The position numbers were made by a program, and so were the translations under genes. A stretch of DNA of 64,000 nt. Source: Escherichia coli. GTDB taxonomy: Bacteria > Pseudomonadota > Gammaproteobacteria > Enterobacterales > Enterobacteriaceae. The notes below the pieces were generated by a model that did not search any database, was not told where the DNA came from, and worked only from the letters and a program-made list of their open reading frames with translations. The DNA lies in the NCBI RefSeq assembly GCF_002854065.1, contig NZ_CP024147.1, one strand, 5' to 3'. Positions 1 to 64,000 of the stretch are shown here, one piece after another. Positions within the stretch are counted from its first letter, which is position 1; the number at the start of each line of letters is the position of its first letter.

Positions 1-695
1 ATCAGGGATTTTATTTCGCTGTTTTTCCAAGCGTCGGTGGTCGCCAGTTCGAAGCTGATAATATCGATCAGATGGAAGCGGTTGGGCGTTATTTAGGGCG
101 TATGCACCAGACGGGGCGCAAACAGCTTTTTATCCATCGCCCGACCATCGGTCTGAATGAATATCTCATTGAGCCACGCAAGCTGTTTGAGGACGCTACA
201 CTGATACCTTCCGGGTTGAAAGCGGCATTCCTGAAAGCGACAGATGAGCTGATCGCCGCCGTTACAGCACACTGGCGGGAAGATTTCACCGTTCTGCGGC
301 TACATGGAGACTGCCACGCCGGGAATATTCTCTGGCGCGATGGTCCAATGTTTGTTGATCTGGATGATGCACGTAATGGTCCAGCTATTCAGGATTTGTG
401 GATGTTGCTCAATGGCGATAAAGCCGAGCAGCGGATGCAACTGGAAACTATTATTGAAGCTTATGAAGAATTTAGCGAGTTCGACACCGCTGAAATCGGA
501 CTGATTGAACCTTTACGCGCCATGCGTTTGGTTTATTATCTTGCCTGGCTAATGCGGCGTTGGGCTGATCCCGCGTTCCCGAAAAATTTCCCGTGGTTAA
601 CCGGGGAAGATTACTGGCTACGACAGACGGCGACTTTTATAGAACAGGCAAAAGTTCTACAAGAACCCCCTTTGCAATTAACACCTATGTATTAA
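1..695 (+). CDS. srkA: Stress-response Ser/Thr kinase SrkA (YihE/RdoA), 5' end outside window
   Basis: ORF 72-695 translation matches YihE C-terminal region; frame is open to window start; lies immediately upstream of dsbA as in E. coli. Confidence 0.9.
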   Translation, partial: QGFYFAVFPSVGGRQFEADNIDQMEAVGRYLGRMHQTGRKQLFIHRPTIGLNEYLIEPRKLFEDATLIPSGLKAAFLKATDELIAAVTAHWREDFTVLRLHGDCHAGNILWRDGPMFVDLDDARNGPAIQDLWMLLNGDKAEQRMQLETIIEAYEEFSEFDTAEIGLIEPLRAMRLVYYLAWLMRRWADPAFPKNFPWLTGEDYWLRQTATFIEQAKVLQEPPLQLTPMY

Positions 696-711
696 TCGGA
701 GAGAGTAGATC

Positions 712-1338
712 ATGAAAAAGATTTGGCTGGCGCTGGCTGGTTTAGTTTTAGCGTTTAGCGCATCGGCGGCGCAGTATGAAGATGGTAAACAGTACACTAC
801 CCTGGAAAAACCGGTAGCTGGCGCGCCGCAAGTGCTGGAGTTTTTCTCTTTCTTCTGCCCGCACTGCTATCAGTTTGAAGAAGTTCTGCATATTTCTGAT
901 AATGTGAAGAAAAAACTGCCGGAAGGCGTGAAGATGACTAAATACCACGTCAACTTCATGGGTGGTGACCTGGGCAAAGATCTGACTCAGGCATGGGCTG
1001 TGGCGATGGCGCTGGGCGTGGAAGACAAAGTGACTGTTCCGCTGTTTGAAGGCGTACAGAAAACCCAGACCATTCGTTCTGCTTCTGATATCCGCGATGT
1101 ATTTATCAACGCAGGTATTAAAGGTGAAGAGTACGACGCGGCGTGGAACAGCTTCGTGGTGAAATCTCTGGTCGCTCAGCAGGAAAAAGCTGCAGCTGAC
1201 GTGCAATTGCGTGGTGTTCCGGCGATGTTTGTTAACGGTAAATATCAGCTGAATCCGCAGGGTATGGATACCAGCAATATGGATGTTTTTGTTCAGCAGT
1301 ATGCTGATACAGTGAAATATCTGTCCGAGAAAAAATAA
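712..1338 (+). CDS. dsbA: Periplasmic thiol:disulfide oxidoreductase DsbA
   Basis: 208-aa ORF with signal peptide and FCPHC active site; RBS GGAGAG upstream. Confidence 0.97.
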
Positions 1339-1356
1339 TTCAATGTAAATTACATA

Positions 1357-1388
1357 AAGCCCGTGAATATTCACGGGCTTTTTTTATT
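1357..1388 (+). terminator. Rho-independent terminator of dsbA
   Basis: GC hairpin aaagcccgtgaatattcacgggcttt followed by T-run. Confidence 0.8.
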
Positions 1389-1451
1389 ATTTAATAGGTG
1401 ATGCTGCCAACTTACTGATTTAGTGTATGATGGTGTTTTTGAGGTGCTCCA

Positions 1452-1727
1452 GTGGCTTCTGTTTCTATCAGCTGTCCCTCCTGTTCAGCTACTGACGGGG
1501 TGGTGCGTAACGGCAAAAGCACTGCCGGACATCAGCGCTATCTCTGCTCTCACTGCCGTAAAACATGGCAACTGCAGTTCACTTACACCGCTTCTCAACC
1601 CGGTACGCACCAGAAAATCATTGATATGGCCATGAATGGCGTTGGATGCCGGGCAACCGCCCGCATTATGGGCGTTGGCCTCAACACGATTTTCCGCCAT
1701 TTAAAAAACTCAGGCCGCAGTCGGTAA
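1452..1727 (+). CDS. insA: IS1 InsA (transposition repressor)
   Basis: 91-aa [19 protein letters not shown]... zinc-finger/HTH typical of InsA. Confidence 0.95.
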
Positions 1728-2149
1728 CCTCGCGCATACAGCCGGGCAGTGACGTCATCGTCTGCGCGGAAATGGACGAACAGTGGGGATACGTCGGGGC
1801 TAAATCGCGCCAGCGCTGGCTGTTTTACGCGTATGACAGGCTCCGGAAGACGGTTGTTGCGCACGTATTCGGTGAACGCACTATGGCGACGCTGGGGCGT
1901 CTTATGAGCCTGCTGTCACCCTTTGACGTGGTGATATGGATGACGGATGGCTGGCCGCTGTATGAATCCCGCCTGAAGGGAAAGCTGCACGTAATCAGCA
2001 AGCGATATACGCAGCGAATTGAGCGGCATAACCTGAATCTGAGGCAGCACCTGGCACGGCTGGGACGGAAGTCGCTGTCGTTCTCAAAATCGGTGGAGCT
2101 GCATGACAAAGTCATCGGGCATTATCTGAACATAAAACACTATCAATAA
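1646..2149 (+). CDS. insB: IS1 InsB (transposase catalytic part, expressed as InsAB' by -1 frameshift)
   Basis: 167-aa ORF in -1 frame relative to insA, overlapping its 3' end. Confidence 0.93.
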
Positions 2150-2164
2150 GTTGGAGTCATTACC

Positions 2165-2665
2165 GAGTTTTTCTCTTTCTTCTGCCCACACTGCTATCAG
2201 TTTGAAGAAGTTCTGCATATTTCTGATAATGTGAAGAAAAAACTGCCGGAAGGCGTGAAGATGACTAAATACCACGTCAACTTCATGGGTGGTGACCTGG
2301 GCAAAGATCTGACTCAGGCATGGGCTGTGGCGATGGCGCTGGGCGTGGAAGACAAAGTGACTGTTCCGCTGTTTGAAGGCGTACAGAAAACCCAGACCAT
2401 TCGTTCTGCTTCTGATATCCGCGATGTATTTATCAACGCAGGTATTAAAGGTGAAGAGTACGACGCGGCGTGGAACAGCTTCGTGGTGAAATCTCTGGTC
2501 GCTCAGCAGGAAAAAGCTGCAGCTGACGTGCAATTGCGTGGTGTTCCGGCGATGTTTGTTAACGGTAAATATCAGCTGAATCCGCAGGGTATGGATACCA
2601 GCAATATGGATGTTTTTGTTCAGCAGTATGCTGATACAGTGAAATATCTGTCCGAGAAAAAATAA
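2165..2665 (+). pseudogene. dsbA: Partial duplicate of dsbA (3' 501 nt, lacks start codon and signal peptide)
   Basis: Near-identical to window 838-1338 (one synonymous difference ccg/cca in CPHC codons); begins abruptly at IS1 right end. Confidence 0.9.
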
Positions 2666-2683
2666 TTCAATGTAAATTACATA

Positions 2684-2715
2684 AAGCCCGTGAATATTCA
2701 CGGGCTTTTTTTATT
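2684..2715 (+). terminator. Duplicated copy of dsbA terminator
   Basis: Same hairpin plus T-run as 1357-1388. Confidence 0.75.
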
Positions 2716-2819
2716 ATTTAATAAATATAAATACATTCTGATAATGCATCCTGCCGCTGGACATTATTTCAGCATAAGTGGATATTCAAAGTTTTGCTGT
2801 TTTATCAGGGAATATTTAT

Positions 2820-4250
2820 ATGATACGTAAGTCAGCTACAGGTGTTATTGTTGCGTTAGCCGTAATCTGGGGTGGTGGCACATGGTACACAGGTACGCAA
2901 ATTCAGCCTGGTGTCGAAAAATTTATTAAAGATTTTAACGATGCTAAAAAGAAAGGTGAACATGCCTACGATATGACGTTAAGTTATCAAAATTTTGACA
3001 AAGGCTTTTTTAATTCCCGTTTTCAAATGCAAATGACATTCGATAACGGTGCACCTGATCTCAATATCAAGCCAGGCCAGAAAGTTGTATTTGATGTGGA
3101 TGTTGAGCACGGTCCGTTGCCCATCACAATGTTAATGCATGGTAATGTCATCCCAGCACTGGCAGCGGCAAAAGTGAACTTAGTGAATAATGAACTGACA
3201 CAACCGCTATTTATCGCCGCGAAAAATAAATCGCCCGTGGAAGCGACATTGCGATTCGCGTTTGGTGGCTCATTCTCCACGACATTAGATGTTGCCCCTG
3301 CAGAGTATGGAAAATTCTCTTTTGGTGAAGGCCAGTTTACTTTTAATGGTGATGGTAGTTCATTGTCTAACCTGGATATTGAAGGCAAAGTCGAAGATAT
3401 TGTTCTGCAATTTTCACCAATGAACAAAGTAACGGCAAAAAGTTTTACCATTGATTCTCTGGCGCGATTAGAAGAAAAGAAATTTCCGGTTGGTGAAAGC
3501 GAGTCGAAATTTAATCAGATTAACATTATCAATCACGGGGAAGACGTTGCCCAAATCGATGCTTTCGTTGCAAAAACCAGGCTGGATCGCGTTAAAGACA
3601 AAGATTATATCAATGTCAATCTGACCTACGAACTTGATAAGTTAACAAAAGGGAATCAGCAACTCGGTAGTGGTGAGTGGTCATTGATTGCTGAATCTAT
3701 TGATCCCTCAGCAGTGCGCCAATTTATCATCCAGTATAACATTGCGATGCAGAAGCAGCTTGCTGCACACCCTGAATTAGCAAACGATGAAGTTGCTCTG
3801 CAAGAAGTGAATGCTGCATTGTTCAAAGAGTATTTACCGTTATTACAACAAAGTGAGCCGACCATTAAACAACCGGTAAGATGGAAGAACGCACTCGGCG
3901 AACTAAATGCCAATCTGGATATCAGTATTGCCGACCCAGCCAAATCTTCATCATCCACAAACAAAGATATCAAATCGCTCAATTTTGATGTGAAGTTACC
4001 GCTTAATGTCGTCACAGAAACCGCAAAACAGCTTAATTTATCTGAAGGAATGGATGCGGAAAAAGCGCAAAAGCAGGCTGATAAACAAATCAGCGGGATG
4101 ATGACATTAGGTCAGATGTTTCAGTTAATCACGATTGACAACAATACCGCCTCGCTGCAGCTGCGTTATACACCGGGTAAAGTTGTTTTTAACGGACAGG
4201 AGATGAGCGAAGAAGAATTTATGTCTCGTGCCGGACGTTTTGTTCATTAA
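2820..4250 (+). CDS. yihF: DUF945-family protein YihF
   Basis: Long ORF downstream of dsbA, N-terminal hydrophobic segment; start chosen at MIRKSATGV; position matches E. coli yihF. Confidence 0.85.
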   Translation: MIRKSATGVIVALAVIWGGGTWYTGTQIQPGVEKFIKDFNDAKKKGEHAYDMTLSYQNFDKGFFNSRFQMQMTFDNGAPDLNIKPGQKVVFDVDVEHGPLPITMLMHGNVIPALAAAKVNLVNNELTQPLFIAAKNKSPVEATLRFAFGGSFSTTLDVAPAEYGKFSFGEGQFTFNGDGSSLSNLDIEGKVEDIVLQFSPMNKVTAKSFTIDSLARLEEKKFPVGESESKFNQINIINHGEDVAQIDAFVAKTRLDRVKDKDYINVNLTYELDKLTKGNQQLGSGEWSLIAESIDPSAVRQFIIQYNIAMQKQLAAHPELANDEVALQEVNAALFKEYLPLLQQSEPTIKQPVRWKNALGELNANLDISIADPAKSSSSTNKDIKSLNFDVKLPLNVVTETAKQLNLSEGMDAEKAQKQADKQISGMMTLGQMFQLITIDNNTASLQLRYTPGKVVFNGQEMSEEEFMSRAGRFVH

Positions 4251-4290
4251 AATACTCACTCGCCTCTGCTCATTCAGAGGCGAGCAAAAT

Positions 4291-5223
4291 TTACTTGTCC
4301 TGCCGCTGTGATGACATCAACGACGTCAGAAGTCGGTCTTTTTCCTGCCACAATGAGTTCAGCCATTGCTGAAAATGGCGCTTAAAGCTTTTGTCATTGA
4401 TGTAGTCGCCATGTAACTCATCGGCAATAGGCTGTAAATCCACATGTACGACAATCCGCGTCAGTTTACCGCTTAACATATCGAAGAACGGCTGACGGTT
4501 ATTGTCCGGATAACACAACGTAACATTAAGCAGTTTATCGAATTGTTTACCCAGTACATTTAGCGCCATCGCAATGCCTGCCGCCTTTGGTGGCAACAAG
4601 TTTTGGAAAGTGGAGTGGGTTTGCTGATGTTTTTCTTGCGTGAAACGGGAGCCTTCAACGAAATTGACAATGGTGGTGGGATGCAGGCGAAACTTTTCAC
4701 AAGAACGCCGAGTGGTTTCAACATCTTTACCACGTCGCTCCGGATGACGTAATAAATAAGCGCGGGAATAACGCTTCATAAACGGCATATCCAGCGCCCA
4801 GCACGCCAGGCCAAGAAATGGCACCCAGGCCAGCTGTTGCTTGAGGAAATATTTATTCATCGGAATGTGCTTACGAAACAGCACGCACAGTACGACAATA
4901 TCTGCCCAACTACGGTGGTTACAAATAAGCAGATACCAGTTCTTCTTACTTAACCCTTCCAGCCCGTGAACTTCCCATTGCAGGTGTGGGTTCAGATGCA
5001 GTAATACCGCCAGACCTTCACACCAGCAATACATCATAAAATCACAAAAACGCGAAACCTTTCGCCAAATGACTGGCACAGGTAGCAATAGTTTTACAAT
5101 CCCGGCAATGATGATCGGGACGGAGCAAAAAATAGTGACCAAAATGGTCAATACGATACTCAGCAAAAGGGTTATCGCAGCGAGTATTCTCGTCATAATG
5201 AATTTATTCAAAAGGTTAGCCAT
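4291..5223 (-). CDS. yihG: Putative acyltransferase YihG (PlsC-like)
   Basis: ORF with N-terminal TM segments and NHRSWADIV acyltransferase motif; start chosen at MANLLNKF. Confidence 0.85.
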
Positions 5224-5586
5224 AGACAGTGCGCTAAAGAAGCGCAAGGCGCAGATTTTAGCAGAAAACGACCCAAATAACGGATGATCCTTAAGGAGAA
5301 AAATAATTCATATCTATCCACATTAGAAAAAATCCCATTATCTCAATTATTAGGGATGGCTTTATTTTTAACTGCATGAAAAACAAAGACAAACATCATG
5401 CTGTAAAAAGCATGATAATAAATTAAAAGCGATGTAAATAATTTATGCACAAAGTTATCCACATGACGATTTGCGAGCGATCCAGAAGATCTACAAAAGA
5501 TTTTCACGAAAAGCGGTGAAAAACTCATGTTTTTATCCTGTCTGTGGCATCCTTTACCCATAATCTGATAAACAGGCACGGACATT

Positions 5587-8373
5587 ATGGTTCAGATCCC
5601 CCAAAATCCACTTATCCTTGTAGATGGTTCATCTTATCTTTATCGCGCATATCACGCGTTTCCTCCGCTGACTAACAGCGCAGGCGAGCCGACCGGTGCG
5701 ATGTATGGTGTCCTCAACATGCTGCGCAGTCTGATCATGCAATATAAACCGACGCATGCAGCGGTGGTCTTTGACGCCAAGGGAAAAACCTTTCGTGATG
5801 AACTGTTTGAACATTACAAATCACATCGCCCGCCAATGCCGGACGATCTGCGTGCACAAATCGAACCCTTGCACGCGATGGTTAAAGCGATGGGACTGCC
5901 GCTGCTGGCGGTTTCTGGCGTAGAAGCGGACGACGTTATCGGTACTCTGGCGCGCGAAGCCGAAAAAGCCGGGCGTCCGGTGCTGATCAGCACTGGCGAT
6001 AAAGATATGGCGCAGCTGGTGACGCCAAATATTACGCTTATCAATACCATGACGAATACCATCCTCGGACCGGAAGAGGTGGTGAATAAGTACGGCGTGC
6101 CGCCAGAACTGATCATCGATTTCCTGGCGCTGATGGGTGACTCCTCTGATAACATTCCTGGCGTACCGGGCGTCGGTGAAAAAACCGCGCAGGCATTGCT
6201 GCAAGGTCTTGGCGGGCTGGATACGCTGTATGCCGAGCCAGAAAAAATTGCTGGGTTGAGCTTCCGTGGCGCGAAAACAATGGCAGCGAAGCTCGAGCAA
6301 AACAAAGAAGTTGCTTATCTCTCATACCAGCTGGCGACGATTAAAACCGACGTTGAACTGGAGCTGACCTGTGAACAACTGGAAGTGCAGCAACCGGCAG
6401 CGGAAGAGTTGTTGGGGCTGTTCAAAAAGTATGAGTTCAAACGCTGGACTGCTGATGTCGAAGCGGGCAAATGGTTACAGGCCAAAGGGGCAAAACCCGC
6501 CGCGAAGCCACAGGAAACCAGTGTTGCAGACGAAGCACCAGAAGTGACGGCAACGGTGATTTCTTATGACAACTACGTCACCATCCTTGATGAAGAAACA
6601 CTGAAAGCGTGGATTGCGAAGCTGGAAAAAGCGCCGGTATTTGCATTTGATACCGAAACCGACAGCCTTGATAACATCTCTGCTAACCTGGTCGGGCTTT
6701 CTTTTGCTATCGAGCCAGGCGTAGCGGCATATATTCCGGTTGCTCATGATTATCTTGATGCGCCCGATCAAATCTCTCGCGAGCGTGCACTCGAGTTGCT
6801 AAAACCGCTGCTGGAAGATGAAAAGGCGCTGAAGGTCGGGCAAAACCTGAAATACGATCGCGGTATTCTGGCGAATTACGGCATTGAGCTGCGTGGGATT
6901 GCGTTTGATACCATGCTGGAGTCCTACATTCTCAATAGCGTTGCTGGCCGTCACGATATGGACAGCCTCGCAGAACGTTGGTTGAAGCACAAAACCATCA
7001 CTTTTGAAGAGATTGCGGGTAAAGGCAAAAATCAACTGACCTTTAACCAGATTGCCCTCGAAGAGGCCGGACGTTACGCCGCCGAAGATGCAGATGTCAC
7101 CTTGCAGTTGCATCTGAAAATGTGGCCGGATCTGCAAAAACACAAAGGGCCGTTGAACGTCTTCGAGAATATCGAAATGCCGCTGGTGCCGGTGCTTTCA
7201 CGCATTGAACGTAACGGTGTGAAGATCGATCCGAAAGTGCTGCACAATCATTCTGAAGAGCTTACCTTGCGTCTGGCTGAGCTGGAAAAGAAAGCGCATG
7301 AAATTGCAGGTGAGGAATTTAACCTTTCTTCCACCAAGCAGTTACAAACCATTCTGTTTGAAAAACAGGGCATTAAACCGCTGAAGAAAACGCCGGGTGG
7401 CGCGCCGTCAACGTCGGAAGAGGTACTGGAAGAACTGGCGCTGGACTATCCGTTGCCAAAAGTGATTCTGGAGTATCGTGGTCTGGCGAAGCTGAAATCG
7501 ACCTACACCGACAAGCTGCCGCTGATGATCAACCCGAAAACCGGGCGTGTGCATACCTCTTATCACCAGGCAGTAACTGCAACGGGACGTTTATCGTCAA
7601 CCGATCCTAACCTGCAAAACATTCCGGTACGTAACGAAGAAGGTCGCCGTATCCGCCAGGCGTTTATTGCGCCAGAGGATTATGTGATTGTCTCAGCGGA
7701 CTACTCGCAGATTGAACTGCGCATTATGGCGCATCTCTCGCGTGACAAAGGCTTGCTGACCGCATTCGCGGAAGGAAAAGATATCCACCGGGCAACGGCG
7801 GCAGAAGTGTTTGGTTTGCCACTGGAAACCGTCACCAGCGAGCAACGCCGTAGCGCGAAAGCGATCAACTTTGGTCTGATTTATGGCATGAGTGCTTTCG
7901 GTCTGGCGCGGCAATTGAACATTCCACGTAAAGAAGCGCAGAAGTACATGGACCTTTACTTCGAACGCTACCCTGGCGTGCTGGAGTATATGGAACGCAC
8001 CCGTGCTCAGGCGAAAGAGCAGGGCTACGTTGAAACGCTGGACGGACGCCGTCTGTATCTGCCGGATATCAAATCCAGCAATGGTGCTCGTCGTGCAGCG
8101 GCTGAACGTGCAGCCATTAACGCGCCAATGCAGGGAACCGCCGCCGACATTATCAAACGGGCGATGATTGCCGTTGATGCGTGGTTACAGGCTGAGCAAC
8201 CGCGTGTACGTATGATCATGCAGGTACACGATGAACTGGTATTTGAAGTCCATAAAGATGATGTCGATGCCGTCGCGAAGCAGATTCATCAACTGATGGA
8301 AAACTGTACCCGTCTGGATGTGCCGTTGCTGGTGGAAGTGGGGAGTGGCGAAAACTGGGATCAGGCGCACTAA
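5587..8373 (+). CDS. polA: DNA polymerase I
   Basis: 928-aa ORF with 5'-3' exonuclease, 3'-5' exonuclease and polymerase motifs; DnaA-box-like ttatccaca in upstream region. Confidence 0.98.
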
Positions 8374-8520
8374 GATTCGCCTGAACATGCCCTTTTTTCG
8401 TAAGTAAGCAACATAAGCTGTCACGTTTTGTGATGGCTATTAGAAATTCCTATGCAACAACTGAAAAAAAATTACAAAAAGTGCTTTCTGAACTGAACAA
8501 AAAAGAGTAAAGTTAGTCGC

Positions 8521-8629
8521 GTAGGGTACAGAGGTAAGATGTTCTATCTTTCAGACCTTTTACTTCACGTAATCGGATTTGGCTGAATATTTTAGCCGCC
8601 CCAGTCAGTAATGACTGGGGCGTTTTTTA
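8521..8629 (+). ncRNA. spf: Spot 42 small RNA
   Basis: Sequence gtagggtacagaggtaagatgttctatctttcagacc...gccccagtcagtaatgactggggcgtttttta matches Spot 42 including its terminator. Confidence 0.93.
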
Positions 8630-8650
8630 TTGGGCGAAAGAAAAAATCCG

Positions 8651-8740
8651 CAATGCCTGATGCGCCATGTTTATCAGGCCAACGGTAGAATTGTAATCTA
8701 TTGAATTTACGGGCCGGATACGCCACATCCGGCACAAGCA
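8651..8740. repeat. REP (repetitive extragenic palindromic) elements
   Basis: gcctgatgcgc...cttatcaggcc and gccggata...catccggc palindromic units. Confidence 0.8.
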
Positions 8741-8754
8741 TTAAGGCAAGAAAA

Positions 8755-9387
8755 TTATTCGCCGTCCTGCGTTTCTTCTACAGGCTGCATCTCGCTAAAC
8801 CAGGTATCCAGTTTCTGCCGCAGCTTGTCCACGCCTTGTTTCTTCAGCGAAGAAAACGTTTCAACCTGCACATCACCGTTAAACGCCAGCACCGCTTCAC
8901 GCACCATATTCAATTGCGCTTTACGTGCGCTACTTGCCAGTTTGTCCGCTTTGGTCAGCAGTACCAACACGGCGATATTGCTGTCTACCGCCCACTCAAT
9001 CATCTGCTGATCCAAATCTTTCAGCGGATGGCGAATATCCATTAGCACTACCAGACCTTGTAGGCTCTGACGTTTTTCGAGGTACTCGCCGAGCGCGCGC
9101 TGCCATTTGCGCTTCATCTCTTCCGGGACTTCCGCATAACCGTACCCAGGCAAGTCAACCAGACGCTTGCCGTCAGCCACTTCAAACAGGTTGATAAGCT
9201 GGGTGCGTCCTGGGGTTTTTGAGGTACGAGCCAGGCTTTTCTGGTTAGTCAGCGTGTTCAGCGCGCTGGATTTACCTGCGTTGGAACGGCCTGCAAAAGC
9301 CACTTCAATTCCGGTATCGGAAGGTAGGTGGCGAATATCAGGCGCACTCATCACAAAATGCGTCTGTTGATAATTCAAATTAGTCAA
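8755..9387 (-). CDS. engB: Ribosome biogenesis GTPase EngB (YihA)
   Basis: 210-aa ORF with [10 protein letters not shown]-loop and G-domain motifs. Confidence 0.95.
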
Positions 9388-9657
9388 AGCGGTCGTCTCC
9401 GTCAGTCAAAGCTTTGTGGCGATTATACCTGAACCATAATAAAAGGCGGATTTTTCGGCGTGAGCGTTGTAAGTAAAAGCCATACGCTTTGTGAGACATT
9501 GCCGATAGTCTTTATGCGAAATAGCAGAGAAAATTCTGCGATGCATGTCAAATAAGCTATATAAATCAGTGAATTGCTTTTATATAAAACTCTGAAAATG
9601 TGCAAATACTGATGGCGGTTGATTGTTTGTTTAAAGCAAAGGCGTAAAGTAACACCC

Positions 9658-9900
9658 ATAGAGCGAGGACGCTAACAGGAACAATGACTCAGGATGAGGG
9701 TCAGGAGCGCCAGGAGGCGAAGACAGAGGATTGTCAGGAAGACAAACGTCCGGAGACGTAATTAAACGGAAATGGAATCAACACGGATTGTTCCGGCTAA
9801 TGGAAAAACAGGGTGTGTTGGCGGCCTGCAAGGATTGTAAGACCCGTTAAGGGTTATGAGTCAGGAAAAAAGGCGACAGAGTAATCTGTCGCCTTTTTTC
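9658..9900 (+). ncRNA. csrC: CsrC small RNA (CsrA-sequestering)
   Basis: About 245 nt with many GGA/AGGA motifs, ending in hairpin aaggcgacagagtaatctgtcgcc plus T-run; located between engB and yihI. Confidence 0.85.
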
Positions 9901-9968
9901 TTTGCTTGCTTTCTGTTAGATTCCGCCGCAAATCTATACTGAATAAAACGGCTAAAAGACGAACCATT

Positions 9969-10475
9969 ATGAAACCATCTTCACCATCACGCAGCAAAGG
10001 TCATGCAAAAGCGCGTCGCAAAACGCGCGAAGAGCTGAATCAGGAAGCTCGTGACCGCAAGCGTCAGAAAAAACGTCGTGGTCATGCGCCGGGCAGCCGC
10101 GCAGCGGGCGGTAACACCACGTCAGGCAGCAAAGGCCAGAACGCACCAAAAGATCCACGTATTGGCAGTAAAACCCCTATTCCATTGGGCGTGACTGAAA
10201 AAGTCACCAAACAGCACAAACCGAAGAGTGAGAAACCTATGCTTTCACCGCAGGCGGAGTTGGAATTACTGGAAACGGATGAGCGTCTGGATGCGCTGCT
10301 GGAACGTCTGGAAGCAGGCGAAACCCTGAGTGCCGAAGAGCAATCCTGGGTGGATGCTAAACTGGATCGTATTGATGAGTTGATGCAGAAACTCGGCCTC
10401 TCTTATGACGATGACGAAGAAGAGGAAGAAGACGAGAAGCAAGAAGACATGATGCGTCTGCTGCGGGGCAACTAA
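9969..10475 (+). CDS. yihI: Der GTPase-activating protein YihI
   Basis: Basic N-terminus [18 protein letters not shown], acidic C-terminus. Confidence 0.92.
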
Positions 10476-10663
10476 CGGATTGCCGCCGTGGGCCTTCCCG
10501 TTCTGCTGATAACCCTTCCGGTTATATGTTATCTGGTGTGGTTATTCGTTAAACTACAGCGGTTGTCGCGGCGACAAAAGTGGCTGCGCAACCGGCTGAT
10601 GACCCGAAACGGGCATCCGCCGGTACGCCGTAGCCGCCAGAGACGCCATCGGAAGGAGTGAGC

Positions 10664-12037
10664 ATGTCTGTACAGCAAATCGACTGGGATCTGGCCCTGA
10701 TCCAGAAATATAACTATTCCGGGCCACGATACACCTCGTACCCGACCGCGCTGGAGTTTTCAGAAGACTTCGGCGAACAGGCGTTTTTACAAGCCGTGGC
10801 GCGCTATCCTGAGCGTCCATTATCTCTCTACGTACATATCCCGTTCTGCCATAAGCTTTGTTACTTCTGCGGTTGCAATAAGATTGTTACTCGCCAGCAG
10901 CACAAGGCCGATCAGTATCTGGACGCGCTGGAGCAAGAAATCGTCCATCGTGCACCGCTGTTCGCCGGGCGTCACGTCAGCCAGCTGCACTGGGGCGGTG
11001 GAACGCCGACGTATCTGAATAAAGCGCAAATCAGCCGCCTGATGAAGCTGCTGCGCGAAAACTTCCAGTTCAATGCCGATGCGGAGATTTCGATCGAAGT
11101 CGATCCGCGGGAAATCGAACTGGATGTACTCGATCATTTACGCGCCGAAGGCTTTAATCGCCTGAGCATGGGCGTGCAGGACTTCAACAAAGAAGTGCAA
11201 CGTCTGGTTAACCGCGAGCAGGATGAAGAGTTCATCTTTGCACTGCTTAACCATGCGCGTGAGATTGGTTTTACCTCCACCAACATCGACCTGATTTACG
11301 GCCTGCCGAAACAGACGACGGAGAGTTTCGCCTTTACCCTGAAACGTGTGGCGGAGCTGAACCCCGATCGTCTGAGTGTCTTTAACTACGCGCATCTGCC
11401 GACCATTTTTGCTGCTCAGCGCAAAATCAAAGATGCTGACCTGCCGAGTCCGCAGCAAAAACTCGATATCCTGCAGGAAACCATCGCCTTCCTGACGCAA
11501 TCGGGCTATCAGTTTATCGGTATGGATCACTTTGCCCGTCCGGATGACGAGCTGGCAGTGGCCCAGCGTGAAGGCGTGCTGCATCGTAACTTCCAGGGCT
11601 ACACCACTCAGGGCGATACCGATCTGCTGGGGATGGGCGTTTCCGCTATCAGCATGATTGGCGACTGCTACGCGCAGAACCAGAAAGAGTTGAAGCAGTA
11701 CTATCAGCAAGTGGATGAACAAGGCAATGCGCTGTGGCGTGGTATTGCGCTAACGCGTGATGACTGTATTCGCCGCGATGTGATTAAGTCGCTCATCTGC
11801 AACTTCCGTCTGGATTACGCCCCTATTGAGAAACAGTGGGATTTGCACTTCGCTGATTACTTTGCGGAAGATCTCAAGCTGCTCGCCCCGTTAGCAAAAG
11901 ATGGGCTGGTGGATGTGGATGAGAAGGGAATACAGGTTACGGCGAAAGGTCGCTTGCTGATCCGCAACATTTGCATGTGCTTTGATACCTATCTGCGCCA
12001 GAAAGCGCGGATGCAGCAGTTCTCTCGGGTGATTTAA
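10664..12037 (+). CDS. hemN: Oxygen-independent coproporphyrinogen III oxidase (radical SAM)
   Basis: 457-aa ORF with CxxxCxxC radical-SAM motif (CHKLCYFCGC). Confidence 0.96.
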   Translation: MSVQQIDWDLALIQKYNYSGPRYTSYPTALEFSEDFGEQAFLQAVARYPERPLSLYVHIPFCHKLCYFCGCNKIVTRQQHKADQYLDALEQEIVHRAPLFAGRHVSQLHWGGGTPTYLNKAQISRLMKLLRENFQFNADAEISIEVDPREIELDVLDHLRAEGFNRLSMGVQDFNKEVQRLVNREQDEEFIFALLNHAREIGFTSTNIDLIYGLPKQTTESFAFTLKRVAELNPDRLSVFNYAHLPTIFAAQRKIKDADLPSPQQKLDILQETIAFLTQSGYQFIGMDHFARPDDELAVAQREGVLHRNFQGYTTQGDTDLLGMGVSAISMIGDCYAQNQKELKQYYQQVDEQGNALWRGIALTRDDCIRRDVIKSLICNFRLDYAPIEKQWDLHFADYFAEDLKLLAPLAKDGLVDVDEKGIQVTAKGRLLIRNICMCFDTYLRQKARMQQFSRVI

Positions 12038-12102
12038 ATAGTGAATGGCGCTTCGTTTACAAAGTAGAAAACGAAAGCGCCATCAATGTGCTGAGAACAA
12101 GA

Positions 12103-12200
12103 TTGCCTGATGCGCTACGCTTATCAGGCCTACAAAACCTGTTGAAAATATTGCTTTTGTAGACCGGATAAGGCGTTCACGCCGCATCCGGCATGAACAA
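12103..12200. repeat. REP elements
   Basis: Palindromic gcctgatgcgctacgcttatcaggcc / gccggataaggcg...catccggc units. Confidence 0.8.
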
Positions 12201-12226
12201 AGAGCACTTCATCAGCAATCTGAAAC

Positions 12227-12337
12227 TCAACTAAACAGCCCAATCATCGCGGCACACAGCACGGCAGCAACGGCAGTTTGCGGTGTGTGGCTGTCAACTG
12301 CGCCACTCGATACCAGATTAATTATTGATTCCAGCAT
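12227..12337 (-). CDS. yshB: Small membrane protein YshB (36 aa)
   Basis: Reverse-strand translation MLESIINLVSSGAVDSHTPQTAVAAVLCAAMIGLFS. Confidence 0.7.
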   Translation of the reverse strand: MLESIINLVSSGAVDSHTPQTAVAAVLCAAMIGLFS

Positions 12338-12448
12338 AATGACTCTCCCCGTTTTCCGGGCAAGATCATACTGAACTTATCGGAACAGTAAAGCGCAAAA
12401 TACCAGCAATTTGCGCTCAATAATCAATCTTTACACACAAGCCGTGAA

Positions 12449-13858
12449 TCACTCCATCCCTAACTCTTTTAACTTACGCGTCAGAGTGTTGCGGCCCCAG
12501 CCGAGTAGCCGCGCCGCTTCCTGTTTATGCCCCTGCGTATGTCGCAACGCGGTCGTCAGTAACGTCCGCTCCAGCTCTGGCTGCGCTTCGGAAAGCAGAT
12601 TTTGATGACCGGAACGTAGCGCCCGATCTGCCCACTGTGCTAACAGCGTTGCCCAACTGTCCGGTTGCATTTGCGAAGTACTCTCCGCAACCGTTGATTC
12701 AAACAGTTCACCGGGCAAATCCTGAATCAACACTTCCTGCCCGGCGGCCATCACTGTTAGCCAGCGACAGGTGTTTTCCAGCTGGCGTACGTTACCCGGC
12801 CACGCCAGACGCGTCAGAGCAGCTTCGGTTTCCGGATGCAGCAACTTCGCTTCTACGCCCAGTTCGTGCGCAGCAACCTGTAAAAAATGGCGTGCCAGGC
12901 GGGGAATATCTTCCCGACGCTCACGCAGTGGCGGCAGATGAACGCGGATAACGTTCAGGCGGTGGAACAGATCCTCACGGAACTTACCTTCCTGCACCCG
13001 CTGTTCGAGATTCTGGTGAGTGGCAGCGATAATCCGCACATCCACTTTCACCGGCGCATAGCCGCCAACGCGGTAAAACTGACCGTCTGCCAGCACGCGC
13101 AGCAAACGCGTCTGCACATCCAGCGGCATATCGCCAATTTCATCGAGAAATAATGTACCGCCATCAGCCTGTTCAAAACGCCCCTGACGAATGGTATTCG
13201 CGCCGGTAAACGCGCCTTTCTCGTGACCAAACAGTTCTGATTCGATCAAATCTTTTGGGATAGCTGCCATATTCAGCGCGATAAACGGCGCTTTGGCTCG
13301 CGGACTGTGGCGATGCAGGGCATGAGCGACCAGTTCTTTACCGGTACCGGATTCGCCGTTAATCAGCACGCTAATAGAAGAACGCGAAAGCCGACCGATA
13401 ATACGGAACACGTCCTGCATGGCTGGCGCTTCGCCGATGATATCGGTCGTTGGGCCGTTAAGCTGAACATTACGCGGCTGCTGCTGTTCCTGGTAATGAC
13501 TGATGGCGCGCTCAACCAGCGCCACGGCTTCGTCGATATCAAACGGTTTGGGCAGATAATCGAACGCCCCTTGTTGATAGGCGCTGACGGCAGCATCCAG
13601 ATCGGAATGTGCGGTCATAATGATGACCGGAAGCATCGGATGGCGCTGTTTAATCTGCTTGAGCAGCGCCAGCCCGTCCATTCCCGGCATACGGATATCT
13701 GAAAGCAGCACATCCGGCGTTTTGCTCGCCAGCGCCTCCAGTACCTCCGCGCCGTTCTCAAATGTCGTACAGGTTAAACCCGCTCCAGCGAGCGCACGTT
13801 CAAGCACCCAACGGATGGAACTATCGTCATCGACTACCCAGACTATCCCTCGTTGCAT
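12449..13858 (-). CDS. glnG: Nitrogen regulation response regulator NtrC (sigma-54 activator)
   Basis: Receiver domain, AAA+ sigma-54 interaction domain (GESGTGKE) and C-terminal HTH; start at [12 protein letters not shown]. Confidence 0.96.
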
Positions 13859-13869
13859 AAACGTCACCT

Positions 13870-14919
13870 TTATTTCCTGATAGGCAGGTAAACCGAGAAC
13901 TCGGTATGCCCTGGCCAACTGGTAAATTCAATTTTGCCTGAATGCTGATCAATCAAATTACGAGCGATGGATAAGCCAAGCCCGGTGCCACCTTCGCGGC
14001 CGCTGACCATCGGGTAAAACAGCGTATCCTGCAAATGAGGCGGAATGCCTGGCCCGTTATCTTCCACATCAATCCGCGCCGCCAGCCGGTAGCGCTCGCC
14101 GTGTAAGGTCAGTTGAAACGCGGTGCGGGTACGCAGAATGATTTCACCACCCTCCGGCCCCAGCGCCTGTAGCGCATTGCGCACAATATTCAGCAAGACC
14201 TGTTCAATTTGATCCGGGTCGTGCGCCAGTTCCGGCAGGCTGGGATCGTAATCACGAATCAACCGCACGTTGTCCGGCAGTTCCATCGACACCAGCGTTA
14301 CCACGCGTTCAGCTACTTTGTGAATACTTTCGGTCACGCGCGTACCGGGCAGCTGCGGCCCCAACAGACGGTCGACCAGATTTCGCAGCCGGTCCGCCTG
14401 TTCGATAATCACTTTGGTATATTCCAGTAGTGACGGGTCAGGTAATGCTTTGCTGAGTAGCTGCGCCGCGCCACGTAAACCGCCAAGCGGATTTTTAATC
14501 TCATGTGCCAGGCCGCGCACTAAATCACGGGCAGCAACCTGCTGGGCGTGCTGTAGCTGTTCCTGACTTAAGCGGCGCTGGTTATCCATCGGCGCCATCT
14601 CCAGCAGGATCATGCCGTCCGGCATACGCTGGGCCGTCACAGAAAGGATATGCGAGCGACCGTCGATCACCAGCGTCACTTCGTTATCGGTAAAACCTTG
14701 CCCCGCCTCCAGACTTTCTTGCATCAGCTCAATATTTAATGAGAAGTAGCTCAACAGTTCCGGTAACGGCGTACCAAACAATTTGCGGGAGCTTTGGGCG
14801 AGCAGTTGTTGCGCGGCGGGGTTGGCGTAATGGATCGCCAGGTTGTCATCGATTAACAAAATACTGTTAATCAGCGAGTTGAGGATCTGCCCAGCATCGG
14901 GCTGCGTGCCTGTTGCCAT
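13870..14919 (-). CDS. glnL: Nitrogen regulation sensor kinase NtrB
   Basis: 349-aa histidine kinase with H-box LAHEIKNPL. Confidence 0.96.
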
Positions 14920-15092
14920 AAAGCAGTCTCCTGAACAGGTTGCACCATTTTAGTGCATTATAGCTTTTTACGGATAAAAAGCGCGAAGCATCAGAGAATT
15001 GACGGAGAAAAAAGCCCATGCAGAGATGGGCTGAAAGTTTCCACGGCAACTAAATCCCGGCGTTGTTGCGCCGGGTAGTACAACTTCAACTA

Positions 15093-16502
15093 TTAGACGC
15101 TGTAGTACAGCTCAAACTCTACCGGATGCGGAGTCATACGCACGCGGTCATCTTCTTCGCGACGCAGAGCGATGTACGCATCGATCGCTTCATCCGTGAA
15201 CACGCCACCGGCTTTCAGGAACTCGCGGTCCAGATCCAGCTCGTTCAGTGCTTCTTCCAGAGAGCCTGCAACTTGTGGGATCTCTTTCGCTTCTTCTGGC
15301 GGCAGGTCATACAGGTTTTTGTCCATGGCTTCGCCCGGATGGATCTTGTTCTTGATGCCATCAAGACCGGCCATCAGCAGGGCAGCAAAGCACAGGTACG
15401 GGTTAGCCGCCGGGTCCGGGAAACGCACTTCGATACGACGCGCTTTCGGAGAAGAAACCACCGGAATACGGATAGACGCAGAACGGTTGCGTGCAGAGTA
15501 AGCCAGCATTACCGGTGCTTCGTAGCCCGGGACCAGACGCTTATAAGAGTTGGTGGTCGGGTTTGCCAGGGCGTTAATCGCTTTAGCGTGTTTGATTACG
15601 CCGCCAATGTAGTACAGCGCCTGCTCAGACAGACCTGCGTATTTGTCGCCTGCGAACAGGTTAACGCCGTTTTTAGACAGAGACATGTGGCAGTGCATAC
15701 CGGAGCCGTTATCACCGAACATCGGTTTTGGCATAAAGGTCGCGGTTTTACCGAAGCGGTGCGCTACGTTGTGCACAACATATTTGTAGATCTGAATTTC
15801 GTCAGCTTTTTTGGTCATGGTATTGAAGCGGGTAGCCACTTCGTTCTGACCAGCAGTCGCTACTTCGTGGTGATGGGCTTCAACCACCAGACCCATCTGT
15901 TCCATCACCAGACACATTTCAGAACGAATATCCTGAGCAGAGTCTACCGGCGGAACCGGGAAGTAACCGCCTTTCACTGCCGGACGGTGACCTTTGTTAC
16001 CACCTTCATATTGGGTGGAGGAGTTCCATGCGCCTTCGATATCGTCGATAGCAACATGAGAACCGGAGATAGATGATCCGAAACGGATGTCATCGAACAG
16101 GAAGAATTCAGGTTCTGGCCCGAACAGTACGGTGTCGGCAATGCCAGTAGAACGCAGGTAATCTTCAGCGCGCTTCGCGATGGAGCGCGGGTCACGGTCA
16201 TAGCCTTGCAGGGTGCCAGGTTCAAGGATGTCGCAACGGATAATCAGGGTGGAGTCGGCGAAGAACGGGTCAATCACTGCGGTGGATGCGTCTGGCATCA
16301 GCACCATGTCGGATTCGTTAATGCCTTTCCAGCCGCCAATCGAGGAGCCGTCAAACATTTTGCCTTCTTCGAAGAATTCAGCATTCACCTGATGAGCAGG
16401 GATAGTGACGTGCTGTTCTTTACCTTTGGTATCGGTGAAGCGCAAATCAACAAACTTCACTTCGTGCTCGTTCAGCATCGTCAGTACGTGTTCAGCGGAC
16501 AT
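15093..16502 (-). CDS. glnA: Glutamine synthetase
   Basis: 469-aa [28 protein letters not shown]-terminus and adenylylation-site region. Confidence 0.98.
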
Positions 16503-16582
16503 ACTTTAACTCTCCTGGATTGGTCATTGTCGTCGTGGTAACGAAATCTGCAATTATTTTGGCCGTGTCGCCGTAAAAAAGA

Positions 16583-16604
16583 TAAAGCGAAAACTGTGCC
16601 AACT
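16583..16604 (-). promoter_or_regulatory. glnAp2 sigma-54 promoter (-24 GG / -12 GC)
   Basis: Reverse strand reads TTGGCACAGTTTTCGCTTTATC, a sigma-54 -24/-12 consensus. Confidence 0.8.
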
Positions 16605-16654
16605 TTTAAATTGCCCCTAAAAGGCGTTATCATGCTTAACATCGTGCAAAAGGG

Positions 16655-16725
16655 CTGCACCATGATGTGAATGTTGCACCAATATAGTGCTTCAATGGAA
16701 ACATTAAGCACCATATTGGTGCAAT
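16655..16725. promoter_or_regulatory. NtrC enhancer sites upstream of glnA
   Basis: Repeated TGCACC-N-GGTGCA-like dyads (tgcaccatgatg, tgcaccaatatagtgc, agcaccatattggtgca). Confidence 0.75.
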
Positions 16726-16874
16726 GACCTTTGGATAACCCTTTTTATGCTCCGTGAAAGCGATCACAAAGGGACTCTGCAATACTTGTTTGCGGAGGAT
16801 GTTTGTGATCCTGTTTTGTAGTGCGATTAATCCGTGTACAATAACGCGCTATTTCTAATGCCTGAGGCAAAGTT

Positions 16875-18698
16875 GTGATCGAAAAATTGCGTAATATCGC
16901 CATCATCGCGCACGTAGACCATGGTAAAACCACCCTGGTAGACAAGCTGCTCCAACAATCCGGTACGTTCGACTCTCGTGCCGAAACCCAAGAGCGCGTG
17001 ATGGACTCCAACGATTTGGAGAAAGAGCGTGGGATTACCATCCTCGCGAAAAACACCGCTATCAAATGGAATGATTACCGTATCAACATCGTTGATACCC
17101 CGGGGCACGCCGACTTCGGTGGTGAAGTTGAACGTGTAATGTCCATGGTAGACTCAGTGCTGCTGGTGGTTGACGCATTTGACGGCCCGATGCCGCAAAC
17201 GCGCTTCGTAACCAAAAAAGCGTTTGCTTACGGCCTGAAGCCGATTGTTGTTATCAACAAAGTTGACCGCCCTGGCGCGCGTCCTGATTGGGTTGTGGAT
17301 CAGGTATTCGATCTGTTCGTTAACCTCGACGCGACCGACGAGCAGCTGGACTTCCCGATCGTTTACGCTTCTGCGCTGAACGGTATCGCGGGTCTGGACC
17401 ACGAAGATATGGCGGAAGACATGACCCCGCTGTATCAGGCGATTGTTGACCACGTTCCTGCGCCGGACGTTGACCTTGACGGTCCGTTCCAGATGCAGAT
17501 TTCTCAGCTCGATTACAACAGCTATGTTGGCGTTATCGGCATTGGCCGCATCAAGCGCGGTAAAGTGAAGCCGAACCAGCAGGTTACTATCATCGATAGC
17601 GAAGGCAAAACCCGCAACGCGAAAGTCGGTAAAGTGCTGGGCCACCTCGGTCTGGAACGTATCGAAACCGATCTGGCGGAAGCTGGCGATATCGTAGCGA
17701 TCACGGGCCTGGGCGAACTGAATATTTCTGATACCGTTTGCGACACGCAAAATGTGGAAGCGCTGCCGGCACTCTCCGTTGATGAGCCGACCGTTTCTAT
17801 GTTCTTCTGCGTTAACACCTCGCCGTTCTGCGGTAAAGAAGGTAAGTTCGTAACGTCTCGTCAGATCCTGGATCGTCTGAACAAAGAACTGGTACACAAC
17901 GTTGCGCTGCGCGTAGAAGAAACCGAAGACGCCGATGCGTTCCGCGTTTCTGGTCGTGGCGAACTGCACCTGTCTGTTCTTATCGAAAACATGCGTCGTG
18001 AAGGTTTTGAACTGGCGGTATCCCGTCCGAAAGTAATCTTCCGTGAAATCGACGGTCGTAAACAAGAGCCTTACGAAAACGTGACGCTGGACGTTGAAGA
18101 ACAGCATCAGGGTTCTGTAATGCAGGCGCTGGGCGAACGTAAAGGCGACCTGAAAAACATGAATCCAGACGGTAAAGGCCGCGTACGTCTCGACTACGTG
18201 ATCCCAAGCCGTGGTCTGATTGGCTTCCGTTCTGAGTTCATGACCATGACTTCCGGTACTGGTCTGCTGTACTCCACCTTCAGCCACTACGACGACGTAC
18301 GTCCGGGTGAAGTGGGTCAGCGTCAGAACGGTGTACTGATCTCTAACGGTCAGGGTAAAGCGGTAGCGTTCGCGCTGTTCGGTCTGCAGGATCGCGGTAA
18401 GCTGTTCCTCGGTCACGGTGCAGAAGTTTACGAAGGTCAGATTATCGGTATTCATAGCCGCTCTAACGACCTGACTGTAAACTGCCTGACCGGTAAGAAA
18501 CTGACCAACATGCGTGCTTCCGGTACTGACGAAGCCGTTGTTCTGGTTCCGCCTATCCGCATGACTCTGGAACAAGCTCTGGAGTTCATCGATGATGACG
18601 AACTGGTAGAAGTGACTCCGACCTCTATCCGTATTCGTAAACGTCACCTGACGGAAAACGATCGTCGTCGCGCCAACCGCGCACCGAAAGACGATTAA
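16875..18698 (+). CDS. typA: Ribosome-associated translational GTPase BipA/TypA
   Basis: 607-aa ORF with [10 protein letters not shown]1 motif, EF-G-like domains; GTG start. Confidence 0.97.
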
Positions 18699-18715
18699 TT
18701 TCGTTTTTTAGTCAT

Positions 18716-18748
18716 AAAAAACCTGCCAGCGATGGCAGGTTTTTTTTT
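18716..18748 (+). terminator. Rho-independent terminator of typA
   Basis: Hairpin acctgccagcgatggcaggt followed by T9. Confidence 0.8.
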
Positions 18749-18914
18749 GCCTGTCGTGAGCGCACACCAATGCGAGTATCTCCCTTATAAGTCTGTGGTT
18801 ACGTCAATAGAGAGCTTTGTCACAATTATCTGCAAAGTCATACGCCGTTAATTGCTTTCTTTTTTGGCGTAAGCGTAAGATGCTTCATCTGGTTTAAACC
18901 AAAAGGATTAAACA

Positions 18915-19550
18915 ATGGCGGAGAATCAATCCACCGTAGAAAATGCAAAAGAGAAACTGGATCGGTGGTTGAAAGATGGCATCACCACGCCGGGTGGAAA
19001 ACTCCCTTCAGAAAGAGAGCTGGGAGAACTGCTGGGCATTAAACGTATGACGCTGCGCCAGGCGTTGTTGAACCTCGAGGCAGAATCCAAAATCTTCCGT
19101 AAGGATCGTAAGGGGTGGTTCGTGACCCAGCCGCGATTTAATTACAGTCCGGAGCTGTCGGCGAGCTTTCAGCGGGCCGCAATTGAGCAAGGGCGAGAGC
19201 CTTCCTGGGGGTTTACCGAGAAAAACCGTACCAGCGATATTCCCGAGACGCTCGCGCCACTGATTGCAGTGACGCCATCAACTGAACTCTATCGCATCAC
19301 CGGCTGGGGGGCGCTGGAAGGACATAAAGTTTTCTATCACGAAACATATATTAATCCTGAAGTTGCTCCGGGCTTTATTGAACAACTTGAAAACCACTCA
19401 TTTTCTGCAGTCTGGGAAAAGTGCTACCAAAAAGAGACGGTAGTAAAAAAATTGATTTTCAAACCCGTCAGAATGCCGGGCGATATCAGCAAGTATCTTG
19501 GCGGTTCTGCGGGTATGCCAGCGATATTAATTGAAAAGCATCGCGCCGAC
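18915..19550 (+). pseudogene. yihL: yihL (GntR/UTRA-type regulator), 3'-truncated by IS1
   Basis: ORF reads through into IS1 left end (last 8 codons GDAANLLI are IS1-encoded). Confidence 0.8.
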
Positions 19551-19605
19551 GGTGATGCTGCCAACTTACTGATTTAGTGTATGATGGTGTCTTTGAGGTG
19601 CTCCA

Positions 19606-19881
19606 GTGGCTTCTGTTTCTATCAGCTGTCCCTCCTGTTCAGCTACTGACGGGGTGGTGCGTAACGGCAAAAGCACTGCCGGACATCAGCGCTATCTCTG
19701 CTCTCACTGCCGTAAAACATGGCAACTGCAGTTCACTTACACCGCTTCTCAACCCGGTACGCACCAGAAAATCATTGATATGGCCATGAATGGCGTTGGA
19801 TGCCGGGCAACCGCCCGCATTATGGGCGTTGGCCTCAACACGATTTTCCGCCATTTAAAAAACTCAGGCCGCAGTCGGTAA
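19606..19881 (+). CDS. insA: IS1 InsA
   Basis: Identical 91-aa product. Confidence 0.95.
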
Positions 19882-20303
19882 CCTCGCGCATACAGCCGGG
19901 CAGTGACGTCATCGTCTGCGCGGAAATGGACGAACAGTGGGGATACGTCGGGGCTAAATCGCGCCAGCGCTGGCTGTTTTACGCGTATGACAGGCTCCGG
20001 AAGACGGTTGTTGCGCACGTATTCGGTGAACGCACTATGGCGACGCTGGGGCGTCTTATGAGCCTGCTGTCACCCTTTGACGTGGTGATATGGATGACGG
20101 ATGGCTGGCCGCTGTATGAATCCCGCCTGAAGGGAAAGCTGCACGTAATCAGCAAGCGATATACGCAGCGAATTGAGCGGCATAACCTGAATCTGAGGCA
20201 GCACCTGGCACGGCTGGGACGGAAGTCGCTGTCGTTCTCAAAATCGGTGGAGCTGCATGACAAAGTCATCGGGCATTATCTGAACATAAAACACTATCAA
20301 TAA
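19800..20303 (+). CDS. insB: IS1 InsB
   Basis: Identical 167-aa product. Confidence 0.93.
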
Positions 20304-20318
20304 GTTGGAGTCATTACC

Positions 20319-21306
20319 GCCGGGGTATTGGGGCATCCTCTTTGTCTGGGCGCTATTTGGCGTTACTTGCGACATGATGAACTGGCCGGTCTTACTCAAG
20401 TCGGTAAGTCGATTGGGCAATAGCGAACAACAAGGTCGGTTGTTTGGCTTCTTCGAAACAGGGCGTGGCATTGTCGATACCGTGGTGGCATTTTCTGCGT
20501 TGGCAGTATTTACCTGGTTTGGCAGTGGCTTATTGGGTTTTAAAGCAGGCATCTGGTTCTATTCCCTTATTGTGATTGCCGTAGGCATTATTATTTTCTT
20601 TGTCCTGAATGACAAAGAAGAGGCACCGTCCGTTGAGGTGAAAAAAGAAGACGGAGCATCGCAAAACACCAGTATGACCTCGGTGCTGAAAGACAAAACT
20701 ATCTGGCTTATCGCTTTCAACGTCTTCTTCGTTTACGCGGTTTACTGTGGCCTGACATTCTTCATTCCATTCCTGAAAAACATCTATCTATTGCCCGTTG
20801 CGCTGGTGGGGGCTTACGGCATCATTAACCAATACTGTCTGAAAATGATTGGTGGACCGATTGGTGGCATGATTTCAGATAAGATCCTGAAATCGCCGAG
20901 TAAATATCTATGCTACACCTTTATCATCAGTACCGCTGCGCTCGTACTGTTGATTATGCTGCCGCACGAAAGTATGCCGGTCTATTTAGGGATGGCATGT
21001 ACGCTGGGCTTTGGCGCGATAGTCTTTACACAGCGAGCCGTATTTTTTGCACCTATCGGCGAAGCAAAAATTGCTGAAAATAAAACAGGCGCGGTGATGG
21101 CGTTGGGTAGCTTTATTGGTTACGCCCCGGCGATGTTCTGCTTTAGTCTGTATGGCTACATTCTGGATTTAAATCCGGGGATTATTGGCTACAAAATCGT
21201 GTTTGGCATTATGGCCTGCTTCGCATTCTGTGGTGCGGTGGTTTCCGTAATGCTGGTTAAGCGTATTAGCCAACGTAAGAAAGAGATGCTGGCGGCTGAA
21301 GCTTAA
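20319..21306 (+). pseudogene. yihN: MFS transporter YihN, 5'-truncated (C-terminal ~330 codons only)
   Basis: Multi-TM ORF begins directly at IS1 right end with no native start; matches C-terminal part of yihN. Confidence 0.75.
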
Positions 21307-21427
21307 TTAATGGCCGGATGTGCTTAATCCGGCCAAAAAAAATCCGCTGAATCCCCAGCGGATTTTTCGAAGTTTCAATTTCAGGATACTTCTTGCTCGG
21401 CAACTACCAGTTCAACATTCTCTTCAC

Positions 21428-21790
21428 TTAACAACTGGCAGAAAGAATTGGGAGGCGGGGCATCAGTAAAAAAAGCCCTGACATTCCGTGCATTGCCAAC
21501 GCTACCGCGCCGTGAAAAACATCGCCTGCTCCAGTCGTATCAACCACATTGACAGAAAATGCATCCTGTTGACACAAATGATCATCTTTAATCCACAATG
21601 AATCTTCAGAACCCAGCGTGACATACACTTTACCCGCAGTTTGTGTCGTTGCCTGGTACAAACCTTCTTCAGGTGACTGCAGGCCAGTCATGCGTTTCCG
21701 CCCTGGCGTTGAGAACACGGCGTGATCAGTAAGCGCGACAAGTGGATAAATATCCTGCGGTGTCATATCGTCGCTGGTTATCGAAACTCG
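21428..21790 (-). pseudogene. Remnant of pfkB-family sugar kinase (yihV-like sulfofructose kinase)
   Basis: Reverse-strand ORF contains VDTTGAGDVFHGA pfkB signature but lacks N-terminal half and has a non-native C-terminus. Confidence 0.55.
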
Positions 21791-21955
21791 TTGGCAATTT
21801 ACACCTGAATCTTAACCATTCATCTATTGCGAAAAAGCCAGTGAAATTACTCTGCTTTTTCGCAATCAGCATCACAAGATTACCCTTATTGCCACATAGC
21901 CAAACCCATCCTTTCCCGCTACAGTTAATTTCTTGTGGCGCGAAAGGAGGCAAAA

Positions 21956-22555
21956 ATGCTCTATATCTTTGATTTAGGTAATGTGATTGTCGATATCGAC
22001 TTTAACCGTGTGCTGGGAGCCTGGAGCGATTTAACGCGTATTCCGCTGGCTACGCTTAAGAAGAGTTTTCATATGGGGGAGGCGTTTCATCAGCATGAGC
22101 GCGGGGAAATTAGCGACGAAGCGTTCGCAGAGGCGCTGTGTCATGAGATGGCTCTACCGCTAAGCTACGAGCAGTTCTCTCACGGCTGGCAGGCGGTGTT
22201 TGTTGCGCTGCGCCCGGAAGTGATCGCCATCATGCATAAACTGCGTGAGCAGGGGCATCGCGTGGTGGTGCTTTCCAATACCAACCGCCTGCATACCACC
22301 TTCTGGCCGGAAGAATACCCGGAAATTCGTGATGCTGCTGACCATATCTATCTGTCGCAAGATCTGGGGATGCGCAAACCTGAAGCACGAATTTACCAGC
22401 ATGTTTTGCAGGCAGAAGGTTTTTCACCCAGCGATACGGTCTTTTTCGACGATAACGCCGATAATATAGAAGGAGCTAATCATCTAGGCATTACCAGTAT
22501 TCTGGTGAAAGATAAAACCACCATCCCGGACTATTTCGCGAAGGTGTTATGCTAA
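21956..22555 (+). CDS. yihX: HAD-family sugar phosphatase YihX
   Basis: N-terminus [15 protein letters not shown] with HAD motif I. Confidence 0.93.
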
Positions 22556-23421
22556 AAACCATTCAGGACAAAGCCAGGCACCGTACCCGTCCGCTATGGG
22601 CCTGGCTGAAACTACTCTGGCAACGCATTGATGAGGACAATATGACAACCCTGGCAGGTAACCTTGCCTATGTGTCGTTGCTCTCATTAGTGCCGCTGGT
22701 TGCCGTTGTTTTTGCGCTTTTCGCCGCTTTTCCCATGTTTTCCGACGTCAGCATTCAGTTGCGTCACTTTATTTTTGCCAACTTTCTGCCTGCTACTGGC
22801 GATGTTATTCAGCGGTATATCGAACAATTTGTTGCCAATTCCAACAAGATGACCGCCGTTGGCGCGTGCGGGCTGATCGTCACCGCGTTATTGTTGATGT
22901 ACTCCATCGATAGCGCGTTGAATACCATCTGGCGCAGTAAACGAGCGCGACCAAAAATTTACTCGTTTGCCGTGTACTGGATGATTTTAACGCTGGGGCC
23001 GCTGCTGGCAGGGGCCAGTCTGGCGATCAGTTCCTATTTGCTCTCCCTACGCTGGGCGAGCGATCTCAATACTGTCATCGACAACGTGCTGCGTATTTTT
23101 CCGCTGCTGTTGTCGTGGATCTCCTTCTGGTTGCTGTACAGCATTGTTCCAACCATCCGCGTACCTAACCGCGACGCGATTGTCGGCGCGTTTGTCGCAG
23201 CACTCCTGTTCGAAGCAGGAAAGAAAGGTTTCGCGCTTTATATCACCATGTTCCCGTCATATCAGCTCATTTACGGCGTGCTGGCGGTGATCCCCATTCT
23301 CTTTGTTTGGGTCTACTGGACATGGTGTATCGTCTTGCTTGGCGCGGAAATTACTGTCACTCTCGGGGAATACCGCAAACTAAAACAAGCTGCTGAACAA
23401 GAAGAAGACGACGAACCATGA
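22549..23421 (+). CDS. yihY: YihY/BrkB-family inner membrane protein
   Basis: 290-aa multi-TM ORF overlapping yihX stop. Confidence 0.9.
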
Positions 23422-23855
23422 TTGCATTAATTCAACGCGTAACCCGTGCCAGCGTCACCGTGGAGGGAAAAGTGACGGGCGAAATTGGTGCGGGACTTTT
23501 GGTGTTATTGGGTGTCGAAAAGGATGACGACGAACAGAAAGCAAACCGTCTGTGCGAGCGTGTGCTCGGCTACCGCATCTTTAGCGATGCCGAAGGCAAG
23601 ATGAATCTCAACGTGCAACAGGCGGGCGGCAGTGTGCTGGTGGTTTCCCAGTTTACCCTCGCCGCAGATACCGAACGGGGGATGCGCCCAAGTTTCTCCA
23701 AAGGCGCATCACCGGATCGCGCAGAGGCGTTATATGACTATTTCGTCGAACGCTGCCGTCAGCAAGAGATGAACACGCAAACAGGACGCTTCGCTGCGGA
23801 TATGCAGGTATCGCTGGTCAATGATGGCCCCGTGACATTCTGGTTGCAGGTATGA
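23418..23855 (+). CDS. dtd: D-aminoacyl-tRNA deacylase
   Basis: 145-aa [20 protein letters not shown]..., SQFTL motif. Confidence 0.96.
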
Positions 23856-35450: not shown

Positions 35451-36506
35451 ATGAAAAGGAATTTATTATCTTCCGCTATTATAGTCGCCATCATGGCCCT
35501 CGGTCTGACGGGTTGTGATGATAAAAAAGCCGAAACAGAAACGCCCCCGCCTGCCAATAGTCAACCTGCCGCACCAGCTCCTGAAGCGAAACCTACTGAA
35601 GCTCCCGTTGCAAAAGCAGATGCTAAACCTGAAACACCTGCGCAACCGGTGGTCGATGAACAAGCGGTTTTCGACGAAAAAATGGATGTCTATATCAAGT
35701 GCTACAACAAGTTACAGATCCCTGTACAGAACAGTCTGGCGCGTTATGCTGACTGGCTGAAAGATTTTAAACAGGGGCCAACGGGTAAAGAGAGCCTTGT
35801 TTATGGCATCTACGGCATTAGTGAATCCAATCTCTCTGAGTGTCAAAAAGGAATAAAAAGAGTCGTGGCGTTAACGCCTGCGCTGCAACCTATTGATGGC
35901 GTGGCGGTGAGTTATATTGATGCTGCCGTGGCGTTGGGTAATACCATTAACGAAATGGATAAATATTACACCCAGGAAAATTATAAAGACGATGCGTTTG
36001 CGAAAGGGAAAACGCTGCACCAGACATTCTTAAAAAATCTGGAAGCCTTTGAACCTGTAGCAGAATCTTATCATGCGGCGATTCAGGAAATTAATGATAA
36101 GCGCCAGCTTGCGGAACTGAAAAATATTGAAGAAAGAGAAGGGAAAACATTCCACTACTACTCTCTGGCAGTCATGATTTCAGCGAAACAAATTAATAAC
36201 CTGATATCGCAAGAGAAGTTTGATGTTGATGCGGCAATGAAGAAAGTCTCTGAACTGGAAACGCTGGTAGCGCAGGCCAAAGAAGCGGATAAAGGCGGTA
36301 TGAATTTCTCGTTCATTAATTCGGCAGACCAGTATCAACTCGAGACTAAAAAATATGTTCGCCGCGTCAGAGATAAAGTCCCGTACTCTGACTGGGATAA
36401 AGAGCATCTTCAGGATGCAAACACAAGCTGGATGGTCGAAGACTCATTTCCACGAGCGTTACGCGAGTACAACGAAATGGTTGATGACTATAATAGCCTG
36501 CGTTAA
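35451..36506 (+). CDS. yiiG: Lipoprotein YiiG (DUF3829)
   Basis: 351-aa ORF with lipobox LTGC. Confidence 0.9.
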   Translation: MKRNLLSSAIIVAIMALGLTGCDDKKAETETPPPANSQPAAPAPEAKPTEAPVAKADAKPETPAQPVVDEQAVFDEKMDVYIKCYNKLQIPVQNSLARYADWLKDFKQGPTGKESLVYGIYGISESNLSECQKGIKRVVALTPALQPIDGVAVSYIDAAVALGNTINEMDKYYTQENYKDDAFAKGKTLHQTFLKNLEAFEPVAESYHAAIQEINDKRQLAELKNIEEREGKTFHYYSLAVMISAKQINNLISQEKFDVDAAMKKVSELETLVAQAKEADKGGMNFSFINSADQYQLETKKYVRRVRDKVPYSDWDKEHLQDANTSWMVEDSFPRALREYNEMVDDYNSLR

Positions 36507-36556
36507 ACGTTTTTGATGATAAATGCAGTGTCGGATGCGGCGCATCCGACACAGTT

Positions 36557-36993
36557 CACCCCTTGTGAAGTAACTCCATAAATGCCTCATATCCTGTTAA
36601 CCCGGCAATAACTTCTGCCGGATGCTGACACAATACGCTTGCCAGATAGCTGAATATTTTTAGCTCATGACGCGCATCGGCGGCGGCGCAGGCGATCAAA
36701 ACATGGTTAATGACTTCGTTATTCACCTCAACTGATTGGGCGAGGGTAATAAAAAATCCACGAAAACGTCGCTCCTGTTCGCTCCAGCAATGTGGGATGG
36801 CGAGGCGATTAACAATCAGGTTTTCACCTTCGCCTTCGCGGGCGATGATCCGTTGCGCTTCATCGGCGGTAATATGGTGTTGTGCGACTAATTGCGCACA
36901 AATTTGCCGGGTAATATGTTGCCAGCTTTCACCGCGTACATTCGAATAATGAAAACTTCCGGGGGCAGAGAAAAAACGCTCCGGTTGCTGGCG
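36557..36993 (-). pseudogene. frvR: frvR C-terminal fragment (PTS EIIA-like domain), 5' part removed by IS1
   Basis: Reverse-strand translation ...LIACAAADARHELKIFSYLASVLCQHPAEVIAGLTGYEAFMELLHKG*; interrupted by IS1 at 36994. Confidence 0.7.
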
Positions 36994-37008
36994 GGTAATG
37001 ACTCCAAC

Positions 37009-37512
37009 TTATTGATAGTGTTTTATGTTCAGATAATGCCCGATGACTTTGTCATGCAGCTCCACCGATTTTGAGAACGACAGCGACTTCCGTCCCAGCC
37101 GTGCCAGGTGCTGCCTCAGATTCAGGTTATGCCGCTCAATTCGCTGCGTATATCGCTTGCTGATTACGTGCAGCTTTCCCTTCAGGCGGGATTCATACAG
37201 CGGCCAGCCATCCGTCATCCATATCACCACGTCAAAGGGTGACAGCAGGCTCATAAGACGCCCCAGCGTCGCCATAGTGCGTTCACCGAATACGTGCGCA
37301 ACAACCGTCTTCCGGAGCCTGTCATACGCGTAAAACAGCCAGCGCTGGCGCGATTTAGCCCCGACGTATCCCCACTGTTCGTCCATTTCCGCGCAGACGA
37401 TGACGTCACTGCCCGGCTGTATGCGCGAGGTTACCGACTGCGGCCTGAGTTTTTTAAATGGCGGAAAATCGTGTTGAGGCCAACGCCCATAATGCGGGCG
37501 GTTGCCCGGCAT
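37009..37512 (-). CDS. insB: IS1 InsB
   Basis: Identical 167-aa product on minus strand. Confidence 0.93.
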
Positions 37513-37706
37513 CCAACGCCATTCATGGCCATATCAATGATTTTCTGGTGCGTACCGGGTTGAGAAGCGGTGTAAGTGAACTGCAGTTGCCATGTTTTAC
37601 GGCAGTGAGAGCAGAGATAGCGCTGATGTCCGGCAGTGCTTTTGCCGTTACGCACCACCCCGTCAGTAGCTGAACAGGAGGGACAGCTGATAGAAACAGA
37701 AGCCAC
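37431..37706 (-). CDS. insA: IS1 InsA
   Basis: Identical 91-aa product on minus strand. Confidence 0.95.
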
Positions 37707-37761
37707 TGGAGCACCTCAAAAACACCATCATACACTAAATCAGTAAGTTGGCAGCATCACC

Positions 37762-39063
37762 ATACGTCCCGAGGTAAATATTAAAGTTCTCCATATCCAT
37801 CACATTAGCGAACTGATAAGACGCATGAATGGTGTGAATGGTGTACGTCCCTTCATCATCAATCCAGCAGTCGTTATCACAAACTACACCGCTGAATTCA
37901 TCAATCTTATTGTGCGCGTAGATATAACCGAGCTCGAAACGTTTCCACAGCGCGTTAATCCCGGCAGTGAAATCTTTCTCATTATTAGCATCTAAATAGG
38001 CGGTATTAAGATTAACCACAATGCCATTGTCCGGATCCGTTTTCAGGCCGTTCCAGGTCATGCTCATACCATAGCCGGTACGATCGGACTGATCGACAAA
38101 ATTACCCTTGCTATCGGTATAACCATAAGCATTATTTACCACGTTCGCTTCCATCGCTGCGGAAACGGTGAATTCTTCCGTCGGCGACCAGGCAATTACT
38201 GGGCGCAGATAAGCAACATTTTTCTGCTGCTCCATATCGCGTCCATGATAATTACCGTCATTATATAAAGATGTTCCGTCTTCAAGTAACGTATTTAATT
38301 CAAAATACCAGTTATCGAGTTGTTTGCTGACGAGGAAATTACCGCCAGCGTTAGAGCGCCCGCGGCCCTCTTTCATCATATAGATATAACCGCTGCCATC
38401 GTCATAAAGATCGTTCGCAGTATTACCGGAATGTTCAACAAAGGTATCCTGATTCAGCGGGAACATATCGTAGGCTTCAAAACGGCCTACTTTGACCTTC
38501 CAGTCGTTTTCTTTGCCAAAGAAGAATACCGCATCATCGATATTTACTGAACCGTGCATATCACCCAGCGGTTGTGCGGAGAACCCGGCGAAATAACCGT
38601 TGTCCATCTTTCGCATACCGTCAAAACCTAACAGAATACGACCATTGAGATTCCACTGTTCATTAGTGGGATCGCTATTCACATCAGCGTTGGTCATTGC
38701 CAGCAGGCCATGATTACTTTCCGCATCCATATTAAATTCTACGTCGCCGTAGATTTTTAAATCGCCATAACCTGAAAGCAAAAGATTAGGTGAGGTGGCA
38801 TTTTTCTTTGCAGATTCCGTCGTTGCCTGTCCATTTACCGGCGTATTGCCCTGAGCGGCCTTAATTTCGCGGATCTCAGCGGCTTGTTGTGTCTGCAGCT
38901 GTTTAACCTGGCTCTCTGCTTTTGCTGCCCGCATTTCTGCCGCTTCCAGGCGTTCTTCCAGCAATGCCATGCGTTGTTCCAGCGTTAAATGCTGTGTTTT
39001 TGCCATACCGGTACTACATGCCAATAATAAACCGATGGCTAAAGATAATGTCGATTTTTTCAT
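37762..39063 (-). pseudogene. LamB/ScrY-family carbohydrate porin with N-terminal coiled-coil extension, 3'-truncated by IS1
   Basis: Signal peptide MKKSTLSLAIGLLLA, coiled-coil LEQRMALLEERLEAAEMRAAKAESQVKQLQ, then aromatic-rich beta-barrel-like sequence; ORF runs into IS1 (terminal GDAANLLI is IS1-encoded). Confidence 0.6.
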
Positions 39064-39540
39064 TATTTACGTTCCCTGAAATAAAGGAGGCCCTACGCTT
39101 TCCAAAAGGAATACGTATATAGAGAAATATAAAGTGTGCACTTTCGAATTTTTAATCCAACTTCAGCAGGCCGATGGATAGTATCCCGCCGCATAATATG
39201 AGTAAATCCGCTGATTTCCTGGAACGTGAGGAATATAACAATAGTGCCGTTTTTAACTAAATATCGTAAAAAATATTAGATATGATTCACGCTGACTCAT
39301 AAGCCACAAATATAAATAATGTTTAGACAAATTATCTGAGACATTTAAACATTCACAAAATCATTAAAGAATGATTTTTTATTCACAAGATTTATTTTAC
39401 CTACTAATATGTGCCTTACGCCGCAAAATTTATCCTTCACTCTGCTTTATATTGTCACGACTTCACGACATATCCGCGCTCATCACAAACCCGCCCCGCT
39501 ATTACAATTAACGTAAATATTTTTTCATGGAGTCCGATTA

Positions 39541-39694
39541 ATGGCAGCTCTTACTGCAAGCTGTATTGACCTGAATATTCAGGGCAATGGCACTTATTCC
39601 ATTCTGAAACAGTTAGCGACAATGGCGTTACAAAACGGTTTTATCACCGACTCACACCAGTTCCTGCAAACCCTGCTGCTGCGCGAAAAAATGC
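39541..39694 (+). pseudogene. frvA: frvA 5' fragment (PTS fructose-like EIIA), truncated by IS1 and on opposite strand from frvR fragment
   Basis: Translation MAALTASCIDLNIQGNGTYSILKQLATMALQNGFITDSHQFLQTLLLREKM then IS1. Confidence 0.75.
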
Positions 39695-39749
39695 GGTGAT
39701 GCTGCCAACTTACTGATTTAGTGTATGATGGTGTTTTTGAGGTGCTCCA

Positions 39750-40025
39750 GTGGCTTCTGTTTCTATCAGCTGTCCCTCCTGTTCAGCTACTGACGGGGTG
39801 GTGCGTAACGGCAAAAGCACTGCCGGACATCAGCGCTATCTCTGCTCTCACTGCCGTAAAACATGGCAACTGCAGTTCACTTACACCGCTTCTCAACCCG
39901 GTACGCACCAGAAAATCATTGATATGGCCATGAATGGCGTTGGATGCCGGGCAACCGCCCGCATTATGGGCGTTGGCCTCAACACGATTTTCCGCCATTT
40001 AAAAAACTCAGGCCGCAGTCGGTAA
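39750..40025 (+). CDS. insA: IS1 InsA
   Basis: Identical 91-aa product. Confidence 0.95.
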
Positions 40026-40447
40026 CCTCGCGCATACAGCCGGGCAGTGACGTCATCGTCTGCGCGGAAATGGACGAACAGTGGGGATACGTCGGGGCTA
40101 AATCGCGCCAGCGCTGGCTGTTTTACGCGTATGACAGGCTCCGGAAGACGGTTGTTGCGCACGTATTCGGTGAACGCACTATGGCGACGCTGGGGCGTCT
40201 TATGAGCCTGCTGTCACCCTTTGACGTGGTGATATGGATGACGGATGGCTGGCCGCTGTATGAATCCCGCCTGAAGGGAAAGCTGCACGTAATCAGCAAG
40301 CGATATACGCAGCGAATTGAGCGGCATAACCTGAATCTGAGGCAGCACCTGGCACGGCTGGGACGGAAGTCGCTGTCGTTCTCAAAATCGGTGGAGCTGC
40401 ATGACAAAGTCATCGGGCATTATCTGAACATAAAACACTATCAATAA
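39944..40447 (+). CDS. insB: IS1 InsB
   Basis: Identical 167-aa product. Confidence 0.93.
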
Positions 40448-40604
40448 GTTGGAGTCATTACCGGGACGTATTACTCCATTCTGGATAGCGACGGCGATAA
40501 AAAACACGGTGATGATACTGATGACCGTTACGGCGCACGCGTTCGCTTTAAATACTTCTTCTGATGAAGGCGCGGTGCTGGATATTTTCCGGCACCGCAA
40601 CTCA

Positions 40605-40919
40605 TTAAGGCAGGTAAAACACTTCTTGCAGCTCGCTACTCACCGGGCTGTTATCCGGGTTAGCTGGCATAACGTCGGTCATATATTTCCACCAACGTTG
40701 GCAGATTTCAGTGCTGGCTACCGCATTCCACCGTTCTTCAGATTCAATCTCTACCATGGCAAACAGCAGATTACGCGCTTTGTCGAGGTAAATGGCGTAG
40801 TTATGCGCACCGTGAGATTTCAACACTGCTTCCAGTTCCGGCCAGATGGGGTTATGCCGACGCTGATACTCTTCGTGGGCGTCGGGGTTAACCTGCATGA
40901 CAAAGGCTTTGCGGATCAT
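40605..40919 (-). CDS. rhaM: L-rhamnose mutarotase
   Basis: 104-aa [33 protein letters not shown]. Confidence 0.95.
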
Positions 40920-40928
40920 GTTTGCTCC

Positions 40929-41753
40929 TTACAGCGCCAGCGCACTGGCTAGTGGTGTAACGCCGAAGCGCTTGCCGAGCGCTATCAACTCTTCACGGCT
41001 GATGGTCTGTTTCATGCCGCCCATCGAATAAATCTTCACTAATACTTGTGCTGATTTTTCTGCGGTGTCGATTAAACCGAATGTTTCATCCAGCGTCGGT
41101 CCGGAACCGAACACACCGTGGAAGGGCCACAACACCAGCGAATGTTTCTGCATCTCTTGTGCGGTCGCCTGGCCGATTTCGTCCGTGCCGGGCACCATCC
41201 ACGGCAGAATGCCAACGCCATCCGGGAATACCACCAGACACTCGGTGCTGCCTTCCCACAGTTGGCGAGTAAAGACCGCGGTGTCGTTTTCCAGTACATA
41301 GGTGAGGGCGATCAGGTTGGTGGCGTGGCAGTGCATGATCACCCGATCTTTACCGTTGGTGGCTTTAATGCGCTCGCAGTGGGAGAGAAAGTGAGCCGGA
41401 AGTTCAGAAGTTGGAACGGCTTCGTTGGTTAACCCCCAGAGAATATGGTAGCCCGCGCCGTCGCTGTCGACTTTTACGACGCCTAAGTTAGCTGCAGGAT
41501 CAAGCTGGACGTTACGGAAGAATTTGCCGGAGCCGGTGACAATAAACGGCGTATTTGCCAGTAAAGGCATGGGCTGGCTGAGCGGAATATAGCGCGGTTG
41601 TGGGTGGAAGTTGTCGTGATAAAGCGCGATATCGGCGTCATCCAGGCGCAGCGTCAGGTTGCCGCCGTTGCGCTCGTCCCAGCCTTTCAGCCAGGCATCG
41701 GTGGTGGCTTTGATCATTCCCTGGACAAACCAGGACTGGGTAATGTTTTGCAT
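40929..41753 (-). CDS. rhaD: Rhamnulose-1-phosphate aldolase
   Basis: Start chosen at [32 protein letters not shown] (274 aa). Confidence 0.95.
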
Positions 41754-41789
41754 GTTCTGTGTTCCTGTAAATTCGGTGTTGTCGGATGC

Positions 41790-42195
41790 ACGACCCGTAG
41801 GCCGGATAAGGCGCTCGTGCCGCATCCGGCAATCAATGCCTGATGCGACGCTGTCGCGTCTTATCAGGCCTACAACTATTGCCGACCTGTAGGCCGGATA
41901 AGGCACTTGTGCCGCATCCGGCAATCAATGCCTGATGCGACGCTGTTGCGTCTTATCAGGCCTACAACTGTTGCCGACCTGTAGGCCGGATAAGGCACTT
42001 GTGCCGCATCCGGCAATCAATGCCTGATGCGACGCTGTCGCGTCTTATCAGGCCTACAACTATTGCCGACCTGTAGGCCGGATAAGGCACTTGTGCCGCA
42101 TCCGGCAATCAATGCCTGATGCGATGTCGCGTCTTATCAGGCCTACAACTGTTGCCGACCTGTAGGCCGGATAAGGCACTTGTGCCGCATCCGGC
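41790..42195. repeat. BIME/REP tandem array in rhaD-rhaA intergenic region
   Basis: About 4.5 tandem units containing gtaggccggataaggcacttgtgccgcatccggc and gcctgatgcgacgctgtcgcgtcttatcaggcc palindromes. Confidence 0.9.
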
Positions 42196-42200
42196 AGTGT

Positions 42201-45213
<3,013 letters not shown>

Positions 45214-46050
45214 ATGACCGTATTACATAGTGTGGATTTTTTTCCGTCTGGTAACGCGTCCGTGGCGATAGAACCCCGGCTCCCGCAGGCGGATTTTCCT
45301 GAACATCATCATGATTTTCATGAAATTGTGATTGTCGAACATGGCACGGGTATTCATGTGTTTAATGGGCAGCCCTATACCATCACCGGTGGCACGGTCT
45401 GTTTTGTGCGCGACCATGATCGGCATCTGTATGAACATACCGATAATCTGTGTCTGACCAATGTGCTATATCGCTCGCCGGATCGATTTCAGTTTCTCGC
45501 CGGGCTGAATCAGTTGCTGCCACAAGAGCTGGATGGGCAGTATCCGTCTCACTGGCGCGTTAACCACAGCGTATTGCAGCAGGTGCGACAGCTGGTTGCA
45601 CAGATGGAACAGCAGGAAGGGGAAAATGATTTACCCTCGACCGCCAGTCGCGAGATCTTGTTTATGCAATTACTGCTCTTGCTGCGTAAAAGCAGTTTGC
45701 AGGAGAACCTGGAAAACAGCGCATCACGTCTCAACTTGCTTCTGGCCTGGCTGGAGGACCATTTTGCCGATGAGGTGAATTGGGATGCCGTGGCGGATCA
45801 ATTTTCTCTTTCGCTGCGTACGCTACATCGGCAGCTTAAGCAGCAAACGGGACTGACGCCTCAGCGTTACCTGAACCGCCTGCGACTGATGAAGGCTCGA
45901 CATCTGCTACGTCACAGCGAGGCCAGCGTTACTGACATCGCCTATCATTGCGGATTCAGCGACAGTAACCACTTTTCAACGCTTTTTCGCCGAGAGTTTA
46001 ACTGGTCACCGCGTGATATTCGTCAGGGACGGGATGGCTTTCTGCAATAA
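45214..46050 (+). CDS. rhaS: AraC-family activator RhaS
   Basis: 278-aa ORF with cupin N-domain and C-terminal AraC HTH. Confidence 0.96.
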
Positions 46051-46123
46051 CGCGAATCTTCTCAACGTATTTGTACGCCATATTGCGAATAATCAACTTC
46101 GTTCTCTGGCCGAGGTAGCCACG

Positions 46124-46972
46124 GTGGCGCATCAGTTAAAACTTCTCAAAGATGATTTTTTTGCCAGCGACCAGCAGGCAGTCGCTGTGGCTGACCGTTA
46201 TCCGCAAGATGTCTTTGCTGAACATACACATGATTTTTGTGAGCTGGTGATTGTCTGGCGCGGTAATGGTCTGCATGTACTCAACGATCGCCCTTATCGC
46301 ATTACCCGTGGCGATCTCTTTTACATTCATGCTGACGATAAACACTCCTACGCTTCCGTTAACGATCTGGTTTTGCAGAATATTATTTATTGCCCGGAGC
46401 GGCTGAAGCTGAATCTTGACTGGCAGGGGGCGATTCCGGGATTTAGCGCCAGCGCAGGGCAACCACACTGGCGCTTAGGTAGCATGGGGATGGCACAGGC
46501 GCGGCAGGTTATCGGTCAGCTTGAGCATGAAAGTAGTCAGCATGTGCCGTTTGCTAACGAAATGGCAGAGTTGCTGTTCGGGCAGTTGGTGATGTTGCTG
46601 AATCGCCATCGTTACACCAGTGATTCGTTGCCGCCAACATCCAGCGAAACGTTGCTGGATAAGCTGATTACCCGGTTGGCGGCTAGCCTGAAAAGTCCCT
46701 TTGCGCTGGATAAATTTTGTGATGAGGCATCGTGCAGTGAGCGCGTTTTGCGTCAGCAATTTCGCCAGCAGACTGGAATGACCATCAATCAATATCTGCG
46801 GCAGGTCAGAGTGTGTCATGCGCAATATCTTCTCCAGCATAGCCGCCTGTTAATCAGTGATATTTCGACCGAATGTGGCTTTGAAGATAGTAACTATTTT
46901 TCGGTGGTGTTTACCCGGGAAACCGGGATGACGCCCAGCCAGTGGCGCCATCTCAATTCGCAGAAAGATTAA
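46124..46972 (+). CDS. rhaR: AraC-family activator RhaR
   Basis: In-frame GTG start giving (M)[17 protein letters not shown]; overlaps rhaS 3' region in long ORF 46013-46972. Confidence 0.88.
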
Positions 46973-48003
46973 TTCGCCATGCCGATGCCGACGATGTTAG
47001 CGGCGACAATAATCACCACACAACCGAGGCTCAACACCGTTACCGGACGGCGTCCTGCATTGTTCCACTCTTTCAGCTCCAGCCCGACGATACCGCCGCA
47101 CAATACATAGAAACTCATATGCAGCATCCAACTGATGTAGTCATACTGCGCCGGAATGCGGGCGTGGCCCCAGGCATAGAAAAAGAATTGCAGATACCAC
47201 ATCAACCCGCCCAGTGCCGAGAGTAACACATTGTGAATGATCAGCGATTTTGCCAGCGAGAAGTCGGATTTTAGCGACAAATCCTTCACTTTTGCCAGAC
47301 GAATAAAACAGAAACCGAGGTTAATGATCGCGCCGCCGCCCATGATGACAACATAGCTTGGCAGAGCGACATACAGTGGATCGACGCCTAGTGCGGCAGC
47401 GGCTTCATGCATCGGTTTTGCGGCGTTCATCGCAAAGGACATCCCGGCAGAGAAAATGCCGCACATCACCGCCAGCACCAGTCCTTTTTTCAGATTGAAC
47501 TCTTCGGCTTTAATGCCCATCTTGCGCTCTTTCAACTGCCCGGCTCGAGTTACAATCCCTACGCCAATCAGCGCCACCAGAACGCCGAGCAACGTCATGC
47601 GTCCGCCTTCGGTGCTAATCAACACATCGAAATTGCCGTTGATAATTGGCGTCATCAGCGTACCGACAATCAACGTAATGCCAATGGCGATGCCAATTCC
47701 CATCGACATGCCGAGATAACGCATGGTCAGGCCGTAGTTGATATTACCGATCCCCCACATAGCGCCGAACAGAAAAACAGGCAGCAGCGTAGAGAGACTA
47801 AACGAGCTGTAATACGCCCAGAAATTCGGTAGTAACAGGGCGCTGATGGCCCACGGCAGAATAATCCACGAAACAATCCCACCGACTGACCACATGGTTT
47901 CCCATGACCATTTTTTTACTTTTTTGAACGGAGCGTAAAAACAGGCTGCACTGGCCGCGCCGATCAAATGCCAAAATATCCCCATCGTAATCGCGTTACT
48001 CAT
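46969..48003 (-). CDS. rhaT: L-rhamnose-proton symporter
   Basis: 344-aa 10-TM ORF. Confidence 0.95.
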
Positions 48004-48287
48004 CTTCTTATCCTCATCATTTTTCGTCGCGTCACATCTCCGACGAGATGAGTGTAAAAATCGTGCTGTCGATTAACCTTTCGCCTGTTGCCGCCGTTGT
48101 CGATTTACTGGCAATCACGGCATTAAGTGGGTGATTTGCTTCACATCTCGGGCATTTTCCTGCAAAACCATACCCTTACGAAAAGTACGGCATTGATAAT
48201 CATTTTCAATATCATTTAATTAACTATAATGAACCAACTGCTTACGCGGCATTAACAATCGGCCGCCCGACAATACTGGAGATGAAT

Positions 48288-48908
48288 ATGAGCTATACCC
48301 TGCCATCCCTGCCGTATGCTTACGATGCCCTGGAACCGCACTTCGATAAGCAGACCATGGAAATCCACCACACCAAACACCATCAGACCTACGTCAACAA
48401 CGCCAACGCGGCGTTGGAAAGCCTGCCAGAATTTGCCAACCTGCCGGTTGAAGAGCTGATCACCAAACTGGACCAGCTGCCAGCAGACAAGAAAACCGTA
48501 CTGCGCAACAACGCTGGCGGTCACGCTAACCACAGCCTGTTCTGGAAAGGTCTGAAAAAAGGCACCACCCTGCAGGGTGACCTGAAAGCGGCTATCGAAC
48601 GTGACTTCGGCTCCGTTGATAACTTCAAAGCAGAATTTGAAAAAGCGGCAGCTTCCCGCTTTGGTTCCGGCTGGGCATGGCTGGTGCTGAAAGGCGATAA
48701 ACTGGCGGTGGTTTCTACTGCTAACCAGGACTCCCCGCTGATGGGTGAAGCTATTTCTGGCGCTTCCGGCTTCCCGATTCTGGGCCTGGATGTGTGGGAA
48801 CATGCTTACTACCTGAAATTCCAGAACCGCCGTCCGGACTACATCAAAGAGTTCTGGAACGTGGTGAACTGGGACGAAGCAGCGGCACGTTTCGCGGCGA
48901 AAAAATAA
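48288..48908 (+). CDS. sodA: Manganese superoxide dismutase
   Basis: [32 protein letters not shown] with Mn/Fe-SOD metal ligands. Confidence 0.98.
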
Positions 48909-49167
48909 TCATTTGCCGTCTGCTGCAATGAGGCGTTTACGCCGCATATCAGCTTAAAAAATGAACCATCGCCAATGGCGGTGGTTTTTTTGTGATCAAT
49001 TTCAAAATAAAAACAATGATCCTATAAAAATAAAACAGTGTTTCAATTGATGTGGTTTTGATCACTTTTATTGATTAAATGAATGTCTATCTTCGTTTCC
49101 ATCAACACTGATGCTCCATTGAGGAATTACGCATCAGCCCTTAAAAATATGCCGACAGGTGATGGAA

Positions 49168-50151
49168 ATGCAGATAAAACGCTCGATTGAGAAAATCCCG
49201 GGGGGGATGATGCTCGTCCCGCTATTCCTTGGCGCACTGTGCCACACCTTCTCGCCGGGGGCGGGGAAATATTTTGGATCATTCACCAACGGGATGATTA
49301 CCGGTACGGTGCCCATTCTGGCGGTGTGGTTTTTTTGCATGGGGGCGTCAATAAAATTAAGCGCGACGGGAACGGTACTGCGTAAATCCGGTACGCTGGT
49401 GGTAACTAAAATTGCCGTCGCGTGGGTGGTTGCGGCAATTGCCTCGCGCATTATTCCGGAACATGGTGTTGAAGTTGGATTCTTTGCCGGACTTTCAACG
49501 CTGGCGCTGGTGGCGGCGATGGATATGACCAACGGCGGACTTTACGCTTCCATCATGCAGCAGTACGGCACAAAAGAAGAAGCTGGGGCATTTGTGTTGA
49601 TGTCGTTGGAGTCCGGGCCGCTCATGACGATGATTATTCTGGGCACTGCCGGGATTGCCTCGTTTGAACCGCATGTTTTCGTCGGCGCAGTATTACCGTT
49701 CCTGGTGGGCTTTGCCCTTGGGAACCTTGACCCTGAATTACGAGAATTTTTCAGCAAAGCGGTGCAGACGCTGATTCCATTCTTTGCCTTCGCACTAGGC
49801 AATACCATTGATTTGACTGTAATTGCCCAGACAGGTTTGCTGGGGATCCTGTTGGGTGTGGCAGTAATTATCGTGACCGGTATTCCGTTGATTATCGCCG
49901 ATAAATTGATTGGCGGTGGCGATGGCACTGCCGGAATTGCCGCTTCCAGTTCCGCAGGGGCCGCGGTAGCGACACCTGTGCTGATTGCAGAAATGGTGCC
50001 TGCGTTTAAACCGATGGCTCCGGCAGCAACTTCGCTGGTAGCGACGGCAGTCATTGTGACTTCGATTCTGGTGCCAATTCTTACCTCTATCTGGTCACGT
50101 AAAGTCAAAGCCAGAGCGGCGAAAATCGAAATTTTAGGTACGGTGAAATAA
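49168..50151 (+). CDS. kdgT: 2-keto-3-deoxygluconate permease
   Basis: 327-aa membrane [26 protein letters not shown]. Confidence 0.93.
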
Positions 50152-50299
50152 ACCTGCTTCCTTAATCCCCACCGCCGGATGAACTAACGTTCGTCCGGTT
50201 TGCTATTGAGTTCCTGCCTGGATACTTACCGCGAAAACAGCACGCCTGACATAAAATAAATATGGTCTAATGGGGAAATTTCTCGTGGAGAGGGAACAG

Positions 50300-50974
50300 A
50301 TGCGATATCCGGTTGATGTATACACAGGCAAGATTCAGGCTTATCCCGAAGGCAAACCCAGCGCAATTGCCAAAATCCAGGTTGATGGTGAGTTGATGCT
50401 GACGGAGCTGGGGCTGGAAGGTGACGAGCAGGCGGAGAAAAAGGTTCACGGCGGGCCAGACAGAGCGCTGTGTCATTATCCTCGTGAGCACTATCTCTAC
50501 TGGGCGCGGGAATTTCCGGAACAGGCGGAGTTGTTTGTTGCGCCTGCGTTTGGTGAAAATCTCTCAACCGACGGTCTGACGGAAAGTAATGTTTATATGG
50601 GCGATATTTTCCGCTGGGGAGAGGCATTAATTCAGGTCAGCCAGCCGCGCTCGCCTTGCTATAAACTCAATTACCATTTTGATATCAGCGATATAGCGCA
50701 GTTGATGCAAAACACGGGTAAAGTGGGCTGGCTATATAGCGTGATAGCGCCGGGGAAAGTGTCTGCGGACGCACCGCTGGAGCTGGTTTCCCGTGTCAGC
50801 GATGTGACCGTGCAGGAGGCTGCCGCCATCGCATGGCATATGCCGTTTGATGACGATCAGTATCACTGTTTACTCTCCGCCGCCGGGTTATCGAAAAGCT
50901 GGACGCGAACGATGCAAAAGCGCCGACTGAGCGGCAAGATCGAAGATTTTTCCCGCCGGTTGTGGGGAAAATAA
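50300..50974 (+). CDS. yiiM: MOSC-domain protein YiiM
   Basis: Start at MRYPVDVYTGKIQAYPEGK (224 aa). Confidence 0.9.
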   Translation: MRYPVDVYTGKIQAYPEGKPSAIAKIQVDGELMLTELGLEGDEQAEKKVHGGPDRALCHYPREHYLYWAREFPEQAELFVAPAFGENLSTDGLTESNVYMGDIFRWGEALIQVSQPRSPCYKLNYHFDISDIAQLMQNTGKVGWLYSVIAPGKVSADAPLELVSRVSDVTVQEAAAIAWHMPFDDDQYHCLLSAAGLSKSWTRTMQKRRLSGKIEDFSRRLWGK

Positions 50975-50979
50975 CCCCC

Positions 50980-51065
50980 GGAGTGTAGGCCTGATAAGAC
51001 GCTATCAGCGTCGCATCAGGCATCCTGCTCAAATGCCGGATGCGGCGTAAACGCCTTATCCTGCC
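50980..51065. repeat. REP elements
   Basis: gcctgataagacgc...gcgtcgcatcaggc and gccggatgcggcg palindromes. Confidence 0.8.
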
Positions 51066-51079
51066 TACAAATGCGGAGT

Positions 51080-52453
51080 TTAACTCCGCTTATACAGCGG
51101 CAACCAAATCACCAGCCGTAAACCGCCCAGCGGGCTGTCTTCTGCCTTCACCCAGCCACGATGCTGCTGAATGGCGGTTTCAACAATCGCCAGCCCCAAA
51201 CCTGTACCGCCAGATTCACGATCGCGTGCTTCATCGGTCCGATAGAACGGACGGAAAATCTGTTCGCGATCTTCCGGGCTAACGCCAGGACCATCGTCGT
51301 CCACCGTAATGGTGATACCGTCTTTATCTACCGCAAAGCCCACTTCAATCTTCGTATGGGAATAACGCAGAGCATTACGAACAATGTTTTCCAGCGCACT
51401 TTCCAGGGCGTTCGGATTGCCGTACAGCGGCCACGGCCCAGGCGGGAAGTTAACTGTCAACGACTTGCCCATTTGCTCGGCTTCGAACGCCGCGTTATCC
51501 AGCACTTCGCCCCACAACTGGTTGGCTTTGATGGTCTCGCTTACCAGCGCGTTTTTTTGCTGATTACGTGACATCACCAACAGGTCGTTAATCATGCTGT
51601 CTAGACGTTGCGCTTCGGTTTCAATACGCTCCAGTTCTTTGCTTTCACCGCTACGACGGCGCAGTAACGCCGTACCCAGTTGCAGACGCGTCAGTGGCGT
51701 GCGCAGCTCGTGAGAGATATCAGAAAGCAGACGCTGCTGGGAGGTCATCATACGCTCCAGCGCGGTGACCATCTGGTTAAAACTGGCACCTGCGGCAAGG
51801 AATTCCTGTGGCCCCGCTTCCAGTTCCGGGTGCTGGCGTAAGTTTCCCTGGGCAACTTCATCGGCAGCGTTTTTCAGCTTACGCGCCGGTTTTGCCAGAC
51901 TCCAGGCCAACCACAACAGCAGCGGCGTACTGACCAACATGGTGACAATCAGCAGTAATAGCGGGCGGTCAAACAGTAAGTTAATGAAATCGGATTGAGA
52001 ACTGCTGGCCGGACGAATCAGATAAAGTTGGTAATTATCTTCGCCATCACGCACGGAGAACGGACCGACCAGTTCCACGCGGCCATACTTTTTCTTCTGC
52101 GGATGATCGGCGTTATCGGCCTGACCAATAAAGTTACGAATGATCTGCATTTCGCTGCGTTCAGCGCCGATCACGCGGCCTTCGGTGGTCACTAATAACA
52201 AACGCTGTCCTGGCGGTGCCCACTTATCAATCGCCCGGAACAGACGCCGCCACCACATTAAATCGTTGGGCGGATCGTTCGCCAGCTCCGCTTCAACATG
52301 CTGCTCAATCATCAGACCCTGACGCTGTTCGCTATCCAGAAGCTCGGTCATCTGGCGTGAATCGAGCTTGGGTAACATCAAAACCAACATCAACACCAGC
52401 GCCAGCGTCAGCCAGAAGATGGCGAAGATGCGCGCGGTTAAGCTGCCTATCAT
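51080..52453 (-). CDS. cpxA: Envelope stress sensor histidine kinase CpxA
   Basis: 457-aa ORF with two TM segments, HAMP and HisKA/HATPase domains. Confidence 0.97.
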   Translation of the reverse strand: MIGSLTARIFAIFWLTLALVLMLVLMLPKLDSRQMTELLDSEQRQGLMIEQHVEAELANDPPNDLMWWRRLFRAIDKWAPPGQRLLLVTTEGRVIGAERSEMQIIRNFIGQADNADHPQKKKYGRVELVGPFSVRDGEDNYQLYLIRPASSSQSDFINLLFDRPLLLLIVTMLVSTPLLLWLAWSLAKPARKLKNAADEVAQGNLRQHPELEAGPQEFLAAGASFNQMVTALERMMTSQQRLLSDISHELRTPLTRLQLGTALLRRRSGESKELERIETEAQRLDSMINDLLVMSRNQQKNALVSETIKANQLWGEVLDNAAFEAEQMGKSLTVNFPPGPWPLYGNPNALESALENIVRNALRYSHTKIEVGFAVDKDGITITVDDDGPGVSPEDREQIFRPFYRTDEARDRESGGTGLGLAIVETAIQQHRGWVKAEDSPLGGLRLVIWLPLYKRS

Positions 52454-53148
52454 GAAGCAGAAACCATCAGGTAGCCGCGACCACGCAAAGTTTTAAACCA
52501 CGGGTGACCATCTTTACGATCCGGCAGTTTACGACGCAGGTTGGAAATGTGCATATCGATAGCGCGGTCGAAAGGCGTCAGGCGTTTGCCCAGCACTTCC
52601 TGGCTTAAATGTTCACGGGAAACCACCTGACCCAGATGCTGTGCCAGCAAATAGAGCAGGGTAAACTCAGTACCGGTTAACTCCAGCGTTTGCCCGTCGA
52701 AGCTGGCTTCCTGACGGCCTGGATTCAGCACTAAGGCATCAACTTCCAGTGTCGGTGAACCGTTGTCGTTGTTTTGCTGTTGCTCGCTCCAGTGCGAACG
52801 GCGCAGGATCGCGCGAATACGTGCCACCAGCTCACGATCATTAAACGGTTTCGGGAGATAGTCATCTGCGCCCAGCTCAAGGCCGAGAACGCGATCAAGT
52901 TCACTGCCGCGCGCCGTCAACATAATGACAGGCGTCTGGTGTGTCTGGCGAAGTGCTTTTAATGTGTCGATACCATTTTTCTTCGGCATCATTACGTCAA
53001 GCAAAAGTAAATCAATGCTGTCGTCCAGAAGATCAAGCGCCTGTTCCCCATCGTGGGCAACAATCACGTTGAAGCCTTCCATCTCGAGCAGCTCCTTTAA
53101 TAGGGAAGTCAGCTCTCGGTCATCATCAACTAACAGGATTTTATTCAT
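52450..53148 (-). CDS. cpxR: Envelope stress response regulator CpxR (OmpR family)
   Basis: 232-aa ORF, overlaps cpxA start by 4 nt. Confidence 0.97.
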   Translation of the reverse strand: MNKILLVDDDRELTSLLKELLEMEGFNVIVAHDGEQALDLLDDSIDLLLLDVMMPKKNGIDTLKALRQTHQTPVIMLTARGSELDRVLGLELGADDYLPKPFNDRELVARIRAILRRSHWSEQQQNNDNGSPTLEVDALVLNPGRQEASFDGQTLELTGTEFTLLYLLAQHLGQVVSREHLSQEVLGKRLTPFDRAIDMHISNLRRKLPDRKDGHPWFKTLRGRGYLMVSAS

Positions 53149-53202
53149 TGTTTAAATACCTCCGAGGCAGAAATTACGTCATCAGACGTCGCTAATCCAT
53201 GA

Positions 53203-53218
53203 CTTTACGTTGTTTTAC
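53203..53218. promoter_or_regulatory. CpxR box (GTAAA-N5-GTAAA) in cpxR-cpxP divergent promoter
   Basis: Plus strand ctttacgttgttttac is the reverse complement of GTAAAacaacGTAAAg. Confidence 0.75.
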
Positions 53219-53297
53219 ACCCCCTGACGCATGTTTGCAGCCTGAATCGTAAACTCTCTATCGTTGAATCGCGACAGAAAGATTTTGGGAGCAAATG

Positions 53298-53798
53298 ATG
53301 CGCATAGTTACCGCTGCCGTCATGGCCTCAACGCTGGCAGTCAGTTCATTAAGCCACGCTGCTGAAGTCGGTTCAGGCGATAACTGGCATCCGGGTGAAG
53401 AACTTACGCAGCGCAGTACGCAGAGCCATATGTTCGACGGCATAAGTTTAACCGAACATCAGCGTCAGCAGATGCGAGATCTTATGCAACAGGCCCGGCA
53501 CGAACAGCCTCCTGTTAATGTTAGCGAACTGGAGACAATGCATCGCCTTGTCACCGCAGAAAATTTTGATGAAAACGCTGTGCGCGCACAGGCAGAAAAA
53601 ATGGCGAATGAGCAAATTGCTCGTCAGGTTGAGATGGCAAAAGTCCGCAACCAAATGTATCGCCTGTTAACGCCGGAGCAGCAAGCGGTTTTAAACGAGA
53701 AACATCAACAACGAATGGAGCAGTTGCGTGACGTGACGCAATGGCAAAAAAGTTCATCGTTGAAGCTATTGAGTAGTAGCAACTCACGTTCCCAGTAG
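53298..53798 (+). CDS. cpxP: Periplasmic Cpx pathway inhibitor/adaptor CpxP
   Basis: 166-aa [27 protein letters not shown] with LTxxQ motifs. Confidence 0.96.
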
Positions 53799-53807
53799 TA
53801 AACCCTG

Positions 53808-53868
53808 TTTTCCTTGCCATAGACACCATCCCTGTCTTCCCCCACATGATGTGGGGGTTTTTTTTATC
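53808..53868 (+). ncRNA. cpxQ: Probable CpxQ sRNA (3'-UTR-derived from cpxP mRNA)
   Basis: About 60 nt immediately after cpxP stop ending in strong terminator cccccacatgatgtggggg plus T-run. Confidence 0.6.
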
Positions 53869-53946
53869 CTCAATTTGCCTGCTGCTTAATGCATTGCAGA
53901 TGATTTGCTTCCGTTATACTAGCGTCAGTTGATAGCGGGAGTATTT

Positions 53947-54849
53947 ATGAATCAATCTTATGGACGGCTGGTCAGTCGGGCGGCGATTGCTGCGACGGCG
54001 ATGGCTTCGCTGCTATTGCTGATTAAAATTTTTGCATGGTGGTATACCGGGTCGGTGAGTATTCTCGCCGCGCTGGTGGATTCGCTGGTGGATATCGGCG
54101 CGTCGTTGACGAATTTACTGGTGGTGCGATATTCCCTGCAACCTGCCGACGATAATCACTCGTTTGGTCACGGTAAAGCTGAGTCCCTCGCGGCGCTGGC
54201 GCAAAGTATGTTTATCTCCGGTTCGGCACTATTCCTGTTTTTGACGGGTATTCAACATCTGATATCTCCAACACCGATGACAGATCCAGGCGTCGGGGTT
54301 ATCGTGACAATTGTGGCGCTAATTTGTACGATTATCCTTGTCTCGTTTCAGCGTTGGGTGGTGCGCCGGACGCAAAGCCAGGCGGTGCGGGCTGATATGC
54401 TACATTACCAGTCTGATGTTATGATGAACGGCGCAATTCTGCTCGCGCTGGGGTTGTCCTGGTACGGCTGGCATCGCGCCGATGCTCTGTTTGCATTGGG
54501 AATCGGCATCTATATTTTATATAGCGCGTTACGCATGGGATATGAGGCGGTACAGTCATTACTGGATCGCGCATTACCTGATGAGGAACGGCAAGAAATT
54601 ATTGATATCGTGACTTCCTGGCCGGGTGTTAGCGGCGCTCACGATCTTCGCACGCGGCAGTCAGGGCCGACCCGCTTTATTCAGATTCATTTGGAAATGG
54701 AAGACTCTCTGCCTTTGGTTCAGGCACATATGGTGGCGGATCAGGTAGAGCAGGCTATTTTACGGCGTTTTCCGGGATCGGATGTGATTATCCATCAGGA
54801 CCCCTGTTCCGTCGTACCCAGGGAGGGTAAACGGTCTATGCTTTCATAA
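53947..54849 (+). CDS. fieF: Cation diffusion facilitator Fe/Zn efflux transporter FieF
   Basis: Start at [23 protein letters not shown] (300 aa). Confidence 0.94.
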
Positions 54850-55029
54850 TCAGTATAAAAGAGAGCCAGACCCGCATTTTGTGTATAAAATACCGCCATT
54901 TGGCCTGACCTGAATCAATTCAGCAGGAAGTGATTGTTATACTATTTGCACATTCGTTGGATCACTTCGATGTGCAAGAAGACTTCCGGCAACAGATTTC
55001 ATTTTGCATTCCAAAGTTCAGAGGTAGTC

Positions 55030-55992
55030 ATGATTAAGAAAATCGGTGTGTTGACAAGCGGCGGTGATGCGCCAGGCATGAACGCCGCAATTCGCGGGGT
55101 TGTTCGTTCTGCGCTGACAGAAGGTCTGGAAGTAATGGGCATTTATGACGGCTATCTGGGTCTGTATGAAGACCGTATGGTACAGCTAGACCGTTACAGC
55201 GTTTCTGACATGATCAACCGTGGCGGTACGTTCCTCGGTTCTGCGCGTTTCCCGGAATTCCGCGACGAGAACATCCGCGCCGTGGCTATCGAAAACCTGA
55301 AAAAACGTGGGATCGATGCGCTGGTGGTTATCGGCGGTGACGGTTCCTACATGGGTGCAATGCGTCTGACCGAAATGGGCTTCCCGTGCATCGGCCTGCC
55401 GGGTACTATCGACAACGACATCAAAGGCACTGACTACACTATCGGTTTCTTCACTGCGCTGAGCACCGTTGTAGAAGCGATCGACCGTCTGCGTGACACC
55501 TCTTCTTCTCACCAGCGTATTTCCGTGGTGGAAGTGATGGGCCGTTATTGTGGCGATCTGACGCTGGCTGCGGCTATTGCCGGTGGCTGTGAATTCGTTG
55601 TGGTTCCGGAAGTTGAATTCAGCCGTGAAGACCTGGTAAACGAAATCAAAGCGGGTATCGCGAAAGGTAAAAAACACGCGATCGTGGCGATTACCGAACA
55701 TATGTGTGATGTTGACGAACTGGCGCATTTCATCGAGAAAGAAACCGGTCGTGAAACCCGCGCAACTGTGCTGGGCCACATCCAGCGCGGTGGTTCTCCG
55801 GTGCCTTACGACCGTATTCTGGCTTCCCGTATGGGCGCTTACGCTATCGATCTGCTGCTGGCAGGTTACGGCGGTCGTTGCGTAGGTATCCAGAACGAAC
55901 AGCTGGTTCACCACGACATCATCGACGCTATCGAAAACATGAAGCGTCCGTTCAAAGGCGACTGGCTGGATTGCGCGAAAAAACTGTATTAA
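55030..55992 (+). CDS. pfkA: 6-phosphofructokinase I
   Basis: [25 protein letters not shown]; 320 aa. Confidence 0.98.
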
Positions 55993-56047
55993 TGATTTCG
56001 GAAAAAGGCAGATTCCTTTAGCCTGAAACCGATGACAGAAGCAAAAA

Positions 56048-56150
56048 TGCCTGATTCGCTTCGCTTATCAGGCCTACGTGAATTCTGCAATTTATTGAAT
56101 TTACAAACTTTTGTAGGCCGGATAAGGCGTTCGCGCCGCATCCGGCATTG
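56048..56150. repeat. REP elements
   Basis: gcctgattcgcttcgcttatcaggcc and gccggataaggcgttcgcgccgcatccggc palindromes. Confidence 0.8.
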
Positions 56151-56310
56151 ATAAAGCGCACTTTGTCAGCAATATGAGGCGGATTTCTTCCGCCTTTTTA
56201 ACCCCCAACATATACCCGCAAGTTATAGCCAATCTTTTTTTATTCTTTAATGTTTGGTTAACCTTCTGGCACGCTTTGCTCATCACAACACAACATAAGA
56301 GAGTCGGGCG

Positions 56311-57300
56311 ATGAACAAGTGGGGCGTAGGGTTAACATTTTTGCTGGCGACAACCAGCGTTATGGCAAAGGATATTCAGCTTCTTAACGTTTCATATGAT
56401 CCAACGCGCGAATTGTACGAACAGTACAACAAGGCATTCAGCGCCCACTGGAAACAGCAAACTGGTGATAACGTGGTGATTCGTCAGTCACACGGTGGTT
56501 CAGGTAAACAAGCGACGTCGGTAATCAACGGTATTGAAGCTGATGTTGTCACGCTGGCTCTGGCCTATGACGTGGACGCAATTGCGGAACGCGGGCGGAT
56601 TGATAAAGAGTGGATCAAACGTCTGCCGGATAACTCCGCACCGTACACTTCCACCATTGTTTTCCTGGTGCGTAAGGGCAATCCGAAGCAGATCCATGAC
56701 TGGAACGATCTGATTAAACCGGGTGTTTCAGTGATCACGCCTAATCCGAAAAGCTCTGGTGGCGCGCGCTGGAATTACCTGGCTGCCTGGGGCTACGCGC
56801 TGCATCACAACAACAACGATCAGGCAAAAGCACAGGATTTTGTTCGGGCACTGTATAAAAACGTCGAAGTTCTGGATTCTGGCGCGCGTGGCTCCACTAA
56901 CACTTTTGTCGAGCGCGGAATTGGCGATGTACTGATTGCCTGGGAAAACGAAGCTCTGCTGGCAGCGAATGAACTGGGGAAAGATAAATTCGAAATCGTC
57001 ACGCCGAGTGAGTCTATCCTCGCAGAGCCAACCGTGTCGGTGGTCGATAAAGTGGTCGAGAAAAAAGGTACTAAAGAGGTGGCGGAAGCCTACCTGAAAT
57101 ATCTCTACTCGCCAGAAGGTCAGGAAATTGCCGCGAAAAACTACTACCGTCCGCGCGACGCTGAGGTGGCGAAAAAGTACGAAAATGCGTTTCCAAAGCT
57201 GAAGTTATTCACCATTGATGAAGAGTTCGGCGGCTGGACGAAAGCGCAAAAAGAGCATTTTGCTAACGGCGGTACGTTCGATCAGATCAGCAAACGCTGA
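56311..57300 (+). CDS. sbp: Periplasmic sulfate-binding protein
   Basis: 329-aa ORF with signal peptide. Confidence 0.95.
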
Positions 57301-57406
57301 TTTCTCCAGGATAATTATCAAACCCGGTGGTTTCTCGCGACCGGGTTTTTTATTTGTCACGATTTTGCGTTACCCTTGCATCTCTTTGAGGTACAGGGAA
57401 AAAAAG

Positions 57407-58162
57407 ATGAAAAAAGCGGGTCTTCTTTTTTTGGTGATGATAGTTATCGCCGTTGTGGCTGCCGGTATTGGTTACTGGAAATTAACCGGTGAAGAGTCGG
57501 TTACATTACGTAAGATTGTCCTTGAGGAATGTTTGCCCAATCAGCAGCAAAATCAAAATCCTTCGCCATGTGCGGAAGTCAAACCCAATGCCGGATACGT
57601 GGTTTTAAAAGATCTTAATGGCCCACTGCAATATCTGTTGATGCCAACGTATCGTATTAACGGTACTGAAAGTCCTTTGTTGACCGATCCTTCAACGCCG
57701 AACTTCTTTTGGTTGGCCTGGCAGGCGCGTGATTTTATGAGCAAAAAATACGGCCAGCCGGTTCCCGATCGCGCGGTTTCTTTGGCGATCAACTCCCGCA
57801 CCGGGCGTACGCAAAACCATTTTCATATTCATATCTCTTGTATTCGTCCTGATGTGCGCGAACAACTGGATAACAATCTGGCGAACATCAGCAGCCGCTG
57901 GTTGCCACTGCCAGGTGGTTTGCGCGGGCATGAATACCTGGCGCGTCGGGTAACGGAAAGCGAACTGGTACAACGCAGCCCATTTATGATGCTGGCAGAA
58001 GAAGTACCTGAGGCGCGGGAACATATGGGAAGCTACGGGCTGGCGATGGTACGGCAGAGTGATAACTCATTTGTATTGCTGGCGACACAACGAAATCTAC
58101 TGACGCTTAACCGTGCTTCAGCCGAGGAAATTCAGGATCATCAGTGTGAGATTTTGCGTTAA
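57407..58162 (+). CDS. cdh: CDP-diacylglycerol pyrophosphatase
   Basis: Start at [23 protein letters not shown]-like HFHIH motif. Confidence 0.93.
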
Positions 58163-58216
58163 GGCGAAGAGTTAAGGAAAGTAAGTGCCGGATATGAAAT
58201 CCGGCACCTGTCAGAC

Positions 58217-58984
58217 TTAAGCCTGTTTAGCCGCTTCTGCAGCTTTAACGATTACTGCGAAGGCGTCAGCTTTCAGAGAAGCACCACCAACCAGCGCGCC
58301 GTCGATATCCGGCTGAGCAAACAGTTCTGCAGCGTTAGACGCGTTTACAGAGCCGCCGTACTGAATGATCACTTGTTCAGCGATGTTAGCGTCAACTTTA
58401 GCGATGTGGTCACGGATGAATTTGTGAACAGCCTGTGCCTGAGCCGGAGTTGCAGATTTGCCAGTACCGATTGCCCATACAGGTTCGTAAGCGATAACCG
58501 CACCTTCGAATGCCGCAGCACCCTGAGTTTTCAGTACCGCGTCGATCTGACGTGCGCAAACTTCTTCAGTTTTGCCCGCTTCGTTTTCAGCTTCGGTTTC
58601 ACCGATGCACAGAACCGGAGTCAGACCCTGCTCTTTCAGCACCGCGAATTTTTTCGCGATCAGTTCGTCAGACTCTTTGTGGTAAGTACGACGTTCAGAG
58701 TGGCCGATGATGATGTACTGTGCGCCGATGTCTTTCAGCATAGCAGCAGAGGTTTCACCGGTGAATGCGCCGGACAGGTTCAGGTCCACGTTTTGCGCAC
58801 CCAGCATGATGTGGCTGCCTTCAGCTTCACGCTTCGCCATATCGATGTACATTTCCGGTGGTGCGATTGCAACCGCACAGCCAGCAACACCTGCCAGCTC
58901 TTTACGCAGGTTAGAAACCAGCTCGTGAACCATGTGGCGGCTGCCGTTCAGTTTCCAGTTACCCATCACTAAAGGATGTCGCAT
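58217..58984 (-). CDS. tpiA: Triosephosphate isomerase
   Basis: 255-aa [18 protein letters not shown]; catalytic GHSERR. Confidence 0.98.
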
Positions 58985-59091
58985 TTTAATTCTCCACGCT
59001 TATAAGCGAATAAAGGAAGATGGCCGCCCCGCAGGGCAGCAGGTCTGTGAAACAGTATAGAGATTCATCGGCACAAAGGCTTTGCTTTTTG

Positions 59092-59691
59092 TCATTTATT
59101 CAAACCTTCAAGCGATTCAGATAGCGCCAGCTTAATCGGTTCAACAGCGAAGGTCAGCCCCTTTTCGCCGTTGTCCGCGACAACATAACGCAGTGCACCT
59201 TCTGTCTCGGTGTAATAACGTTTGTTTTTCCCCGCCGTTAGTAGCGACTGCAGTTTTTTCTGGCTTTGTGTTTTGGTCATTAATGGGGTGAGTGTGCGGA
59301 TCACCGCTGCCATATATTCCTGAGCTTTCGCTTTCGCGGCTTTTTGCTCTGGCCCCTGGATGGGTAGCCAGGTCATTTGAATGCTTTTGATTTTTAAGGT
59401 ACCGCGCTCCAGCGCTGTAGAAGCATACAAGTTCTCGTTAATTTTACTTGCAGCACGAGTGAGATTGGCTTTGTCGGGACTGCTGTCGATGGCACGAAAT
59501 TCGTTCAGTGGCAGGCTGGGATTCTGGCTGTTAAAGTCTTCTCGAAACTGGCTGATGGAGAGATCGAAAGTAGGGGCTCCAGCCAGCAGATAAGGCGCGG
59601 TCGTTGCCGTATCTGGTGTTTGTGCATGCGCCGTTGTTGTAACGGTTAATGCAGAACATAAGAGAAAAAACAGCGTACACCCTGGCTTCAT
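59092..59691 (-). CDS. yiiQ: DUF1454 periplasmic protein YiiQ
   Basis: 199-aa ORF with signal peptide. Confidence 0.88.
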   Translation of the reverse strand: MKPGCTLFFLLCSALTVTTTAHAQTPDTATTAPYLLAGAPTFDLSISQFREDFNSQNPSLPLNEFRAIDSSPDKANLTRAASKINENLYASTALERGTLKIKSIQMTWLPIQGPEQKAAKAKAQEYMAAVIRTLTPLMTKTQSQKKLQSLLTAGKNKRYYTETEGALRYVVADNGEKGLTFAVEPIKLALSESLEGLNK

Positions 59692-59791
59692 TGACAGTAC
59701 CTTTTGTTATGACTGGCTCCGATTAAAACGATATCTGTCGCCCTTGTCAAAAGGGTAGAATCCTGGAAAAGACAACCATCAAGGAACTTAC

Positions 59792-60232
59792 ATGACCATA
59801 CAGCAATGGTTATTCTCATTTAAAGGGCGTATTGGACGCCGTGATTTCTGGATTTGGATAGGCCTGTGGTTCGCAGGCATGCTGGTGCTTTTCTCACTGG
59901 CGGGTAAAAATTTACTCGATATTCAGACCGCGGCGTTTTGCCTTGTGTGCTTGCTCTGGCCAACAGCGGCAGTAACCGTTAAGCGCTTGCATGATCGCGG
60001 GCGTTCCGGCGCATGGGCATTTCTGATGATTGTGGCGTGGATGCTACTGGCGGGTAACTGGGCGATTTTACCGGGTGTCTGGCAATGGGCGGTAGGGCGT
60101 TTTGTCCCGACGTTGATTCTGGTGATGATGCTTATCGATCTTGGTGCGTTTGTTGGCACACAAGGCGAAAATAAATATGGTAAAGATACTCAGGATGTGA
60201 AGTATAAAGCCGACAATAAATCAAGTAATTAA
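59792..60232 (+). CDS. yiiR: DUF805 inner membrane protein YiiR
   Basis: 146-aa multi-TM ORF. Confidence 0.88.
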   Translation: MTIQQWLFSFKGRIGRRDFWIWIGLWFAGMLVLFSLAGKNLLDIQTAAFCLVCLLWPTAAVTVKRLHDRGRSGAWAFLMIVAWMLLAGNWAILPGVWQWAVGRFVPTLILVMMLIDLGAFVGTQGENKYGKDTQDVKYKADNKSSN

Positions 60233-60444
60233 CCTTTAATATATCTCTTACTGCTATTTTTTTTCCGGGATTGTTATTTCCACGATGCAAATGACAATGC
60301 CCGGAAAATCCTTCTGAACTCTTCACCTTAAGCAATATCAAAAAAAATGGTAATCCATAAGATCATTACTTGTTTGTTCTTCCCTTAACGGCGCATTATT
60401 CTTAAGTCGTAATCGACAGAGAGGCGAATATACAGAGGTGCCCT

Positions 60445-60744
60445 ATGAAAGATGTCGTAGATAAATGCAGTACTAAAGGATGTGCGATTGATATCGGTAC
60501 GGTGATTGATAACGACAACTGTACCAGTAAGTTTTCGCGCTTTTTTGCCACCCGCGAAGAAGCAGAGTCCTTTATGACCAAACTGAAAGAGCTTGCCGCC
60601 GCTGCATCCTCTGCAGATGAAGGGGCCAGCGTGGCCTATAAGATTAAGGATCTGGAGGGGCAAGTTGAGCTTGATGCGGCCTTCACCTTCTCATGCCAGG
60701 CCGAGATGATTATTTTTGAGTTATCACTGCGTTCGTTAGCTTGA
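60445..60744 (+). CDS. yiiS: UPF0381 protein YiiS
   Basis: 99-aa ORF. Confidence 0.85.
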
Positions 60745-60770
60745 TGGAGTTGCTTTAGAAGGAGTTAAAC

Positions 60771-61199
60771 ATGGCTTATAAACACATTGGCGTGGCAATT
60801 TCCGGGAATGAAGAAGATGCCTTACTGGTGAATAAAGCCCTGGAGCTCGCCAGACATAATGACGCTCACCTGACGTTAATTCATATTGATGATGGCTTAA
60901 GCGAGTTGTATCCGGGTATCTACTTCCCTGCAACAGAAGATATTCTTCAATTGTTGAAGAATAAGTCGGATAACAAGCTGTATAAACTGACGAAAAATAT
61001 TCAATGGCCGAAGACAAAACTGCGTATTGAACGCGGAGAAATGCCGGAAACACTGCTGGAAATTATGCAAAAAGAGCAGTGCGACCTCCTTGTCTGTGGT
61101 CATCACCACTCATTTATCAACCGTTTGATGCCGGCATATCGCGGGATGATCAATAAGTTGAGTGCGGATTTGCTCATCGTGCCGTTTATCGATAAGTAA
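60771..61199 (+). CDS. uspD: Universal stress protein D
   Basis: 142-aa UspA-family ORF. Confidence 0.93.
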
Positions 61200-61203
61200 C
61201 CGC

Positions 61204-61950
61204 TTACCAGTAATGCTCCGCTGTCATATGGCCCGGTCGGCGACGTAAATGTTTCGTCATCTGCCGGGTCTCTTTCAGCAACTGTTGGGTATCGCGCACC
61301 ATCTGTGGATTGCCGCACAGCATCACATGGCTGGTTTCTTTATTCATCGGCAGGCCAATCGCGCTTTCCAGTTCACCACTTTCAATTAATGCCGGTATCC
61401 GTCCGGTGAGCGACCCCGCTGCCGTTTCCCGACTGACCACCGTCTGAATGCGCAGTTTTCCTTCGTAGCGTTTTTCCAGTTCTTGCATCAGTGGCAAATA
61501 GCTTAAGTCGGCGGCATAACGTGCGGCGTGCACCAGGACCAGATTTTTGAAGCGATCTAAATCTTTGCCTAGTTGTAGAATCGATAAATAAGGGCCAATC
61601 GCTGTACCGGTTGCCAGCATCCATAGCGTTTCGCAATCTGGCACTTCATCCAGAACAAAGAAGCCAGCTGCTTCGCTAACCACCTGCACTTCATCTCCTG
61701 GTTTCAGTGCCGCCAATCGTGGGCTTAATTTGCCATCGGGGACGGTGACCAGGTAAAACTCCAGATCGGGATTATCGGGCGAGTTAACATAGGAGTAGGC
61801 GCGCTGGACGCGTTCGCCGTCGATTTCAAGGCCAAGCTTGGTAAATTGCCCGGCGGTAAACGGATGCACAGGGGCGTGAACGGTGAGACTAAACAGGGCG
61901 TCGGTCCAGTTCTGCACTTTAGTGACTTTGCCTGTTACCCAATCAGCCAT
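61204..61950 (-). CDS. fpr: Ferredoxin/flavodoxin-NADP+ reductase
   Basis: 248-aa ORF MADWVTGKVTKVQNWTDALFSLTVHAP. Confidence 0.96.
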   Translation of the reverse strand: MADWVTGKVTKVQNWTDALFSLTVHAPVHPFTAGQFTKLGLEIDGERVQRAYSYVNSPDNPDLEFYLVTVPDGKLSPRLAALKPGDEVQVVSEAAGFFVLDEVPDCETLWMLATGTAIGPYLSILQLGKDLDRFKNLVLVHAARYAADLSYLPLMQELEKRYEGKLRIQTVVSRETAAGSLTGRIPALIESGELESAIGLPMNKETSHVMLCGNPQMVRDTQQLLKETRQMTKHLRRRPGHMTAEHYW

Positions 61951-62046
61951 GTTTTTCTCCTGTTTTGATTGACTTGCCTTATCTTCGTTCTCCGAACAAA
62001 AAAATTCCAGTCCCGAAGGACTGGAAGGCTCAATCGATCAAATCAA

Positions 62047-63057
62047 TCAGAGGATGTGCACCTGCATTTCCGGGTCTTTGCGATCCAGATAGTGGATAGA
62101 CTGAATGCGGCGAATGGTGCGTGATTTGCCGCGGATCAGCAGCGTTTCGGTAGTCGCGATATTGCCTTTGCGGCTAATGCCTTCCAGCAGATCGCCTTTG
62201 GTAATACCGGTGGCAGAGAAGATGACGTTATCGCTGCGCGCCATATCGCCCAGACGCAATACTTTACCGGCTTCGATGCCCATCGCTTTGCAGCGTGCCA
62301 GCTCCTGCTCGCCAATGCGACGATTCTCTTCATTGTCGCCTTTGACGTCATGACGCGCCAGCAGACGACCGTTCATGTCGCCATCTAATGCGCGGATCAC
62401 CGCCGCAGAAACCACGCCTTCCGGCGCGCCACCAATTCCGTACAGCACGTCAACTTCGCTGTCTGGCATACAGGTGAGAATTGAGGCCGCAACGTCGCCA
62501 TCCGGAATAGCAAATACGCGTACGCCGAGTTGCTGCATTTCAGCGATAACGGCATCGTGGCGTGGTTTAGCCAGAATCGTTACCGTCAGTTCGCTCAACG
62601 GTTTGCCGAGCGCCGCCGCTACATTGCGCAGGTTATCCGCCAGCGGCAGGTTCAGATCAATGGTGCCTTTGGCTCCCGGCCCGACAATCAGCTTCTCCAT
62701 ATACATATCCGGCGCATTGAGGAAGCAGCCTTTATCGCCTACTGCCAGCACCGCCAGCGCGTTAGCCTGACCCATCGCCGTCATGCGCGTGCCTTCAATC
62801 GGATCAACAGCAATATCTACCGCGTCGCCGCGACCAGTACCGACTTTTTCACCAATGTAGAGCATCGGTGCTTCGTCGATTTCACCTTCACCAATGACGA
62901 TGGTGCCGTCAATGTTGACCTGGTTGAGCATAATACGCATGGCGTTTACCGCCGCGCCGTCCGCGGTGTTTTTATCGCCGCGTCCTAACCATTTGTAGCC
63001 AGCCAGCGCCGCAGATTCGGTGACGCGGGAAAATTCGATGGCAAGTTCTCGTCTCAT
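62047..63057 (-). CDS. glpX: Fructose-1,6-bisphosphatase class II
   Basis: 336-aa ORF MRRELAIEFSRVTESAALAGYKWLGRGDKN. Confidence 0.97.
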   Translation of the reverse strand: MRRELAIEFSRVTESAALAGYKWLGRGDKNTADGAAVNAMRIMLNQVNIDGTIVIGEGEIDEAPMLYIGEKVGTGRGDAVDIAVDPIEGTRMTAMGQANALAVLAVGDKGCFLNAPDMYMEKLIVGPGAKGTIDLNLPLADNLRNVAAALGKPLSELTVTILAKPRHDAVIAEMQQLGVRVFAIPDGDVAASILTCMPDSEVDVLYGIGGAPEGVVSAAVIRALDGDMNGRLLARHDVKGDNEENRRIGEQELARCKAMGIEAGKVLRLGDMARSDNVIFSATGITKGDLLEGISRKGNIATTETLLIRGKSRTIRRIQSIHYLDRKDPEMQVHIL

Positions 63058-63157
63058 AGCAAACTCTAAGCAGTAAGGAATGGCGCGAAGTGTAGCACAG
63101 GGGAAGGGTGGGATTATTGATGTGTGCGGGGTTGCCCCCGCACGGTTTCAGAGTCTG

Positions 63158-63270
63158 CGTGATGCCGGATGCGGCGTGAACGCCTTATCCCGCCTACACA
63201 AAATGGCATTGGCTCGTAGGCCTGATAAGACGCGTAAGCGTCGCATCAGGCGATCAGCATCAGGCAATCG
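63158..63270. repeat. REP elements
   Basis: gccggatgcggcgtgaacgccttatcc and gcctgataagacgcg...cgcatcaggc palindromes. Confidence 0.8.
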
Positions 63271-63286
63271 ATTCAGGTGCCTGACA

Positions 63287-64000
<714 letters not shown>

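What the first reader, a model, noticed from the sequence alone, without database searches (positions are those of the whole stretch)
838..2723. IS1-centred tandem duplication of the 3' part of dsbA
Window 838-1396 (dsbA codon ~43 through the terminator and ttatttaata) is repeated at 2165-2723 immediately after IS1 copy 1, giving the structure dsbA(full)-IS1-dsbA(3' 559 bp)-yihF. The two copies differ at a single synonymous position inside the CPHC active-site codons (ccg vs cca). IS1 has no target-site duplication here. The upstream dsbA remains intact and the downstream copy is a promoterless, start-less fragment. This is consistent with an IS1-mediated duplication or recombination rather than simple insertion; an assembly artefact is an alternative.
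Basis: seen in the sequence. Interest (0 to 1): 0.6.

Follow-up and report, generated by a model that had tools for sequence, protein, structure and literature searches.

The report
IS1-centred 559-bp tandem duplication in dsbA
A mobile element (IS1) sits between two direct copies of the last 559 bases of the dsbA region in an E. coli chromosome, a small natural example of the recently described "unflanked" IS1 duplication; it leaves both neighbouring genes intact and probably has no function.

Summary
Window 838-1396 and 2165-2723 are 559-bp direct repeats (558/559 identical), separated by a complete 768-bp IS1 at 1397-2164. The repeat boundaries coincide exactly with the IS1 termini. Two very close E. 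coli relatives (CUWW06, 100416) carry the empty site: one dsbA, no IS1. They have the CCG allele of copy 1, so the CCA in copy 2 is derived. An unrelated strain has an ordinary IS1 insertion at the same left junction, with the normal 9-bp duplication TATTTAATA. The right junction (IS1 end joined to dsbA codon 43) occurs in none of 5,426 complete E. coli genomes, the GTDB species representatives or the JGI metagenomes searched. The architecture matches the "unflanked" non-canonical IS-associated duplication of Yelin & Kishony (2026), which in E. coli was exclusively IS1. This copy is far shorter than their resolved events (6.3-401 kb), contains no whole gene and comes from a natural isolate. 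dsbA, its terminator and the yihF upstream region are all intact, so the event looks neutral and should revert without a scar by homologous recombination. The formation mechanism (two successive inter-sister replicative transpositions or one concerted event) is inferred, not shown. An assembly artefact is unlikely but cannot be excluded without reads. New member of a known kind; modest interest.

The parts
712..1338 (+). Intact dsbA (208 codons, signal peptide and CPHC present)
   Evidence: ORF. Window 1-1396 is 100% identical to relatives CUWW06 and 100416, where the gene is annotated dsbA WP_000725337.1.
838..1396 (+). Repeat copy 1: dsbA codons 43-208, stop, terminator, and intergenic DNA up to TATTTAATA. 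Carries the ancestral allele G at 861.
838..846 (+). Site S (GAGTTTTTC): the point inside dsbA to which the IS1 right end is joined in copy 2. It lies at the start of a locally AT-rich stretch.
   Evidence: Junction sequence; 40% GC at 840-899.
1356..1381 (+). dsbA intrinsic terminator hairpin followed by a T-run, copy 1
1388..1396 (+). Site T (TATTTAATA): the point to which the IS1 left end is joined. The same 9-mer is the ordinary TSD of an independent IS1A insertion in E. coli VTB97585v.
1397..2164 (+). Complete IS1 (768 bp) with insA (1452-1727), the insB' frame (1646-2149) and the A-run frameshift site near 1703
   Evidence: annotated in relatives as IS1-like element IS1B family.
2165..2723 (+). 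Repeat copy 2: a dsbA fragment (codons 43-208) lacking the start codon and signal peptide, plus a second copy of the terminator
2188..2188 (+). The only difference between the copies (A here, G at 861). Derived and synonymous (Pro50 CCG to CCA), 24 nt from the IS1 junction.
   Evidence: Both relatives have G. The A allele is in only 3 of 5,419 E. coli genomes.
2683..2708 (+). dsbA terminator hairpin, copy 2
2724..4250 (+). Unaltered native dsbA-yihF intergenic region (2724-2819) and yihF (2820-4250)
   Evidence: The sequence after 2723 is identical to the sequence after the single dsbA in the relatives. yihF coordinates were mapped.
19551..20318 (+). IS1 copy 2: the nearest ancestral IS1, in the same orientation, 16.8 kb downstream. 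Candidate donor in the two-step model.
   Evidence: It is shared with CUWW06 and 100416 at the same junctions. There is no IS1 within 50 kb upstream in CUWW06.

Best explanation
This is a genuine 'unflanked' IS1-associated tandem duplication. A natively single-copy 559-bp segment (dsbA codon 43 to just past the dsbA terminator) is present twice in direct order. One complete IS1 joins the end of copy 1 (site T, 1396) to the start of copy 2 (site S, 838), and there is no IS1 at either outer border. It arose in this strain's lineage after it split from its closest sequenced relatives. It was most likely made by IS1 transposase joining the two IS1 ends to two different positions on sister chromosomes. 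One route is two successive replicative transpositions starting from the ancestral IS1 16.8 kb downstream. The first target would be 838, giving a hemi-flanked 18.7-kb duplication. The second target would be 1396, and one product of that step is the 559-bp unflanked duplication. The other route is a single concerted event. Because unflanked borders keep the ancestral sequence, dsbA, its terminator and the yihF promoter region stay wild type. The extra dsbA piece is an inert pseudogene fragment. The structure is expected to be neutral, and to be unstable through RecA-dependent recombination between the 559-bp repeats, which would restore the ancestral sequence without a scar. The structure and its derived state are shown. 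The formation pathway, neutrality and instability are inferred.
For: The structure is exact to the base. The empty site in two relatives is identical over window 1-1396 and then continues directly into window 2724 onward, so the net gain is IS1 + 559 bp. Both junctions lie at the exact IS1 termini, with no microhomology to the displaced ancestral flank. Both target points are locally AT-rich, the reported IS1 preference (PMC5009759). Site T is independently used by an IS1A in an unrelated strain, with a normal 9-bp TSD. The architecture equals the 'unflanked' class: an internal IS joining two loci, no flanking IS, and ancestral borders intact. That class was exclusively IS1 in E. coli (PMC13423834). 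The two-step model needs an ancestral IS1 in the same orientation on one side, and copy 2 at 19551 (+) meets this. IS1 tends to hop locally (PMC5009759). IS1 is active in this lineage, which shows an IS1-bracketed inversion and IS1-adjacent deletions that differ between relatives. All four IS1 copies in the window are fully resolved, so the assembly presumably used reads longer than the 2-kb structure (inference).
Against: No reads are available, so copy number and junction support are untested. The right junction was found in no other genome or metagenome, so there is no independent confirmation. The 559-bp amplicon holds no complete gene, so nothing obvious would select the unstable 18.7-kb intermediate that the two-step route requires. 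IS1 copy 1 differs from the proposed donor, copy 2, at one base (IS position 41). That base is private to this strain's copy 2 and may have changed later. One private SNP in 2 x 559 bp is somewhat more than expected: about 0.1, estimated from 2 private substitutions in about 21 kb of flanking unique sequence.
Confidence: 0.8

Rival explanations
1. Two independent ordinary IS1 insertions, one at 1396 and one inside dsbA at 838, occurred on different chromosome copies. Unequal homologous recombination between the two IS1 copies then produced A-B-IS1-B-C.
For: It predicts exactly the observed junctions and repeat limits: the repeat would run from the first base of the TSD at 838 to the last base of the TSD at 1396. 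Site T is a proven IS1 insertion site.
Against: It needs two rare insertions 559 bp apart to sit on different sister chromosomes in the same cell, one of them a dsbA knockout. If both were on one chromosome, the product would keep flanking IS1 copies, and none is present. No genome with IS1 at 838 was found among 5,426. Yelin & Kishony argue against excision or flanked origins for unflanked events.
Confidence: 0.06
2. A tandem duplication or a double-strand break formed first by a transposase-independent route, and an IS1 copy was captured at the break or junction. This is the DNA-break insertion hypothesis of Ngan et al. 2024.
For: IS elements at the centre of duplications without a TSD have been seen de novo and interpreted this way (PMC11708052).
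Against: Both junctions use the exact IS1 termini and AT-rich IS1-type targets. One of them is a site where IS1 inserts canonically in another strain. There is no microhomology or filler at the junctions. Random breaks would not be expected to coincide with an IS1 insertion site used canonically in another strain.
Confidence: 0.05
3. Assembly artefact. The culture was a mixture, with some cells carrying IS1 at 1396 and others IS1 at 838, or the assembler mis-traversed a repeat graph, so no single molecule has the assembled order.
For: The right junction is unique to this window. A graph path A-B-IS1-B-C uses only junctions that such a mixture would supply. The lone SNP could belong to one subpopulation or be a polishing error.
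Against: An assembler cannot invent an exact IS1-terminus/dsbA-codon-43 junction, so an IS1 end abutting 838 must exist in the reads. The mixture scenario needs two independent insertions 559 bp apart at high frequency in one culture. Four identical or near-identical IS1 copies are resolved in this window, which implies reads much longer than the 2-kb structure, and such reads would phase it directly (inference). The structure matches a class validated by ultra-long reads (PMC13423834).
Confidence: 0.07

Closest known systems
Unflanked non-canonical IS-associated amplification/duplication (Yelin & Kishony, Nat Microbiol 2026, PMC13423834)
   Same: Tandem direct copies of a natively single-copy region are separated by one complete IS whose two ends join two different chromosomal loci. 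No IS sits at either outer border, and the ancestral border sequences are intact, so a border can lie inside a gene without disrupting it. The IS is IS1, as in all their E. coli unflanked events.
   Different: Their resolved unflanked amplicons span 6.3-401 kb (median 26 kb), usually at high copy number and carrying genes under selection in laboratory evolution. This one is 559 bp, has two copies in the assembly, contains no complete gene and comes from a natural isolate lineage. Short IS1 candidates of 123, 400 and 1,434 bp appear only in their 'unresolved' list.
Ordinary IS1 transposition with an 8-9-bp target-site duplication
   Same: Same element, the same exact termini, the same AT-rich target preference, and even the same left junction as the simple IS1A insertion in E. 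coli VTB97585v (PMC5009759).
   Different: The direct repeat flanking the element is 559 bp rather than 9 bp. The right end is joined 559 bp upstream of where a simple insertion would put it.
[quoted passage not shown]
   Same: [quoted passage not shown]
   Different: [quoted passage not shown] The authors favour insertion into DNA breaks, whereas here both junctions look like IS1-chosen targets.
Canonical IS-flanked duplication by homologous recombination between two IS copies
   Same: A tandem duplication with an IS at the internal junction.
   Different: The canonical form keeps IS copies on both outer borders. Here neither border has one.
Insertion with long target duplication (restriction-modification units; Furuta, Abe & Kobayashi, NAR 2010, PMC2853133)
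   Same: Inserted DNA is flanked by a long direct duplication (more than 30 bp) of a target that is single-copy in a related genome.
   Different: That class was defined for restriction-modification gene units without other mobile elements, mostly in naturally competent species. Here the insert is a transposase-encoding IS.

Membership tests
Unflanked IS-associated duplication (Yelin & Kishony 2026) | A region that is single-copy in the ancestor is present as tandem direct copies | tested here: met
   Two copies at 838-1396 and 2165-2723. Relatives CUWW06 and 100416 have one copy. The dsbA segment occurs once in nearly all of 5,419 genomes.
Unflanked IS-associated duplication (Yelin & Kishony 2026) | The copies are separated by a complete IS whose two ends join two non-colocalised loci (more than 30 bp apart) | tested here: met
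   The IS1 left end abuts 1396 and the right end abuts 838, giving a separation of 559 bp.
Unflanked IS-associated duplication (Yelin & Kishony 2026) | No IS at either outer border; ancestral amplicon-periamplicon junctions retained | tested here: met
   The 837/838 and 2723/2724 junctions are identical to the uninterrupted sequence of the relatives.
Unflanked IS-associated duplication (Yelin & Kishony 2026) | Copy number above 1.5 by read depth, or whole-array confirmation by long reads | not testable with these tools
   Only the assembled sequence is available. It shows two copies.
Unflanked IS-associated duplication (Yelin & Kishony 2026) | Formation by two successive inter-sister replicative transpositions (the proposed model, not a definition) | tested here: inconclusive
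   The prerequisite is met: an ancestral same-orientation IS1 lies 16.8 kb downstream. No intermediate was observed. The donor differs by 1 nt.
Simple IS1 insertion | An 8-9-bp direct target-site duplication immediately flanking both IS ends | tested here: not met
   The flanks are ...TATTTAATA | IS1 | GAGTTTTTC.... The simple insertion at the same site in VTB97585v does have the TATTTAATA TSD.
Canonical IS-flanked duplication | IS copies at both outer borders of the array as well as at the internal junction | tested here: not met
   There is no IS1 within window 1-837 or 2724-19550.
Hemi-flanked IS duplication | An IS copy at one outer border of the array | tested here: not met
   Same as above. 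A route from a simple insertion at 1396 would leave IS1 + TATTTAATA after copy 2, and this is absent.
Tandem inversion duplication | The middle copy is inverted relative to the outer copies | tested here: not met
   The two copies are direct, with no inverted dsbA copy. By contrast, L017 shows such a structure.
Insertion with long target duplication (RM units) | The insert carries restriction-modification genes and no other mobile element; target duplication longer than 30 bp | tested here: not met
   The duplication length criterion is met (559 bp), but the insert is an IS1 with insA/insB.

The most novel reading that the evidence does not exclude
The 559-bp repeat is in effect a giant target-site duplication made in one concerted IS1 transposition. 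In this reading the two IS1 ends were transferred to two positions 559 bp apart on sister chromosomes behind a replication fork, with no hemi-flanked intermediate. The argument is that this amplicon holds no complete gene, so nothing obvious would select the unstable 18.7-kb intermediate that the published two-step model requires. A short, unselected, natural example therefore favours a single event. If so, IS1 would routinely create scarless micro-duplications, including inside genes, that short-read pipelines leave unresolved.
Probability: 0.3. Interest if true: 0.55.

Novelty: new member of a known kind. Interest (0 to 1): 0.3.

Why it matters
How unflanked IS1 duplications form is still described as unclear (PMC13423834; PMC11708052). 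Published resolved cases come from laboratory evolution under selection and are at least 6.3 kb. This is a fully resolved 559-bp example in a natural gut or wastewater E. coli lineage. It has one border inside an intact gene and no selectable content. It shows that the process also runs at sub-kilobase scale without obvious selection, and it offers a compact substrate (about 2 kb, PCR-sized) for testing one-step against two-step models and for measuring scarless reversion. For annotation, it explains an IS1 'without a TSD' and a partial dsbA pseudogene next to an intact dsbA. It has no expected consequence for DsbA function.

Tried and rejected
1. I tried to find the source genome, or other carriers of the duplication.
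- Exact look-ups of the 144-aa and 134-aa ORFs of the dsbA fragment returned only frameshifted or ordinary dsbA loci, plus one unrelated palindromic dsbA structure.
- The right-junction sequence gave no hit in 5,426 complete E. coli genomes, the GTDB species representatives or the JGI metagenomes.
- The lineage-specific porin'-IS1 chimeric ORF is found only on contigs under 10 kb. The source assembly is therefore not in that index, and short-read contigs cannot show the duplication.

2. I considered a model in which a simple insertion at 1396 comes first, followed by inter-sister replicative transposition to 838. I rejected it because it predicts a second IS1 plus a second TATTTAATA after copy 2, and these are absent.

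3. I considered import of the CCA allele by recombination. The allele is very rare (3 of 5,419 genomes), and both relatives have CCG. A private change, a change linked to the event, or a consensus error all fit better.

4. I asked whether a single duplicative inversion explains IS1 copies 3 and 4. One pair of flanks shows the inverted 9-mer, but the other pair shares none, and frvB and frvX are missing. One step does not suffice.

5. I asked whether the fragment could be expressed. The insB stop codon (2147-2149) is in frame with the fragment, and only weak consensus promoter matches occur. The fragment lacks a start codon and the signal peptide, so I treat it as inert.

Full report
**Observation**

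The region was read directly and compared by script.
- Window 838-1396 and 2165-2723 are each 559 bp and differ at one position (861 G, 2188 A).
- The bases immediately outside the repeat differ on both sides, so the limits are unambiguous.
- The 768 bp between the copies (1397-2164) are a complete IS1 with the terminal sequences GGTGATGCTG...AGTCATTACC.
- This IS1 has an insA ORF (1452-1727) and the insB' frame (1646-2149).
- It is identical to the IS1 copies at 36994-37761 (-) and 39695-40462 (+), and differs by one base from the copy at 19551-20318 (+).
- dsbA is 712-1338 (208 codons).
- Position 838 is the first base of codon 43. Position 861 is the third base of Pro50 in the Cys-Pro-His-Cys motif, so the single difference is synonymous.
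- The repeat extends 58 bp past the stop codon and includes the dsbA terminator hairpin, which is therefore present twice (1356-1381 and 2683-2708).
- The IS1 has no 9-bp direct repeat at its ends. The 559-bp repeat takes that place.

**What the ancestral state was**

The 16.8 kb downstream of the structure match two complete E. coli chromosomes at 100.0% identity: CUWW06 (wastewater, Thailand) and 100416 (human stool, Gambia).
- In both, window 1-1396 is reproduced without a single difference.
- Both then continue directly into AATATAAATAC..., the sequence that follows copy 2 at 2724.
- These relatives therefore hold the empty site: one dsbA and no IS1. The window has gained exactly IS1 + 559 bp.
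- Both relatives have G at the polymorphic position, so the A at 2188 in copy 2 is derived.
- The A allele is present in only 3 of 5,419 complete E. coli genomes.
- Against both relatives the window has four private substitutions in about 21 kb: 2188, 12867, 19591 (inside IS1 copy 2) and 21095. The alleles at 12867 and 21095 occur in none of 5,426 genomes.
- From the two private changes in about 21 kb of unique sequence, roughly 0.1 private change is expected in 2 x 559 bp.
- The lone SNP is thus compatible with ordinary mutation since the event, but it is slightly surprising. A change linked to the event or a consensus error cannot be excluded.

**The two junctions**

The left junction (TATTTAATA | IS1 left end) occurs as one uninterrupted 101-nt match in one other genome, E. 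coli VTB97585v from a chicken.
- There an IS1A isoform (8 differences from this IS1) lies in the same orientation.
- That insertion has the ordinary 9-bp duplication TATTTAATA and no long repeat.
- Site T is therefore a real and independently used IS1 target. That strain shows what a simple insertion here looks like.

The right junction (IS1 right end | GAGTTTTTC, dsbA codon 43) was found in none of the collections searched.
- It is absent from all 5,426 complete E. coli genomes.
- It is absent from the GTDB species representatives.
- It is absent from the JGI metagenomes.

Both junctions use the exact IS1 termini and share no microhomology with the sequence they displace. Both targets lie in locally AT-rich DNA, the reported regional preference of IS1 (PMC5009759). 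These features point to transposase-made joints rather than illegitimate recombination.

**What it is**

The architecture is a natively single-copy segment in tandem, one complete IS joining the end of one copy to the start of the next, no IS at either outer border, and ancestral borders intact. This is the 'unflanked' non-canonical IS-associated duplication defined by Yelin & Kishony (PMC13423834).
- In their 106 E. coli events, the unflanked class (27 events) was exclusively IS1.
- They stress that unflanked borders can lie inside genes without disrupting them. That is the case here for dsbA.
- Their resolved unflanked amplicons range from 6,339 bp to 401 kb.
- IS1 candidates of 123, 400 and 1,434 bp appear only among their 'unresolved' structures.
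- Ngan et al. described an IS481 copy at the centre of a duplication, without a TSD, in Pseudomonas fluorescens (PMC11708052).

The present case is therefore a new, very short, natural-isolate member of a known kind.

**How it most likely formed (inferred)**

A simple insertion is excluded because there is no 9-bp TSD. Canonical IS-IS recombination is excluded because there are no flanking IS copies.

A simple insertion at 1396, followed by inter-sister replicative transposition to 838, is also rejected. It would leave a second IS1 and a second TATTTAATA after copy 2, and these are absent.

The published proposal is two successive inter-sister replicative transpositions.
- I worked this through for the present geometry. 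An ancestral IS1 downstream, in the same orientation, first attacks 838 on the sister chromosome. This gives a hemi-flanked duplication of 838-19550.
- The internal IS1 then attacks 1396 in the first amplicon copy of the sister. One product is exactly dsbA-[838-1396]-IS1-[838-1396]-yihF, with the ancestral IS1 left in place.
- The prerequisite is met. IS1 copy 2 at 19551 is on the + strand, like the new copy, and is shared with both relatives. No IS1 lies within 50 kb upstream in CUWW06.
- IS1 is also reported to hop locally.
- Against this route, the amplicon carries no whole gene, so nothing obvious would select the unstable 18.7-kb intermediate. In addition, copy 2 differs from the new copy at one base. 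That base is private to this strain and may have changed later.

A single concerted event, with the two IS1 ends transferred to sites 559 bp apart on sister chromosomes, fits the sequence equally well. It is the more novel reading.

Two further routes are less likely.
- Two independent insertions followed by unequal crossing-over would give the same sequence. They require an improbable coincidence and a dsbA-null partner chromosome.
- Capture of IS1 at a break (Ngan et al.) does not explain why both joints sit at IS1-type targets, one of which another strain uses canonically.

**Consequences (inferred)**

- dsbA with its promoters and terminator is unchanged.
- The native 96-bp dsbA-yihF spacer and yihF (2820-4250) are unchanged.
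- The second dsbA piece lacks a start codon and the signal peptide, and it sits behind the in-frame insB stop codon. Only weak consensus promoter matches occur.
- The event is best regarded as neutral.
- The 559-bp direct repeats should allow RecA-dependent loss of IS1 plus one copy, which would restore the ancestral sequence without a scar. Scarless contraction of this kind was shown for unflanked arrays.

**Artefact?**

No reads are available, so this cannot be settled here.
- An assembler cannot invent an exact IS1-terminus/dsbA-codon-43 junction, so that junction must exist in the data.
- The only artefact scenario left is a mixed culture with separate insertions at 838 and 1396 that were mis-joined.
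- That scenario needs two independent events 559 bp apart at high frequency in one culture.
- It also needs an assembly that failed to phase 2 kb while resolving four IS1 copies in this window.
- I put the artefact at about 7%.

**Verdict**

The structure is a small, probably neutral, unflanked IS1 duplication: a new member of a recently characterised kind. Its value is as a compact natural test case for how such duplications arise.

Noticed in passing
window 36994-40471: IS1 copies 3 (-) and 4 (+) bracket a 1.9-kb inverted segment holding the 5' 442 codons of a Porin_8 gene. The 9-mer next to the left end of copy 3 (atacgtccc) is the reverse complement of the 9-mer next to the right end of copy 4 (gggacgtat). 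One original insertion with TSD GGGACGTAT has therefore been split over two oppositely oriented IS1 copies by an IS1-mediated inversion. A Logan contig (L019) keeps the un-inverted order frvX-frvB-frvA-porin'-IS1. The other two flanks share no 9-mer, and frvB and frvX are missing, so a deletion is also involved.
   Followed up: partly
window 19551-20318, 24952-28202 and 37762-47921: IS1-adjacent deletions differ between this strain and its relatives. IS1 copy 2 replaces yihL'-to-yihN' DNA in all three strains. CUWW06 has an IS1 in place of window 24952-28202. CUWW06 has also lost window 37762-47921 (the rha region) next to the IS1 shared with copy 3. None of the four IS1 copies in the window has a 9-bp direct TSD.
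   Followed up: partly
L001 (E. coli VTB97585v, NZ_CP178711.1) 2551-3318: An IS1A isoform (8 differences) is inserted at exactly the same nucleotide and in the same orientation as the left junction here, with the normal 9-bp TSD TATTTAATA. In addition, 44 of 5,426 genomes have an IS1 somewhere in the dsbA-yihF neighbourhood, so this AT-rich spacer and yihF may be recurrent IS1 targets.
   Followed up: partly
L017 (GCA_002152015.1, NGRX01000001.1) 2041-3405: Another E. coli assembly carries a full dsbA, then an inverted partial copy, then a direct partial copy. It includes a 427-nt perfect palindrome with no spacer (2524-2950 / 2951-3377). This is either a tandem inversion duplication or a long-read (hairpin) assembly artefact. 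An IS1 also interrupts yihF there.
   Followed up: no
window 2147-2167: The insB stop codon TAA (2147-2149) is in the same reading frame as the dsbA fragment that starts at 2165 (TAA GTT GGA GTC ATT ACC GAG...). This is probably coincidence, but stop-codon read-through would give an InsB-DsbA' fusion.
   Followed up: no
window 41791-42196: A tandem array of 4.4 copies of a 92-bp unit made of REP-like palindromes (GCCGGATAAGGC...GCCTGATGCGACGC), that is, a BIME-type array next to rhaD. It looks ordinary for E. coli.
   Followed up: no
window 37735-39063 (-): The chimeric 442-aa porin'-IS1 ORF (its tail GDAANLLI is encoded by the IS1 left end) is recorded in 72 blocks of the public contig index. 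These include human gut metagenomes from several projects, always on contigs under 10 kb. This IS1-rich lineage therefore seems common in the human gut but is rarely finished.
   Followed up: no

Follow-up and report, generated by a model that had tools for sequence, protein, structure and literature searches.

One IS1 variant has very probably multiplied to about 100 copies in an Escherichia coli lineage in recent times and is still moving, and the four copies in the window (the whole stretch of DNA that was analysed, 64 kb in length) would represent ordinary rearrangements of dispensable sugar loci rather than general decay. A burst of IS1 with local deletion and inversion is known biology and ordinary behaviour of this element. 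The sole real oddity in the window is the copy located behind dsbA, which is accompanied by a 559-bp in place of a 9-bp duplication.

Structure and density of the IS1 copies

The window contains four full-length IS1 elements of 768 bp (c1 to c4, Table 1), which were found exactly where an earlier note on this sequence had placed them between positions 1397 and 40462. Alignment of the nucleotide sequences showed c1, c3 and c4 to be identical, but c2 differs from them by a single base (T to C at position 41). The InsA and InsB translations are nevertheless the same in all four copies, as previously noted, because this exchange is located 5′ of insA, outside the genes. It is private to the window genome, since the orthologous copy has a T at this position in both close relatives, strains 100416 and CUWW06. 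Intact insA (91 aa) and insB (167 aa) frames are present in 4/4 copies together with the A6C programmed −1 frameshift motif TTTAAAAAAC, and the terminal inverted repeats are imperfect (IRL, GGTGATGCTGCCAACTTACTGAT; IRR as reverse complement, GGTAATGACTCCAACTTATTGAT). Orthologous copies in the relatives are labelled by PGAP as ‘IS1B family transposase, programmed frameshift’. The variant is 99.9% identical at the nucleotide level to an IS1B-type copy of K-12, which rules out a Shigella-specific iso-IS1.

Mapping against K-12 and the relative genomes confirmed a rearrangement junction at every one of the four copies, in line with the earlier statement that each sits at a truncation, deletion, duplication or inversion. 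The target site duplication (TSD) documented for IS1 is 8–9 bp long (PMC12428005). No direct repeat of 8 or 9 bp flanks any of the four copies. The claim that target duplications are missing holds for such direct flanks, but it overlooked a 9-mer split in inverted orientation between c3 and c4 as well as the 559-bp repeat at c1. Duplications of the length typical for the IS1 family are thus represented by this split 9-mer and by copies in CUWW06.

Among 5,426 complete E. coli genomes, IS1 matched a median of 11 places per genome. At this load approximately 0.14 copies are expected per 64 kb, and the probability of four or more is about 1e-5 by our own Poisson estimate. The density had been described as far above what is typical; this is correct relative to the median, but at the lineage's own density (about 116 copies, or 1.6 per 64 kb) the probability of four is about 0.08 and the cluster is unremarkable. 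High numbers of IS1 are no rarity in E. coli: at least 40 matches were obtained for 388 records of the same set.

Table 1. Location of the IS1 copies and of adjoining features in the window
Feature	Position	Strand	Remarks
Intact dsbA	712–1338		Contains part of the left repeat copy
Left 559-bp repeat copy	838–1396		K-12 4043544–4044102; dsbA codon 43 to 58 bp past the stop
IS1 c1	1397–2164	+	58 bp downstream of the dsbA stop, just past the terminator; absent from both 99.97% relatives
Right 559-bp repeat copy	2165–2723		5′-truncated dsbA′, codons 43–208 (through 2665), and terminator
yihL′ (GntR-type regulator)	18915–19550	+	Last 75 bp missing; adjoins IRL end of c2
IS1 c2	19551–20318	+	Private T41C; replaces K-12 4061083–4062524 (1,442 bp)
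yihN′ (MFS transporter)	20319–21306	+	First 278 bp missing
frvR′ 3′ remnant	36556–36993	−	438 bp; ends at K-12 4088544; adjoins IRR end of c3
IS1 c3	36994–37761	−	IRR end toward frvR′, IRL end toward inverted porin gene
Reverse complement of target T, ATACGTCCC	37762–37770		Inner flank of c3
Inverted segment	37762–39694		1,933 bp, inverted relative to its flanks
RafY-type glycoporin gene without 3′ end	37762–39063	−	In inverted segment; ORF extends 27 nt into IS1
frvA′	39541–39694	+	First 154 nt; in inverted segment, past the intergenic region
IS1 c4	39695–40462	+	IRL end adjoins frvA nt 154; IRR end adjoins T
9-bp target T, GGGACGTAT	40463–40471		Outer flank of c4
Porin 3′ remnant	40463–40564	+	About 102 bp beside rhaM; transferred from the intact porin gene in 33F4 (L007 6908–7009)

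IS1 expansion in the clone

Strain 100416, from human stool in Gambia, and strain CUWW06, from wastewater in Thailand, are 99.97% identical to the window, and the genome-wide IS1 count and the evidence on pathotype were obtained from these two relatives. Compared with CUWW06, only 9 mismatches occur in 39 kb, but at least four IS1 structural differences; compared with 100416, there are 14 mismatches in 41.5 kb. Some of the junctions recur in the relatives and others do not, which shows that IS1 is still active in this clone.

A systematic 400-kb sample of the CUWW06 genome contained 10 IS1 copies, and the fact that all 10 are 100% identical to the window element bears out the recent expansion that had been suggested from the window itself. 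Extrapolation gives about 116 copies per genome (Poisson 95% range 56–214). A canonical 9-bp TSD is present at 6 of the 9 complete copies in this sample. Both 100416 and CUWW06 have at least 40 IS1 matches each, and therefore a genome-wide number under about 10, which would speak against an expansion, does not apply to the lineage.

Deletion at c2

At c2, the 3′ end of yihL, the whole of yihM and the 5′ end of yihN are lost, and yihL′ is annotated as a partial pseudogene in both 100416 and CUWW06. Identical junctions were found only in these two strains (2/5,426 genomes). This IS1-associated deletion of 1.4 kb, common to all three genomes, is probably the oldest of the events.

Inversion and deletion at c3 and c4

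For the c3/c4 region, the uninterrupted porin–frv arrangement in strain 33F4 was used as a reference besides K-12. Comparison with 33F4 and 100416 showed that the genes of the segment bracketed by the two oppositely oriented copies are in reverse order with respect to yiiG and rhaM. The target T is single-copy in both of these strains, where the site is uninterrupted. The location of T outside c4 and of its reverse complement inside, next to c3, is the signature of an inversion of 1,933 bp brought about by IS1. In addition, a 4,125-bp deletion with one end at the junction of c4 and frvA has removed the 3′ part of frvA, frvB, frvX and the 5′ part of frvR. The junction between frvR′ and c3 is the same in CUWW06, where a 10-kb deletion reaching rhaT lies on the other side of the element.

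The junction protein is carried by 22 contigs that were read; the five of these that were aligned in full reproduced the arrangement of two IS1 copies around the 1,933-bp segment at 100% identity, and independent contigs have IS1 IRL ends on both sides of the segment. The complete structure is absent from the 5,426 complete E. coli genomes, and the porin–IS1 fusion protein is indexed only on contigs shorter than 10 kb.

We suggest that c3 and c4 belong to one IS1 lineage, whose first insertion would have taken place at T in the RafY-type porin gene. The element would next have been duplicated in inverted orientation into frvR with inversion of the DNA between. Two routes could account for this: intramolecular replicative transposition ‘in trans’, or a further insertion and subsequent recombination of the two inverted copies with each other. 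The 4,125-bp IS1-adjacent deletion would have come last, although this order of steps is what we infer from the final structure, and the 10-kb deletion in CUWW06 may be the alternative outcome ‘in cis’. The second copy of the frvR target that such a route predicts is missing in the window; the later deletion would explain this, at the cost of an added step. He et al. (2015; PMC4471558), who cover IS26 and the IS1-family element ISKpn14 and cite Turlan & Chandler (1995) for replicative deletions by IS1, take TSDs that match between separate IS copies to indicate intramolecular replicative transposition in trans, and a deletion beside an IS1-family element to be the outcome in cis. Within-chromosome moves of IS1 were replicative in 210/210 mutants (PMC12428005).

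RecA-dependent recombination between independently inserted IS1 copies, instead of intramolecular transposition, is a possibility that we take seriously but consider somewhat improbable. The inversion would then derive from an inverted pair and the deletions from direct pairs, and c1 would have arisen by recombination of two insertion alleles at dsbA. The final structure of c3/c4 is exactly as expected if IS1 had inserted at T with a TSD and then recombined with a copy in the opposite orientation, an alternative which was also raised by He et al. (2015; PMC4471558), and three Logan contigs (L008, L009 and L015) have IS1 at T together with an intact frvA. These contigs may support T as the site of the first insertion, and they may be of another lineage or of chimeric origin. 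Since frv operons show mosaic variation from strain to strain, and the frv allele of these contigs differs by about 3% from that of the clone-mate 100416, we rejected them as proof of an undeleted intermediate. Recombination also calls for a larger number of independent insertions, as each deletion would need two and c1 would need two alleles in the same cell, and an intermediate with two IS1 copies flanking the DNA deleted later was seen in neither relative. Adjacent deletions (PMC4471558) and replicative transposition within the chromosome (PMC12428005), on the other hand, are documented for IS1.

A 559-bp direct repeat at c1

The two direct repeat copies bordering c1 are 100% identical (838–1396 and 2165–2723), and the right one is followed by the normal yihF upstream region. 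The site behind the dsbA terminator is a proven IS1 hotspot: in strain VTB97585v, an IS1A-type element has inserted at exactly this position, is oriented like c1 and is flanked by the canonical TSD TATTTAATA. The structure seen at c1 was not found in the 5,426 complete E. coli genomes, and exact-pattern scans of GTDB representatives and JGI metagenomes detected neither the c1 nor the c2 junctions. A look-up of the truncated DsbA′ (144 aa) returned only frameshifted dsbA in unrelated assemblies with no IS1 context. Among 15 complete IS1 copies examined with their flanks, c1 is the only one with a long flanking repeat. Long repeats as a general trait of TSD-less IS1 were rejected, as none of the 11 other TSD-less copies has one.

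We know of no report of IS1 producing a duplication of hundreds of base pairs, and to our knowledge the mechanism by which IS1634 forms its long repeats has not been described. A literature search for long TSDs made by IS1 yielded nothing bacterial beyond IS1634 and IS1549, which generate long variable direct repeats of 8–514 bp upon insertion (De Palmenaer et al., 2008; PMC2266710). The transposase encoded at c1 is not of the IS1634 family, the element being IS1.

The insertion of c1 would be the youngest event, private to the window genome. Tentatively, we attribute it to a single aberrant IS1 transposition at this hotspot. The two IS ends would have been linked to target strands separated by 559 bp, or to one sister duplex each in the wake of a replication fork, giving a 559-bp and not a 9-bp duplication and leaving dsbA and yihF intact. 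This is the least certain of the proposed steps. If true, it would be a long duplication of a kind so far described only for the unrelated IS1634 and IS1549, and IS1 would be able to duplicate small gene fragments in one step while sparing the surrounding genes. Inter-sister replicative transposition, reintegration of a deletion circle and double inversion were rejected by reasoning, not by computation: each predicts two IS1 copies (A–IS–X–IS–X–B or similar), which is not what is seen. Two features of the flanks speak for recombination between two insertion alleles: on the IRL side, c1 has a canonical hotspot junction, and the 9 bp that follow IRR on the right (GAGTTTTTC) begin with G, like 6/6 canonical TSDs in CUWW06.

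Extent of gene loss

Besides the rearranged loci, all K-12 genes wholly inside the window are intact (52/52), with no frameshift or stop; fdoG contains a UGA at codon 196, which we take to be the selenocysteine codon. The losses in the window are limited to cryptic or accessory carbohydrate loci and do not represent general genome decay. In the CUWW06 sample, approximately 5–6 of about 370 features are point-mutation pseudogenes, and the fliF–R, gad/hde, bcs, chu, hyb and glc loci are intact. IS2, IS4, IS600 and IS911 are not annotated in the 400-kb sample or in the 42-kb syntenic region, and the only other IS in the sampled regions are one IS5 and one IS26. DNA of ipaB–ipaC–ipaD (pCP301) matched 9 of the 5,426 genomes; neither 100416 nor CUWW06 is among them, which rules out that these relatives are Shigella or EIEC.

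The earlier note had taken the IS1 cluster as characteristic of a Shigella-type or other host-restricted lineage undergoing IS-driven decay, with further pseudogenisation genome-wide. This reading is quite unlikely, and the data gave no support to either prediction. In its favour, the extrapolation for CUWW06 reaches the number of about 100 or more IS1 copies associated with Shigella and EIEC, and the estimate of about 116 is within the range reported for these organisms: median total IS numbers are 118 in EIEC ST6 and 164 in ST270, compared with 32 in E. coli chromosomes (Hawkey et al., 2020; PMC7373316). Furthermore, the samples with junctions of this lineage are all from human gut or sewage where the source is known, and CUWW06 has about seven IS-interrupted genes per 400 kb. 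Against it stand the absence of both relatives from the nine ipaBCD-positive genomes, the lack of non-IS pseudogenes among the 52 genes of the window, and, in the CUWW06 sample, the intact loci for flagella, acid resistance, cellulose, haem uptake and hydrogenase as well as the missing IS2, IS4, IS600 and IS911. Moreover, a high IS1 load is shared by the 388 E. coli records mentioned above, and 100416 has a genome of 5.08 Mb, which is therefore not reduced.

It is hardly credible that some or all of the copies are one IS1 pasted into assembly gaps, with the c1 repeat as an untrimmed contig overlap bridged by IS1: c1 with its repeat does occur nowhere else in the JGI metagenomes, GTDB representatives and 5,426 E. 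coli genomes, and its two repeat copies are identical, but c2, the frvR′–c3 junction and both inner junctions of c3 and c4 recur in independent assemblies (c1 alone is unconfirmed), the flanks of each copy are unique and have plausible positions in K-12, c2 has its own SNP, and the boundaries of the 559-bp repeat match the IS1 termini to the base, the left one at a proven natural insertion site, a coincidence which an overlap artefact would not predict. The earlier suggestion that the four might be assembly duplicates is accordingly not upheld.

Significance and comparison with known systems

The clone provides a natural example of an IS1 burst that remodels the chromosome faster than point mutation, with at least four IS1 events versus 9 SNPs between clone-mates over approximately 40 kb. 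In sister genomes, one and the same fixed IS1 junction is the starting point of a deletion and of an inversion. An abundance of IS1 together with a lack of TSDs is in itself no sign of a Shigella-like decaying genome. Current understanding is unchanged by these data; the 559-bp duplication at c1 alone would add a mechanism, if confirmed.

With the IS1B-type element of K-12, the copies share the length of 768 bp, imperfect terminal repeats, insA/insB and the A6C site, but the lineage has about 100 copies compared with six in K-12 BW25113 (PMC12428005). In contrast to typical IS1, a simple flanking TSD is absent at all four window copies, whereas most of the identical copies in CUWW06 have a 9-bp TSD.

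As in the products of IS26 and ISKpn14 (PMC4471558), a target duplication is split between inverted IS copies bracketing an inverted segment, and one-sided deletions extend from the very terminus of an IS whose opposite junction is retained. Unlike these products, the events in the window are chromosomal and layered, an inversion followed by a deletion, and transposition and homologous recombination yield the same final sequence. What c1 shares with IS1634 and IS1549 is a long direct target duplication (559 bp at c1), whose copies adjoin the complete IS to the base; family and transposase of IS1 are unrelated to theirs, and the resemblance is in outcome only.

Finally, the lineage differs from Shigella and EIEC in that the relatives are not ipaBCD-positive, IS2, IS4, IS600 and IS911 have not expanded along with IS1 in the CUWW06 sample, motility and core metabolism are intact in this sample, and point-mutation pseudogenes are absent from the window. 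What it has in common with them is the large recent expansion of a resident IS1 allele, the variation in IS among strains of one clone and the loss of genes for carbohydrate utilisation (Hawkey et al., 2020; PMC7373316).

IS1 copies and organization of the region

A repeat search revealed one 768-bp element in four copies, c1 to c4, whose positions are listed in the table. The copies c1, c3 and c4 are identical in sequence and c2 differs from them at position 41 only (T>C); because this exchange is located upstream of insA, the InsA and InsB translations are the same in all four. The element contains the left and right IS1 terminal repeats (IRL and IRR), insA, insB and the A6C frameshift site and is 99.9% identical to an IS1B-type K-12 copy. 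A direct 8- or 9-bp repeat across the two sides was found at none of the four copies. The description in the earlier note, four IS1 copies with the same InsA and InsB and no target site duplications (TSDs), was essentially right by repeat search, translations and flank check. Its last point holds for direct 8- or 9-bp flanks, but an inverted 9-mer shared by c3 and c4 and a 559-bp repeat at c1 had been overlooked.

Features of the window and their counterparts in K-12
Feature	Window	Strand	K-12 or other position
srkA', intact dsbA, 58 bp downstream	1-1396		4042707-4044102
559-bp direct repeat	838-1396 and 2165-2723		
AT-rich 9-mer TATTTAATA after the dsbA terminator	1388-1396		locus L031 2051-2059
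c1	1397-2164	+	no equivalent
Collinear to yihL nt 636	2165 onward		match restarts at 4043544 (dsbA codon 43)
Downstream of glnA (glnZ area), 48 bp	15033-15080		160 bp
c2; yihL 3' end, yihM, yihN 5' end missing	19551-20318	+	replaces 4061083-4062524
546-bp remnant at the site of the 11.9-kb sulfoquinovose cluster; IS-free	21343-21888		replaces 4063549-4075485
615-aa ORF	25218-27065	+	
2-kb low-GC insertion between fabY and yiiE	25316-27361		no equivalent
Collinear stretch ending in frvR'	up to 36993		up to 4088544
c3	36994-37761	-	no equivalent
Reverse complement of GGGACGTAT	37762-37770		
RafY-type glycoporin gene	37762-39063		absent
RafY-type porin gene (Pfam Porin_8) and first 154 nt of frvA	37762-39694		39391-39694 only (4092972-4092670, reversed)
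c4	39695-40462	+	no equivalent
9-mer GGGACGTAT	40463-40471		
141 bp	40463-40603		no equivalent
rhaM through glpX-glpK intergenic region, collinear; glpK' then to 64000	40604-63183		4093123-4115696
rhaD-rhaA intergenic tandem array, period ~92 bp	41791-42196		self-matches at several offsets

The remaining 52 K-12 genes wholly within the window are full-length, with no frameshifts or stops; the UGA at codon 196 of fdoG is its selenocysteine codon. The 546-bp remnant is labelled as PfkB-kinase and DeoR fragments in the relatives described below, and the cluster that is gone extends from ompL-yihO to csqR. A query across this junction was covered to at least 80% by a match in only 38 of 5,426 E. 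coli genomes.

Comparison with close relatives

Relatives were sought among the same 5,426 genomes and two were nearly identical: 100416 from human stool in The Gambia (5.08 Mb), with 14 mismatches over 41.5 kb, and CUWW06 from wastewater in Thailand (4.65 Mb), with 9 mismatches over 39 kb. Both carry c2 with both junctions, which occur in no other genome of the set, and both lack c1 with its 559-bp repeat. The frv operon, from which 4,125 bp are deleted in the window, is also deleted in CUWW06 and is present in 100416 with a frameshift in frvB. The 9-bp target in the porin gene (T), split by IS1 in the window, is uninterrupted in 100416 and lies in a deleted region in CUWW06. The junction between frvR' and the IRR end of IS1 is identical in CUWW06 and absent from 100416, which instead has a different IS1 (IS1A-type, five mismatches) elsewhere in the porin gene together with a 646-bp deletion. 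In strain 33F4, the order rhaM-porin-frvABXR-yiiG is uninterrupted.

Two IS1 copies of CUWW06 in this region, each with events of its own, are located at 24696-25463 and 34256-35023 of locus L001. The IRL of its frvR IS1 adjoins rhaT and window positions 37762-47921 are gone, so that the loss from the shared frvR IS1 takes in frv, the porin gene and all of the rha operon as far as rhaT. An extra IS1 between fabY and yiiF is accompanied by a 3.2-kb deletion. Altogether, the window and CUWW06 show at least four IS1 structural differences beside nine SNPs in 39 kb.

The 3.2-kb deletion also removed the 615-aa ORF, which is intact in the window and had no match in Pfam, NCBIfam or PDB sequences. 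The ORF contains a CX5R motif, CKSAKDRT, which resembles the IpgD/SopB phosphoinositide phosphatase signature. For the same sequence in 100416, PGAP annotates two features, 'hypothetical (partial)' and 'transposase'.

Inversion and deletion at c3 and c4

The 9-mer GGGACGTAT, the target T, directly follows c4, and its reverse complement is found on the inner side of c3; the site is present once in 100416 and in 33F4. The 1,933-bp segment enclosed by c3 and c4 lies in inverted orientation with respect to the sequence on either side. Judged from its sequence, this arrangement is the standard signature expected of intramolecular replicative transposition 'in trans', as described for IS26 by He et al. 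(2015; PMC4471558), who list deletions beside an IS1-family element as the 'in cis' outcome and cite Turlan & Chandler (1995) for IS1. Replicative movement of IS1 within the chromosome was reported for 210 of 210 mutants (PMC12428005). An independent insertion in inverted orientation, followed by recombination between both copies, would yield an identical end product, and the final sequence would fit both routes alike.

The missing 4,125 bp extend from frvA nt 155 to frvR nt 1311 and would require one more IS1-adjacent deletion. In the most economical order, IS1 would have entered T in the porin gene, a duplicative inversion into frvR would have followed, and a deletion from the IRL end of c4 would finally have removed the second copy of the frvR target as well. 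The predicted intermediate would carry the full 6-kb inverted segment with TTGCTGGCG at one end and its reverse complement at the other. CUWW06 would then represent a separate IRL-side deletion from c3 as far as rhaT.

The porin-IS1 fusion ORF (442 aa) was found in 72 index blocks. Of the 22 contigs read with this ORF, five, from gut metagenomes and NCBI assemblies, were chosen for full alignment, and all five were 100% identical to IS1(IRL)-1933 bp-IS1(IRL). Three Logan contigs from three runs (L008, L009 and L015) carry the porin-IS1 junction with frvA continuing intact and show 100% identity with the window between this junction and the exact frvA breakpoint. Their frv allele differs by about 3% from that of 100416, the frv operon being mosaic in all comparisons, and L008 ends 6 bp short of the frvR breakpoint. 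These contigs are suggestive of an order with T as the first target; they could represent the undeleted intermediate, another lineage with the same porin::IS1 allele or chimeric assemblies.

Many unrelated E. coli, B-strain derivatives among them, have an IS1 within the glycoporin gene, which is located between frvA and rhaM, and the position of the insertion varies; the gene thus seems to be lost to IS1 often. In many strains, IS1 is also found in the yihL-yihN interval.

IS1 density and genome decay

Of the 5,426 genomes, 4,970 carry IS1; the median number of places is 11, and 388 records have at least 40 matches. Four copies in 64 kb are far above the approximately 0.14 expected from the species median. 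Systematic sampling of CUWW06 (8 x 50 kb) yielded ten copies, each with 100% identity to the window element; extrapolated, this corresponds to about 116 copies in the whole genome (Poisson 95% range 56-214) or about 1.6 per 64 kb. At this density, four copies are unremarkable within the lineage (Poisson estimate, P ~0.08), especially because c3 and c4 represent one lineage of events. Canonical 9-bp TSDs flank six of nine complete copies in the CUWW06 sample, compared with none of four in the window and none of three in the same region of CUWW06, indicating that this region is enriched for rearranged copies.

The earlier note attributed these copies to decay of a Shigella-type or host-restricted lineage. 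This was reasonable, as IS1 expansion is known from Shigella and from EIEC ST6 and ST270 (Hawkey et al., 2020; PMC7373316; median of 32 total IS on E. coli chromosomes). Several findings, together with the genome size of 100416, argue against it. The ipaBCD region of pCP301 matched nine of the 5,426 genomes, 100416 and CUWW06 not among them. In the CUWW06 sample, IS2, IS4, IS600 and IS911 were not found, point-mutation pseudogenes made up about 1.5% of features, and the flagellar (fliF-R), gad/hde, cellulose, chu, hyb and glc loci were intact. Gene losses in the window concern a cryptic PTS operon, the glycoporin and a regulator, an enzyme and a transporter whose roles are not known, besides the sulfoquinovose cluster with its IS-free junction. 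We conclude that the source lineage is an IS1-expanded, otherwise ordinary E. coli clone; its IS1 rearrangements here are known biology, documented in some detail.

The 559-bp repeat at c1

The sole feature meriting a laboratory check is the duplication around c1, which is perfect over 559 bp. The IRL junction lies directly 3' of the dsbA terminator; the IRR is followed by the 559 bp from dsbA codon 43 through TATTTAATA and then by normal downstream sequence, leaving dsbA and the yihF upstream region intact. The unrelated chicken isolate VTB97585v has an IS1A-type copy at the same base and in the same orientation with TATTTAATA as canonical TSD, which identifies the site as a natural IS1 hotspot. 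A dsbA-IS1 query was covered to at least 80% by a match in 12 genomes, with IS1 annotated beside dsbA in all eight listed. By its junctions, the insertion of c1 looks canonical apart from the size of the duplication, 559 bp instead of 9 bp.

In 11 further IS1 copies without TSDs, no long repeat was found at the flanks, and neither c1 junction was found in JGI metagenomes, GTDB representatives or the 5,426 E. coli genomes. The duplication might stem from strand transfer, either at positions separated by 559 bp or to two sister duplexes, from recombination between two insertion alleles or from an assembly error. Inter-sister replicative transposition, reintegration of a deletion circle and double inversion were rejected, as each would leave two IS1 copies where one is seen. 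The documented TSD of IS1 is 8-9 bp (PMC12428005). Long duplications are known from IS1549 and IS1634, where they vary from 8 to 514 bp and no mechanism was proposed (PMC2266710).

Follow-up and report, generated by a model that had tools for sequence, protein, structure and literature searches.

The window analysed here, a stretch of 64,000 nucleotides from an Escherichia coli contig (NZ_CP024147.1), carries glnA, glnL and glnG in full length, with typA divergent from glnA (table 1). The RefSeq annotation of identical DNA agrees with all four gene calls. Both the gene order, with typA divergent from glnA-glnL-glnG, and the -24/-12 element upstream of glnA are the same as in the K-12 glnAp2/glnALG system studied by Reitzer, Magasanik and Ninfa. 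We identify the region between glnA and typA as the control region of glnAp2, serving the glnALG operon on an E. coli-type chromosome, and are almost certain of this (probability about 0.97); none of the observations speaks against it. The glnAp2/NtrC enhancer found here is an already known system, and the result confirms that one of the most thoroughly studied enhancer-promoter pairs of bacteria is correctly annotated.

Table 1. Features of the glnALG locus and its control region, in window positions; centres are relative to the predicted glnAp2 start.
Feature	Position	Strand	Centre	Sequence	Remarks
glnG (NtrC / NR-I), 469 aa	12449..13858	-			full length; NF008176, 1050 bits, full profile; predicted activator of the NtrC sites below
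glnL (NtrB / NR-II), 349 aa	13870..14919	-			full length; NF008293, 700.8 bits over residues 1-349
NtrC operator at glnLp	14941..14957	-		TGCACTAAAATGGTGCA	in the glnA-glnL spacer; best weight-matrix match in the window
glnA, glutamine synthetase, 469 aa	15093..16502	-			full length; NF007006, 1048.6 bits, residues 1-469
glnA leader	16503..16574	-			Shine-Dalgarno GGAGAG; conserved CA-rich block at 16544..16517
glnAp2 transcription start (predicted)	16575	-			12 nt past the -12 GC; the ATG lies 73 nt further on
glnAp2 sigma-54 promoter	16586..16602	-		TTGGCACAGTTTTCGCT	GG at -25/-24, GC at -13/-12
low-affinity NtrC site V	16612..16628	-	-45	AACGCCTTTTAGGGGCA	weak score, -3.1 (top 1.2e-3); identical in K-12
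NtrC site IV remnant	16633..16648	-	-65.5	TGCACGATGTTAAGCA	left half-site kept, right half-site lost
low-affinity NtrC site III	16656..16671	-	-88.5	TTCACATCATGGTGCA	4.5 bits, 16-mer model; top 1.5e-4 of window positions
NtrC enhancer site II	16675..16691	-	-108	AGCACTATATTGGTGCA	conserved
glnAp1 core (approximate)	16695..16724	-			putative sigma-70 promoter, CRP-dependent and NtrC-repressed; putative -35 TTGCAC within site I, weak -10 TTTCCA/TTCCAT
NtrC enhancer site I	16707..16723	-	-140	TGCACCAATATGGTGCT	overlaps the glnAp1 -35 region
CRP-like site	16753..16768	-		TGTGATCGCTTTCACG	one mismatch to TGTGA-N6-TCACA; putative role
typA	16875..18698				divergent from glnA

A first-pass annotation of this DNA had placed a sigma-54 promoter of the -24/-12 type upstream of glnA, and the string that it named, TTGGCACAGTTTTCGC, is indeed present on the minus strand (16602..16587), 85 nt 5' of the glnA ATG (16502). 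When at most one mismatch is allowed, the pattern TGGCAC-N5-TTGCW has a single match in the 64-kb window, at 16601..16586. The element, TGGCACAGTTTTCGCT, carries one mismatch to the sigma-54 consensus (TCGC for TTGC), as does K-12 glnAp2, and its GG and GC doublets lie exactly one helical turn apart. Promoter and glnA are on one strand, and transcription would start approximately 12 nt past the GC, at a position 73 nt 5' of the glnA ATG that we take to be the K-12 start reportedly mapped by Reitzer and Magasanik in 1985. A +1 at 16575 puts four of the NtrC sites at -140.0, -108.0, -88.5 and -45.0, in agreement with the positions published for sites I-V of glnAp2 (PMC5159524). No rpoN gene lies within the 64-kb window. 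Taken alone, the sigma-54 consensus is not above chance (1 match versus 3.5 expected from shuffles), so a test of the joint architecture was used in its place.

Three NtrC dyads had also been proposed some 60-130 bp further upstream, and sites I, II and III are found there, centred 113, 81 and 61.5 bp 5' of the promoter's 5' end. Sites I and II are 17-bp dyads of the TGCACC-N5-GGTGCA type, with one and two mismatches respectively, about 32 bp apart and more than 100 bp upstream of glnAp2. Scanning both strands of the window with TGCACC-N4-TGGTGCA at up to two mismatches yielded 7 strand-hits versus 2.1 expected, a number reached in 2 of 100 shuffles; apart from sites I and II, the matches comprise the glnLp operator (14941-14957) and one other. 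We also ran the weight-matrix check that the first-pass annotation had suggested, using a matrix built from 62 unique strong sites of non-Escherichia orthologs and made palindromic, the core columns of which are somewhat inflated because the sites were harvested by a loose GCAC-N7-GTGC filter. Across the 64 kb this matrix scored site I at 25.4, site II at 24.8 and the glnLp operator at 25.8 bits, versus 11.0 bits for the next best position, which is also the best outside the gln operon. The next-best NtrC-like dyads outside the operon, CGCACCTTTCCAGTGCC (32352-32368, 11 bits) and TGCACCGCTTTGCTGAA (49750-49766, two mismatches), are probably chance matches.

None of 300 dinucleotide-preserving shuffles reproduced the joint arrangement, in which a sigma-54 element has two or more NtrC dyads 40-200 bp 5' of it, all on one strand. 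This result bears directly on whether the motifs could be chance matches, or the remnant of a decayed, non-functional promoter in a genome under IS-mediated decay. Such an explanation would fit the chance-level count of the sigma-54 consensus, the four IS1 copies in the window and an IS1-associated deletion 2.7 kb away. It is effectively refuted by the shuffling result, by the weight-matrix scores and by the identity of the DNA to a functional region of O157:H7 strain TW14359; glnA, glnL and glnG are also all full length, and we give the idea almost no credence.

The window contains, letter for letter, the 501-bp control region of TW14359 (NC_013008:4912950-4913450), so the assignment to glnAp2 is supported by experiments on the same allele, beyond homology to K-12. 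Identity is 100% over the 501 bp for the glnAP2 regions of both O157:H7 strains compared, TW14359 and PV15-279. The published ‘confirmed NtrC box’ at 4913213-4913228 corresponds to 16707..16722 of the window, which is site I; in TW14359, a glnAP2 probe was shifted by purified NtrC in an EMSA, and nitrogen-limited rpoN and ntrC deletion mutants were glutamine auxotrophs (PMC4287178). The window does not come from O157:H7 itself: the surrounding chromosome differs, and that of PV15-279 lacks both the IS1 insertions of the window and its yihL-yihM-yihN deletion.

By analogy with the K-12 literature, sigma-54 RNA polymerase would form a closed complex at the -24/-12 element (16602..16586). Under nitrogen limitation, NtrB would phosphorylate NtrC, and NtrC~P would oligomerise at the -140 and -108 dyads, loop the DNA between them and the promoter, and open the promoter with ATP. 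From glnAp2, transcription would proceed through glnA, with glnL and glnG expressed by read-through. Through the same two dyads NtrC would also repress glnAp1, the sigma-70 promoter further upstream, which the dyads would overlap. The weak sites III and V, with site IV degenerate, would modulate output at high NtrC~P.

The operator in the glnA-glnL spacer is the same 17-bp NtrC dyad as the glnAp2 enhancer sites but differs from them in its setting, as a single repressor site at a sigma-70 promoter rather than a sigma-54 enhancer. Repression of glnLp by NtrC has been described (PMC3870243). The spacer itself (14920-15092) is 173 bp long versus 285 bp in K-12, and corresponds to the ‘O157-type’ short (85-nt) glnA 3'UTR, the source of the GlnZ sRNA (PMC9731577).

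Upstream of glnAp2, TGTGA-N6-TCACA has 5 matches in the window versus 1.9 expected, one of them the CRP-like site of table 1. Binding of Fis and CRP near -55 was reportedly described by Huo et al. in 2006 and Tian et al. in 2001. The glnAp1 promoter is located upstream of glnAp2 and repressed by NtrC (bioRxiv 10.1101/2023.01.17.524496; PMC3870243). A sigma-70 consensus scan called no minus-strand promoter at glnAp1, as expected for a weak activator-dependent promoter, and its hexamers therefore stay putative.

The sRNA family ES222 of Rfam (RF02755) has a full-length plus-strand match at 16686-16793 (133 bits versus a gathering score of 62). It is antisense to the glnA upstream region, lies across the CRP-like site as well as NtrC site I, and has a terminator-like stem-loop (16775-16797) at its 3' end. 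These features could suggest that 16686..16793 is conserved mainly as a plus-strand small RNA or typA leader, and not for NtrC and CRP. We consider this very improbable, as NtrC binding has been shown on identical DNA (PMC4287178), and the dyad symmetry, the 32-bp spacing and the conservation all track protein-site boundaries. A literature search for ES222 function found none. The ES222 and NtrC readings are not mutually exclusive: the match indicates that both strands here may be transcribed, and the NtrC reading is not displaced by it.

Across E. coli, the 501-bp control region is present at 95% identity or more in 5,425 of 5,426 complete genomes. For a wider comparison, species-representative genomes were scanned with AAGTTGGCACAGNTTTCGCT, giving at least 120 loci, 97 of which have a recognisable glnA start downstream. 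In these 97 orthologs among the matches listed, the sequence is almost invariant at the CRP-like site, at each of the two strong NtrC sites I and II, over the right half of site III, without a break through sites IV and V, and in the CA-rich part of the leader, with the CRP-like site among the most conserved of all; between the blocks the sequence is variable. Conservation of the -24/-12 element was not counted as evidence, since this pattern had served to find the orthologs. The glnAp2 of other Enterobacteriaceae (Salmonella, Citrobacter, Klebsiella, Enterobacter and others) has the same architecture, near-invariant at sites I and II, at site III (right half), at sites IV-V and at the promoter.

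The CA-rich block of the glnA leader, TCGTTACCACGACGACAATGACCAATCC (16544..16517, minus strand), is approximately 80-90% conserved in the 97 enterobacterial orthologs among the matches listed, and could be an sRNA or protein binding site, or a translation enhancer. The predicted RNA fold of the leader is no more stable than that of shuffled sequences (z=+0.81). An undescribed translational control of glnA is mentioned in a 2023 preprint.

At sites III and IV the dyads span 16 bp, one base less than the 17 bp of the strong sites, and the 17-bp NtrC consensus has no match at either. The governor of K-12 glnAp2 was reportedly described by Atkinson, Pattaramanon and Ninfa in 2002. Sites III and IV together form this ‘governor’, which limits glnAp2 at high NtrC~P (PMC3870243; bioRxiv 10.1101/2023.01.17.524496). 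In the window, the right half-site of site IV carries three linked substitutions, at 16639, 16637 and 16636. The dyad scores -5.3 bits (within the top 2.9e-3 of window positions only), compared with +0.1 for K-12 and +5.1 for the family majority, and the right half alone, AAGCA, scores -12.9 bits versus -2.1 in K-12. Judged by the matrix, site IV is unrecognisable as an NtrC site in this allele. Most other Enterobacteriaceae have an intact site IV, TGCAC-N6-G[C/T]GCA, which the window allele lacks; E. albertii (GATGCTCA) likewise has a degenerate site IV, as do a few other genera. The first-pass description of a classical glnAp2 architecture, intact and conserved, thus stands for the strong elements, their positions and the genes, but not for site IV (-66), with its right half-site lost, nor for the promoter spacer, where -18 is changed from A to T.

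K-12 and the window share sites I and II at -140/-108, sites III and V, the CRP-like site and the leader, with 98.6% identity over the 501 bp. An alignment to the K-12 lineage (C600) shows seven substitutions, all within 16528-16715. From K-12 to the window these are C>T at the centre of site I, G>A at the centre of site III, C>A in the leader, three substitutions at site IV (GGTGCGCA>GTTAAGCA) and A>T at -18 (16593) in the sigma-54 spacer. At site I, site III and the leader the outgroup majority agrees with the window, and at site IV and -18 it agrees with K-12; by this sequence comparison, the site-IV allele of the window is the derived one. Among the representative-genome matches listed, it is found in E. 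coli only. The window-type site IV occurs in 2,209 of 5,426 complete E. coli genomes (approx. 41%), including O157:H7, ST131/JJ1886, O145 and APEC O78, and the K-12-type in 3,209, including K-12, B, IAI1 and O103. The three site-IV changes are always linked, on otherwise mosaic haplotypes. T at -18 is present in 1,348 of the 5,426 E. coli genomes and in 19 of the 97 orthologs among the matches listed, which marks it as a tolerated state.

We also considered whether the control region is unusually polymorphic. Relative to K-12, its SNP density is 2.9% (7 in 238 bp), versus 1.7% in glnA (with identical protein), 3.3% in glnG and 0.9% in typA; at 2.9% against 0.9-3.3% in the flanking genes, the idea was rejected. 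Variation at this level is ordinary divergence between lineages; what is notable is only the cluster of three substitutions in 4 bp.

This cluster raises the question of whether the window carries a functionally distinct natural allele, in which loss of the right half-site of site IV, possibly with the -18 A>T change that lengthens a T-tract, weakens the governor and allows a higher glnALG ceiling at high NtrC~P than the K-12 type. The three linked changes fall in a half-site, G[C/T]GCA, present in nearly all Enterobacteriaceae sampled, and take the site-IV score from +0.1 or +5.1 down to -5.3; the allele is also frequent (2,209 versus 3,209 genomes). K-12 constructs engineered to lack site III or IV gave approximately 125-224% output at high NtrC, according to PMC5159524 quoting Atkinson 2002, which makes a modest effect of the natural allele plausible. 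However, site IV of K-12 is itself already weak (0.1 bits), a degenerate site IV in E. albertii and several genera suggests tolerance or neutrality, and a SNP density of 2.9% is ordinary for a lineage pair. Moreover, K-12 with swapped O157 3'UTRs had equivalent GlnA and NtrC levels, in an experiment that exchanged the 3'UTRs and left the promoters in place. On balance we regard a functional difference as possible but less likely than not.

If it were real, the approximately 41% of complete E. coli genomes that have lost the right half of site IV might reach a higher glnALG, and hence NtrC, ceiling under severe nitrogen limitation than K-12-type genomes, a suggestion that we make tentatively and would not bet on. 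Whole lineages would then naturally carry a retuned version of a model enhancer whose study has been confined to the K-12 form. Our searches of the literature on the glnAp2 governor and on O157 glnAp2 found no report of a natural site-IV variant, and a comparison of glnA in UPEC and K-12 used an MG1655 promoter fusion in both strains, the sequences not being compared. Quantitative models of glnAp2 and synthetic-biology parts assume the five-site layout of K-12, whereas about two-fifths of sequenced E. coli are without a recognisable site IV. An altered dose-response to NtrC~P would matter for comparisons of nitrogen responses between K-12 and pathogens, and for NtrC-linked regulation of virulence and acid resistance.

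The glnAp2 nitrogen-control module is intact in a genome otherwise rich in IS1. Four 768-bp IS1 copies, 100% identical to one another, lie in the 64 kb (1397-2164, 19551-20318, 36994-37761 and 39695-40462); the InsA/InsB open reading frames were confirmed for the second, with transposase matches. Shigella-like or IS-expanded E. coli typically show such a density, and the lineage is possibly Shigella-like. The copy at 19551-20318, approximately 2.7 kb from glnAp2, replaces 1,443 bp of K-12/O157:H7 sequence (the yihL 3' end, all of yihM and the yihN 5' end), leaving a truncated yihL (a 220 aa ORF) and a truncated yihN. An alignment artefact beyond yihL, where the MAFFT alignment diverges, was rejected, as BLAST shows a real IS1 replacement. 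The yihL-IS1-yihN junction is present as one continuous piece in 2 of the 8 records listed, out of 17 records in all that cover at least 80% of the query. The closest E. coli genome among the matches listed is strain 100416, with 100% identity over 24.9 kb and IS1 in at least 40 places; none of the others listed exceeds 99.2%.

Two further observations concern the wider window. A perfect direct repeat of at least 300 nt (838-1137 and 2165-2464, spaced 1,327 bp apart) flanks the first IS1 copy, and may represent a target duplication, or a different element into which IS1 has inserted. Finally, Rfam matches at gathering level were also obtained at 8511-8629, 9658-9911, 18683-18751, 33631-33689, 41800-42143, 50988-51065 and 56070-56111; they comprise Spot 42, CsrC, STnc370 just past the typA stop, a SECIS element on the minus strand, ES036, and naRNA4/REP-type units arranged as a tandem array of four plus one more.

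Follow-up and report, generated by a model that had tools for sequence, protein, structure and literature searches.

An IS1 element between truncated yihL and yihN genes in an IS1-rich Escherichia coli lineage marks a 1,442-bp deletion with reused IS1 target sites at both endpoints

The 64,000-nucleotide stretch of Escherichia coli DNA that we analysed (the window) carries an intact IS1 element lodged between a yihL gene that lacks its 3' end and a yihN gene that lacks its 5' end, the DNA between the two having been lost. Both endpoints of the deletion are independent IS1 insertion points in other strains, as is expected of the distal target of an IS1 adjacent deletion. We consider the chances somewhat better than even that intramolecular replicative transposition of IS1 (adjacent deletion) removed these 1,442 bp of the yihL-yihM-yihN region. 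The allele is genuine and belongs to one IS1-rich E. coli lineage. That IS1 drives gene loss of this kind is already known as a textbook phenomenon, and both flanks are already pseudogenes in the RefSeq/PGAP annotation.

BLAST of the window against K-12 MG1655 gave two collinear blocks, one on each side of IS1. On the left K-12 4056613-4061082 corresponds to window 15081-19550, and on the right K-12 4062525-4063551 corresponds to window 20319-21346. The joints are base-exact with respect to the K-12 sequence, since homology stops at 19550 and restarts at 20319, which are the ends of IS1. Absent from the window is K-12 4061083-4062524, a segment that comprises 75 nt of yihL, a 7-nt spacer, the whole of yihM, the yihM-yihN spacer and 278 nt of yihN. 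The features of the deletion allele are as follows.

18915-19550, plus strand: yihL', codons 1-212 of 236 of a GntR/UTRA regulator gene, cut at K-12 4061082.
18915-19577, plus strand: 220-aa ORF composed of YihL residues 1-212 plus 8 IS1-encoded residues (GDAANLLI), with a TAG stop at 19575-19577.
19542-19550, no strand assigned: CGCGCCGAC, the 9 bp at the IS1 left end and a recurrent IS1 insertion point in yihL.
20319-20327, no strand assigned: GCCGGGGTA, the 9 bp at the IS1 right end and the target duplication of independent yihN IS1 insertions elsewhere.
20319-21306, plus strand: 'yihN remnant of an MFS transporter gene of 421 codons, from the third base of codon 93 to the stop.

An earlier note on this DNA had called yihL truncated by about 25 codons and reading into IS1, and had placed the resumption of yihN about 90 codons from its start. 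Alignment to K-12, which that note had proposed, bore out both calls with endpoints at K-12 4061082 and 4062525. The yihL' gene lacks its last 24 codons, and 'yihN begins at yihN nucleotide 279 with 328 full codons left. Neither gene is complete and yihM is not adjacent; the absence of yihM, which the note had also claimed, extends to the entire 64-kb window, in which BLAST comparison with K-12 found no yihM match elsewhere. The claimed lack of a target duplication likewise held, as the 9-mers beside IS1 differ, CGCGCCGAC on the left and GCCGGGGTA on the right, and there is no 9-bp repeat.

The damage to the gene products is extensive. The UTRA (effector-binding) domain of YihL is 24 residues short at its end, yihM is lost entirely, and YihN is without its first 92 residues and its start signals. 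As yihL, yihM and yihN are all damaged, the whole cluster is inactivated. What remains is well conserved: all 212 of the YihL' residues are identical to those of K-12 YihL, and the 'yihN remnant has three amino-acid differences from K-12. The 220-aa YihL'-IS1 product matches Pfam GntR and UTRA and the product of the 'yihN remnant matches Pfam MFS_1. PGAP annotates the two genes as pseudogenes, yihL' with a "missing C-terminus" and 'yihN with a "missing N-terminus". In NCBIfam, YihL was most similar to PhnR, with a score below the cut-off, and the YihN remnant to PgtP-type transporters. Our literature search for the function of the yihLMN cluster found no paper that addresses it. The allele thus documents the loss of a cryptic cluster encoding a GntR regulator, a TIM-barrel sugar-phosphate isomerase-like enzyme and an MFS transporter.

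The element at the junction has the features listed here.

19551-20318, plus strand: intact IS1 of 768 bp, with IRL at 19551-19573 and IRR at 20296-20318.
19606-19881, plus strand: insA, an ORF of IS1 encoding 91 aa.
19800-20303, plus strand: insB', which overlaps insA and is joined to it by a -1 frameshift at the A6C motif.
19857-19863, plus strand: A6C frameshift motif, within TTAAAAAAC at 19855-19863.

The length of about 768 bp, the imperfect terminal repeats of about 23 bp and the insA/insB' frameshift organisation are those of the IS1 family. In the 23-bp terminal inverted repeats, IRL (GGTGATGCTGCCAACTTACTGAT) and the reverse complement of IRR (GGTAATGACTCCAACTTATTGAT) agree at 18 of 23 positions. 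Only the 9-bp target duplication of a simple IS1 insertion is lacking at 19551-20318, and we attribute this to the associated deletion: the copy is not a simple insertion, yet it is still IS1. The orthologous IS1 copy is annotated by PGAP as an IS1B-family transposase with a programmed frameshift, and Pfam Zn_ribbon_InsA, HTH_Tnp_IS1 and DDE_Tnp_IS1 match orthologous copies. The element is 99.87% identical to the three other IS1 copies of the window, from which it is one base apart (T41C). This T-to-C change at window 19591 (IS1 position 41) lies just downstream of the -10 hexamer of the IRL promoter (TATGAT, 19580-19585). It is private, being found neither in the three other window copies nor in the orthologous copy of related genomes, and is either a recent mutation or a sequencing error.

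In an adjacent deletion IS1 would first have entered one of two preferred sites, either GCCGGGGTA (yihN codons 93-95) or CGCGCCGAC (yihL codons 210-212). In a later step, transposase would have linked the ends of IS1 to the remaining site on that chromosome. The intervening DNA would then have left as a circle carrying one IS1 copy, and the chromosome would have retained the other copy between two unrelated 9-mers. We infer both the order of these events and the use of transposition rather than RecA-dependent recombination. Several observations support the scheme. The deletion abuts both termini of a complete IS1 to the base; there is no 9-bp duplication, and both endpoints are genuine IS1 targets.

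Adjacent deletions promoted by IS1 through intramolecular replicative transposition were reportedly described by Turlan and Chandler in 1995 with IS1/Tn9. The yihL-yihN allele resembles the IS1/Tn9 deletions in that it starts at an IS1 terminus, leaves the element intact, lacks direct repeats and has a distal end that is an IS1 target. It differs in being a natural chromosomal allele, for which we infer transposase dependence and direction. Turlan & Chandler 1995 is the work cited for IS1 adjacent deletions in PMC12428005, and section 5.2.1 of PMC9330008 reviews IS1 adjacent deletion by intramolecular transposition.

The two endpoints are sites that IS1 has used repeatedly. Strain ET734 (NZ_CP100922.1) has the structure GCCGGGGTA|IS1X2|GCCGGGGTA in yihN, a complete simple insertion with a perfect 9-bp duplication. 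Its IS1X2 occupies the same yihN nucleotide in the same orientation and gives the same right junction, IRR|GCCGGGGTA, as in the window. However, ET734 keeps yihL, yihM and yihN codons 1-95 intact, its element is only 93.75% identical to that of the window, and its flanks are a different haplotype with a K-12-type downstream cluster. These differences in element, flanks and structure indicate that the ET734 insertion is an independent event and not an ancestor of the window allele. The 95-aa YihN stub that is the product of an ET734-type insertion served as a look-up query for further yihN-site junctions. An IS1 junction at the GCCGGGGTA site is present in another flanking haplotype (L021), IS1 lies there in the opposite orientation in L019 and L022, and several contigs of yet other haplotypes stop exactly at this site. 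Hence, the yihN GCCGGGGTA site has received IS1 in at least three other backgrounds and in both orientations (loci L017 and L019-L022). A look-up with the K-12-type 310-aa YihN remnant returned mostly frameshifted assemblies.

The yihL endpoint gave a parallel picture. The junction CGCGCCGAC|GGTGATGCTGCC is identical in two other chromosomal backgrounds, one represented by L013/L040 and the other by L009/L038 and L014/L041. Segment by segment over about 10 kb, these backgrounds diverge from the window by 1.2-2.4%. The haplotype of L040 is K-12-like up to within 24 bp of the yihL|IS1 junction, and L038 and L041 have an ET734-like background. The IS1 variants at the yihL junction differ from that of the window: L009 shows 6 additional differences over 433 bp, and L013 has C127. 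The junctions in other backgrounds would most simply be independent insertions. In these drafts, which include GCA_009762055.1, GCA_054664195.1 and the source of ERZ28658641, the contigs stop within IS1 or, in one case, run into an IS26/Tn3 region, short of the right side of the yihL insertion. Both 9-mers, CGCGCCGAC and GCCGGGGTA, have served IS1 independently in three or more divergent E. coli backgrounds, with different IS1 variants, and are GC-rich within AT-rich surroundings.

Reuse at both ends raises a further possibility, which we entertain only tentatively and think rather unlikely: that the yihL-yihN deletion is a quasi-deterministic IS1 rearrangement between nucleotide-precise hot spots that may have arisen more than once. 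If this is true, the drafts having the yihL|IS1 junction (K-12-like and ET734-like) could carry the same deletion, and yihL/yihN would be a natural site pair for studying IS1 target choice.

The strongest competitor of adjacent deletion, to which we give a substantial probability a little short of even, begins with two IS1 insertions in like orientation at the yihL and yihN sites, both of which would have generated a 9-bp target duplication. RecA-dependent recombination between the two copies would then have excised yihM together with one IS1. This route predicts the flanks that are observed, the left half of one duplication (CGCGCCGAC) and the right half of another (GCCGGGGTA). Moreover, both sites have been used independently by IS1 in other strains in the orientation that recombination needs, and since both are independent targets in an IS1-rich genome, two insertions are plausible. 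The end product of adjacent deletion and of RecA-dependent recombination between direct IS1 copies would be the same, and the sequence fits the two equally well. PMC11708052 gives recombination between identical ISs and adjacent deletion as frequent causes of missing duplications, and according to that paper and PMC9330008 section 5.2.1 an absent duplication is equally expected from homologous recombination of direct IS1 copies. The earlier note's attribution to IS1-mediated adjacent deletion remains valid and favoured, but the missing duplication that it had taken as typical of that process fits direct-copy recombination equally. The window structure is like the direct-copy recombination deletions described in the LTEE analysis (PMC11708052) in being compatible with a single IS between halves of two target duplications. 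It is unlike them in that no two-copy intermediate or IS mosaic is demonstrable. A recombinant mosaic could not be visible here, because the IS1 copies of the genome are virtually identical (at most 1 base apart within the window).

Against recombination stands first the count of events, three compared with two. Furthermore, IS1 at both sites bracketing yihM was found in none of the 5,426 complete E. coli genomes. A junction megablast of these genomes matched only the two genomes with the full allele and the unrelated single-site insertion of ET734, and found no genome of the same lineage having IS1 at one site only. The opposite-orientation yihN junction was absent from the complete genomes, and the exact pattern of IRR followed by CGCGCCGAC and the yihL continuation, which a simple yihL insertion would give, had 0 matches in metagenome contigs. 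Finally, recombination between pre-existing IS1 copies cannot be the source of a duplication in the dsbA region of the same genome, which has a single IS1 at its joint. As this duplication is beyond recombination, transposase-driven rearrangement is active in the genome in any case.

Adjacent deletion is preferred because all four IS1 copies in the window are without target duplications and three of them lie at very recent rearrangements, which are absent from the near-identical strain 100416. To produce these recent rearrangements by recombination alone would take more insertions and more steps than IS1 transposition chemistry requires, an argument from parsimony and not a proof. The set of duplication-less IS1 copies within 64 kb is a compact natural illustration of IS1 intramolecular transposition, and the genome is a possible test bed for separating transposase-driven from RecA-driven IS deletions.

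In the dsbA region a 559-bp direct duplication has copies at 838-1396 and 2165-2723, with a single IS1 (1397-2164) exactly at the joint. The duplicated segment spans dsbA nucleotide 127 to 58 bp past the stop, the two copies are one base apart and dsbA is intact at the left copy. This IS1 lacks a target duplication. Neither strain 100416 nor any of the 5,426 complete E. coli genomes has the duplication with its IS1, a structure reminiscent of the "IS at the centre of a duplication" events discussed in PMC11708052. In the frv region an inverted IS1 pair, 36994-37761 (minus strand) and 39695-40462 (plus strand), surrounds a 1,933-bp segment that is inverted relative to 100416. The 9-mer GGGACGTAT is single-copy in 100416; in the window it is present as an inverted duplicate, ATACGTCCC at 37762-37770 and GGGACGTAT at 40463-40471. 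A 4,124-bp deletion of frvR'-frvX-frvB-frvA' adjoins the IS1 at 36994-37761, and strain 100416 instead has a different IS1 beside a porin gene that has lost 646 bp at its 5' end. Formally the frv inversion could have come from recombination of inverted copies, and it supports transposition by parsimony and not as proof. Elsewhere in the window, in the rhaD-rhaA intergenic region (41787-42196), BLAST matches to K-12 4094306-4094718 that overlap themselves in steps of about 92 bp indicate an array of tandem repeats.

Two other explanations can be dismissed as very improbable. The first, ordinary IS1 transposition into the joint of an older IS-independent yihL-yihN deletion, has a precedent of sorts in the IS-free microhomology deletions about 1 kb downstream in the same genome; we reject it because ordinary insertion leaves a 9-bp direct duplication, of which there is none, and because it makes a coincidence of the fact that both deletion edges fall on the insertion bases used by IS1 in other strains. 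Equally improbable is a false assembly join at a collapsed IS1 repeat. IS1 is present in many copies, at which short-read contigs break, but each junction lies on unbroken sequence in two complete genomes that were sequenced independently and in a 4.74-Mb contig, all three carriers have the same downstream scars and the flanks are collinear with the K-12 gene order.

Among the 5,426 complete E. coli genomes, only NZ_CP182139.1 and NZ_CM128593.1 gave a single unbroken match across each of the two junctions. These carriers are strains CUWW06 (wastewater, Thailand) and 100416 (stool, Gambia). The allele is also on the 4.74-Mb NCBI contig, GCA_900449015.1, which is 99.95% identical to the window over 20.7 kb. 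The window and strain 100416 are separated by 12 substitutions in 34.8 kb. As an exact protein, the 220-aa YihL'-IS1 ORF was found in 85 index blocks of public assemblies and on 48 contigs, which the sources name Escherichia coli. Each of the two complete carrier genomes has at least 40 IS1 match pieces, compared with a median of about 10-11 over all genomes.

IS-driven pseudogenisation and loss of catabolic clusters are features of IS1-expanded Escherichia and Shigella lineages. The window lineage is like these in having many near-identical IS1 copies, with several IS1-associated rearrangements within 64 kb, and in having lost a cryptic sugar-type cluster and a neighbouring cluster. Unlike Shigella, it is labelled Escherichia coli by the sources. 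For one IS1-expanded E. coli clade the allele provides a clean marker of lineage. Its significance beyond bookkeeping is slight, the modest extra being the pair of precisely reused IS1 target sites.

We also considered a general enrichment of IS1 in the yihLMN region, which proved to be unsupported. About 40 of the 5,426 complete genomes have IS1 in yihLMN, against about 37 expected by a rough estimate from a median of about 10 copies per genome. Only exact-site reuse stands out in the distribution. Other IS1-family insertions in yihN lie after about nt 903 and about nt 1089 and, in reverse orientation, just before codon 112; the genomes that have them are L035 (GCA_022732515.1, 1-98), L005 (NZ_LR882052.1) and L006 (NZ_CM151386.1).

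The earlier note had described the IS1 junction as fusing yihL to yihN, and had raised outward IS1 promoter activity as a possible driver of the yihN remnant. The first description is correct as physical juxtaposition. No fusion protein results: translation from yihL terminates after 8 codons of IS1, and relative to insB' the yihN remnant lies in the +1 frame. With the frames differing in this way and the stop so close, we rejected both an InsB-YihN and a YihL-YihN translational fusion. The promoter proposal found no support in the sequence. In a consensus promoter scan the sole match on the plus strand was IS1's own IRL promoter, and the scan detected no outward-facing promoter at the IS1 right end. 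According to PMC9330008, IS1 fusion promoters require a suitable -10 in the flanking DNA. At 16-18 nt beyond the IRR hexamer TTGGAG the sequence reads ATTGGG, TTGGGG or TGGGGC, and none of these is -10-like. An outward or hybrid IS1 promoter was therefore rejected, and any transcription of the yihN remnant would be expected to be read-through from insAB'.

Downstream of yihN the K-12 gene order does not apply. The lineage had a different yihN-yihX cluster, now reduced to fragments, and we rejected K-12 synteny (the ompL-yihV sulfoquinovose cluster) because the fragments belong to that different cluster. The remains are as follows.

21347-21888, minus strand: scar of a second gene loss, with fragments of a non-K-12 yihN-yihX cluster, compared with NZ_CM151386.1.
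About 21380-21502, minus strand: 3' fragment of a DeoR regulator gene, a PGAP pseudogene.
About 21490-21768, minus strand: internal fragment of a PfkB sugar kinase gene, a PGAP pseudogene.

In NZ_CM151386.1 the intact cluster encodes a DeoR regulator, a PfkB kinase, a yihU-like reductase, an aldolase, a Zn-dependent dehydrogenase, two MFS transporters and an epimerase. The scar arose from two IS-free deletions, one of 860 bp (TGCCAA microhomology, about 21494-21499) and one of 7,272 bp (joint at about 21770-21772), and also has a 4-bp loss. The typA-yihX interval has been reduced from about 13 kb to about 3 kb.

The window also contains an intact ORF of 615 aa (25218-27065, plus strand) in a low-GC (33-44%) islet between fabY and yiiE. 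The protein had no Pfam, NCBIfam or PDB sequence match, and a literature search found no paper that describes it. Of the 5,426 complete E. coli genomes, 1,061 carry 80% or more of the gene, annotated there as "hypothetical protein" or "transposase" and often split. The family has an invariant CX5R P-loop, GCKSAKDRT (window about 26742-26768). This fits the CKSXKDR motif, which is that of SopB/IpgD and the mammalian inositol 4-phosphatases (PMC3091653). The AlphaFold model, which is confident (pLDDT 85, pTM 0.85), had as its best solved-structure match Salmonella SopB (8jzl_A, E 6e-7), followed by Legionella phosphoinositide phosphatases and Sac1. Judging from the model and the P-loop, the 615-aa protein is possibly an uncharacterised phosphoinositide phosphatase.

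Follow-up and report, generated by a model that had tools for sequence, protein, structure and literature searches.

The closest described systems are the two alternative yih cassettes that occupy the interval between yihN and yihX in Escherichia coli. Kaznadzey et al. (2025) described a long cassette and a 'short' yihTUVW cassette that lies at the same position in reversed orientation, with both forms scattered over the E. coli and Shigella tree; the short form was reported not to be induced by sulfoquinovose (PMC12608037). In K-12 the long (sulfo-EMP) cassette measures ~11.9 kb, the minus strand carrying ompL-yihOPQRSTU and the plus strand yihV-csqR. In that locus yihV is co-oriented with yihX, as had been assumed in a preliminary description of the region studied here. 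The short cassette stands in place of K-12 ompL-yihOPQRSTUVW at the same site and consists of eight genes over ~8.7 kb. Reading from yihN to yihX, genes for a YihW-like DeoR regulator and a YihV-like kinase are found on the minus strand, followed on the plus strand by those for a YihU-like reductase, a YihT-like aldolase, a zinc-dependent alcohol dehydrogenase (Zn-ADH), two MFS transporters and an aldose-1-epimerase-like protein. The reference used for this arrangement is a locus from NZ_CP095088 (L004) which, judging from the published account, carries the same cassette type as Nissle 1917; short-type hits are also obtained in E2348/69, ATCC 8739 and ATCC 11775. The kinase, DeoR regulator, reductase and aldolase of K-12 share 67–73% protein identity with the short-cassette proteins, but the K-12 cassette has the opposite orientation and its yihQ, yihS, ompL, yihO and yihP are without a short-cassette counterpart.

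The short cassette is not a mere truncation of the long one, as it adds (L004 10842–15680) the Zn-ADH, the two MFS transporters and the aldose-1-epimerase-like gene. For the dehydrogenase and the transporters the K-12 cassette offers no counterpart. The first MFS protein is closest to shikimate-transporter and metabolite/H+ symporter models, and the second gives a weak match to the aromatic-acid/H+ symporter family. The epimerase-like protein is 27% identical to YihR, and the YihU-like protein scores 582 bits with the NCBIfam sulfolactaldehyde-reductase equivalog, above its cut-off of 348. Judged by its sequence, the substrate of the short cassette may be another sulfonated or anionic sugar or polyol, which would enter by oxidation instead of YihS isomerisation. 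Taking yihQ as the marker for the long cassette and the Zn-ADH as that for the short, the long form is present in 3917 of 5426 complete E. coli genomes and the short form in 1328 (~24%).

Within the window (the whole 64,000-nucleotide stretch of E. coli DNA analysed here) the gene order is typA, a 3′-truncated yihL, an IS1 (19550–20319), a 5′-truncated yihN, a spacer and yihX. The surviving 3′ portion of yihN (20320–21306, plus strand) is an MFS transporter pseudogene without its N-terminus, the stop codon of which ends at 21306. The intact yihX (glucose-1-phosphatase; 21956–22555, plus strand) has its ATG at 21956, and the gap between the two (21307–21955) is exactly 649 bp, in agreement with the ~650 bp first estimated. 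A tblastn search with the yih cassette proteins gives no match for yihQ, yihS or yihT-like and yihU-like sequences in the window, and no yih cassette gene anywhere in its 64 kb other than the remnants within the spacer. This spacer is almost certainly the non-functional scar of two deletions in a short yih cassette, preserved in native orientation and derived from a divergent allele. The colinearity, the junctions and the distribution of the scar are direct observations.

Three blocks of the window are colinear with L004 by blastn, in the same order and on the same strand. Positions 21100–21499 correspond to L004 6805–7240 and include the end of yihN, a pair of hairpins and the 3′ end of the DeoR gene. 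Positions 21494–21773 correspond to L004 8082–8367, the interior of the kinase gene, and 21772–22100 to L004 15637–15965, which takes in the final 44 nt of the epimerase-like gene, a spacer and yihX. With E-values down to 1e-118 and below, the match is far beyond chance. The yihW-like, yihV-like and epimerase-like pieces thus have the site, strand and order that they have in the short cassette, with 92–99% nucleotide identity over the kept segments, but 8.1 kb is missing and no gene is intact. Homology to K-12 ends at ~21342–21346 and resumes only at 21889; therefore the whole interior is short-cassette sequence, and the scar shows no DNA-level colinearity with the K-12 long cassette.

The two junctions are resolved to the base. 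At the first (21494–21499) one copy of TGCCAA is kept from a 6-bp microhomology, TGCCAA being present at both L004 7235–7240 and L004 8082–8087. This deletion removed 847 bp, comprising the remainder of the DeoR gene, the intergenic spacer and the 3′ end of the kinase gene. At the second (21772–21773) the microhomology is the 2-bp CG, of which one copy is kept (L004 8366–8367 and 15637–15638). Here 7271 bp were removed, comprising the 5′ half of the kinase gene, the yihU-like gene, the yihT-like aldolase gene, the Zn-ADH gene, both MFS transporter genes and most of the aldose-1-epimerase-like gene. A megablast search of the 5426 complete E. coli genomes finds none with only one of the two deletions. 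One complex event and two separate deletions both fit the junctions, and the order and number of events are a matter of reconstruction.

Immediately 3′ of yihN are two stable hairpins (21311–21367) with a minimum free energy of −33.8 kcal/mol on folding (z = −6.3). The first (21311–21335) is GGCCGGAT...ATCCGGCC, and the second (21338–21367), whose arms are an A-run and a T-run, resembles a terminator acting in both directions between yihN and the convergent yihW-like gene. A simple terminator scan makes no call at 21311–21367, though folding confirms an obvious hairpin there. A REP-like stretch of ~31–36 bp found in the intact short cassette is missing from this part of the window. The hairpins are followed by the 3′ remnant of the yihW-like DeoR/GlpR regulator gene (21381–21499, minus strand; a PGAP pseudogene), which is colinear with L004 7122–7240 and retains the last 40 codons and the stop; its translation differs at one residue from the C-terminus of the intact protein. 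yihW had been described as absent, which is correct for most of the gene but not for this end. Beyond the kinase piece, the last 44 nt of the aldose-1-epimerase-like gene including its TAA stop (21772–21815, plus strand) align by blastn with L004 15637–15680. They are followed by a short-cassette-specific spacer that is absent from K-12 (21816–21888) and by the 67 bp 5′ of yihX (21889–21955, plus strand), which are common to all cassette states, are present in 5421 of 5426 E. coli genomes and are intact here. The locus has the site and orientation of the short cassette and contains no intact yihT, yihU, yihV or yihW homologue; on its alignment it is a derivative of that cassette and not a functional member.

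The internal piece of the short-cassette yihV-like pfkB kinase (21494–21773, minus strand) contains codons ~161–256 of 298, with a 6-bp in-frame loss at codons 248–250. A 112-codon ORF on the minus strand (21428–21766) has its start at Met163, an internal residue of the kinase; after the kinase piece it reads out of frame across the DeoR remnant and ends at a fortuitous stop. This ORF carries DTTGAGDVFHGA, in which the pfkB signature DTxGAGD and its catalytic Asp are found as DTTGAGD. The ORF matches only pfkB/ribokinase-type NCBIfam models, all at 43 bits or less and far under the cut-offs (at least 216 bits), and PF00294 is precomputed for an identical ORF cluster (P0001). As the match covers profile positions ~198–261 of ~300, the ORF represents an internal kinase fragment. 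The full-length, two-lobed pfkB fold of ~300 residues would require the N-terminal sugar-binding half with its GG motif and the C-terminal ATP-binding helices, and both are missing; the piece is evidently a gene fragment and not a kinase. An internal pfkB piece on the strand opposite to yihX had been correctly recognized, but with a length of ~120 codons, where the kinase homology covers only ~95. The C-terminus had also been called non-native, and the last ~19 residues are indeed not kinase sequence, a feature explained by the out-of-frame reading into the DeoR gene remnant past the junction.

Megablast of the 649 bp against the 5426 complete E. coli genomes gives three classes of result. The whole spacer is found at 98.2–100% identity, with the same junctions, in 38 genomes that include O145:H28. 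In ~1327 genomes the kinase piece matches at ~94% within an intact 'sugar kinase' gene, and in the others the match is limited to the last 67 bp 5′ of yihX. The long (3917), short (1328) and scar (38) states together account for 5283 of the 5426 genomes, which leaves ~143 in yet other states. The PGAP/RefSeq annotation treats the scar as adjoining partial pseudogenes, a DeoR family transcriptional regulator and a PfkB family carbohydrate kinase, and pseudogene calls are made on the same sequence in O145:H28 RM12581, CUWW06, 100416 and others. The scar is ordinary reductive gene decay, already annotated as pseudogene fragments.

Comparison with O145:H28 gives a relative age for the scar. O145:H28 has both junctions and the 6-bp in-frame kinase loss but differs from the window by 6 bp in the hairpin region and by intact yihL, yihM and yihN. 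In the window the IS1 (19550–20319, plus strand) stands in place of the 3′ end of yihL, all of yihM and the 5′ end of yihN, a replacement of 1442 bp relative to O145:H28 (L007 2570–4013) that is common to 100416 and CUWW06. Since O145:H28 has the scar and yet retains yihL, yihM and yihN, the scar is older than the IS1 event. That insertion reads as a later, separate decay event through which the yihLMN sugar locus is also dead. The two scar alleles differ by five substitutions and a 6-bp indel, a level similar to that of the flanks (~1–1.4%), and the scar predates the ~1% divergence of the O145:H28 and window copies of the locus.

The kinase segment of the scar is a divergent allele with decay mutations, its best intact match being 94% identical. 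In none of the 5426 E. coli genomes does the kinase of an intact cassette exceed 94% identity to the remnant, and the parental allele is thus reconstructed rather than observed. A homologous-protein search with the 92-aa kinase part returns nothing but short fragments, namely partial kinases and the remnant ORF. When one genome per species is scanned with a wobble-tolerant DNA pattern, a single locus matches, in Escherichia sp. MOD1-EC7003, the allele of which is rejected as the parent at 93% identity. An alternative is that the remnant is a recent truncation of the short cassette common today, with the ~6% divergence due purely to decay after inactivation. This was suggested when the differences were polarized with K-12 YihV alone, as most of them then appear to be derived in the remnant. 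Between the kinase piece and the uniform E. coli short allele there are 17 differences, and a comparison of three alleles (remnant, E. coli short allele and MOD1-EC7003) by branch assignment and a codon table revises the picture to a divergent parent with subsequent decay. Ten of the 17 differences lie on the E. coli short-allele branch, seven of these being synonymous, while only six are specific to the remnant, five of them non-synonymous (S169Y, A175T, L185R, G217D and E222K). The common short cassette is also very uniform, the Zn-ADH being at least 99% identical in 1306 of the 1328 genomes that carry it. Therefore the parent was a distinct, older short-cassette allele and the fragment has since been unconstrained, and a purely post-inactivation origin of the divergence is improbable.

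A two-deletion origin from a divergent allele would account for the locus as follows. The ancestor would have carried a divergent allele of the short cassette, from which two microhomology-bounded deletions (847 bp at TGCCAA and 7271 bp at CG) would have removed 8.1 kb. What was left, in native order and orientation, would be the last 40 codons of the regulator, ~95 internal codons of the kinase and the 44 nt at the 3′ end of the epimerase-like gene. The fragment would then have drifted without selection, and a later IS1 event in the lineage of the window would have destroyed yihL, yihM and yihN.

Retention of the 112-aa chimeric ORF or of the scar DNA for a function, be it a small protein, a regulatory RNA or a promoter or terminator context for yihX, is highly improbable. 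The ORF is open in both lineages examined, and the scar occurs in 38 genomes from at least two lineages with locus alleles ~1% apart. The start of the ORF varies between these lineages, however, the O145:H28 copy (P0001), of 117 aa, beginning elsewhere, and a frameshifted version of 92 aa is known from another strain (P0006). The 93 codons of kinase reading frame that are still open are expected by chance at this level of divergence. Of the pfkB fold, neither the sugar-binding N-terminal half nor the C-terminal part is left in the fragment. The ratio of five non-synonymous changes to one synonymous also argues against a conserved protein, with G217D and L185R affecting residues common to YihV and the E. 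coli short-cassette kinase. Strong hairpins do stand at the left end of the scar, but blastn shows them to be inherited unchanged from the intact cassette. An Rfam scan of 20900–22300 gives no family match, and a promoter consensus scan of the region gives no sigma-70-like site. Nothing in these results points to a function for the scar or its ORF, and we infer that it has none.

The weakest alternative, a ~12 kb deletion in a K-12-type ompL-yihOPQRSTUVW locus combined with a local inversion by which a yihV fragment was turned round, matches the size of the K-12 cassette and the fact that K-12 yihV lies on the yihX strand, so that against K-12 the fragment looks inverted, but it can scarcely be credited when the fragment is 57% identical in protein sequence to YihV and 88% to the short-cassette kinase, the DNA on either side of it (21343–21499 and 21772–21888) is short-cassette-specific and absent from K-12, and in order and strand the pieces agree exactly with the intact short cassette. 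Because order and strand are unchanged, no inversion is needed; the fragment is in the native orientation of the short cassette, which is reversed relative to K-12 (PMC12608037). The ~12 kb deletion with an inversion was the history proposed in the preliminary description. The loss of a cassette between yihN and yihX with a dead pfkB fragment left behind is upheld, whereas the K-12-type starting point is not: the blastn comparison with the K-12 locus that it suggested gives the flanks and otherwise only a 55-nt reverse match of 82% at the kinase motif, and a K-12 origin is rejected. The fragment comes in effect from a different pfkB paralogue, the yihV counterpart of the alternative cassette, and is not an orthologue of K-12 YihV. 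The actual loss is 847 + 7271 bp from a cassette of ~8.7 kb. K-12 is the wrong template here: the oppositely oriented cassette is present in ~24% of complete E. coli genomes, and the apparent inversion with a 12 kb deletion is in reality an 8.1 kb loss from a short cassette.

The two-deletion scar represents the loss of all cassette enzymes, and the strain is predicted to be without any yih-encoded sulfo-EMP enzymes. It is doubtful that the use of sulfoquinovose was thereby lost, because the short cassette is without yihQ and yihS and is reported to show no response to this sugar. The label 'sulfoquinovose catabolic locus' previously given to the region is accordingly uncertain, since the lost cassette also lacked ompL-yihOP and published data show it uninduced by sulfoquinovose; yihQ and yihS are missing both from the window and from the parental short cassette. 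The cassette that was lost had probably never been a sulfoquinovose pathway.

No description of the scar was found in the literature searched, and the main text of PMC12608037 contains none of the terms 'pseudogene', 'remnant', 'O145' or 'alcohol dehydrogenase'. A yihS frameshift has been reported in O55:H7 (PMC9413875); considered as an account of the scar, it is unrelated. With the scar, which 38 of 5426 genomes carry, O145:H28 STEC among them, the published long/short polymorphism gains a third, 'null' state, and the exact breakpoints could serve as a lineage marker. A more speculative and rather unlikely proposal is that the scar is the sole surviving trace of an extinct, divergent short-cassette lineage, and that it occurs in lineages with different alleles of this locus (O145:H28 STEC and one rich in IS1) because the loss allele was spread by homologous recombination under selection against the cassette and not by simple vertical inheritance. 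If so, the yihN–yihX site would be a three-state polymorphism (long, short and null) kept by niche-specific selection.

Other repeats and rearrangements are present in the window. Self-blast of the window shows a tandem-like repeat at 41787–42196, with copies offset by ~92 bp and ~96% identical. Between fabY and yiiE (~25250–27100; L001 9945–11759) there is an inserted transposase gene with a truncated hypothetical pseudogene; a comparable insertion is present in O145:H28 and absent from K-12. An IS1 at 1397–2165 lies between direct repeats of 559 bp (838–1396 and 2165–2723) that are identical at 558 of 559 positions, with an intact dsbA (712–1338) on its 5′ side and a second, partial copy on its 3′ side (ORF 2231–2665, the C-terminal 144 aa). 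The close relative 100416 has one dsbA and no IS1 at this site. IS1 target duplications are normally ~9 bp, and the unusual 559-bp duplication could be an IS-mediated duplication or an assembly artefact. Two inverted IS1 copies (36994–37761 and 39695–40462; region 36990–40463) bracket ~1.9 kb. Where 100416 has ~6.2 kb containing a porin pseudogene, an IS1, frvA, frvB, frvX and part of frvR, the window has ~3.5 kb, which makes the frv region the site of another rearrangement or deletion associated with IS1. The 64 kb contain four IS1 copies, a density that gives the genome the IS1-rich look of Shigella or EIEC.

Follow-up and report, generated by a model that had tools for sequence, protein, structure and literature searches.

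An inverted repeat upstream of yihX in Escherichia coli is most likely an ordinary end-of-operon stem-loop of the short yih cassette

The perfect inverted repeat at positions 21826-21866 of the window (the entire stretch of 64,000 nucleotides analysed here) is native sequence located just 3′ of the aldose-1-epimerase gene, which is the last gene of the short yih cassette. Most likely, this palindrome is an ordinary end-of-operon RNA stem-loop. The window carries the short cassette after three deletions, one of them at an IS1, without any inversion. The operon that formerly read into the palindrome is gone, and the palindrome is here an orphan. The coordinates of the features are summarized in Table 1.

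Table 1. Features of the decayed short yih cassette and of the palindrome region in the window.
Feature	Position	Strand	Basis and remarks
yihL block	18800-19550		blastn; L003 3731-4481
IS1	19551-20318		
Block from yihN to 3′ end of DeoR gene	20319-21499		blastn; L003 5924-7140
DeoR-family regulator (yihW-type), C-terminal fragment	21381-21503	-	RefSeq annotation of identical locus L002 and blastn against L003
Kinase interior block	21494-21773		blastn; L003 7982-8267
PfkB sugar kinase (yihV-type), internal fragment	21494-21771	-	Annotation and blastn against L003
Deletion junction, kinase interior to epimerase 3′ end	21770-21772	.	About 7.3 kb lost (L003 8268-15536)
Block of last 44 nt of epimerase gene, spacer and yihX	21772-22100		blastn; L003 15537-15865
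Aldose-1-epimerase, last 44 nt (TAA at 21813-21815)	21772-21815	+	blastn against L003; rest of gene deleted
Left arm ATTGCGAAAAAGC	21826-21838	+	Repeat search; same in L003 and L002
Spacer/loop CAGTGAAATTACTCT, 15 nt, possible weak 4-bp inner helix	21839-21853	+	Repeat search, folding
Right arm GCTTTTTCGCAAT	21854-21866	+	Repeat search
C-rich, G-poor rut-like tract	21838-21936	+	Composition scan; from right arm into shared yihX upstream region
yihX upstream region, sequence common with K-12	21889-21955	+	K-12 alignment; all DNA to its left is short-cassette-specific
yihX (glucose-1-phosphatase), intact	21956-22555	+	

A repeat search at 100% complementarity returned two 13-nt arms with 15 nt between them, in the order ATTGCGAAAAAGC-CAGTGAAATTACTCT-GCTTTTTCGCAAT. 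The first-pass annotation had described a perfect palindrome with 12-bp arms and a 17-nt spacing; the palindrome is indeed perfect, but its arms were counted one base pair short (13 + 15 + 13). Its placement about 90 bp upstream of yihX agrees with the 89 nt between the end of the right arm and the annotated ATG at 21956, and the deletion scar next to which it was placed corresponds to the junction at about 21770-21772. The palindrome is far beyond chance: the window has three perfect inverted repeats with a loop of 3-30 nt and arms of 13 nt or longer, against a mean of 0.05 per 64 kb when it was simulated 100 times under a first-order Markov model. The remaining two observed repeats have 4-nt loops and flanks of A/T-tracts, and resemble canonical terminators. 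The exact 12-mer of the arm has two sites in the window, which are the two arms themselves, and no others even if one mismatch is allowed.

Two other repeats in the window were noted. A perfect inverted repeat at 35303-35341 has 12-nt arms (AATAAGTCCTGC / GCAGGACTTATT) and a 15-nt loop, is not followed by a T-run and begins 5 nt past the stop of a 277-aa ORF that ends at 35298. Its build is the same as that of the palindrome, and hence the architecture of the latter is not unusual. The repeat at 21338-21367 (AAAAATCCGCTG / CAGCGGATTTTT, 6-nt loop), placed where yihN and the DeoR remnant converge, looks like a bidirectional intrinsic terminator.

The short yih cassette (yihTUVW type), in reversed orientation, is present in Nissle 1917 and many other strains (Kaznadzey et al. 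2025, PMC12608037), where neither the palindrome nor the epimerase-yihX spacer is mentioned. It is a sugar-utilisation cassette, an alternative to the ompL-yihW sulfoquinovose cassette of K-12 at the same chromosomal site, and is carried by about a quarter of E. coli strains. In E. coli O104:H4 C227-11 (L003), the genes yihL, yihM and yihN are followed by a DeoR regulator and a sugar kinase on the minus strand, and then, on the plus strand, by a yihU-like reductase, an aldolase, a Zn-dependent dehydrogenase (ADH), two MFS transporters, an aldose 1-epimerase and yihX. The epimerase gene ends a series of six genes that are closely spaced and point the same way, and the palindrome, at 15591-15631 of L003, begins 10 nt past its TAA. 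This placement between the epimerase stop and yihX was found in all intact short cassettes compared, that is, L003 and L029-L034, all identical. Segment 21780-21888 was found in 1384 of the 5426 complete E. coli genomes, at one place per genome, and always under or next to a gene annotated as aldose 1-epimerase. The palindrome thus belongs to the right-hand end of the published short cassette, of which the window holds a decayed copy.

Comparison of the window with L003 by blastn gave four colinear blocks (Table 1). The region 18915-21773 is decayed, with IS1 between a truncated yihL and a 5′-truncated yihN, and with yihM lost. An 841-bp deletion joins the DeoR and kinase remnants. The junction between kinase and epimerase is shared by 38 complete E. 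coli genomes, O145:H28 strains among them. The first-pass annotation had spoken of a deletion/inversion scar. However, the kinase and regulator fragments lie on the minus strand because this is their native orientation in the short cassette (PMC12608037). The inversion idea was also rejected by alignment: the reverse-complemented yihU-yihV spacer of K-12 is not homologous, and nothing homologous was found to the left of 21889.

The palindrome is absent from the csqR(yihW)-yihX spacer of K-12 MG1655 (L001 9456-9553), as judged by alignment and by a pattern search of L001. Identity with the K-12 spacer begins only at 21889, and the K-12 counterpart has no unusual structure (fold z = -0.9). The possibility that the palindrome is present identically in K-12 as part of a known terminator can therefore be dismissed. 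Nor is it a relic of a lost yihW regulator region, as had been proposed, because its source is the epimerase-yihX spacer of the short cassette rather than a K-12-like yihW-yihX spacer; the DeoR/yihW-type remnant lies at the opposite end of the cassette (about 21381-21503, minus strand).

The K-12-like region upstream of yihX contains, at 21909-21948, a second inverted repeat (TCCTTTCCCGCTACA / TGTGGCGCGAAAGGA), which also occurs in L001 (9507-9546), L006, L009 and L011. In this repeat, CCTTTCC pairs with the downstream Shine-Dalgarno sequence of yihX (AAGGAGG). E. coli, Citrobacter and Phytobacter share an unchanged left arm and adjoining CCCGCTACAGTTA. The helix is retained by RNAalifold, with an unfavourable covariation term (+0.89). 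Because most of its pairs never vary, this repeat could equally be explained as a conserved promoter element.

The 61-nt segment around the palindrome was identical in 1379 of the 1384 E. coli genomes. This invariance is no proof of constraint, because E. coli strains hardly differ anywhere in the cassette. When strains of phylogroups B2 and A are compared (L029-L034 versus L030), the epimerase gene differs at 6-7 of 888 nt (0.7-0.8%), and the adjacent core gene yihX at 23-33 of 600 nt (4-5%). The switch from low to high divergence falls near the cassette boundary, and the low diversity of the cassette is consistent with a recent spread by recombination. The covariation search added a single homologue from outside E. 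coli, Escherichia sp. MOD1-EC7003, which is about 5% divergent. Its arms are intact and identical to the invariant E. coli arms, with a single change in the loop; with 1.3 arm changes expected, this is not significant.

At the orthologous epimerase loci of 24 other genomes no homologous palindrome was found, only unrelated hairpins. The hairpin that usually comes after the epimerase gene in other genera is unrelated in sequence and often a canonical terminator. These unrelated hairpins after orthologous epimerase genes favour a generic end-of-operon structure over a conserved operator. In Citrobacter with the same epimerase-yihX adjacency, the spacer spans just 14-45 nt up to the shared sequence and holds no palindrome. 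The arms were not found in viral contigs, and a metagenome scan returned one E. coli contig and two unrelated contigs. The latter (L035 2180-2208 and L036 3640-3675) have the same 13-nt arms with loops of 3 nt and 10 nt in contexts dissimilar to the E. coli locus, and were judged to be coincidental hairpins. A repeated extragenic palindrome or MITE-like element was rejected, because each of the 1384 genomes carries the palindrome at a single place and viral contigs lack it. Like REP/BIME elements, the palindrome is extragenic, lies past a gene end and could stabilise upstream mRNA. Unlike them, it is single-copy per genome, has A/T-rich arms and is unrelated to REP in sequence.

The 41-nt hairpin folds at -18.1 kcal/mol (z = -5.9), and its 85-nt context on the plus strand at -20.1 (z = -4.6); the minus strand folds about as well. 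The stem consists of 5 G-C and 8 A-U pairs, closed by a loop of 15 nt. A U-tract after the stem is absent on both strands, where CAGCATCAC comes next on the plus strand and AGATGAATG on the minus strand. An intrinsic terminator was rejected, since the palindrome has neither a G+C-rich stem with a loop of 3-8 nt nor a U-rich tract of about 7-8 nt. An Rfam covariance scan (E up to 10) gave only chance-level hits, the best overlap having E = 4.1 and 18 bits versus a gathering score of 48.

Sequence composition downstream of the stem is strongly skewed. Windows of 78 nt starting at 21845-21856 contain 25-27 C versus 7 G, the most skewed one (from 21845) having 27 C and 7 G, and just 0.02% of the 78-nt plus-strand windows in the 64 kb are equally skewed. 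Untranslated RNA past the last ORF would contain a stable stem-loop without a U-tract, with rut-like sequence directly downstream, as at Rho-type ends. Among the three roles proposed in the first-pass annotation (regulator operator, yihW relic or terminator), terminator came closest: in intact relatives a stable RNA hairpin does lie 10 nt past the stop of the last gene, but it lacks the U-tract of an intrinsic terminator.

In E. coli, Term-seq has shown that Rho-dependent transcripts end just past stable stem-loops without U-rich tails (PMC6061677). In such transcripts, rut (C>G) sequence lies directly downstream of the stem-loop, which forms a barrier to trimming by PNPase and RNase II after diffuse termination farther downstream (PMC6061677). 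The palindrome resembles these ends in being a stable stem-loop soon after the last stop, without a U-rich tail and followed by C>G rut-like sequence. It differs from them in its loop of 15 nt, as compared to short loops, and in its A/U-rich stem (5 G-C of 13). The protective stem-loops of that study resemble intrinsic-terminator hairpins, and the long loop of the palindrome counts against a role of this kind. Furthermore, the C-rich tract from 21889 onwards is also present upstream of yihX in K-12 and may serve yihX rather than the cassette, which likewise counts against this parallel.

Position, fold and composition together suggest how the stem-loop might work. In intact cassettes, the palindrome would be transcribed at the end of the operon running from the yihU-like gene to the epimerase gene, and would fold into a 13-bp stem-loop. 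From the right arm onwards, in the C-rich, G-poor tract, Rho would stop transcription, and 3′-to-5′ exonucleases would then trim the transcript back to the stem-loop. The stem-loop would thereby become the stable 3′ end of the operon mRNA and would help to shield yihX from read-through. We consider this full combination, in which a 3′ stem-loop protects the transcript, Rho terminates in the C-rich tract and yihX is insulated, to have an even chance of being correct. In the window nothing on the plus strand appears to read into the palindrome any more, which would leave it a relic with no task.

Alternatively, the palindrome may have no function at all. It could be a neutral by-product of the origin of the cassette's right end, such as a junction artefact or the decayed remains of a bidirectional terminator (A5-stem-T5), and would then persist only because the cassette is young and has hardly diverged within E. 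coli. We regard this as rather unlikely, although several results point in its direction. With the cassette end almost invariant across phylogroups (6-7 of 888 nt in the epimerase gene), conservation of the palindrome carries no signal; the short Citrobacter spacers without palindrome imply that the segment is specific to the Escherichia lineage; and the sequence between the A5 and U5/T5 runs pairs at just -0.7 kcal/mol, no better than shuffles, as in a decayed terminator core. A neutral relic does not readily account, however, for an excess of about 60-fold over simulated repeats (3 versus 0.05 per window), for a place 10 nt past the stop and before an extreme C>G tract that fits a known functional pattern, or for the perfect arms kept in MOD1-EC7003, even though only 1.3 arm changes were expected there. 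That the palindrome is a weak or leaky intrinsic terminator, acting by partial Rho-independent termination at a small inner hairpin with the U5 of the right arm or at the full stem, is very improbable. The position past the last gene is right, and A5...T5 runs flanking a hairpin are typical of bidirectional intrinsic terminators such as the A5-stem-T5 at 21338-21367, which share the gene-end placement. Unlike in these terminators, the runs of the palindrome lie inside the stem, the core between them is unpaired and no T-run follows. If the full 13-bp stem forms, the U5 run sits within it and CAGCAUCAC comes next, and the inner A5-U5 hairpin is too weak to differ from shuffles. The consensus scan found no terminator-like site on either strand.

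At the DNA level, the two 13-bp arms could be half-sites of an operator for the cassette's DeoR-type YihW or for a global regulator, controlling yihX or the cassette end. The perfect dyad about 110 bp upstream of the yihX ATG would suit such a role, and the window holds another long-spacer repeat, at 16674-16724, upstream of glnA. We nevertheless consider an operator improbable. No half-site with up to 3 mismatches was found in the divergent kinase/yihU promoter region (L003 8747-8918) or at 7811-7849, half-site matches in the island were not enriched (14 versus 8.7 expected), and no k-mers of at least 8 nt were shared with the two regulatory spacers of the cassette (yihU/V and yihV/W). Hence, the operator proposed in the first-pass annotation gains no support from the cassette's regulatory regions. 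The 28-bp centre-to-centre spacing would put the half-sites on different helix faces, which is awkward for a dimer. Moreover, yihX of K-12 and Citrobacter lacks the site yet has the same proximal upstream sequence, and the consensus scan detected no promoter-like site nearby. In the glnA repeat itself, perfect 12-nt arms (TTGCACCAATAT / ATATTGGTGCAA) flank a 27-nt spacer. They contain TGCACCA/TGGTGCA, similar to NtrC binding sites, which are to be expected upstream of glnA.

If prone to form a hairpin or cruciform, the palindrome could also act, at the cassette's right edge, as a site of recombination or breakage that promotes exchange of long and short cassettes. Cassette-specific DNA gives way to shared DNA 22 bp rightward of the palindrome, where the low diversity of the cassette also ends, and in one genome, E. 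coli O157:H7 TR01, a csqR of the long-cassette type is fused exactly at the palindrome's border between loop end and right arm. In this strain (L004 1490-1548, NZ_CP033605.1), csqR loses its stop and runs into CTGCTTTTTCGCAAT, which comprises the last loop bases and the right arm. Yet this hybrid was unique among the 5426 genomes and may reflect a single recombination event or an error of assembly; no counterpart was seen at the left end, the palindrome is single-copy, and the distribution is accounted for by exchange through ordinary homologous recombination in core genes on either side (PMC12608037). A recombination site is therefore a highly improbable explanation, and there is equally little likelihood that the palindrome is also a preferred right-hand breakpoint for long/short yih swaps, whose tendency to form a hairpin or cruciform would make the locus the evolutionarily labile module noted in the literature.

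The preferred reading, an end-of-operon stem-loop, concerns an ordinary structure: the cassette polymorphism at the yih locus has already been published, and the palindrome is an unannotated member of a well-known kind of element. The short cassette has been reported to be transcriptionally unresponsive to sulfoquinovose in Nissle 1917 (PMC12608037), which counts against this reading. For studies of why the short cassette differs in behaviour from the K-12 cassette, the hairpin and the C-rich tract would offer a testable 3′ boundary, and insulation of yihX could be examined in the same way. Beyond this, its importance is small and lies in a correct annotation of the window as a decayed short cassette rather than a rearranged K-12-type locus.

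Follow-up and report, generated by a model that had tools for sequence, protein, structure and literature searches.

The window analysed here, meaning the whole 64-kb stretch of Escherichia coli DNA, carries fragments of frvR, frvA and a carbohydrate porin gene between yiiG and rhaM, interrupted by two copies of IS1 in inverted orientation. At intact E. coli loci (33F4, TUM10008, EC09, 4FM, AS19 and MB30), the order is yiiG, frvR-frvX-frvB-frvA, porin gene and rhaM, with frvA co-oriented with frvBXR and the 3′ end of the porin gene facing rhaM. Of 5426 complete genomes, 2543 have the porin-frvA segment in one uninterrupted piece. K-12 has no porin gene (a KH_005-type locus) and is therefore unsuitable as a reference, and alignments were made to the contig of E. 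coli 33F4 (L001). The features of the locus in the window are as follows.

35451–36506, plus strand: yiiG, intact and natively oriented, forming the left flank (YiiG in the reference annotations; 99.4% identity to 33F4 across fdoG-yiiG)
36556–36993, minus strand: frvR 3′ remnant, the last 145 codons and stop, a PTS EIIA-like C-terminal domain (L001 15059–15496)
36994–37761, minus strand: IS1 copy 3, 768 bp, IRR end at the frvR remnant and IRL end at the porin 5′ fragment
37762–37770: target duplication copy A, 9 bp, ATACGTCCC (L001 9001–9009)
37762–39063, minus strand: RafY-like carbohydrate porin gene, nt 1–1302 of 1395 (by alignment to the 33F4 locus)
39064–39540: native divergent porin-frvA intergenic region, 477 nt (99.6% contiguous alignment to L001)
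39541–39694, plus strand: frvA 5′ remnant, 154 nt, 51 codons (L001 10780–10933; NF007389 positions 1–51 of 148)
39695–40462, plus strand: IS1 copy 4, 768 bp, IRL end at the frvA remnant and IRR end at the porin 3′ remnant
40463–40471: target duplication copy B, 9 bp, GGGACGTAT, the reverse complement of copy A
40463–40564, plus strand: porin 3′ remnant, the final 102 nt, among them the duplicated 9 bp (L001 9009 down to 8908, within the alignment of 40462–46000)
40605–40919, minus strand: rhaM, the intact right flank (by reference alignment)

Both yiiG and the rha genes are untouched by the rearrangement, and the rhaBADM-rhaSR-rhaT genes past rhaM are intact ORFs. Elsewhere in the window, the ORF at 25218–27065 looks like an unannotated SopB-like phosphoinositide phosphatase.

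To the left of IS1 copy 3, bases 36537–36993 correspond to the last 438 nt of frvR and the sequence downstream of it (L001 15059–15515 in 33F4). The translated remnant matched NF007366 at positions 442–586 of 586 (E 3e-79) and was 95.9% identical to FrvR residues 438–582, in agreement with a first-pass annotation that had recognized only a C-terminal EIIA-like tail on the minus strand. The N-terminal 437 of the 582 codons have been deleted. The frvA remnant stops at the IRL end of copy 4, which is the deletion junction. Relative to the 33F4 locus, 4125 bp comprising the 3′ part of frvA, frvB, frvX and the 5′ part of frvR are missing, and no sequence resembling them was found throughout the 64-kb window. 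The window contains no N, which rules out that the missing genes lie just beyond an assembly gap. With frvA reduced to 51 of 148 codons, frvR to 145 of 582, and frvB and frvX both gone from the window, the frvABXR operon is not intact, and the earlier description of the frv locus as non-functional holds. The loss is unsurprising, as frvB-frvX are missing in 23% of complete E. coli genomes.

The 1933 bp between copies 3 and 4 (37762–39694) begin at porin nt 1302, end at frvA nt 154, and aligned to L001 9001–10933 with 99.6% identity in the orientation opposite to that of both flanks. This confirms that the order of the segment is inverted relative to the intact E. coli locus. The first-pass annotation had noted that the 5′ 154 nt of frvA lie on the plus strand, against the orientation of the operon, and had proposed an inversion and IS1-associated deletions; the whole-region alignment, made to 33F4 and not to K-12, revealed both. 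A native plus-strand position of frvA in this lineage is ruled out by the intact references and by a public contig (L006) that shares 1961 nt with the window at 100% identity and has the canonical arrangement. The intergenic region within the segment is AT-rich, with a GC content of about 39% in the GC profile.

The porin gene has been split in two. The ORF containing its 5′ part (37735–39063) runs nine codons into IS1 and ends with eight IS1-encoded residues. Residues 1–434 are 99.8% identical to the intact 464-aa porin of 33F4, and the protein shares 79% amino acid identity with a porin from a plasmid raf operon. Pfam Porin_8 matched this protein, and no NCBIfam model did. Comparison of the C-termini showed that the last 31 residues are lost, and that residues 435–464, with the terminal ...RVRFKYFF, are cut off from the gene, so that a full-length barrel of about 464 aa ending in an aromatic residue is not encoded here. 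Lacking this C-terminal aromatic signal, the truncated protein, which GenBank lists as E. coli protein AUJ94179.1, would presumably not be assembled into the outer membrane. The truncation had been detected in the first pass, which suggested looking for the other half in the rest of the genome. The remainder is found directly to the right of copy 4, in its native orientation beside rhaM, and codes for GTYYSILDSDGDKKHGDDTDDRYGARVRFKYFF followed by a stop codon.

IS1 is 768 bp long, generates duplications of 8–9 bp and transposes mainly by a replicative route (PMC12428005). Copies 3 and 4, correctly placed by the first-pass annotation as an inverted and a direct copy around the segment, are exact reverse complements with 100% identity over 768 bp. 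In copy 4, insA occupies 39750–40025 and the insB′ frame ends at 40447, with an A6C frameshift motif, AAAAAAC, at IS1 position 307. The insA product (91 aa) and the insB frame matched NF033558 at positions 1–81 and 76–199 of 199, respectively, and RefSeq annotates the identical element in strain CUWW06 as an IS1B transposase with programmed frameshift. The element begins with GGTGATGCTGCCAACTTA and ends with TAAGTTGGAGTCATTACC, the reverse complement of which, GGTAATGACTCCAACTTA, has 15 of 18 positions in common with the left end. Both copies therefore have the length, imperfect terminal inverted repeats, InsAB′ frames and target duplication of IS1.

The density of IS1 is high, with four copies in 64 kb. 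Copy 1 (1397–2164) has the same sequence as copies 3 and 4, while copy 2 (19551–20318) differs from the other copies by one base. Each of the four is the breakpoint of a deletion, inversion or duplication, and none is flanked by a direct target duplication. The 9-bp duplication in the porin gene is split, with one copy inside the flipped segment and the other outside it, inverted relative to each other. The remaining pair of flanks, TTGCTGGCG and AAAAAATGC, shows no duplication, as expected once a deletion has occurred.

This configuration has almost certainly arisen in situ, by IS1-mediated inversion and deletion at the accessory frv-porin locus of an E. coli rich in IS1. Intramolecular target-primed transposition leads to adjacent deletions or inversions and has been documented for IS1/Tn9 (PMC9330008). 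The order of events that we propose, a deletion followed by a one-step duplicative inversion, has in our view about an even chance of being correct. An IS1 would first have inserted into frvR, and an adjacent deletion would then have extended from its IRL end up to frvA nt 154, leaving the frvR tail, IS1 and the 5′ end of frvA, followed by an intact porin gene and rhaM. The same IS1 would next have undergone intramolecular replicative transposition into ATACGTCCC near the 3′ end of the porin gene with an inversion outcome, which would at once yield the second, inverted IS1, the flipped segment and the target duplication as an inverted pair. All of the junctions (frvR tail-IRR and IRL-porin 5′ at copy 3, frvA 5′-IRL and IRR-porin 3′ at copy 4) fit a duplicative inversion, and each of the two earlier junctions (frvR tail-IRR and IRL-frvA 5′) is preserved on a different copy. 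The inverted IS pair, the flipped segment and the inverted-pair duplication that characterize the product of such an event are all present. The identity of copies 3 and 4 also counts in favour of the duplicative route, but is weak evidence, as copy 1, which is 35 kb away, is equally identical. The first-pass annotation had attributed the arrangement to recombination between inverted IS1 copies together with IS1-associated deletion. Inversion and deletion stand, and a one-step duplicative inversion is equally possible as the route; the duplicative event and recombination between two existing inverted copies give identical sequences at the four junctions, so sequence alone does not separate them.

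Related states of the locus were found in public sequences. Among 5426 complete RefSeq E. coli genomes, none contained the whole arrangement (35400–41000). The frvR-tail/IS1 junction was found as one piece only in CUWW06, and the IS1/porin-3′ junction only in ECZP248, 2018-11-3CC and TBU0218, while the frvA nt 154/IS1 and IS1/porin-5′ junctions had no single-piece match in the complete genomes. The CUWW06 genome matches the window at 99.99% identity, except that 37762–47921 (about 10 kb) is absent. This deletion starts precisely where copy 3 has its IRL end, which indicates that IS1 ends are still active in the lineage. Two further contigs (L022, from ERZ27250582, and L026) share the frvA nt 154/IS1-IRL junction with the window and have an intact 464-aa porin gene in native order by rhaM, as predicted for the product of the deletion step. 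L022 differs from the window by one mismatch in 2020 nt; both are metagenome contigs and may be chimeric assemblies. In contrast, in L006 (SRR14573963), L007 and L013 the porin-5′/IS1-IRL junction is combined with an frvA that extends beyond nt 154. L006 spans intact frvA, frvB and frvX and the 5′ part of frvR and ends within 6 nt of the frvR breakpoint of the window. A synthetic query for the hypothetical IS1/frvR-5′ junction found no single-piece match, and a scan of JGI metagenome contigs for its exact pattern returned zero, which carries no weight, since JGI was not among the sources of this lineage's contigs (ENA, Logan and NCBI).

A junction of the L006 type with frv continuing is the precursor expected if both IS1 copies came before the deletion, and a different order of events is plausible, though we consider it somewhat less likely than not. 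IS1 would have been present both at the frvR site and at the porin hot spot while frv was intact, the second copy arriving by independent insertion or by duplicative inversion. The block from the 5′ part of frvR through frvX, frvB and frvA to the 5′ part of the porin gene would have been inverted, either by RecA-dependent recombination between the inverted 768-bp copies or by the duplicative step itself, and a final deletion from an IS1 end would have removed the sequence from the frvR 5′ part to frvA nt 154. This order is compatible with all four junction ends, and relatives with adjacent deletions from IS1 ends exist (CUWW06, ECZP248 and SL124). However, it would have to account for the frvA nt 154/IS1 junction beside an intact porin gene in L022 and L026 by precise IS1 excision, by an imported porin allele or by an independent event at precisely this nucleotide. 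In no other genome does an IS1 end lie at frvA nt 154, and the further insertions in the frvA region are near the frvA start, at about nt 36 and at about nt 72. In addition, the left end of L006 includes no IS1 bases, and an IS1 at its frvR site is inferred only. Under the deletion-first order, contigs of the L006 type would in turn represent a second independent insertion at the porin hot spot in a close relative.

The same four IS1 junctions would be present if the segment were unflipped, that is, if a simple IS1 insertion in the porin gene and an IS1-flanked deletion had been misassembled. Reads shorter than 768 bp cannot orient a 1.9-kb segment, and the public module contigs that end in IS1 all stop inside it. 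We nevertheless regard an artefact as very improbable. The window is gap-free, and in L021 (three samples; run ERR10017574), which comes from independent samples, copy 3 is gone and 33660–36719 of the window is fused directly to 37765–39722 with 100% identity. This contig crosses the left border free of repeats in the same inverted order, with the porin gene still oriented toward yiiG and away from rhaM. Even an unflipped isomer would be expected to interconvert with the inverted one, given 768-bp inverted repeats at a distance of 1.9 kb. Two intact inverted IS1 copies around a segment are also the architecture of IS1 compound transposons, and a Tn1681-like unit could have brought the porin and frvA sequences from elsewhere. 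This was rejected, and its likelihood is negligible. The outer ends lack a direct 9-bp duplication (TTGCTGGCG and GGGACGTAT), the outer right flank continues the inner porin fragment exactly with the target duplication in common, and the cargo is native to the frv-porin locus. Public contigs with the module all show the same flanks or frv sequence; those that contain either the frvA remnant or the exact fusion of porin and IS1 all represent this locus, and the unit was not found at unrelated loci or replicons. The matches in plasmids are to the separate rafY gene of raf operons (about 79% amino acid identity).

IS1-mediated adjacent deletions and inversions are known from the classical work on gal and Tn951/Tn9. 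The frv-porin locus resembles these cases in a deletion that starts exactly at an IS1 terminus, an inversion between inverted IS1 copies, and a 9-bp inverted-pair duplication of which one member is within the segment and the other beyond it; there is no mechanistic difference, and the locus is a natural chromosomal case. Tn1681 and Tn9 are bounded by an inverted and a direct IS1 pair, respectively, and likewise hold a short chromosomal segment between two intact copies, but the frv unit shows no outer target duplication or sign of movement and its cargo is two fragments of native genes. As in the IS-driven reductive evolution of Shigella and IS-rich E. coli lineages, IS1 density is high and an accessory carbohydrate-uptake locus has been pseudogenized, though here the strain matches E. 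coli records (CUWW06, 99.99%) and the neighbouring rha genes are intact. A duplicated inverted IS, a flipped segment and an inverted target duplication also result from "in trans attack" by IS26, whose intramolecular replicative transposition rearranges plasmids and chromosomes by inversion and deletion (PMC4471558, PMC10501869); IS26 belongs to the IS6 family, and the change at frv brings neither a resistance phenotype nor a selectable consequence. Literature searches on frv together with IS1 or Shigella yielded no account of this particular rearrangement.

The 9 bp at which the porin gene was interrupted have been used elsewhere. EC09 has a simple IS1 insertion in the porin gene, oppositely oriented and flanked by the same 9 bp as a direct repeat, and ECZP248, 2018-11-3CC and TBU0218 share the IRR/porin-3′ junction in a different background. 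IS1 has thus used ATACGTCCC at least two independent times, in both orientations, and probably three, the third in a second genetic background. Deletions have occurred independently in SL124, the ECZP248 group and the lineage common to CUWW06 and the window. These observations suggest, at a shade below even chances, that ATACGTCCC is a true IS1 hot spot and that the AT-rich frv-porin interval has been eroded repeatedly and convergently across E. coli. If so, L022, the window, L021 and CUWW06 would represent a precursor, a one-step duplicative inversion, the loss of an IS1 and a larger deletion, and the series could serve as a worked example of chromosomal IS1 intramolecular transposition.

For annotation, both parts of the porin gene and the remains of frvA and frvR are best treated as pseudogene fragments of a single rearranged locus. 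With 768-bp inverted repeats on either side, the 1.9-kb segment can be placed in the wrong orientation by short-read assembly, and it may also flip in vivo. The rearrangement is an instance of known, well-understood IS1 biology and of ordinary genome decay at an accessory locus. It explains why only pieces of frvA, frvR and the porin gene next to frv are present in this strain, and is of little importance beyond annotation. Any wider value may lie in the IS1 hot spot and in public sequences that resemble successive steps of IS1-driven decay.

The locus was compared with its intact counterpart in E. coli 33F4 (NZ_CM147849.1; reference loci L001 and L014), where the order, in the orientation of the window, is fdoG, fdhD(+), yiiG(+), frvR(-), frvX(-), frvB(-), frvA(-), porin(+), rhaM(-), rhaD and onward, the porin being 464 aa long. 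The same gene order was found in TUM10008, EC09, 4FM, AS19 and MB30, and of 5426 complete genomes 2543 have a contiguous porin-frvA stretch; the porin is absent from K-12-type genomes. The porin contains a Pfam Porin_8 domain and is RafY-like by sequence, sharing 79% identity at the protein level with the porin of the plasmid raf operon. That operon (alpha-galactosidase, MFS transporter, GH32 hydrolase and porin) occurs on many E. coli plasmids, e.g. at 4402-10744 in NZ_CP020515.1 (L018), where an IS1 lies approximately 400 bp from the porin 3' end. Aligning the window to L001 by local BLAST gave four blocks.

Blocks of the window aligned to L001
33001-36515, L001 19103-15589, reversed, 99.4%: fdoG, fdhD, yiiG
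36537-36993, L001 15515-15059, reversed, 95.2%: last 438 nt of frvR and 19 nt downstream
37762-39694, L001 9001-10933, same strand, 99.6%: porin 5' part, intergenic region, frvA 5' part
40462-46000, L001 9010-3469, reversed, 98.2%: porin 3' part, rhaM and beyond

As the middle block is on the same strand as L001 and the flanking blocks are reversed, the segment is inverted relative to both flanks. It spans 1933 bp (37762-39694) and is enclosed by two of the four IS1 in the window, which are in opposite orientation as the first-pass annotation had described. IS1 is 768 bp long, generates target duplications of 8-9 bp and transposes chiefly by a replicative route (PMC12428005). Terminal repeats, insA, the insB' frame and the A6C frameshift motif are present in all four copies; copies 1, 3 and 4 are identical and copy 2 differs by one base.

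IS1 copies, remnants (located by alignment to L001) and target duplications
1397-2164, plus: IS1 copy 1, 768 bp
19551-20318, plus: IS1 copy 2, 768 bp
36994-37761, minus: IS1 copy 3, 768 bp
37762-37770: target duplication ATACGTCCC, abutting the IRL end of copy 3
37762-39063, minus: porin nt 1-1302
Inside the bracketed segment: porin-frvA intergenic region, 477 nt
39541-39694, plus: frvA nt 1-154
39695-40462, plus: IS1 copy 4, 768 bp
40463-40471: target duplication as reverse complement, GGGACGTAT, abutting the IRR end of copy 4
40463-40564, native orientation beside rhaM, directly right of copy 4: last 102 nt of the porin gene

The junctions read frvR tail-IRR[copy 3]IRL-porin 5' and frvA 5'-IRL[copy 4]IRR-porin 3'. 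The 9 bp at L001 9001-9009 thus occur twice in the window as an inverted pair, with one member within the flipped segment and the other beyond it, which is the signature of inversion between two IS1 copies. The remaining flanks, TTGCTGGCG on the frvR side and AAAAAATGC on the frvA side, show no relation to each other, as would be expected at the ends of a deletion. Absent are 4125 bp (L001 10934-15058) comprising frvA nt 155-447, frvB, frvX and frvR nt 1-1311, and no sequence resembling them was found elsewhere in the window. In protein-family scans the frvR remnant covered FrvR model positions 442-586 of 586 and the frvA remnant positions 1-51 of 148. The frvR tail, the 154-nt 5' piece of frvA on the plus strand and the loss of frvB and frvX reported in the first-pass annotation were therefore all recovered by alignment and scans, and its reading of an inversion with IS1-associated deletion agrees with the 33F4 alignment, the junctions, the split target duplication and the missing 4125 bp. 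The porin gene, which it had called truncated, is cut short within the segment but is not simply truncated, since its last 102 nt adjoin copy 4. The truncated ORF (37735-39063) encodes 442 aa, the last 30 residues of the porin (ending in YSILDSDGDKKHGDDTDDRYGARVRFKYFF) being replaced by eight IS1-encoded residues. With the C-terminal aromatic signal lost, outer-membrane assembly is unlikely, given what is generally known of how beta-barrels assemble. GenBank lists the truncated product under E. coli, and it was found in approximately 70 blocks of public assemblies.

The frvR remnant (36537-36993) is only 95.2% identical to 33F4, compared with 99.4-99.6% for the flanks and inverted segment, and is 100% identical to CUWW06 (NZ_CP182139.1); these identities suggest that the frvR allele has a mosaic or recombinant history.

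The four junctions are common to both flip isomers, so short reads cannot orient the segment, and most public contigs carrying it end inside IS1 on both sides (L008-L012, L023-L025). A Logan contig from ERR10017574 (L021), recovered identically in three samples, has window positions 33660-36719 fused directly to 37765-39722 at 100% identity. It lacks 36720-37764, i.e. 274 nt of the frvR tail, the whole of copy 3 and 3 nt beyond, and the left border is therefore crossed free of the repeat. The porin 5' fragment in this contig has the orientation seen in the window, pointing toward yiiG. This lineage did carry the inversion, and an assembly artefact is excluded. The whole arrangement was found in no complete RefSeq genome.

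That the locus arose by IS1-mediated inversion and deletion in situ is almost certain, and this core is common to two possible routes. Intramolecular target-primed transposition yields adjacent deletions by attack in cis and inversions by attack in trans, as documented for IS1/Tn9 (PMC9330008). In the route we favour, at about even probability, a deletion ending at frvA nt 154 would have preceded a one-step duplicative inversion into the porin site. The "deletion first" state is found in L022 and L026, public loci that share the frvA nt 154/IS1-IRL junction and retain an intact 464-aa porin in native order beside rhaM; L022 has one mismatch in 2020 nt. Alternatively, and with somewhat less than an even chance, two IS1 copies would have been in place before the deletion. 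The state expected from this order is seen in L006, L007 and L013, which have the porin-5'/IS1-IRL junction with frvA extending beyond nt 154. L006, which matches the window at 100% over 1961 nt, spans frvB, frvX and the 5' part of frvR, and ends 6 nt into the window's frvR breakpoint. However, this order needs a recurrent frvA nt 154 endpoint or a restored porin, and no precedent for either was found. Deletion first is preferred because the sole recurrent event it needs is a hit at the porin site, a likely hot spot. Candidate precursors exist for both routes.

The 9-bp ATACGTCCC near the porin 3' end is likely an IS1 hot spot. The loci compared were window 37762-37770/40463-40471, L004 6002-6769, and L019 and L020 5383-6150. 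In EC09, IS1 sits in the opposite orientation as a simple insertion flanked by these 9 bp as a direct repeat. ECZP248, 2018-11-3CC and TBU0218, which represent a different background (97.8-98% identity in rha), share the IRR/porin-3' junction and IS1 orientation, with the other IS1 end joined to fdhD. Many further genomes are struck by IS1 at differing sites in the frv-porin interval.

Other events in the frv-porin interval
4FM: IS1 insertion in the porin-frvA intergenic region
B2C: IS1 insertion in the frvA start region
AS19: IS1 insertion at about frvA nt 36
MB30: IS1 insertion at frvA nt 72
KH_005: IS1 in frvR, leaving a 537-nt tail
TUM10008: IS1 insertion in the porin gene
SL124: independent deletion that leaves 249 nt of porin tail fused to 333 nt of frvR tail

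CUWW06 matches window 28202-37761 and 47922-55921 at 99.99% identity but lacks 37762-47921, a 10,160-bp deletion running from the exact IRL end of copy 3 into rhaT that removes the inverted segment, copy 4, the porin tail, rhaMDAB, rhaSR and most of rhaT. CUWW06 derives from an ancestor resembling the window, through one more deletion at an IS1 end, and carries an additional IS1 beside yiiF that ends opposite window position 28202. Within the window, copy 2 marks another IS1-end deletion, of 1442 bp relative to 33F4, with loss of the yihL 3' end, yihM and the 5' part of yihN; no target duplication was found at its flanks. At copy 1 the place of the 9-bp target duplication is taken by a 559-bp direct repeat of the dsbA region (838-1396 and 2165-2723, 558/559 identical; span 838-2723); dsbA is full-length on the left, and the second copy, on the right, lacks its 5' end. 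This structure, perhaps a tandem-duplication joint made by IS1, was found as one contiguous piece in none of the complete RefSeq E. coli genomes.

The most interesting feature of the window lies outside the frv rearrangement. An ORF of 615 aa (25218-27065, plus strand; 604 aa from the second Met) is located between fabY/yiiD and yiiE in a low-GC islet (36-42% GC, about 24850-28400). Sequence searches of Pfam, NCBIfam, PADLOC and the PDB gave no match for it, and RefSeq labels it "transposase | hypothetical protein". Its family is small (51 representatives in 1.84 billion) and keeps the motif GCKSAKDRT, in which C499, D504 and R505 never vary and every other motif position is conserved in 90% or more of the sequences. 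In INPP4A/B, CKSAKDRT forms the CX5R catalytic motif (PMC3248162). The AlphaFold model was confident (pLDDT 86, pTM 0.87), and its best structural match was Salmonella SopB (8jzl, E 5e-7), followed by Legionella SidP and SidF, Fig4, P-Rex1 and myotubularin (MTMR2), all CX5R phosphoinositide phosphatases or relatives. The product is probably an unannotated SopB-like phosphoinositide phosphatase, as predicted from motif and modelled fold. About 1061 of 5426 complete E. coli genomes carry the gene at full length, and K-12 retains a 65-nt remnant.

Between rhaD and rhaA (41791-42196), a palindromic 92-nt unit, REP/BIME-like in sequence, is tandemly repeated 4.4 times (96% matches), with a copy number that varies among reference strains. 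An in-frame stop divides fdoG (31221-34271, minus) into the ORFs 33684-34271 and 31221-33635. We take this stop to be the selenocysteine TGA codon that formate dehydrogenase genes normally have rather than the mark of a pseudogene; the reference annotation gives a single 3051-nt CDS.

The yiiG and rha neighbours are intact ORFs and copy 4 is downstream of rhaM, so no polar effect would be expected. As frvB-frvX is missing from 1229 of 5426 complete genomes, frv loss is common and presumably cheap. The rearrangement is a routine IS1 inversion and deletion, of a known type and by textbook mechanisms, that has pseudogenised an accessory PTS operon and a porin.

Follow-up and report, generated by a model that had tools for sequence, protein, structure and literature searches.

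Introduction

RafY is the glycoporin of the raffinose plasmid pRSD2 (Ulmke et al. 1997 and Andersen et al. 1998, via PMC4827864 and PMC4809568), and PMC4827864, which also quotes Andersen et al. on it, places it in TCDB family 1.B.15, a sister of the sugar-porin family, with an estimated 16 strands. For E. coli O157:H7, PMC4809568 describes a chromosomal rafY homologue, annotated rafY2, in a genome without rafRABD.

Here, we analysed a 64-kb stretch of E. coli DNA (the window) in which a truncated porin reading frame lies between two copies of IS1. We consider it highly probable that a native RafY-type porin gene was split by IS1, that its front part was then inverted and the neighbouring frv operon mostly deleted, and that an ordinary pseudogene is what remains. 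Inversions and adjacent deletions caused by IS1 are classical results of intramolecular replicative transposition, and are familiar from the IS-rich genomes of Shigella and enteroinvasive E. coli.

Results

Protein family and predicted structure of the porin

The open reading frame at 37735..39063 (minus strand) encodes 442 aa comprising a signal peptide, a predicted 44-residue helix and a β-barrel. Codons 1-434 (37762..39063) are porin, and IS1 entered after codon 434. A sequence-only reading of the same DNA had given the gene as 37762-39063, which fits the porin-derived portion of the frame exactly, and had described a signal peptide, a coiled-coil and a barrel-like porin region whose 3' end is cut by IS1. 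This description is borne out by the Pfam assignment (Porin_8), by the helix and barrel of the AlphaFold2 model and by the exact IRL match of IS1 at 37723..37761. The family that it had named, ScrY/LamB-like, was mistaken: the truncated frame matches Porin_8, 'porin-like glycoporin RafY' (PF16966), with an E value of 2.4e-144 over model positions 1-341 of 372, whereas the LamB family (PF02264) gave no Pfam match at E <= 10 in the porin and none in 35 relatives. When the frame was rejoined with 40472..40561, the Porin_8 match extended over the entire model (positions 1-372 of 372; E 2.7e-153), and all of the near-full-length relatives (35/35) carry the same match. A search of the porin against NCBIfam returned no family, leaving Pfam alone to name it.

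The family is small: a search of 1.84 billion sequences gave 236 representatives at E <= 1e-3. Its members are mostly 350-390 aa long and align only from about residue 97, so the helical extension is an add-on of a subset. Residues 27-54 gave a sub-threshold Pfam match to Sugarporin_N, the profile of the ScrY-type extension in the periplasm (PF11471; E 0.055), which is significant in one of the 35 relatives (5.9e-07) and reaches 0.1 or below in four. Hydrophobic residues at positions 28/32/35/39/42/46/49/53/56 fit the a/d positions of a heptad pattern when the sequence is read by eye.

The RafY/Porin_8 family appears to be without a solved structure, judging from a PDB sequence search with the porin that returned nothing below an E value of 0.5, and a fold comparison was used in its place. 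The AlphaFold2 model, computed from the 35 relatives with a mean pLDDT of 83.3, contains a helix at residues 28-71 (pLDDT about 89), a disordered linker at 75-99 and a barrel at 101-463 with about 16 long strands, among them 427-440 and 450-463. The 18-stranded barrel of LamB and ScrY was not found in this porin. Near the C-terminus, at least 90% of the 35 relatives share R459 and F464, and Y462 is invariant. The intact porin is predicted to be a 16-stranded barrel that bears a coiled-coil stalk on the periplasmic side; its homology to RafY predicts a wide channel for oligosaccharides.

A close relative is the porin encoded by the raf operon of plasmid p98190, which shows 79% identity and 86% positives over 450 aa and sits downstream of genes for a LacI-family regulator, an alpha-galactosidase, an MFS permease and a GH32 protein. 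No linkage to rafRABD was found for the chromosomal gene. Its neighbours are rhaM and frvABXR, and it is therefore a paralogue rather than RafY itself. The gene neighbourhoods of two distant relatives (P0016 and P0021) provided no useful context.

Architecture of the rearranged locus

The features of the locus are collected in Table 1. The left and right IS1 are identical at 768/768 positions and mutually inverted, each encoding InsA (91 aa) and InsB' (167 aa). Their identity as IS1 is established by the length of 768 bp, the terminal inverted repeats, the insA/insB' frames and the 9-bp duplication GGGACGTAT. The window contains four IS1 copies.

Table 1. Coordinates of the split porin gene and its surroundings in the window
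Feature	Coordinates	Strand	Remarks
frvR 3' remnant	36556..36993	-	438 bp; C-terminal 145 codons and stop; ends at outer (IRR) end of left IS1
IS1, left copy	36994..37761	-	768 bp; insA 37431..37706, insB' 37009..37512; exact IRL match 37723..37761
IS1-encoded tail of the 442-aa frame	37735..37761	-	GDAANLLI and stop; from ORF translation; IRL end of IS1
IS1 target-site duplication, copy 1	37762..37770	-	ATACGTCCC on + strand, GGGACGTAT in gene sense; codons G432-T433-Y434
RafY-type porin gene, 5' part	37762..39063	-	codons 1-434; signal peptide, helical extension, barrel strands 1 to mid-15; Pfam Porin_8 and alignment to L001
Divergent porin/frvA intergenic region	39064..39540	.	477 bp, 34.6% GC; native, kept whole; same spacing in 33F4
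frvA 5' fragment	39541..39694	+	51 codons and 1 nt; inverted along with the porin part; matches L001 frvA; 86.8% to K-12 frvA
IS1, right copy	39695..40462	+	768 bp; insA 39750..40025, insB' 39944..40447; exact IRL match 39695..39733
IS1 target-site duplication, copy 2	40463..40471	+	GGGACGTAT, 9 bp
Porin 3' end	40472..40564	+	last 30 codons YSILDSDGDKKHGDDTDDRYGARVRFKYFF and stop; native orientation; 40 bp from rhaM stop
rhaM	40605..40919	-	intact native right-hand neighbour

The porin 5' part is reversed relative to its native orientation. The inner segment 37762..39694 is 99.6% identical to positions 7000..8932 of the locus in E. coli 33F4 (L001) and aligns in the orientation opposite to both flanks, revealing that the porin 5' part, the spacer and the start of frvA were inverted between the two IS1. 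Within it, the promoter region, the start codon, the signal peptide and the 434 codons are intact and free of frameshifts. The sequence-only reading had correctly seen a frvA fragment divergent from the porin across an AT-rich spacer; the length of 478 bp that it gave for the spacer is one too many.

The missing C-terminus (...RYGARVRFKYFF, then stop) adjoins the second IS1, and 40463..40567 translates as GTY followed by YSILDSDGDKKHGDDTDDRYGARVRFKYFF and two stop codons. The missing strands thus lie beside another IS1, the right copy, where the sequence-only reading had proposed to look for them. Joining 37762..39063 to 40472..40561 restores a 464-aa protein whose sole difference from WP_000749940.1 is A82T. 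The native gene holds GGGACGTAT once (L001 7000..7008), and the DNA from 40463 to 41000 is 99.8% identical to L001 7008..6471.

To the left of the left IS1, the window is collinear with K-12 (36400..36993 against 4087951..4088544, 96.8% identity; frvR occupies 4088107..4089855 in K-12) up to a gap of 4125 bp, K-12 4088545..4092669, which covers frvA from codon 52, frvB, frvX and the first three quarters of frvR. On its outer sides, the IS1-porin'-frvA'-IS1 unit has TTGCTGGCG and GGGACGTAT, which form no direct repeat; it therefore did not arrive as a composite transposon. A transposon of the Tn9 or Tn1681 type, considered as a candidate for the unit, was rejected on these flanks and on the cargo, which is the native porin and frvA.

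Beyond the right IS1, the rhaA-rhaD intergenic region (41787..42196) contains tandem REP-like units of about 92 bp, with staggered self-matches to K-12 4094306..4094718. These units are normal for the locus.

The native locus across E. coli

In E. coli 33F4, the native order is rhaB, rhaA, rhaD, rhaM, porin, a 477-bp spacer, frvA, frvB, frvX, frvR and yiiG. The porin of this strain, annotated 'carbohydrate porin' by PGAP (464 aa, WP_000749940.1), is convergent with rhaM; the porin starts at L001 position 8301 and frvA at 8779. At least 80% of the porin part is present in 2555 of the 5426 complete E. coli genomes, and porin and frvA (37763..39696, megablast) were found together in 2543/5426, the best DNA identity in this set being 99.6-99.8%. 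Between rhaM and frvA, the porin is thus a common and polymorphic resident, carried by about half of E. coli.

K-12 MG1655 differs in this interval. As the sequence-only reading had stated, it has no porin between frv and rha; the frvA-rhaM gap is 300 bp, of which 132 bp can be aligned to the porin-bearing spacer (75% identical) and the other 168 bp are unrelated to it. A simple deletion could not have produced the K-12 arrangement, because 168 of the 300 spacer bp are unrelated, and the two haplotypes differ by replacement. Between the haplotypes, the start of frvA (154 nt) together with the 132 bp before it (39408..39694 against K-12 4092670..4092955) is 86.8% identical, compared with 96-99% for the flanking genes around the frvA start. 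This difference links the presence or absence of the porin to a frvA-promoter haplotype that is old and divergent. In the megablast search, 2994 records fall at 80-90% identity.

The sequence-only reading had regarded the porin as foreign to this locus, and the 2555 genomes that hold it in the same slot contradict that claim. A foreign origin, either elsewhere in the genome or by acquisition, for example as cargo of an IS1 composite transposon, would accord with the missing porin of K-12, with the formal resemblance of the IS1-porin'-frvA'-IS1 unit (1.9 kb between inverted IS1) to such a transposon, and with a GC content of 45% in the porin and 35% in the spacer against 50% in the window. However, the detached 3' end is still native in position and orientation beside rhaM, the supposed cargo includes the frvA 5' end and the native spacer, and the two copies of the 9-bp duplication lie at the inner-left and the outer-right junction, as is characteristic of an insertion followed by an inversion. 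Together with the distribution of the gene across E. coli, these observations make a foreign origin barely credible.

The IS1 insertion itself looks lineage-specific, since the insertion-site region is present in 2548 genomes (120-bp probe, at least 80% coverage, possibly summed from more than one piece). The exact porin-IS1 junction had no single-piece match in the 5426 complete RefSeq E. coli genomes; the best rows of that search came from IS1 copies elsewhere in the porin gene or close to it, or from a plasmid rafY beside IS1.

Order of events

Further assemblies retain parts of the arrangement. Three contigs (L006, L007 and L013) are 100% identical to the window over 37734..39694, including the junction between porin and IS1, and then run into frvA; one of them (L006) has full-length frvA, frvB and frvX alongside this junction. 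Since these assemblies still have frvA, and one of them also frvB and frvX, the insertion of IS1 into the porin gene preceded the other events. Three other contigs (L008, L010 and L011) contain both inner junctions of the window at 100% identity. E. coli CUWW06 has the same 438-bp frvR remnant and IS1 junction, 100% identical over 36000..37761.

IS1 first inserted into the porin gene after codon 434 and duplicated GGGACGTAT. We propose that inversion-type intramolecular replicative transposition of this IS1 into the frv operon, or else a second IS1 insertion and recombination, would then have inverted the front of the gene, and that an IS1 adjacent deletion would finally have removed 4125 bp of frv. 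Two orders would be equally short: an inversion into frvA followed by a deletion to frvR, or an inversion into frvR and then a deletion that reached back as far as frvA codon 52. The deletion also took away the target duplications on the frv side, so that more than one route may have led to the present arrangement.

Two independent insertions of IS1 in opposite orientation, the first of them into the porin gene and the other into either frvA or frvR, could also have given rise to the locus if recombination between them inverted the segment before the adjacent deletion, with no transposition-inversion involved. Here, the 768 bp of IS1 identity would be a good RecA substrate, the genome is rich in IS1 (four copies in 64 kb), and other independent IS1 insertions occur in the rhaM-frvA interval of relatives. 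This route nevertheless needs one event more than transposition-inversion, and an intermediate in which a simple IS1 in frvA or frvR keeps its own duplication (in frvA, this would be a direct AAAAAATGC) was not found. We regard it as rather unlikely.

Whichever route applies to the split porin gene, the two IS1 copies are identical and inverted, and the 1.9-kb segment between them can consequently flip by recombination. The orientation seen in the window may be one of two isomers, or it may have been set by the assembly of the 3.5-kb repeat-bounded unit; the short contigs support the junctions of the 1.9-kb segment, not its orientation.

Fate of the truncated product

In the AlphaFold2 model, the cut after residue 434 falls inside the predicted strand 427-440, and strand 450-463 is lost. 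The truncated product thus ends halfway through strand 15 and has neither strand 16 nor the C-terminal ...RFKYFF, which includes R459, Y462 and F464. A C-terminal aromatic residue is required for the assembly of outer-membrane proteins, a requirement that Struyve and colleagues are said to have established in 1991. Having lost one and a half strands together with its C-terminal Phe signal, and with eight IS1-coded residues at its end, the product is most likely non-functional; the BAM complex would most likely fail to insert it, leaving it to be degraded.

GenBank lists the exact 442-aa product as AUJ94179.1, 'porin [Escherichia coli]', and 72 blocks of public assemblies also record it. Both the many assemblies in which this gene is called and the unbroken frame, intact from the promoter region to codon 434, could be taken to mean that the truncated frame is still useful, as a 442-aa porin variant or as a periplasmic coiled-coil protein. 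Such a use is very improbable given the missing half of strand 15, the missing strand 16 and the loss of the invariant or near-invariant residues R459, Y462 and F464; close relatives have, moreover, destroyed or lost the porin gene in other ways, consistent with its dispensability. The truncated frame is thus most likely a pseudogene fragment, whose lack of function we infer from these features. It may still be transcribed, its promoter region being intact.

Two relatives show what became of the gene elsewhere. In CUWW06 (L014, NZ_CP182139.1 217817..219104), a deletion extends from the frvR'-IS1 junction through the porin gene, rhaM, rhaD, rhaA, rhaB, rhaS and rhaR into rhaT. In strain 100416 (L015, NZ_CM128593.1 4879627..4882067), an independent lesion has put IS1 in place of the N-terminal part of the porin and frvB is frameshifted; elsewhere in the window this strain is 100% identical. 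Shigella loses 'antivirulence' surface proteins, and the three different lesions of the same gene (in the window, 100416 and CUWW06) make counter-selection of the porin possible. Nonetheless, we consider it improbable that the loss was selected rather than neutral in this IS1-rich lineage, for example because phages or colicins used the porin as their receptor or because it was a surface protein of the 'antivirulence' kind. The locus most likely represents a dead gene in an IS1-rich, decaying E. coli lineage.

Other features of the window

The two remaining IS1 copies lie at a distance from the porin. On either side of the IS1 at 1397..2164, the same 559 bp of the dsbA region occur as a direct duplication (838..1396 and 2165..2723, both corresponding to K-12 4043544..4044102), with a full copy of dsbA to the left of the element and a 5'-truncated second copy to its right; this duplication is far longer than an IS1 target duplication. 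The fourth IS1, at 19551..20318, differs from the other copies by 1 mismatch and lies where 1442 bp of K-12 (4061083..4062524) are deleted, a loss that removes the 3' end of yihL, yihM and the 5' end of yihN.

At 21347..21888, the sulfoquinovose cluster (ompL and yihO to csqR; K-12 4063552..4075485, about 11.9 kb) is absent and replaced by about 540 bp of kinase and DeoR-regulator remnants. Among complete E. coli genomes, 38 cover at least 80% of a 1.3-kb stretch over this deletion; CUWW06 (99.9%) and 100416 (99.8%) come closest.

Between fabY (yiiD) and yiiE, a 2046-bp segment absent from K-12 holds a 615-aa reading frame (25218..27065, plus strand) annotated 'hypothetical protein'. It is at least 80% present in 1061 E. 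coli genomes and gave no match in Pfam or NCBIfam. It contains CKSAKDRT, a CX5R motif resembling the active site of IpgD/SopB-type inositol phosphatases; going by this motif, the protein could be an uncharacterised phosphatase or effector-like protein.

Discussion

The locus is a clean textbook case of IS1 insertion, inversion and adjacent deletion, and an intermediate survives in other assemblies. An annotation is due as a split pseudogene of a chromosomal RafY-type 'carbohydrate porin', with its 5' part at 37762..39063 and its 3' part at 40472..40564, and the frv operon should likewise be annotated as largely deleted. The case further illustrates how poorly K-12 serves as a reference for which genes 'belong' at a locus, given that about half of E. 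coli carry the porin there. The intact gene is a chromosomal paralogue placed divergently beside the cryptic frv PTS operon. Beyond correct annotation, the finding is of little importance. Nothing new is involved: a known gene has been inactivated by well-known IS1 mechanisms.

Compared with plasmid-borne RafY, the rejoined porin has the same length of 464 aa, 79% identity, the N-terminal LTLEQRMALLEERLEAAE helix and the C-terminal RFKYFF, and its predicted 16 strands agree with the TCDB estimate given in PMC4827864. Unlike RafY, it is chromosomal, is located between rhaM and frvA and not after rafRABD, and is split by IS1. With ScrY and LamB (PF02264, TCDB 1.B.3), the porin shares the predicted general plan of an outer-membrane β-barrel oligosaccharide channel, and ScrY too has an N-terminal periplasmic coiled-coil. 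DcaP of Acinetobacter baumannii (PDB 6eus), at 11% identity, belongs to another family.

In relation to WP_000749940.1, the chromosomal 'carbohydrate porin' of E. coli, this is the same gene with the same neighbours, the rejoined protein differing by A82T only; unlike at that locus, the gene is broken after codon 434, its 5' part is inverted and the adjacent frv operon is mostly deleted. In its 768-bp IS1, 9-bp target duplication, inverted IS1 bounding the inversion and deletion starting at an IS1 end, the porin locus resembles the classical IS1 rearrangements, and set against those inversions and adjacent deletions it shows nothing out of the ordinary.
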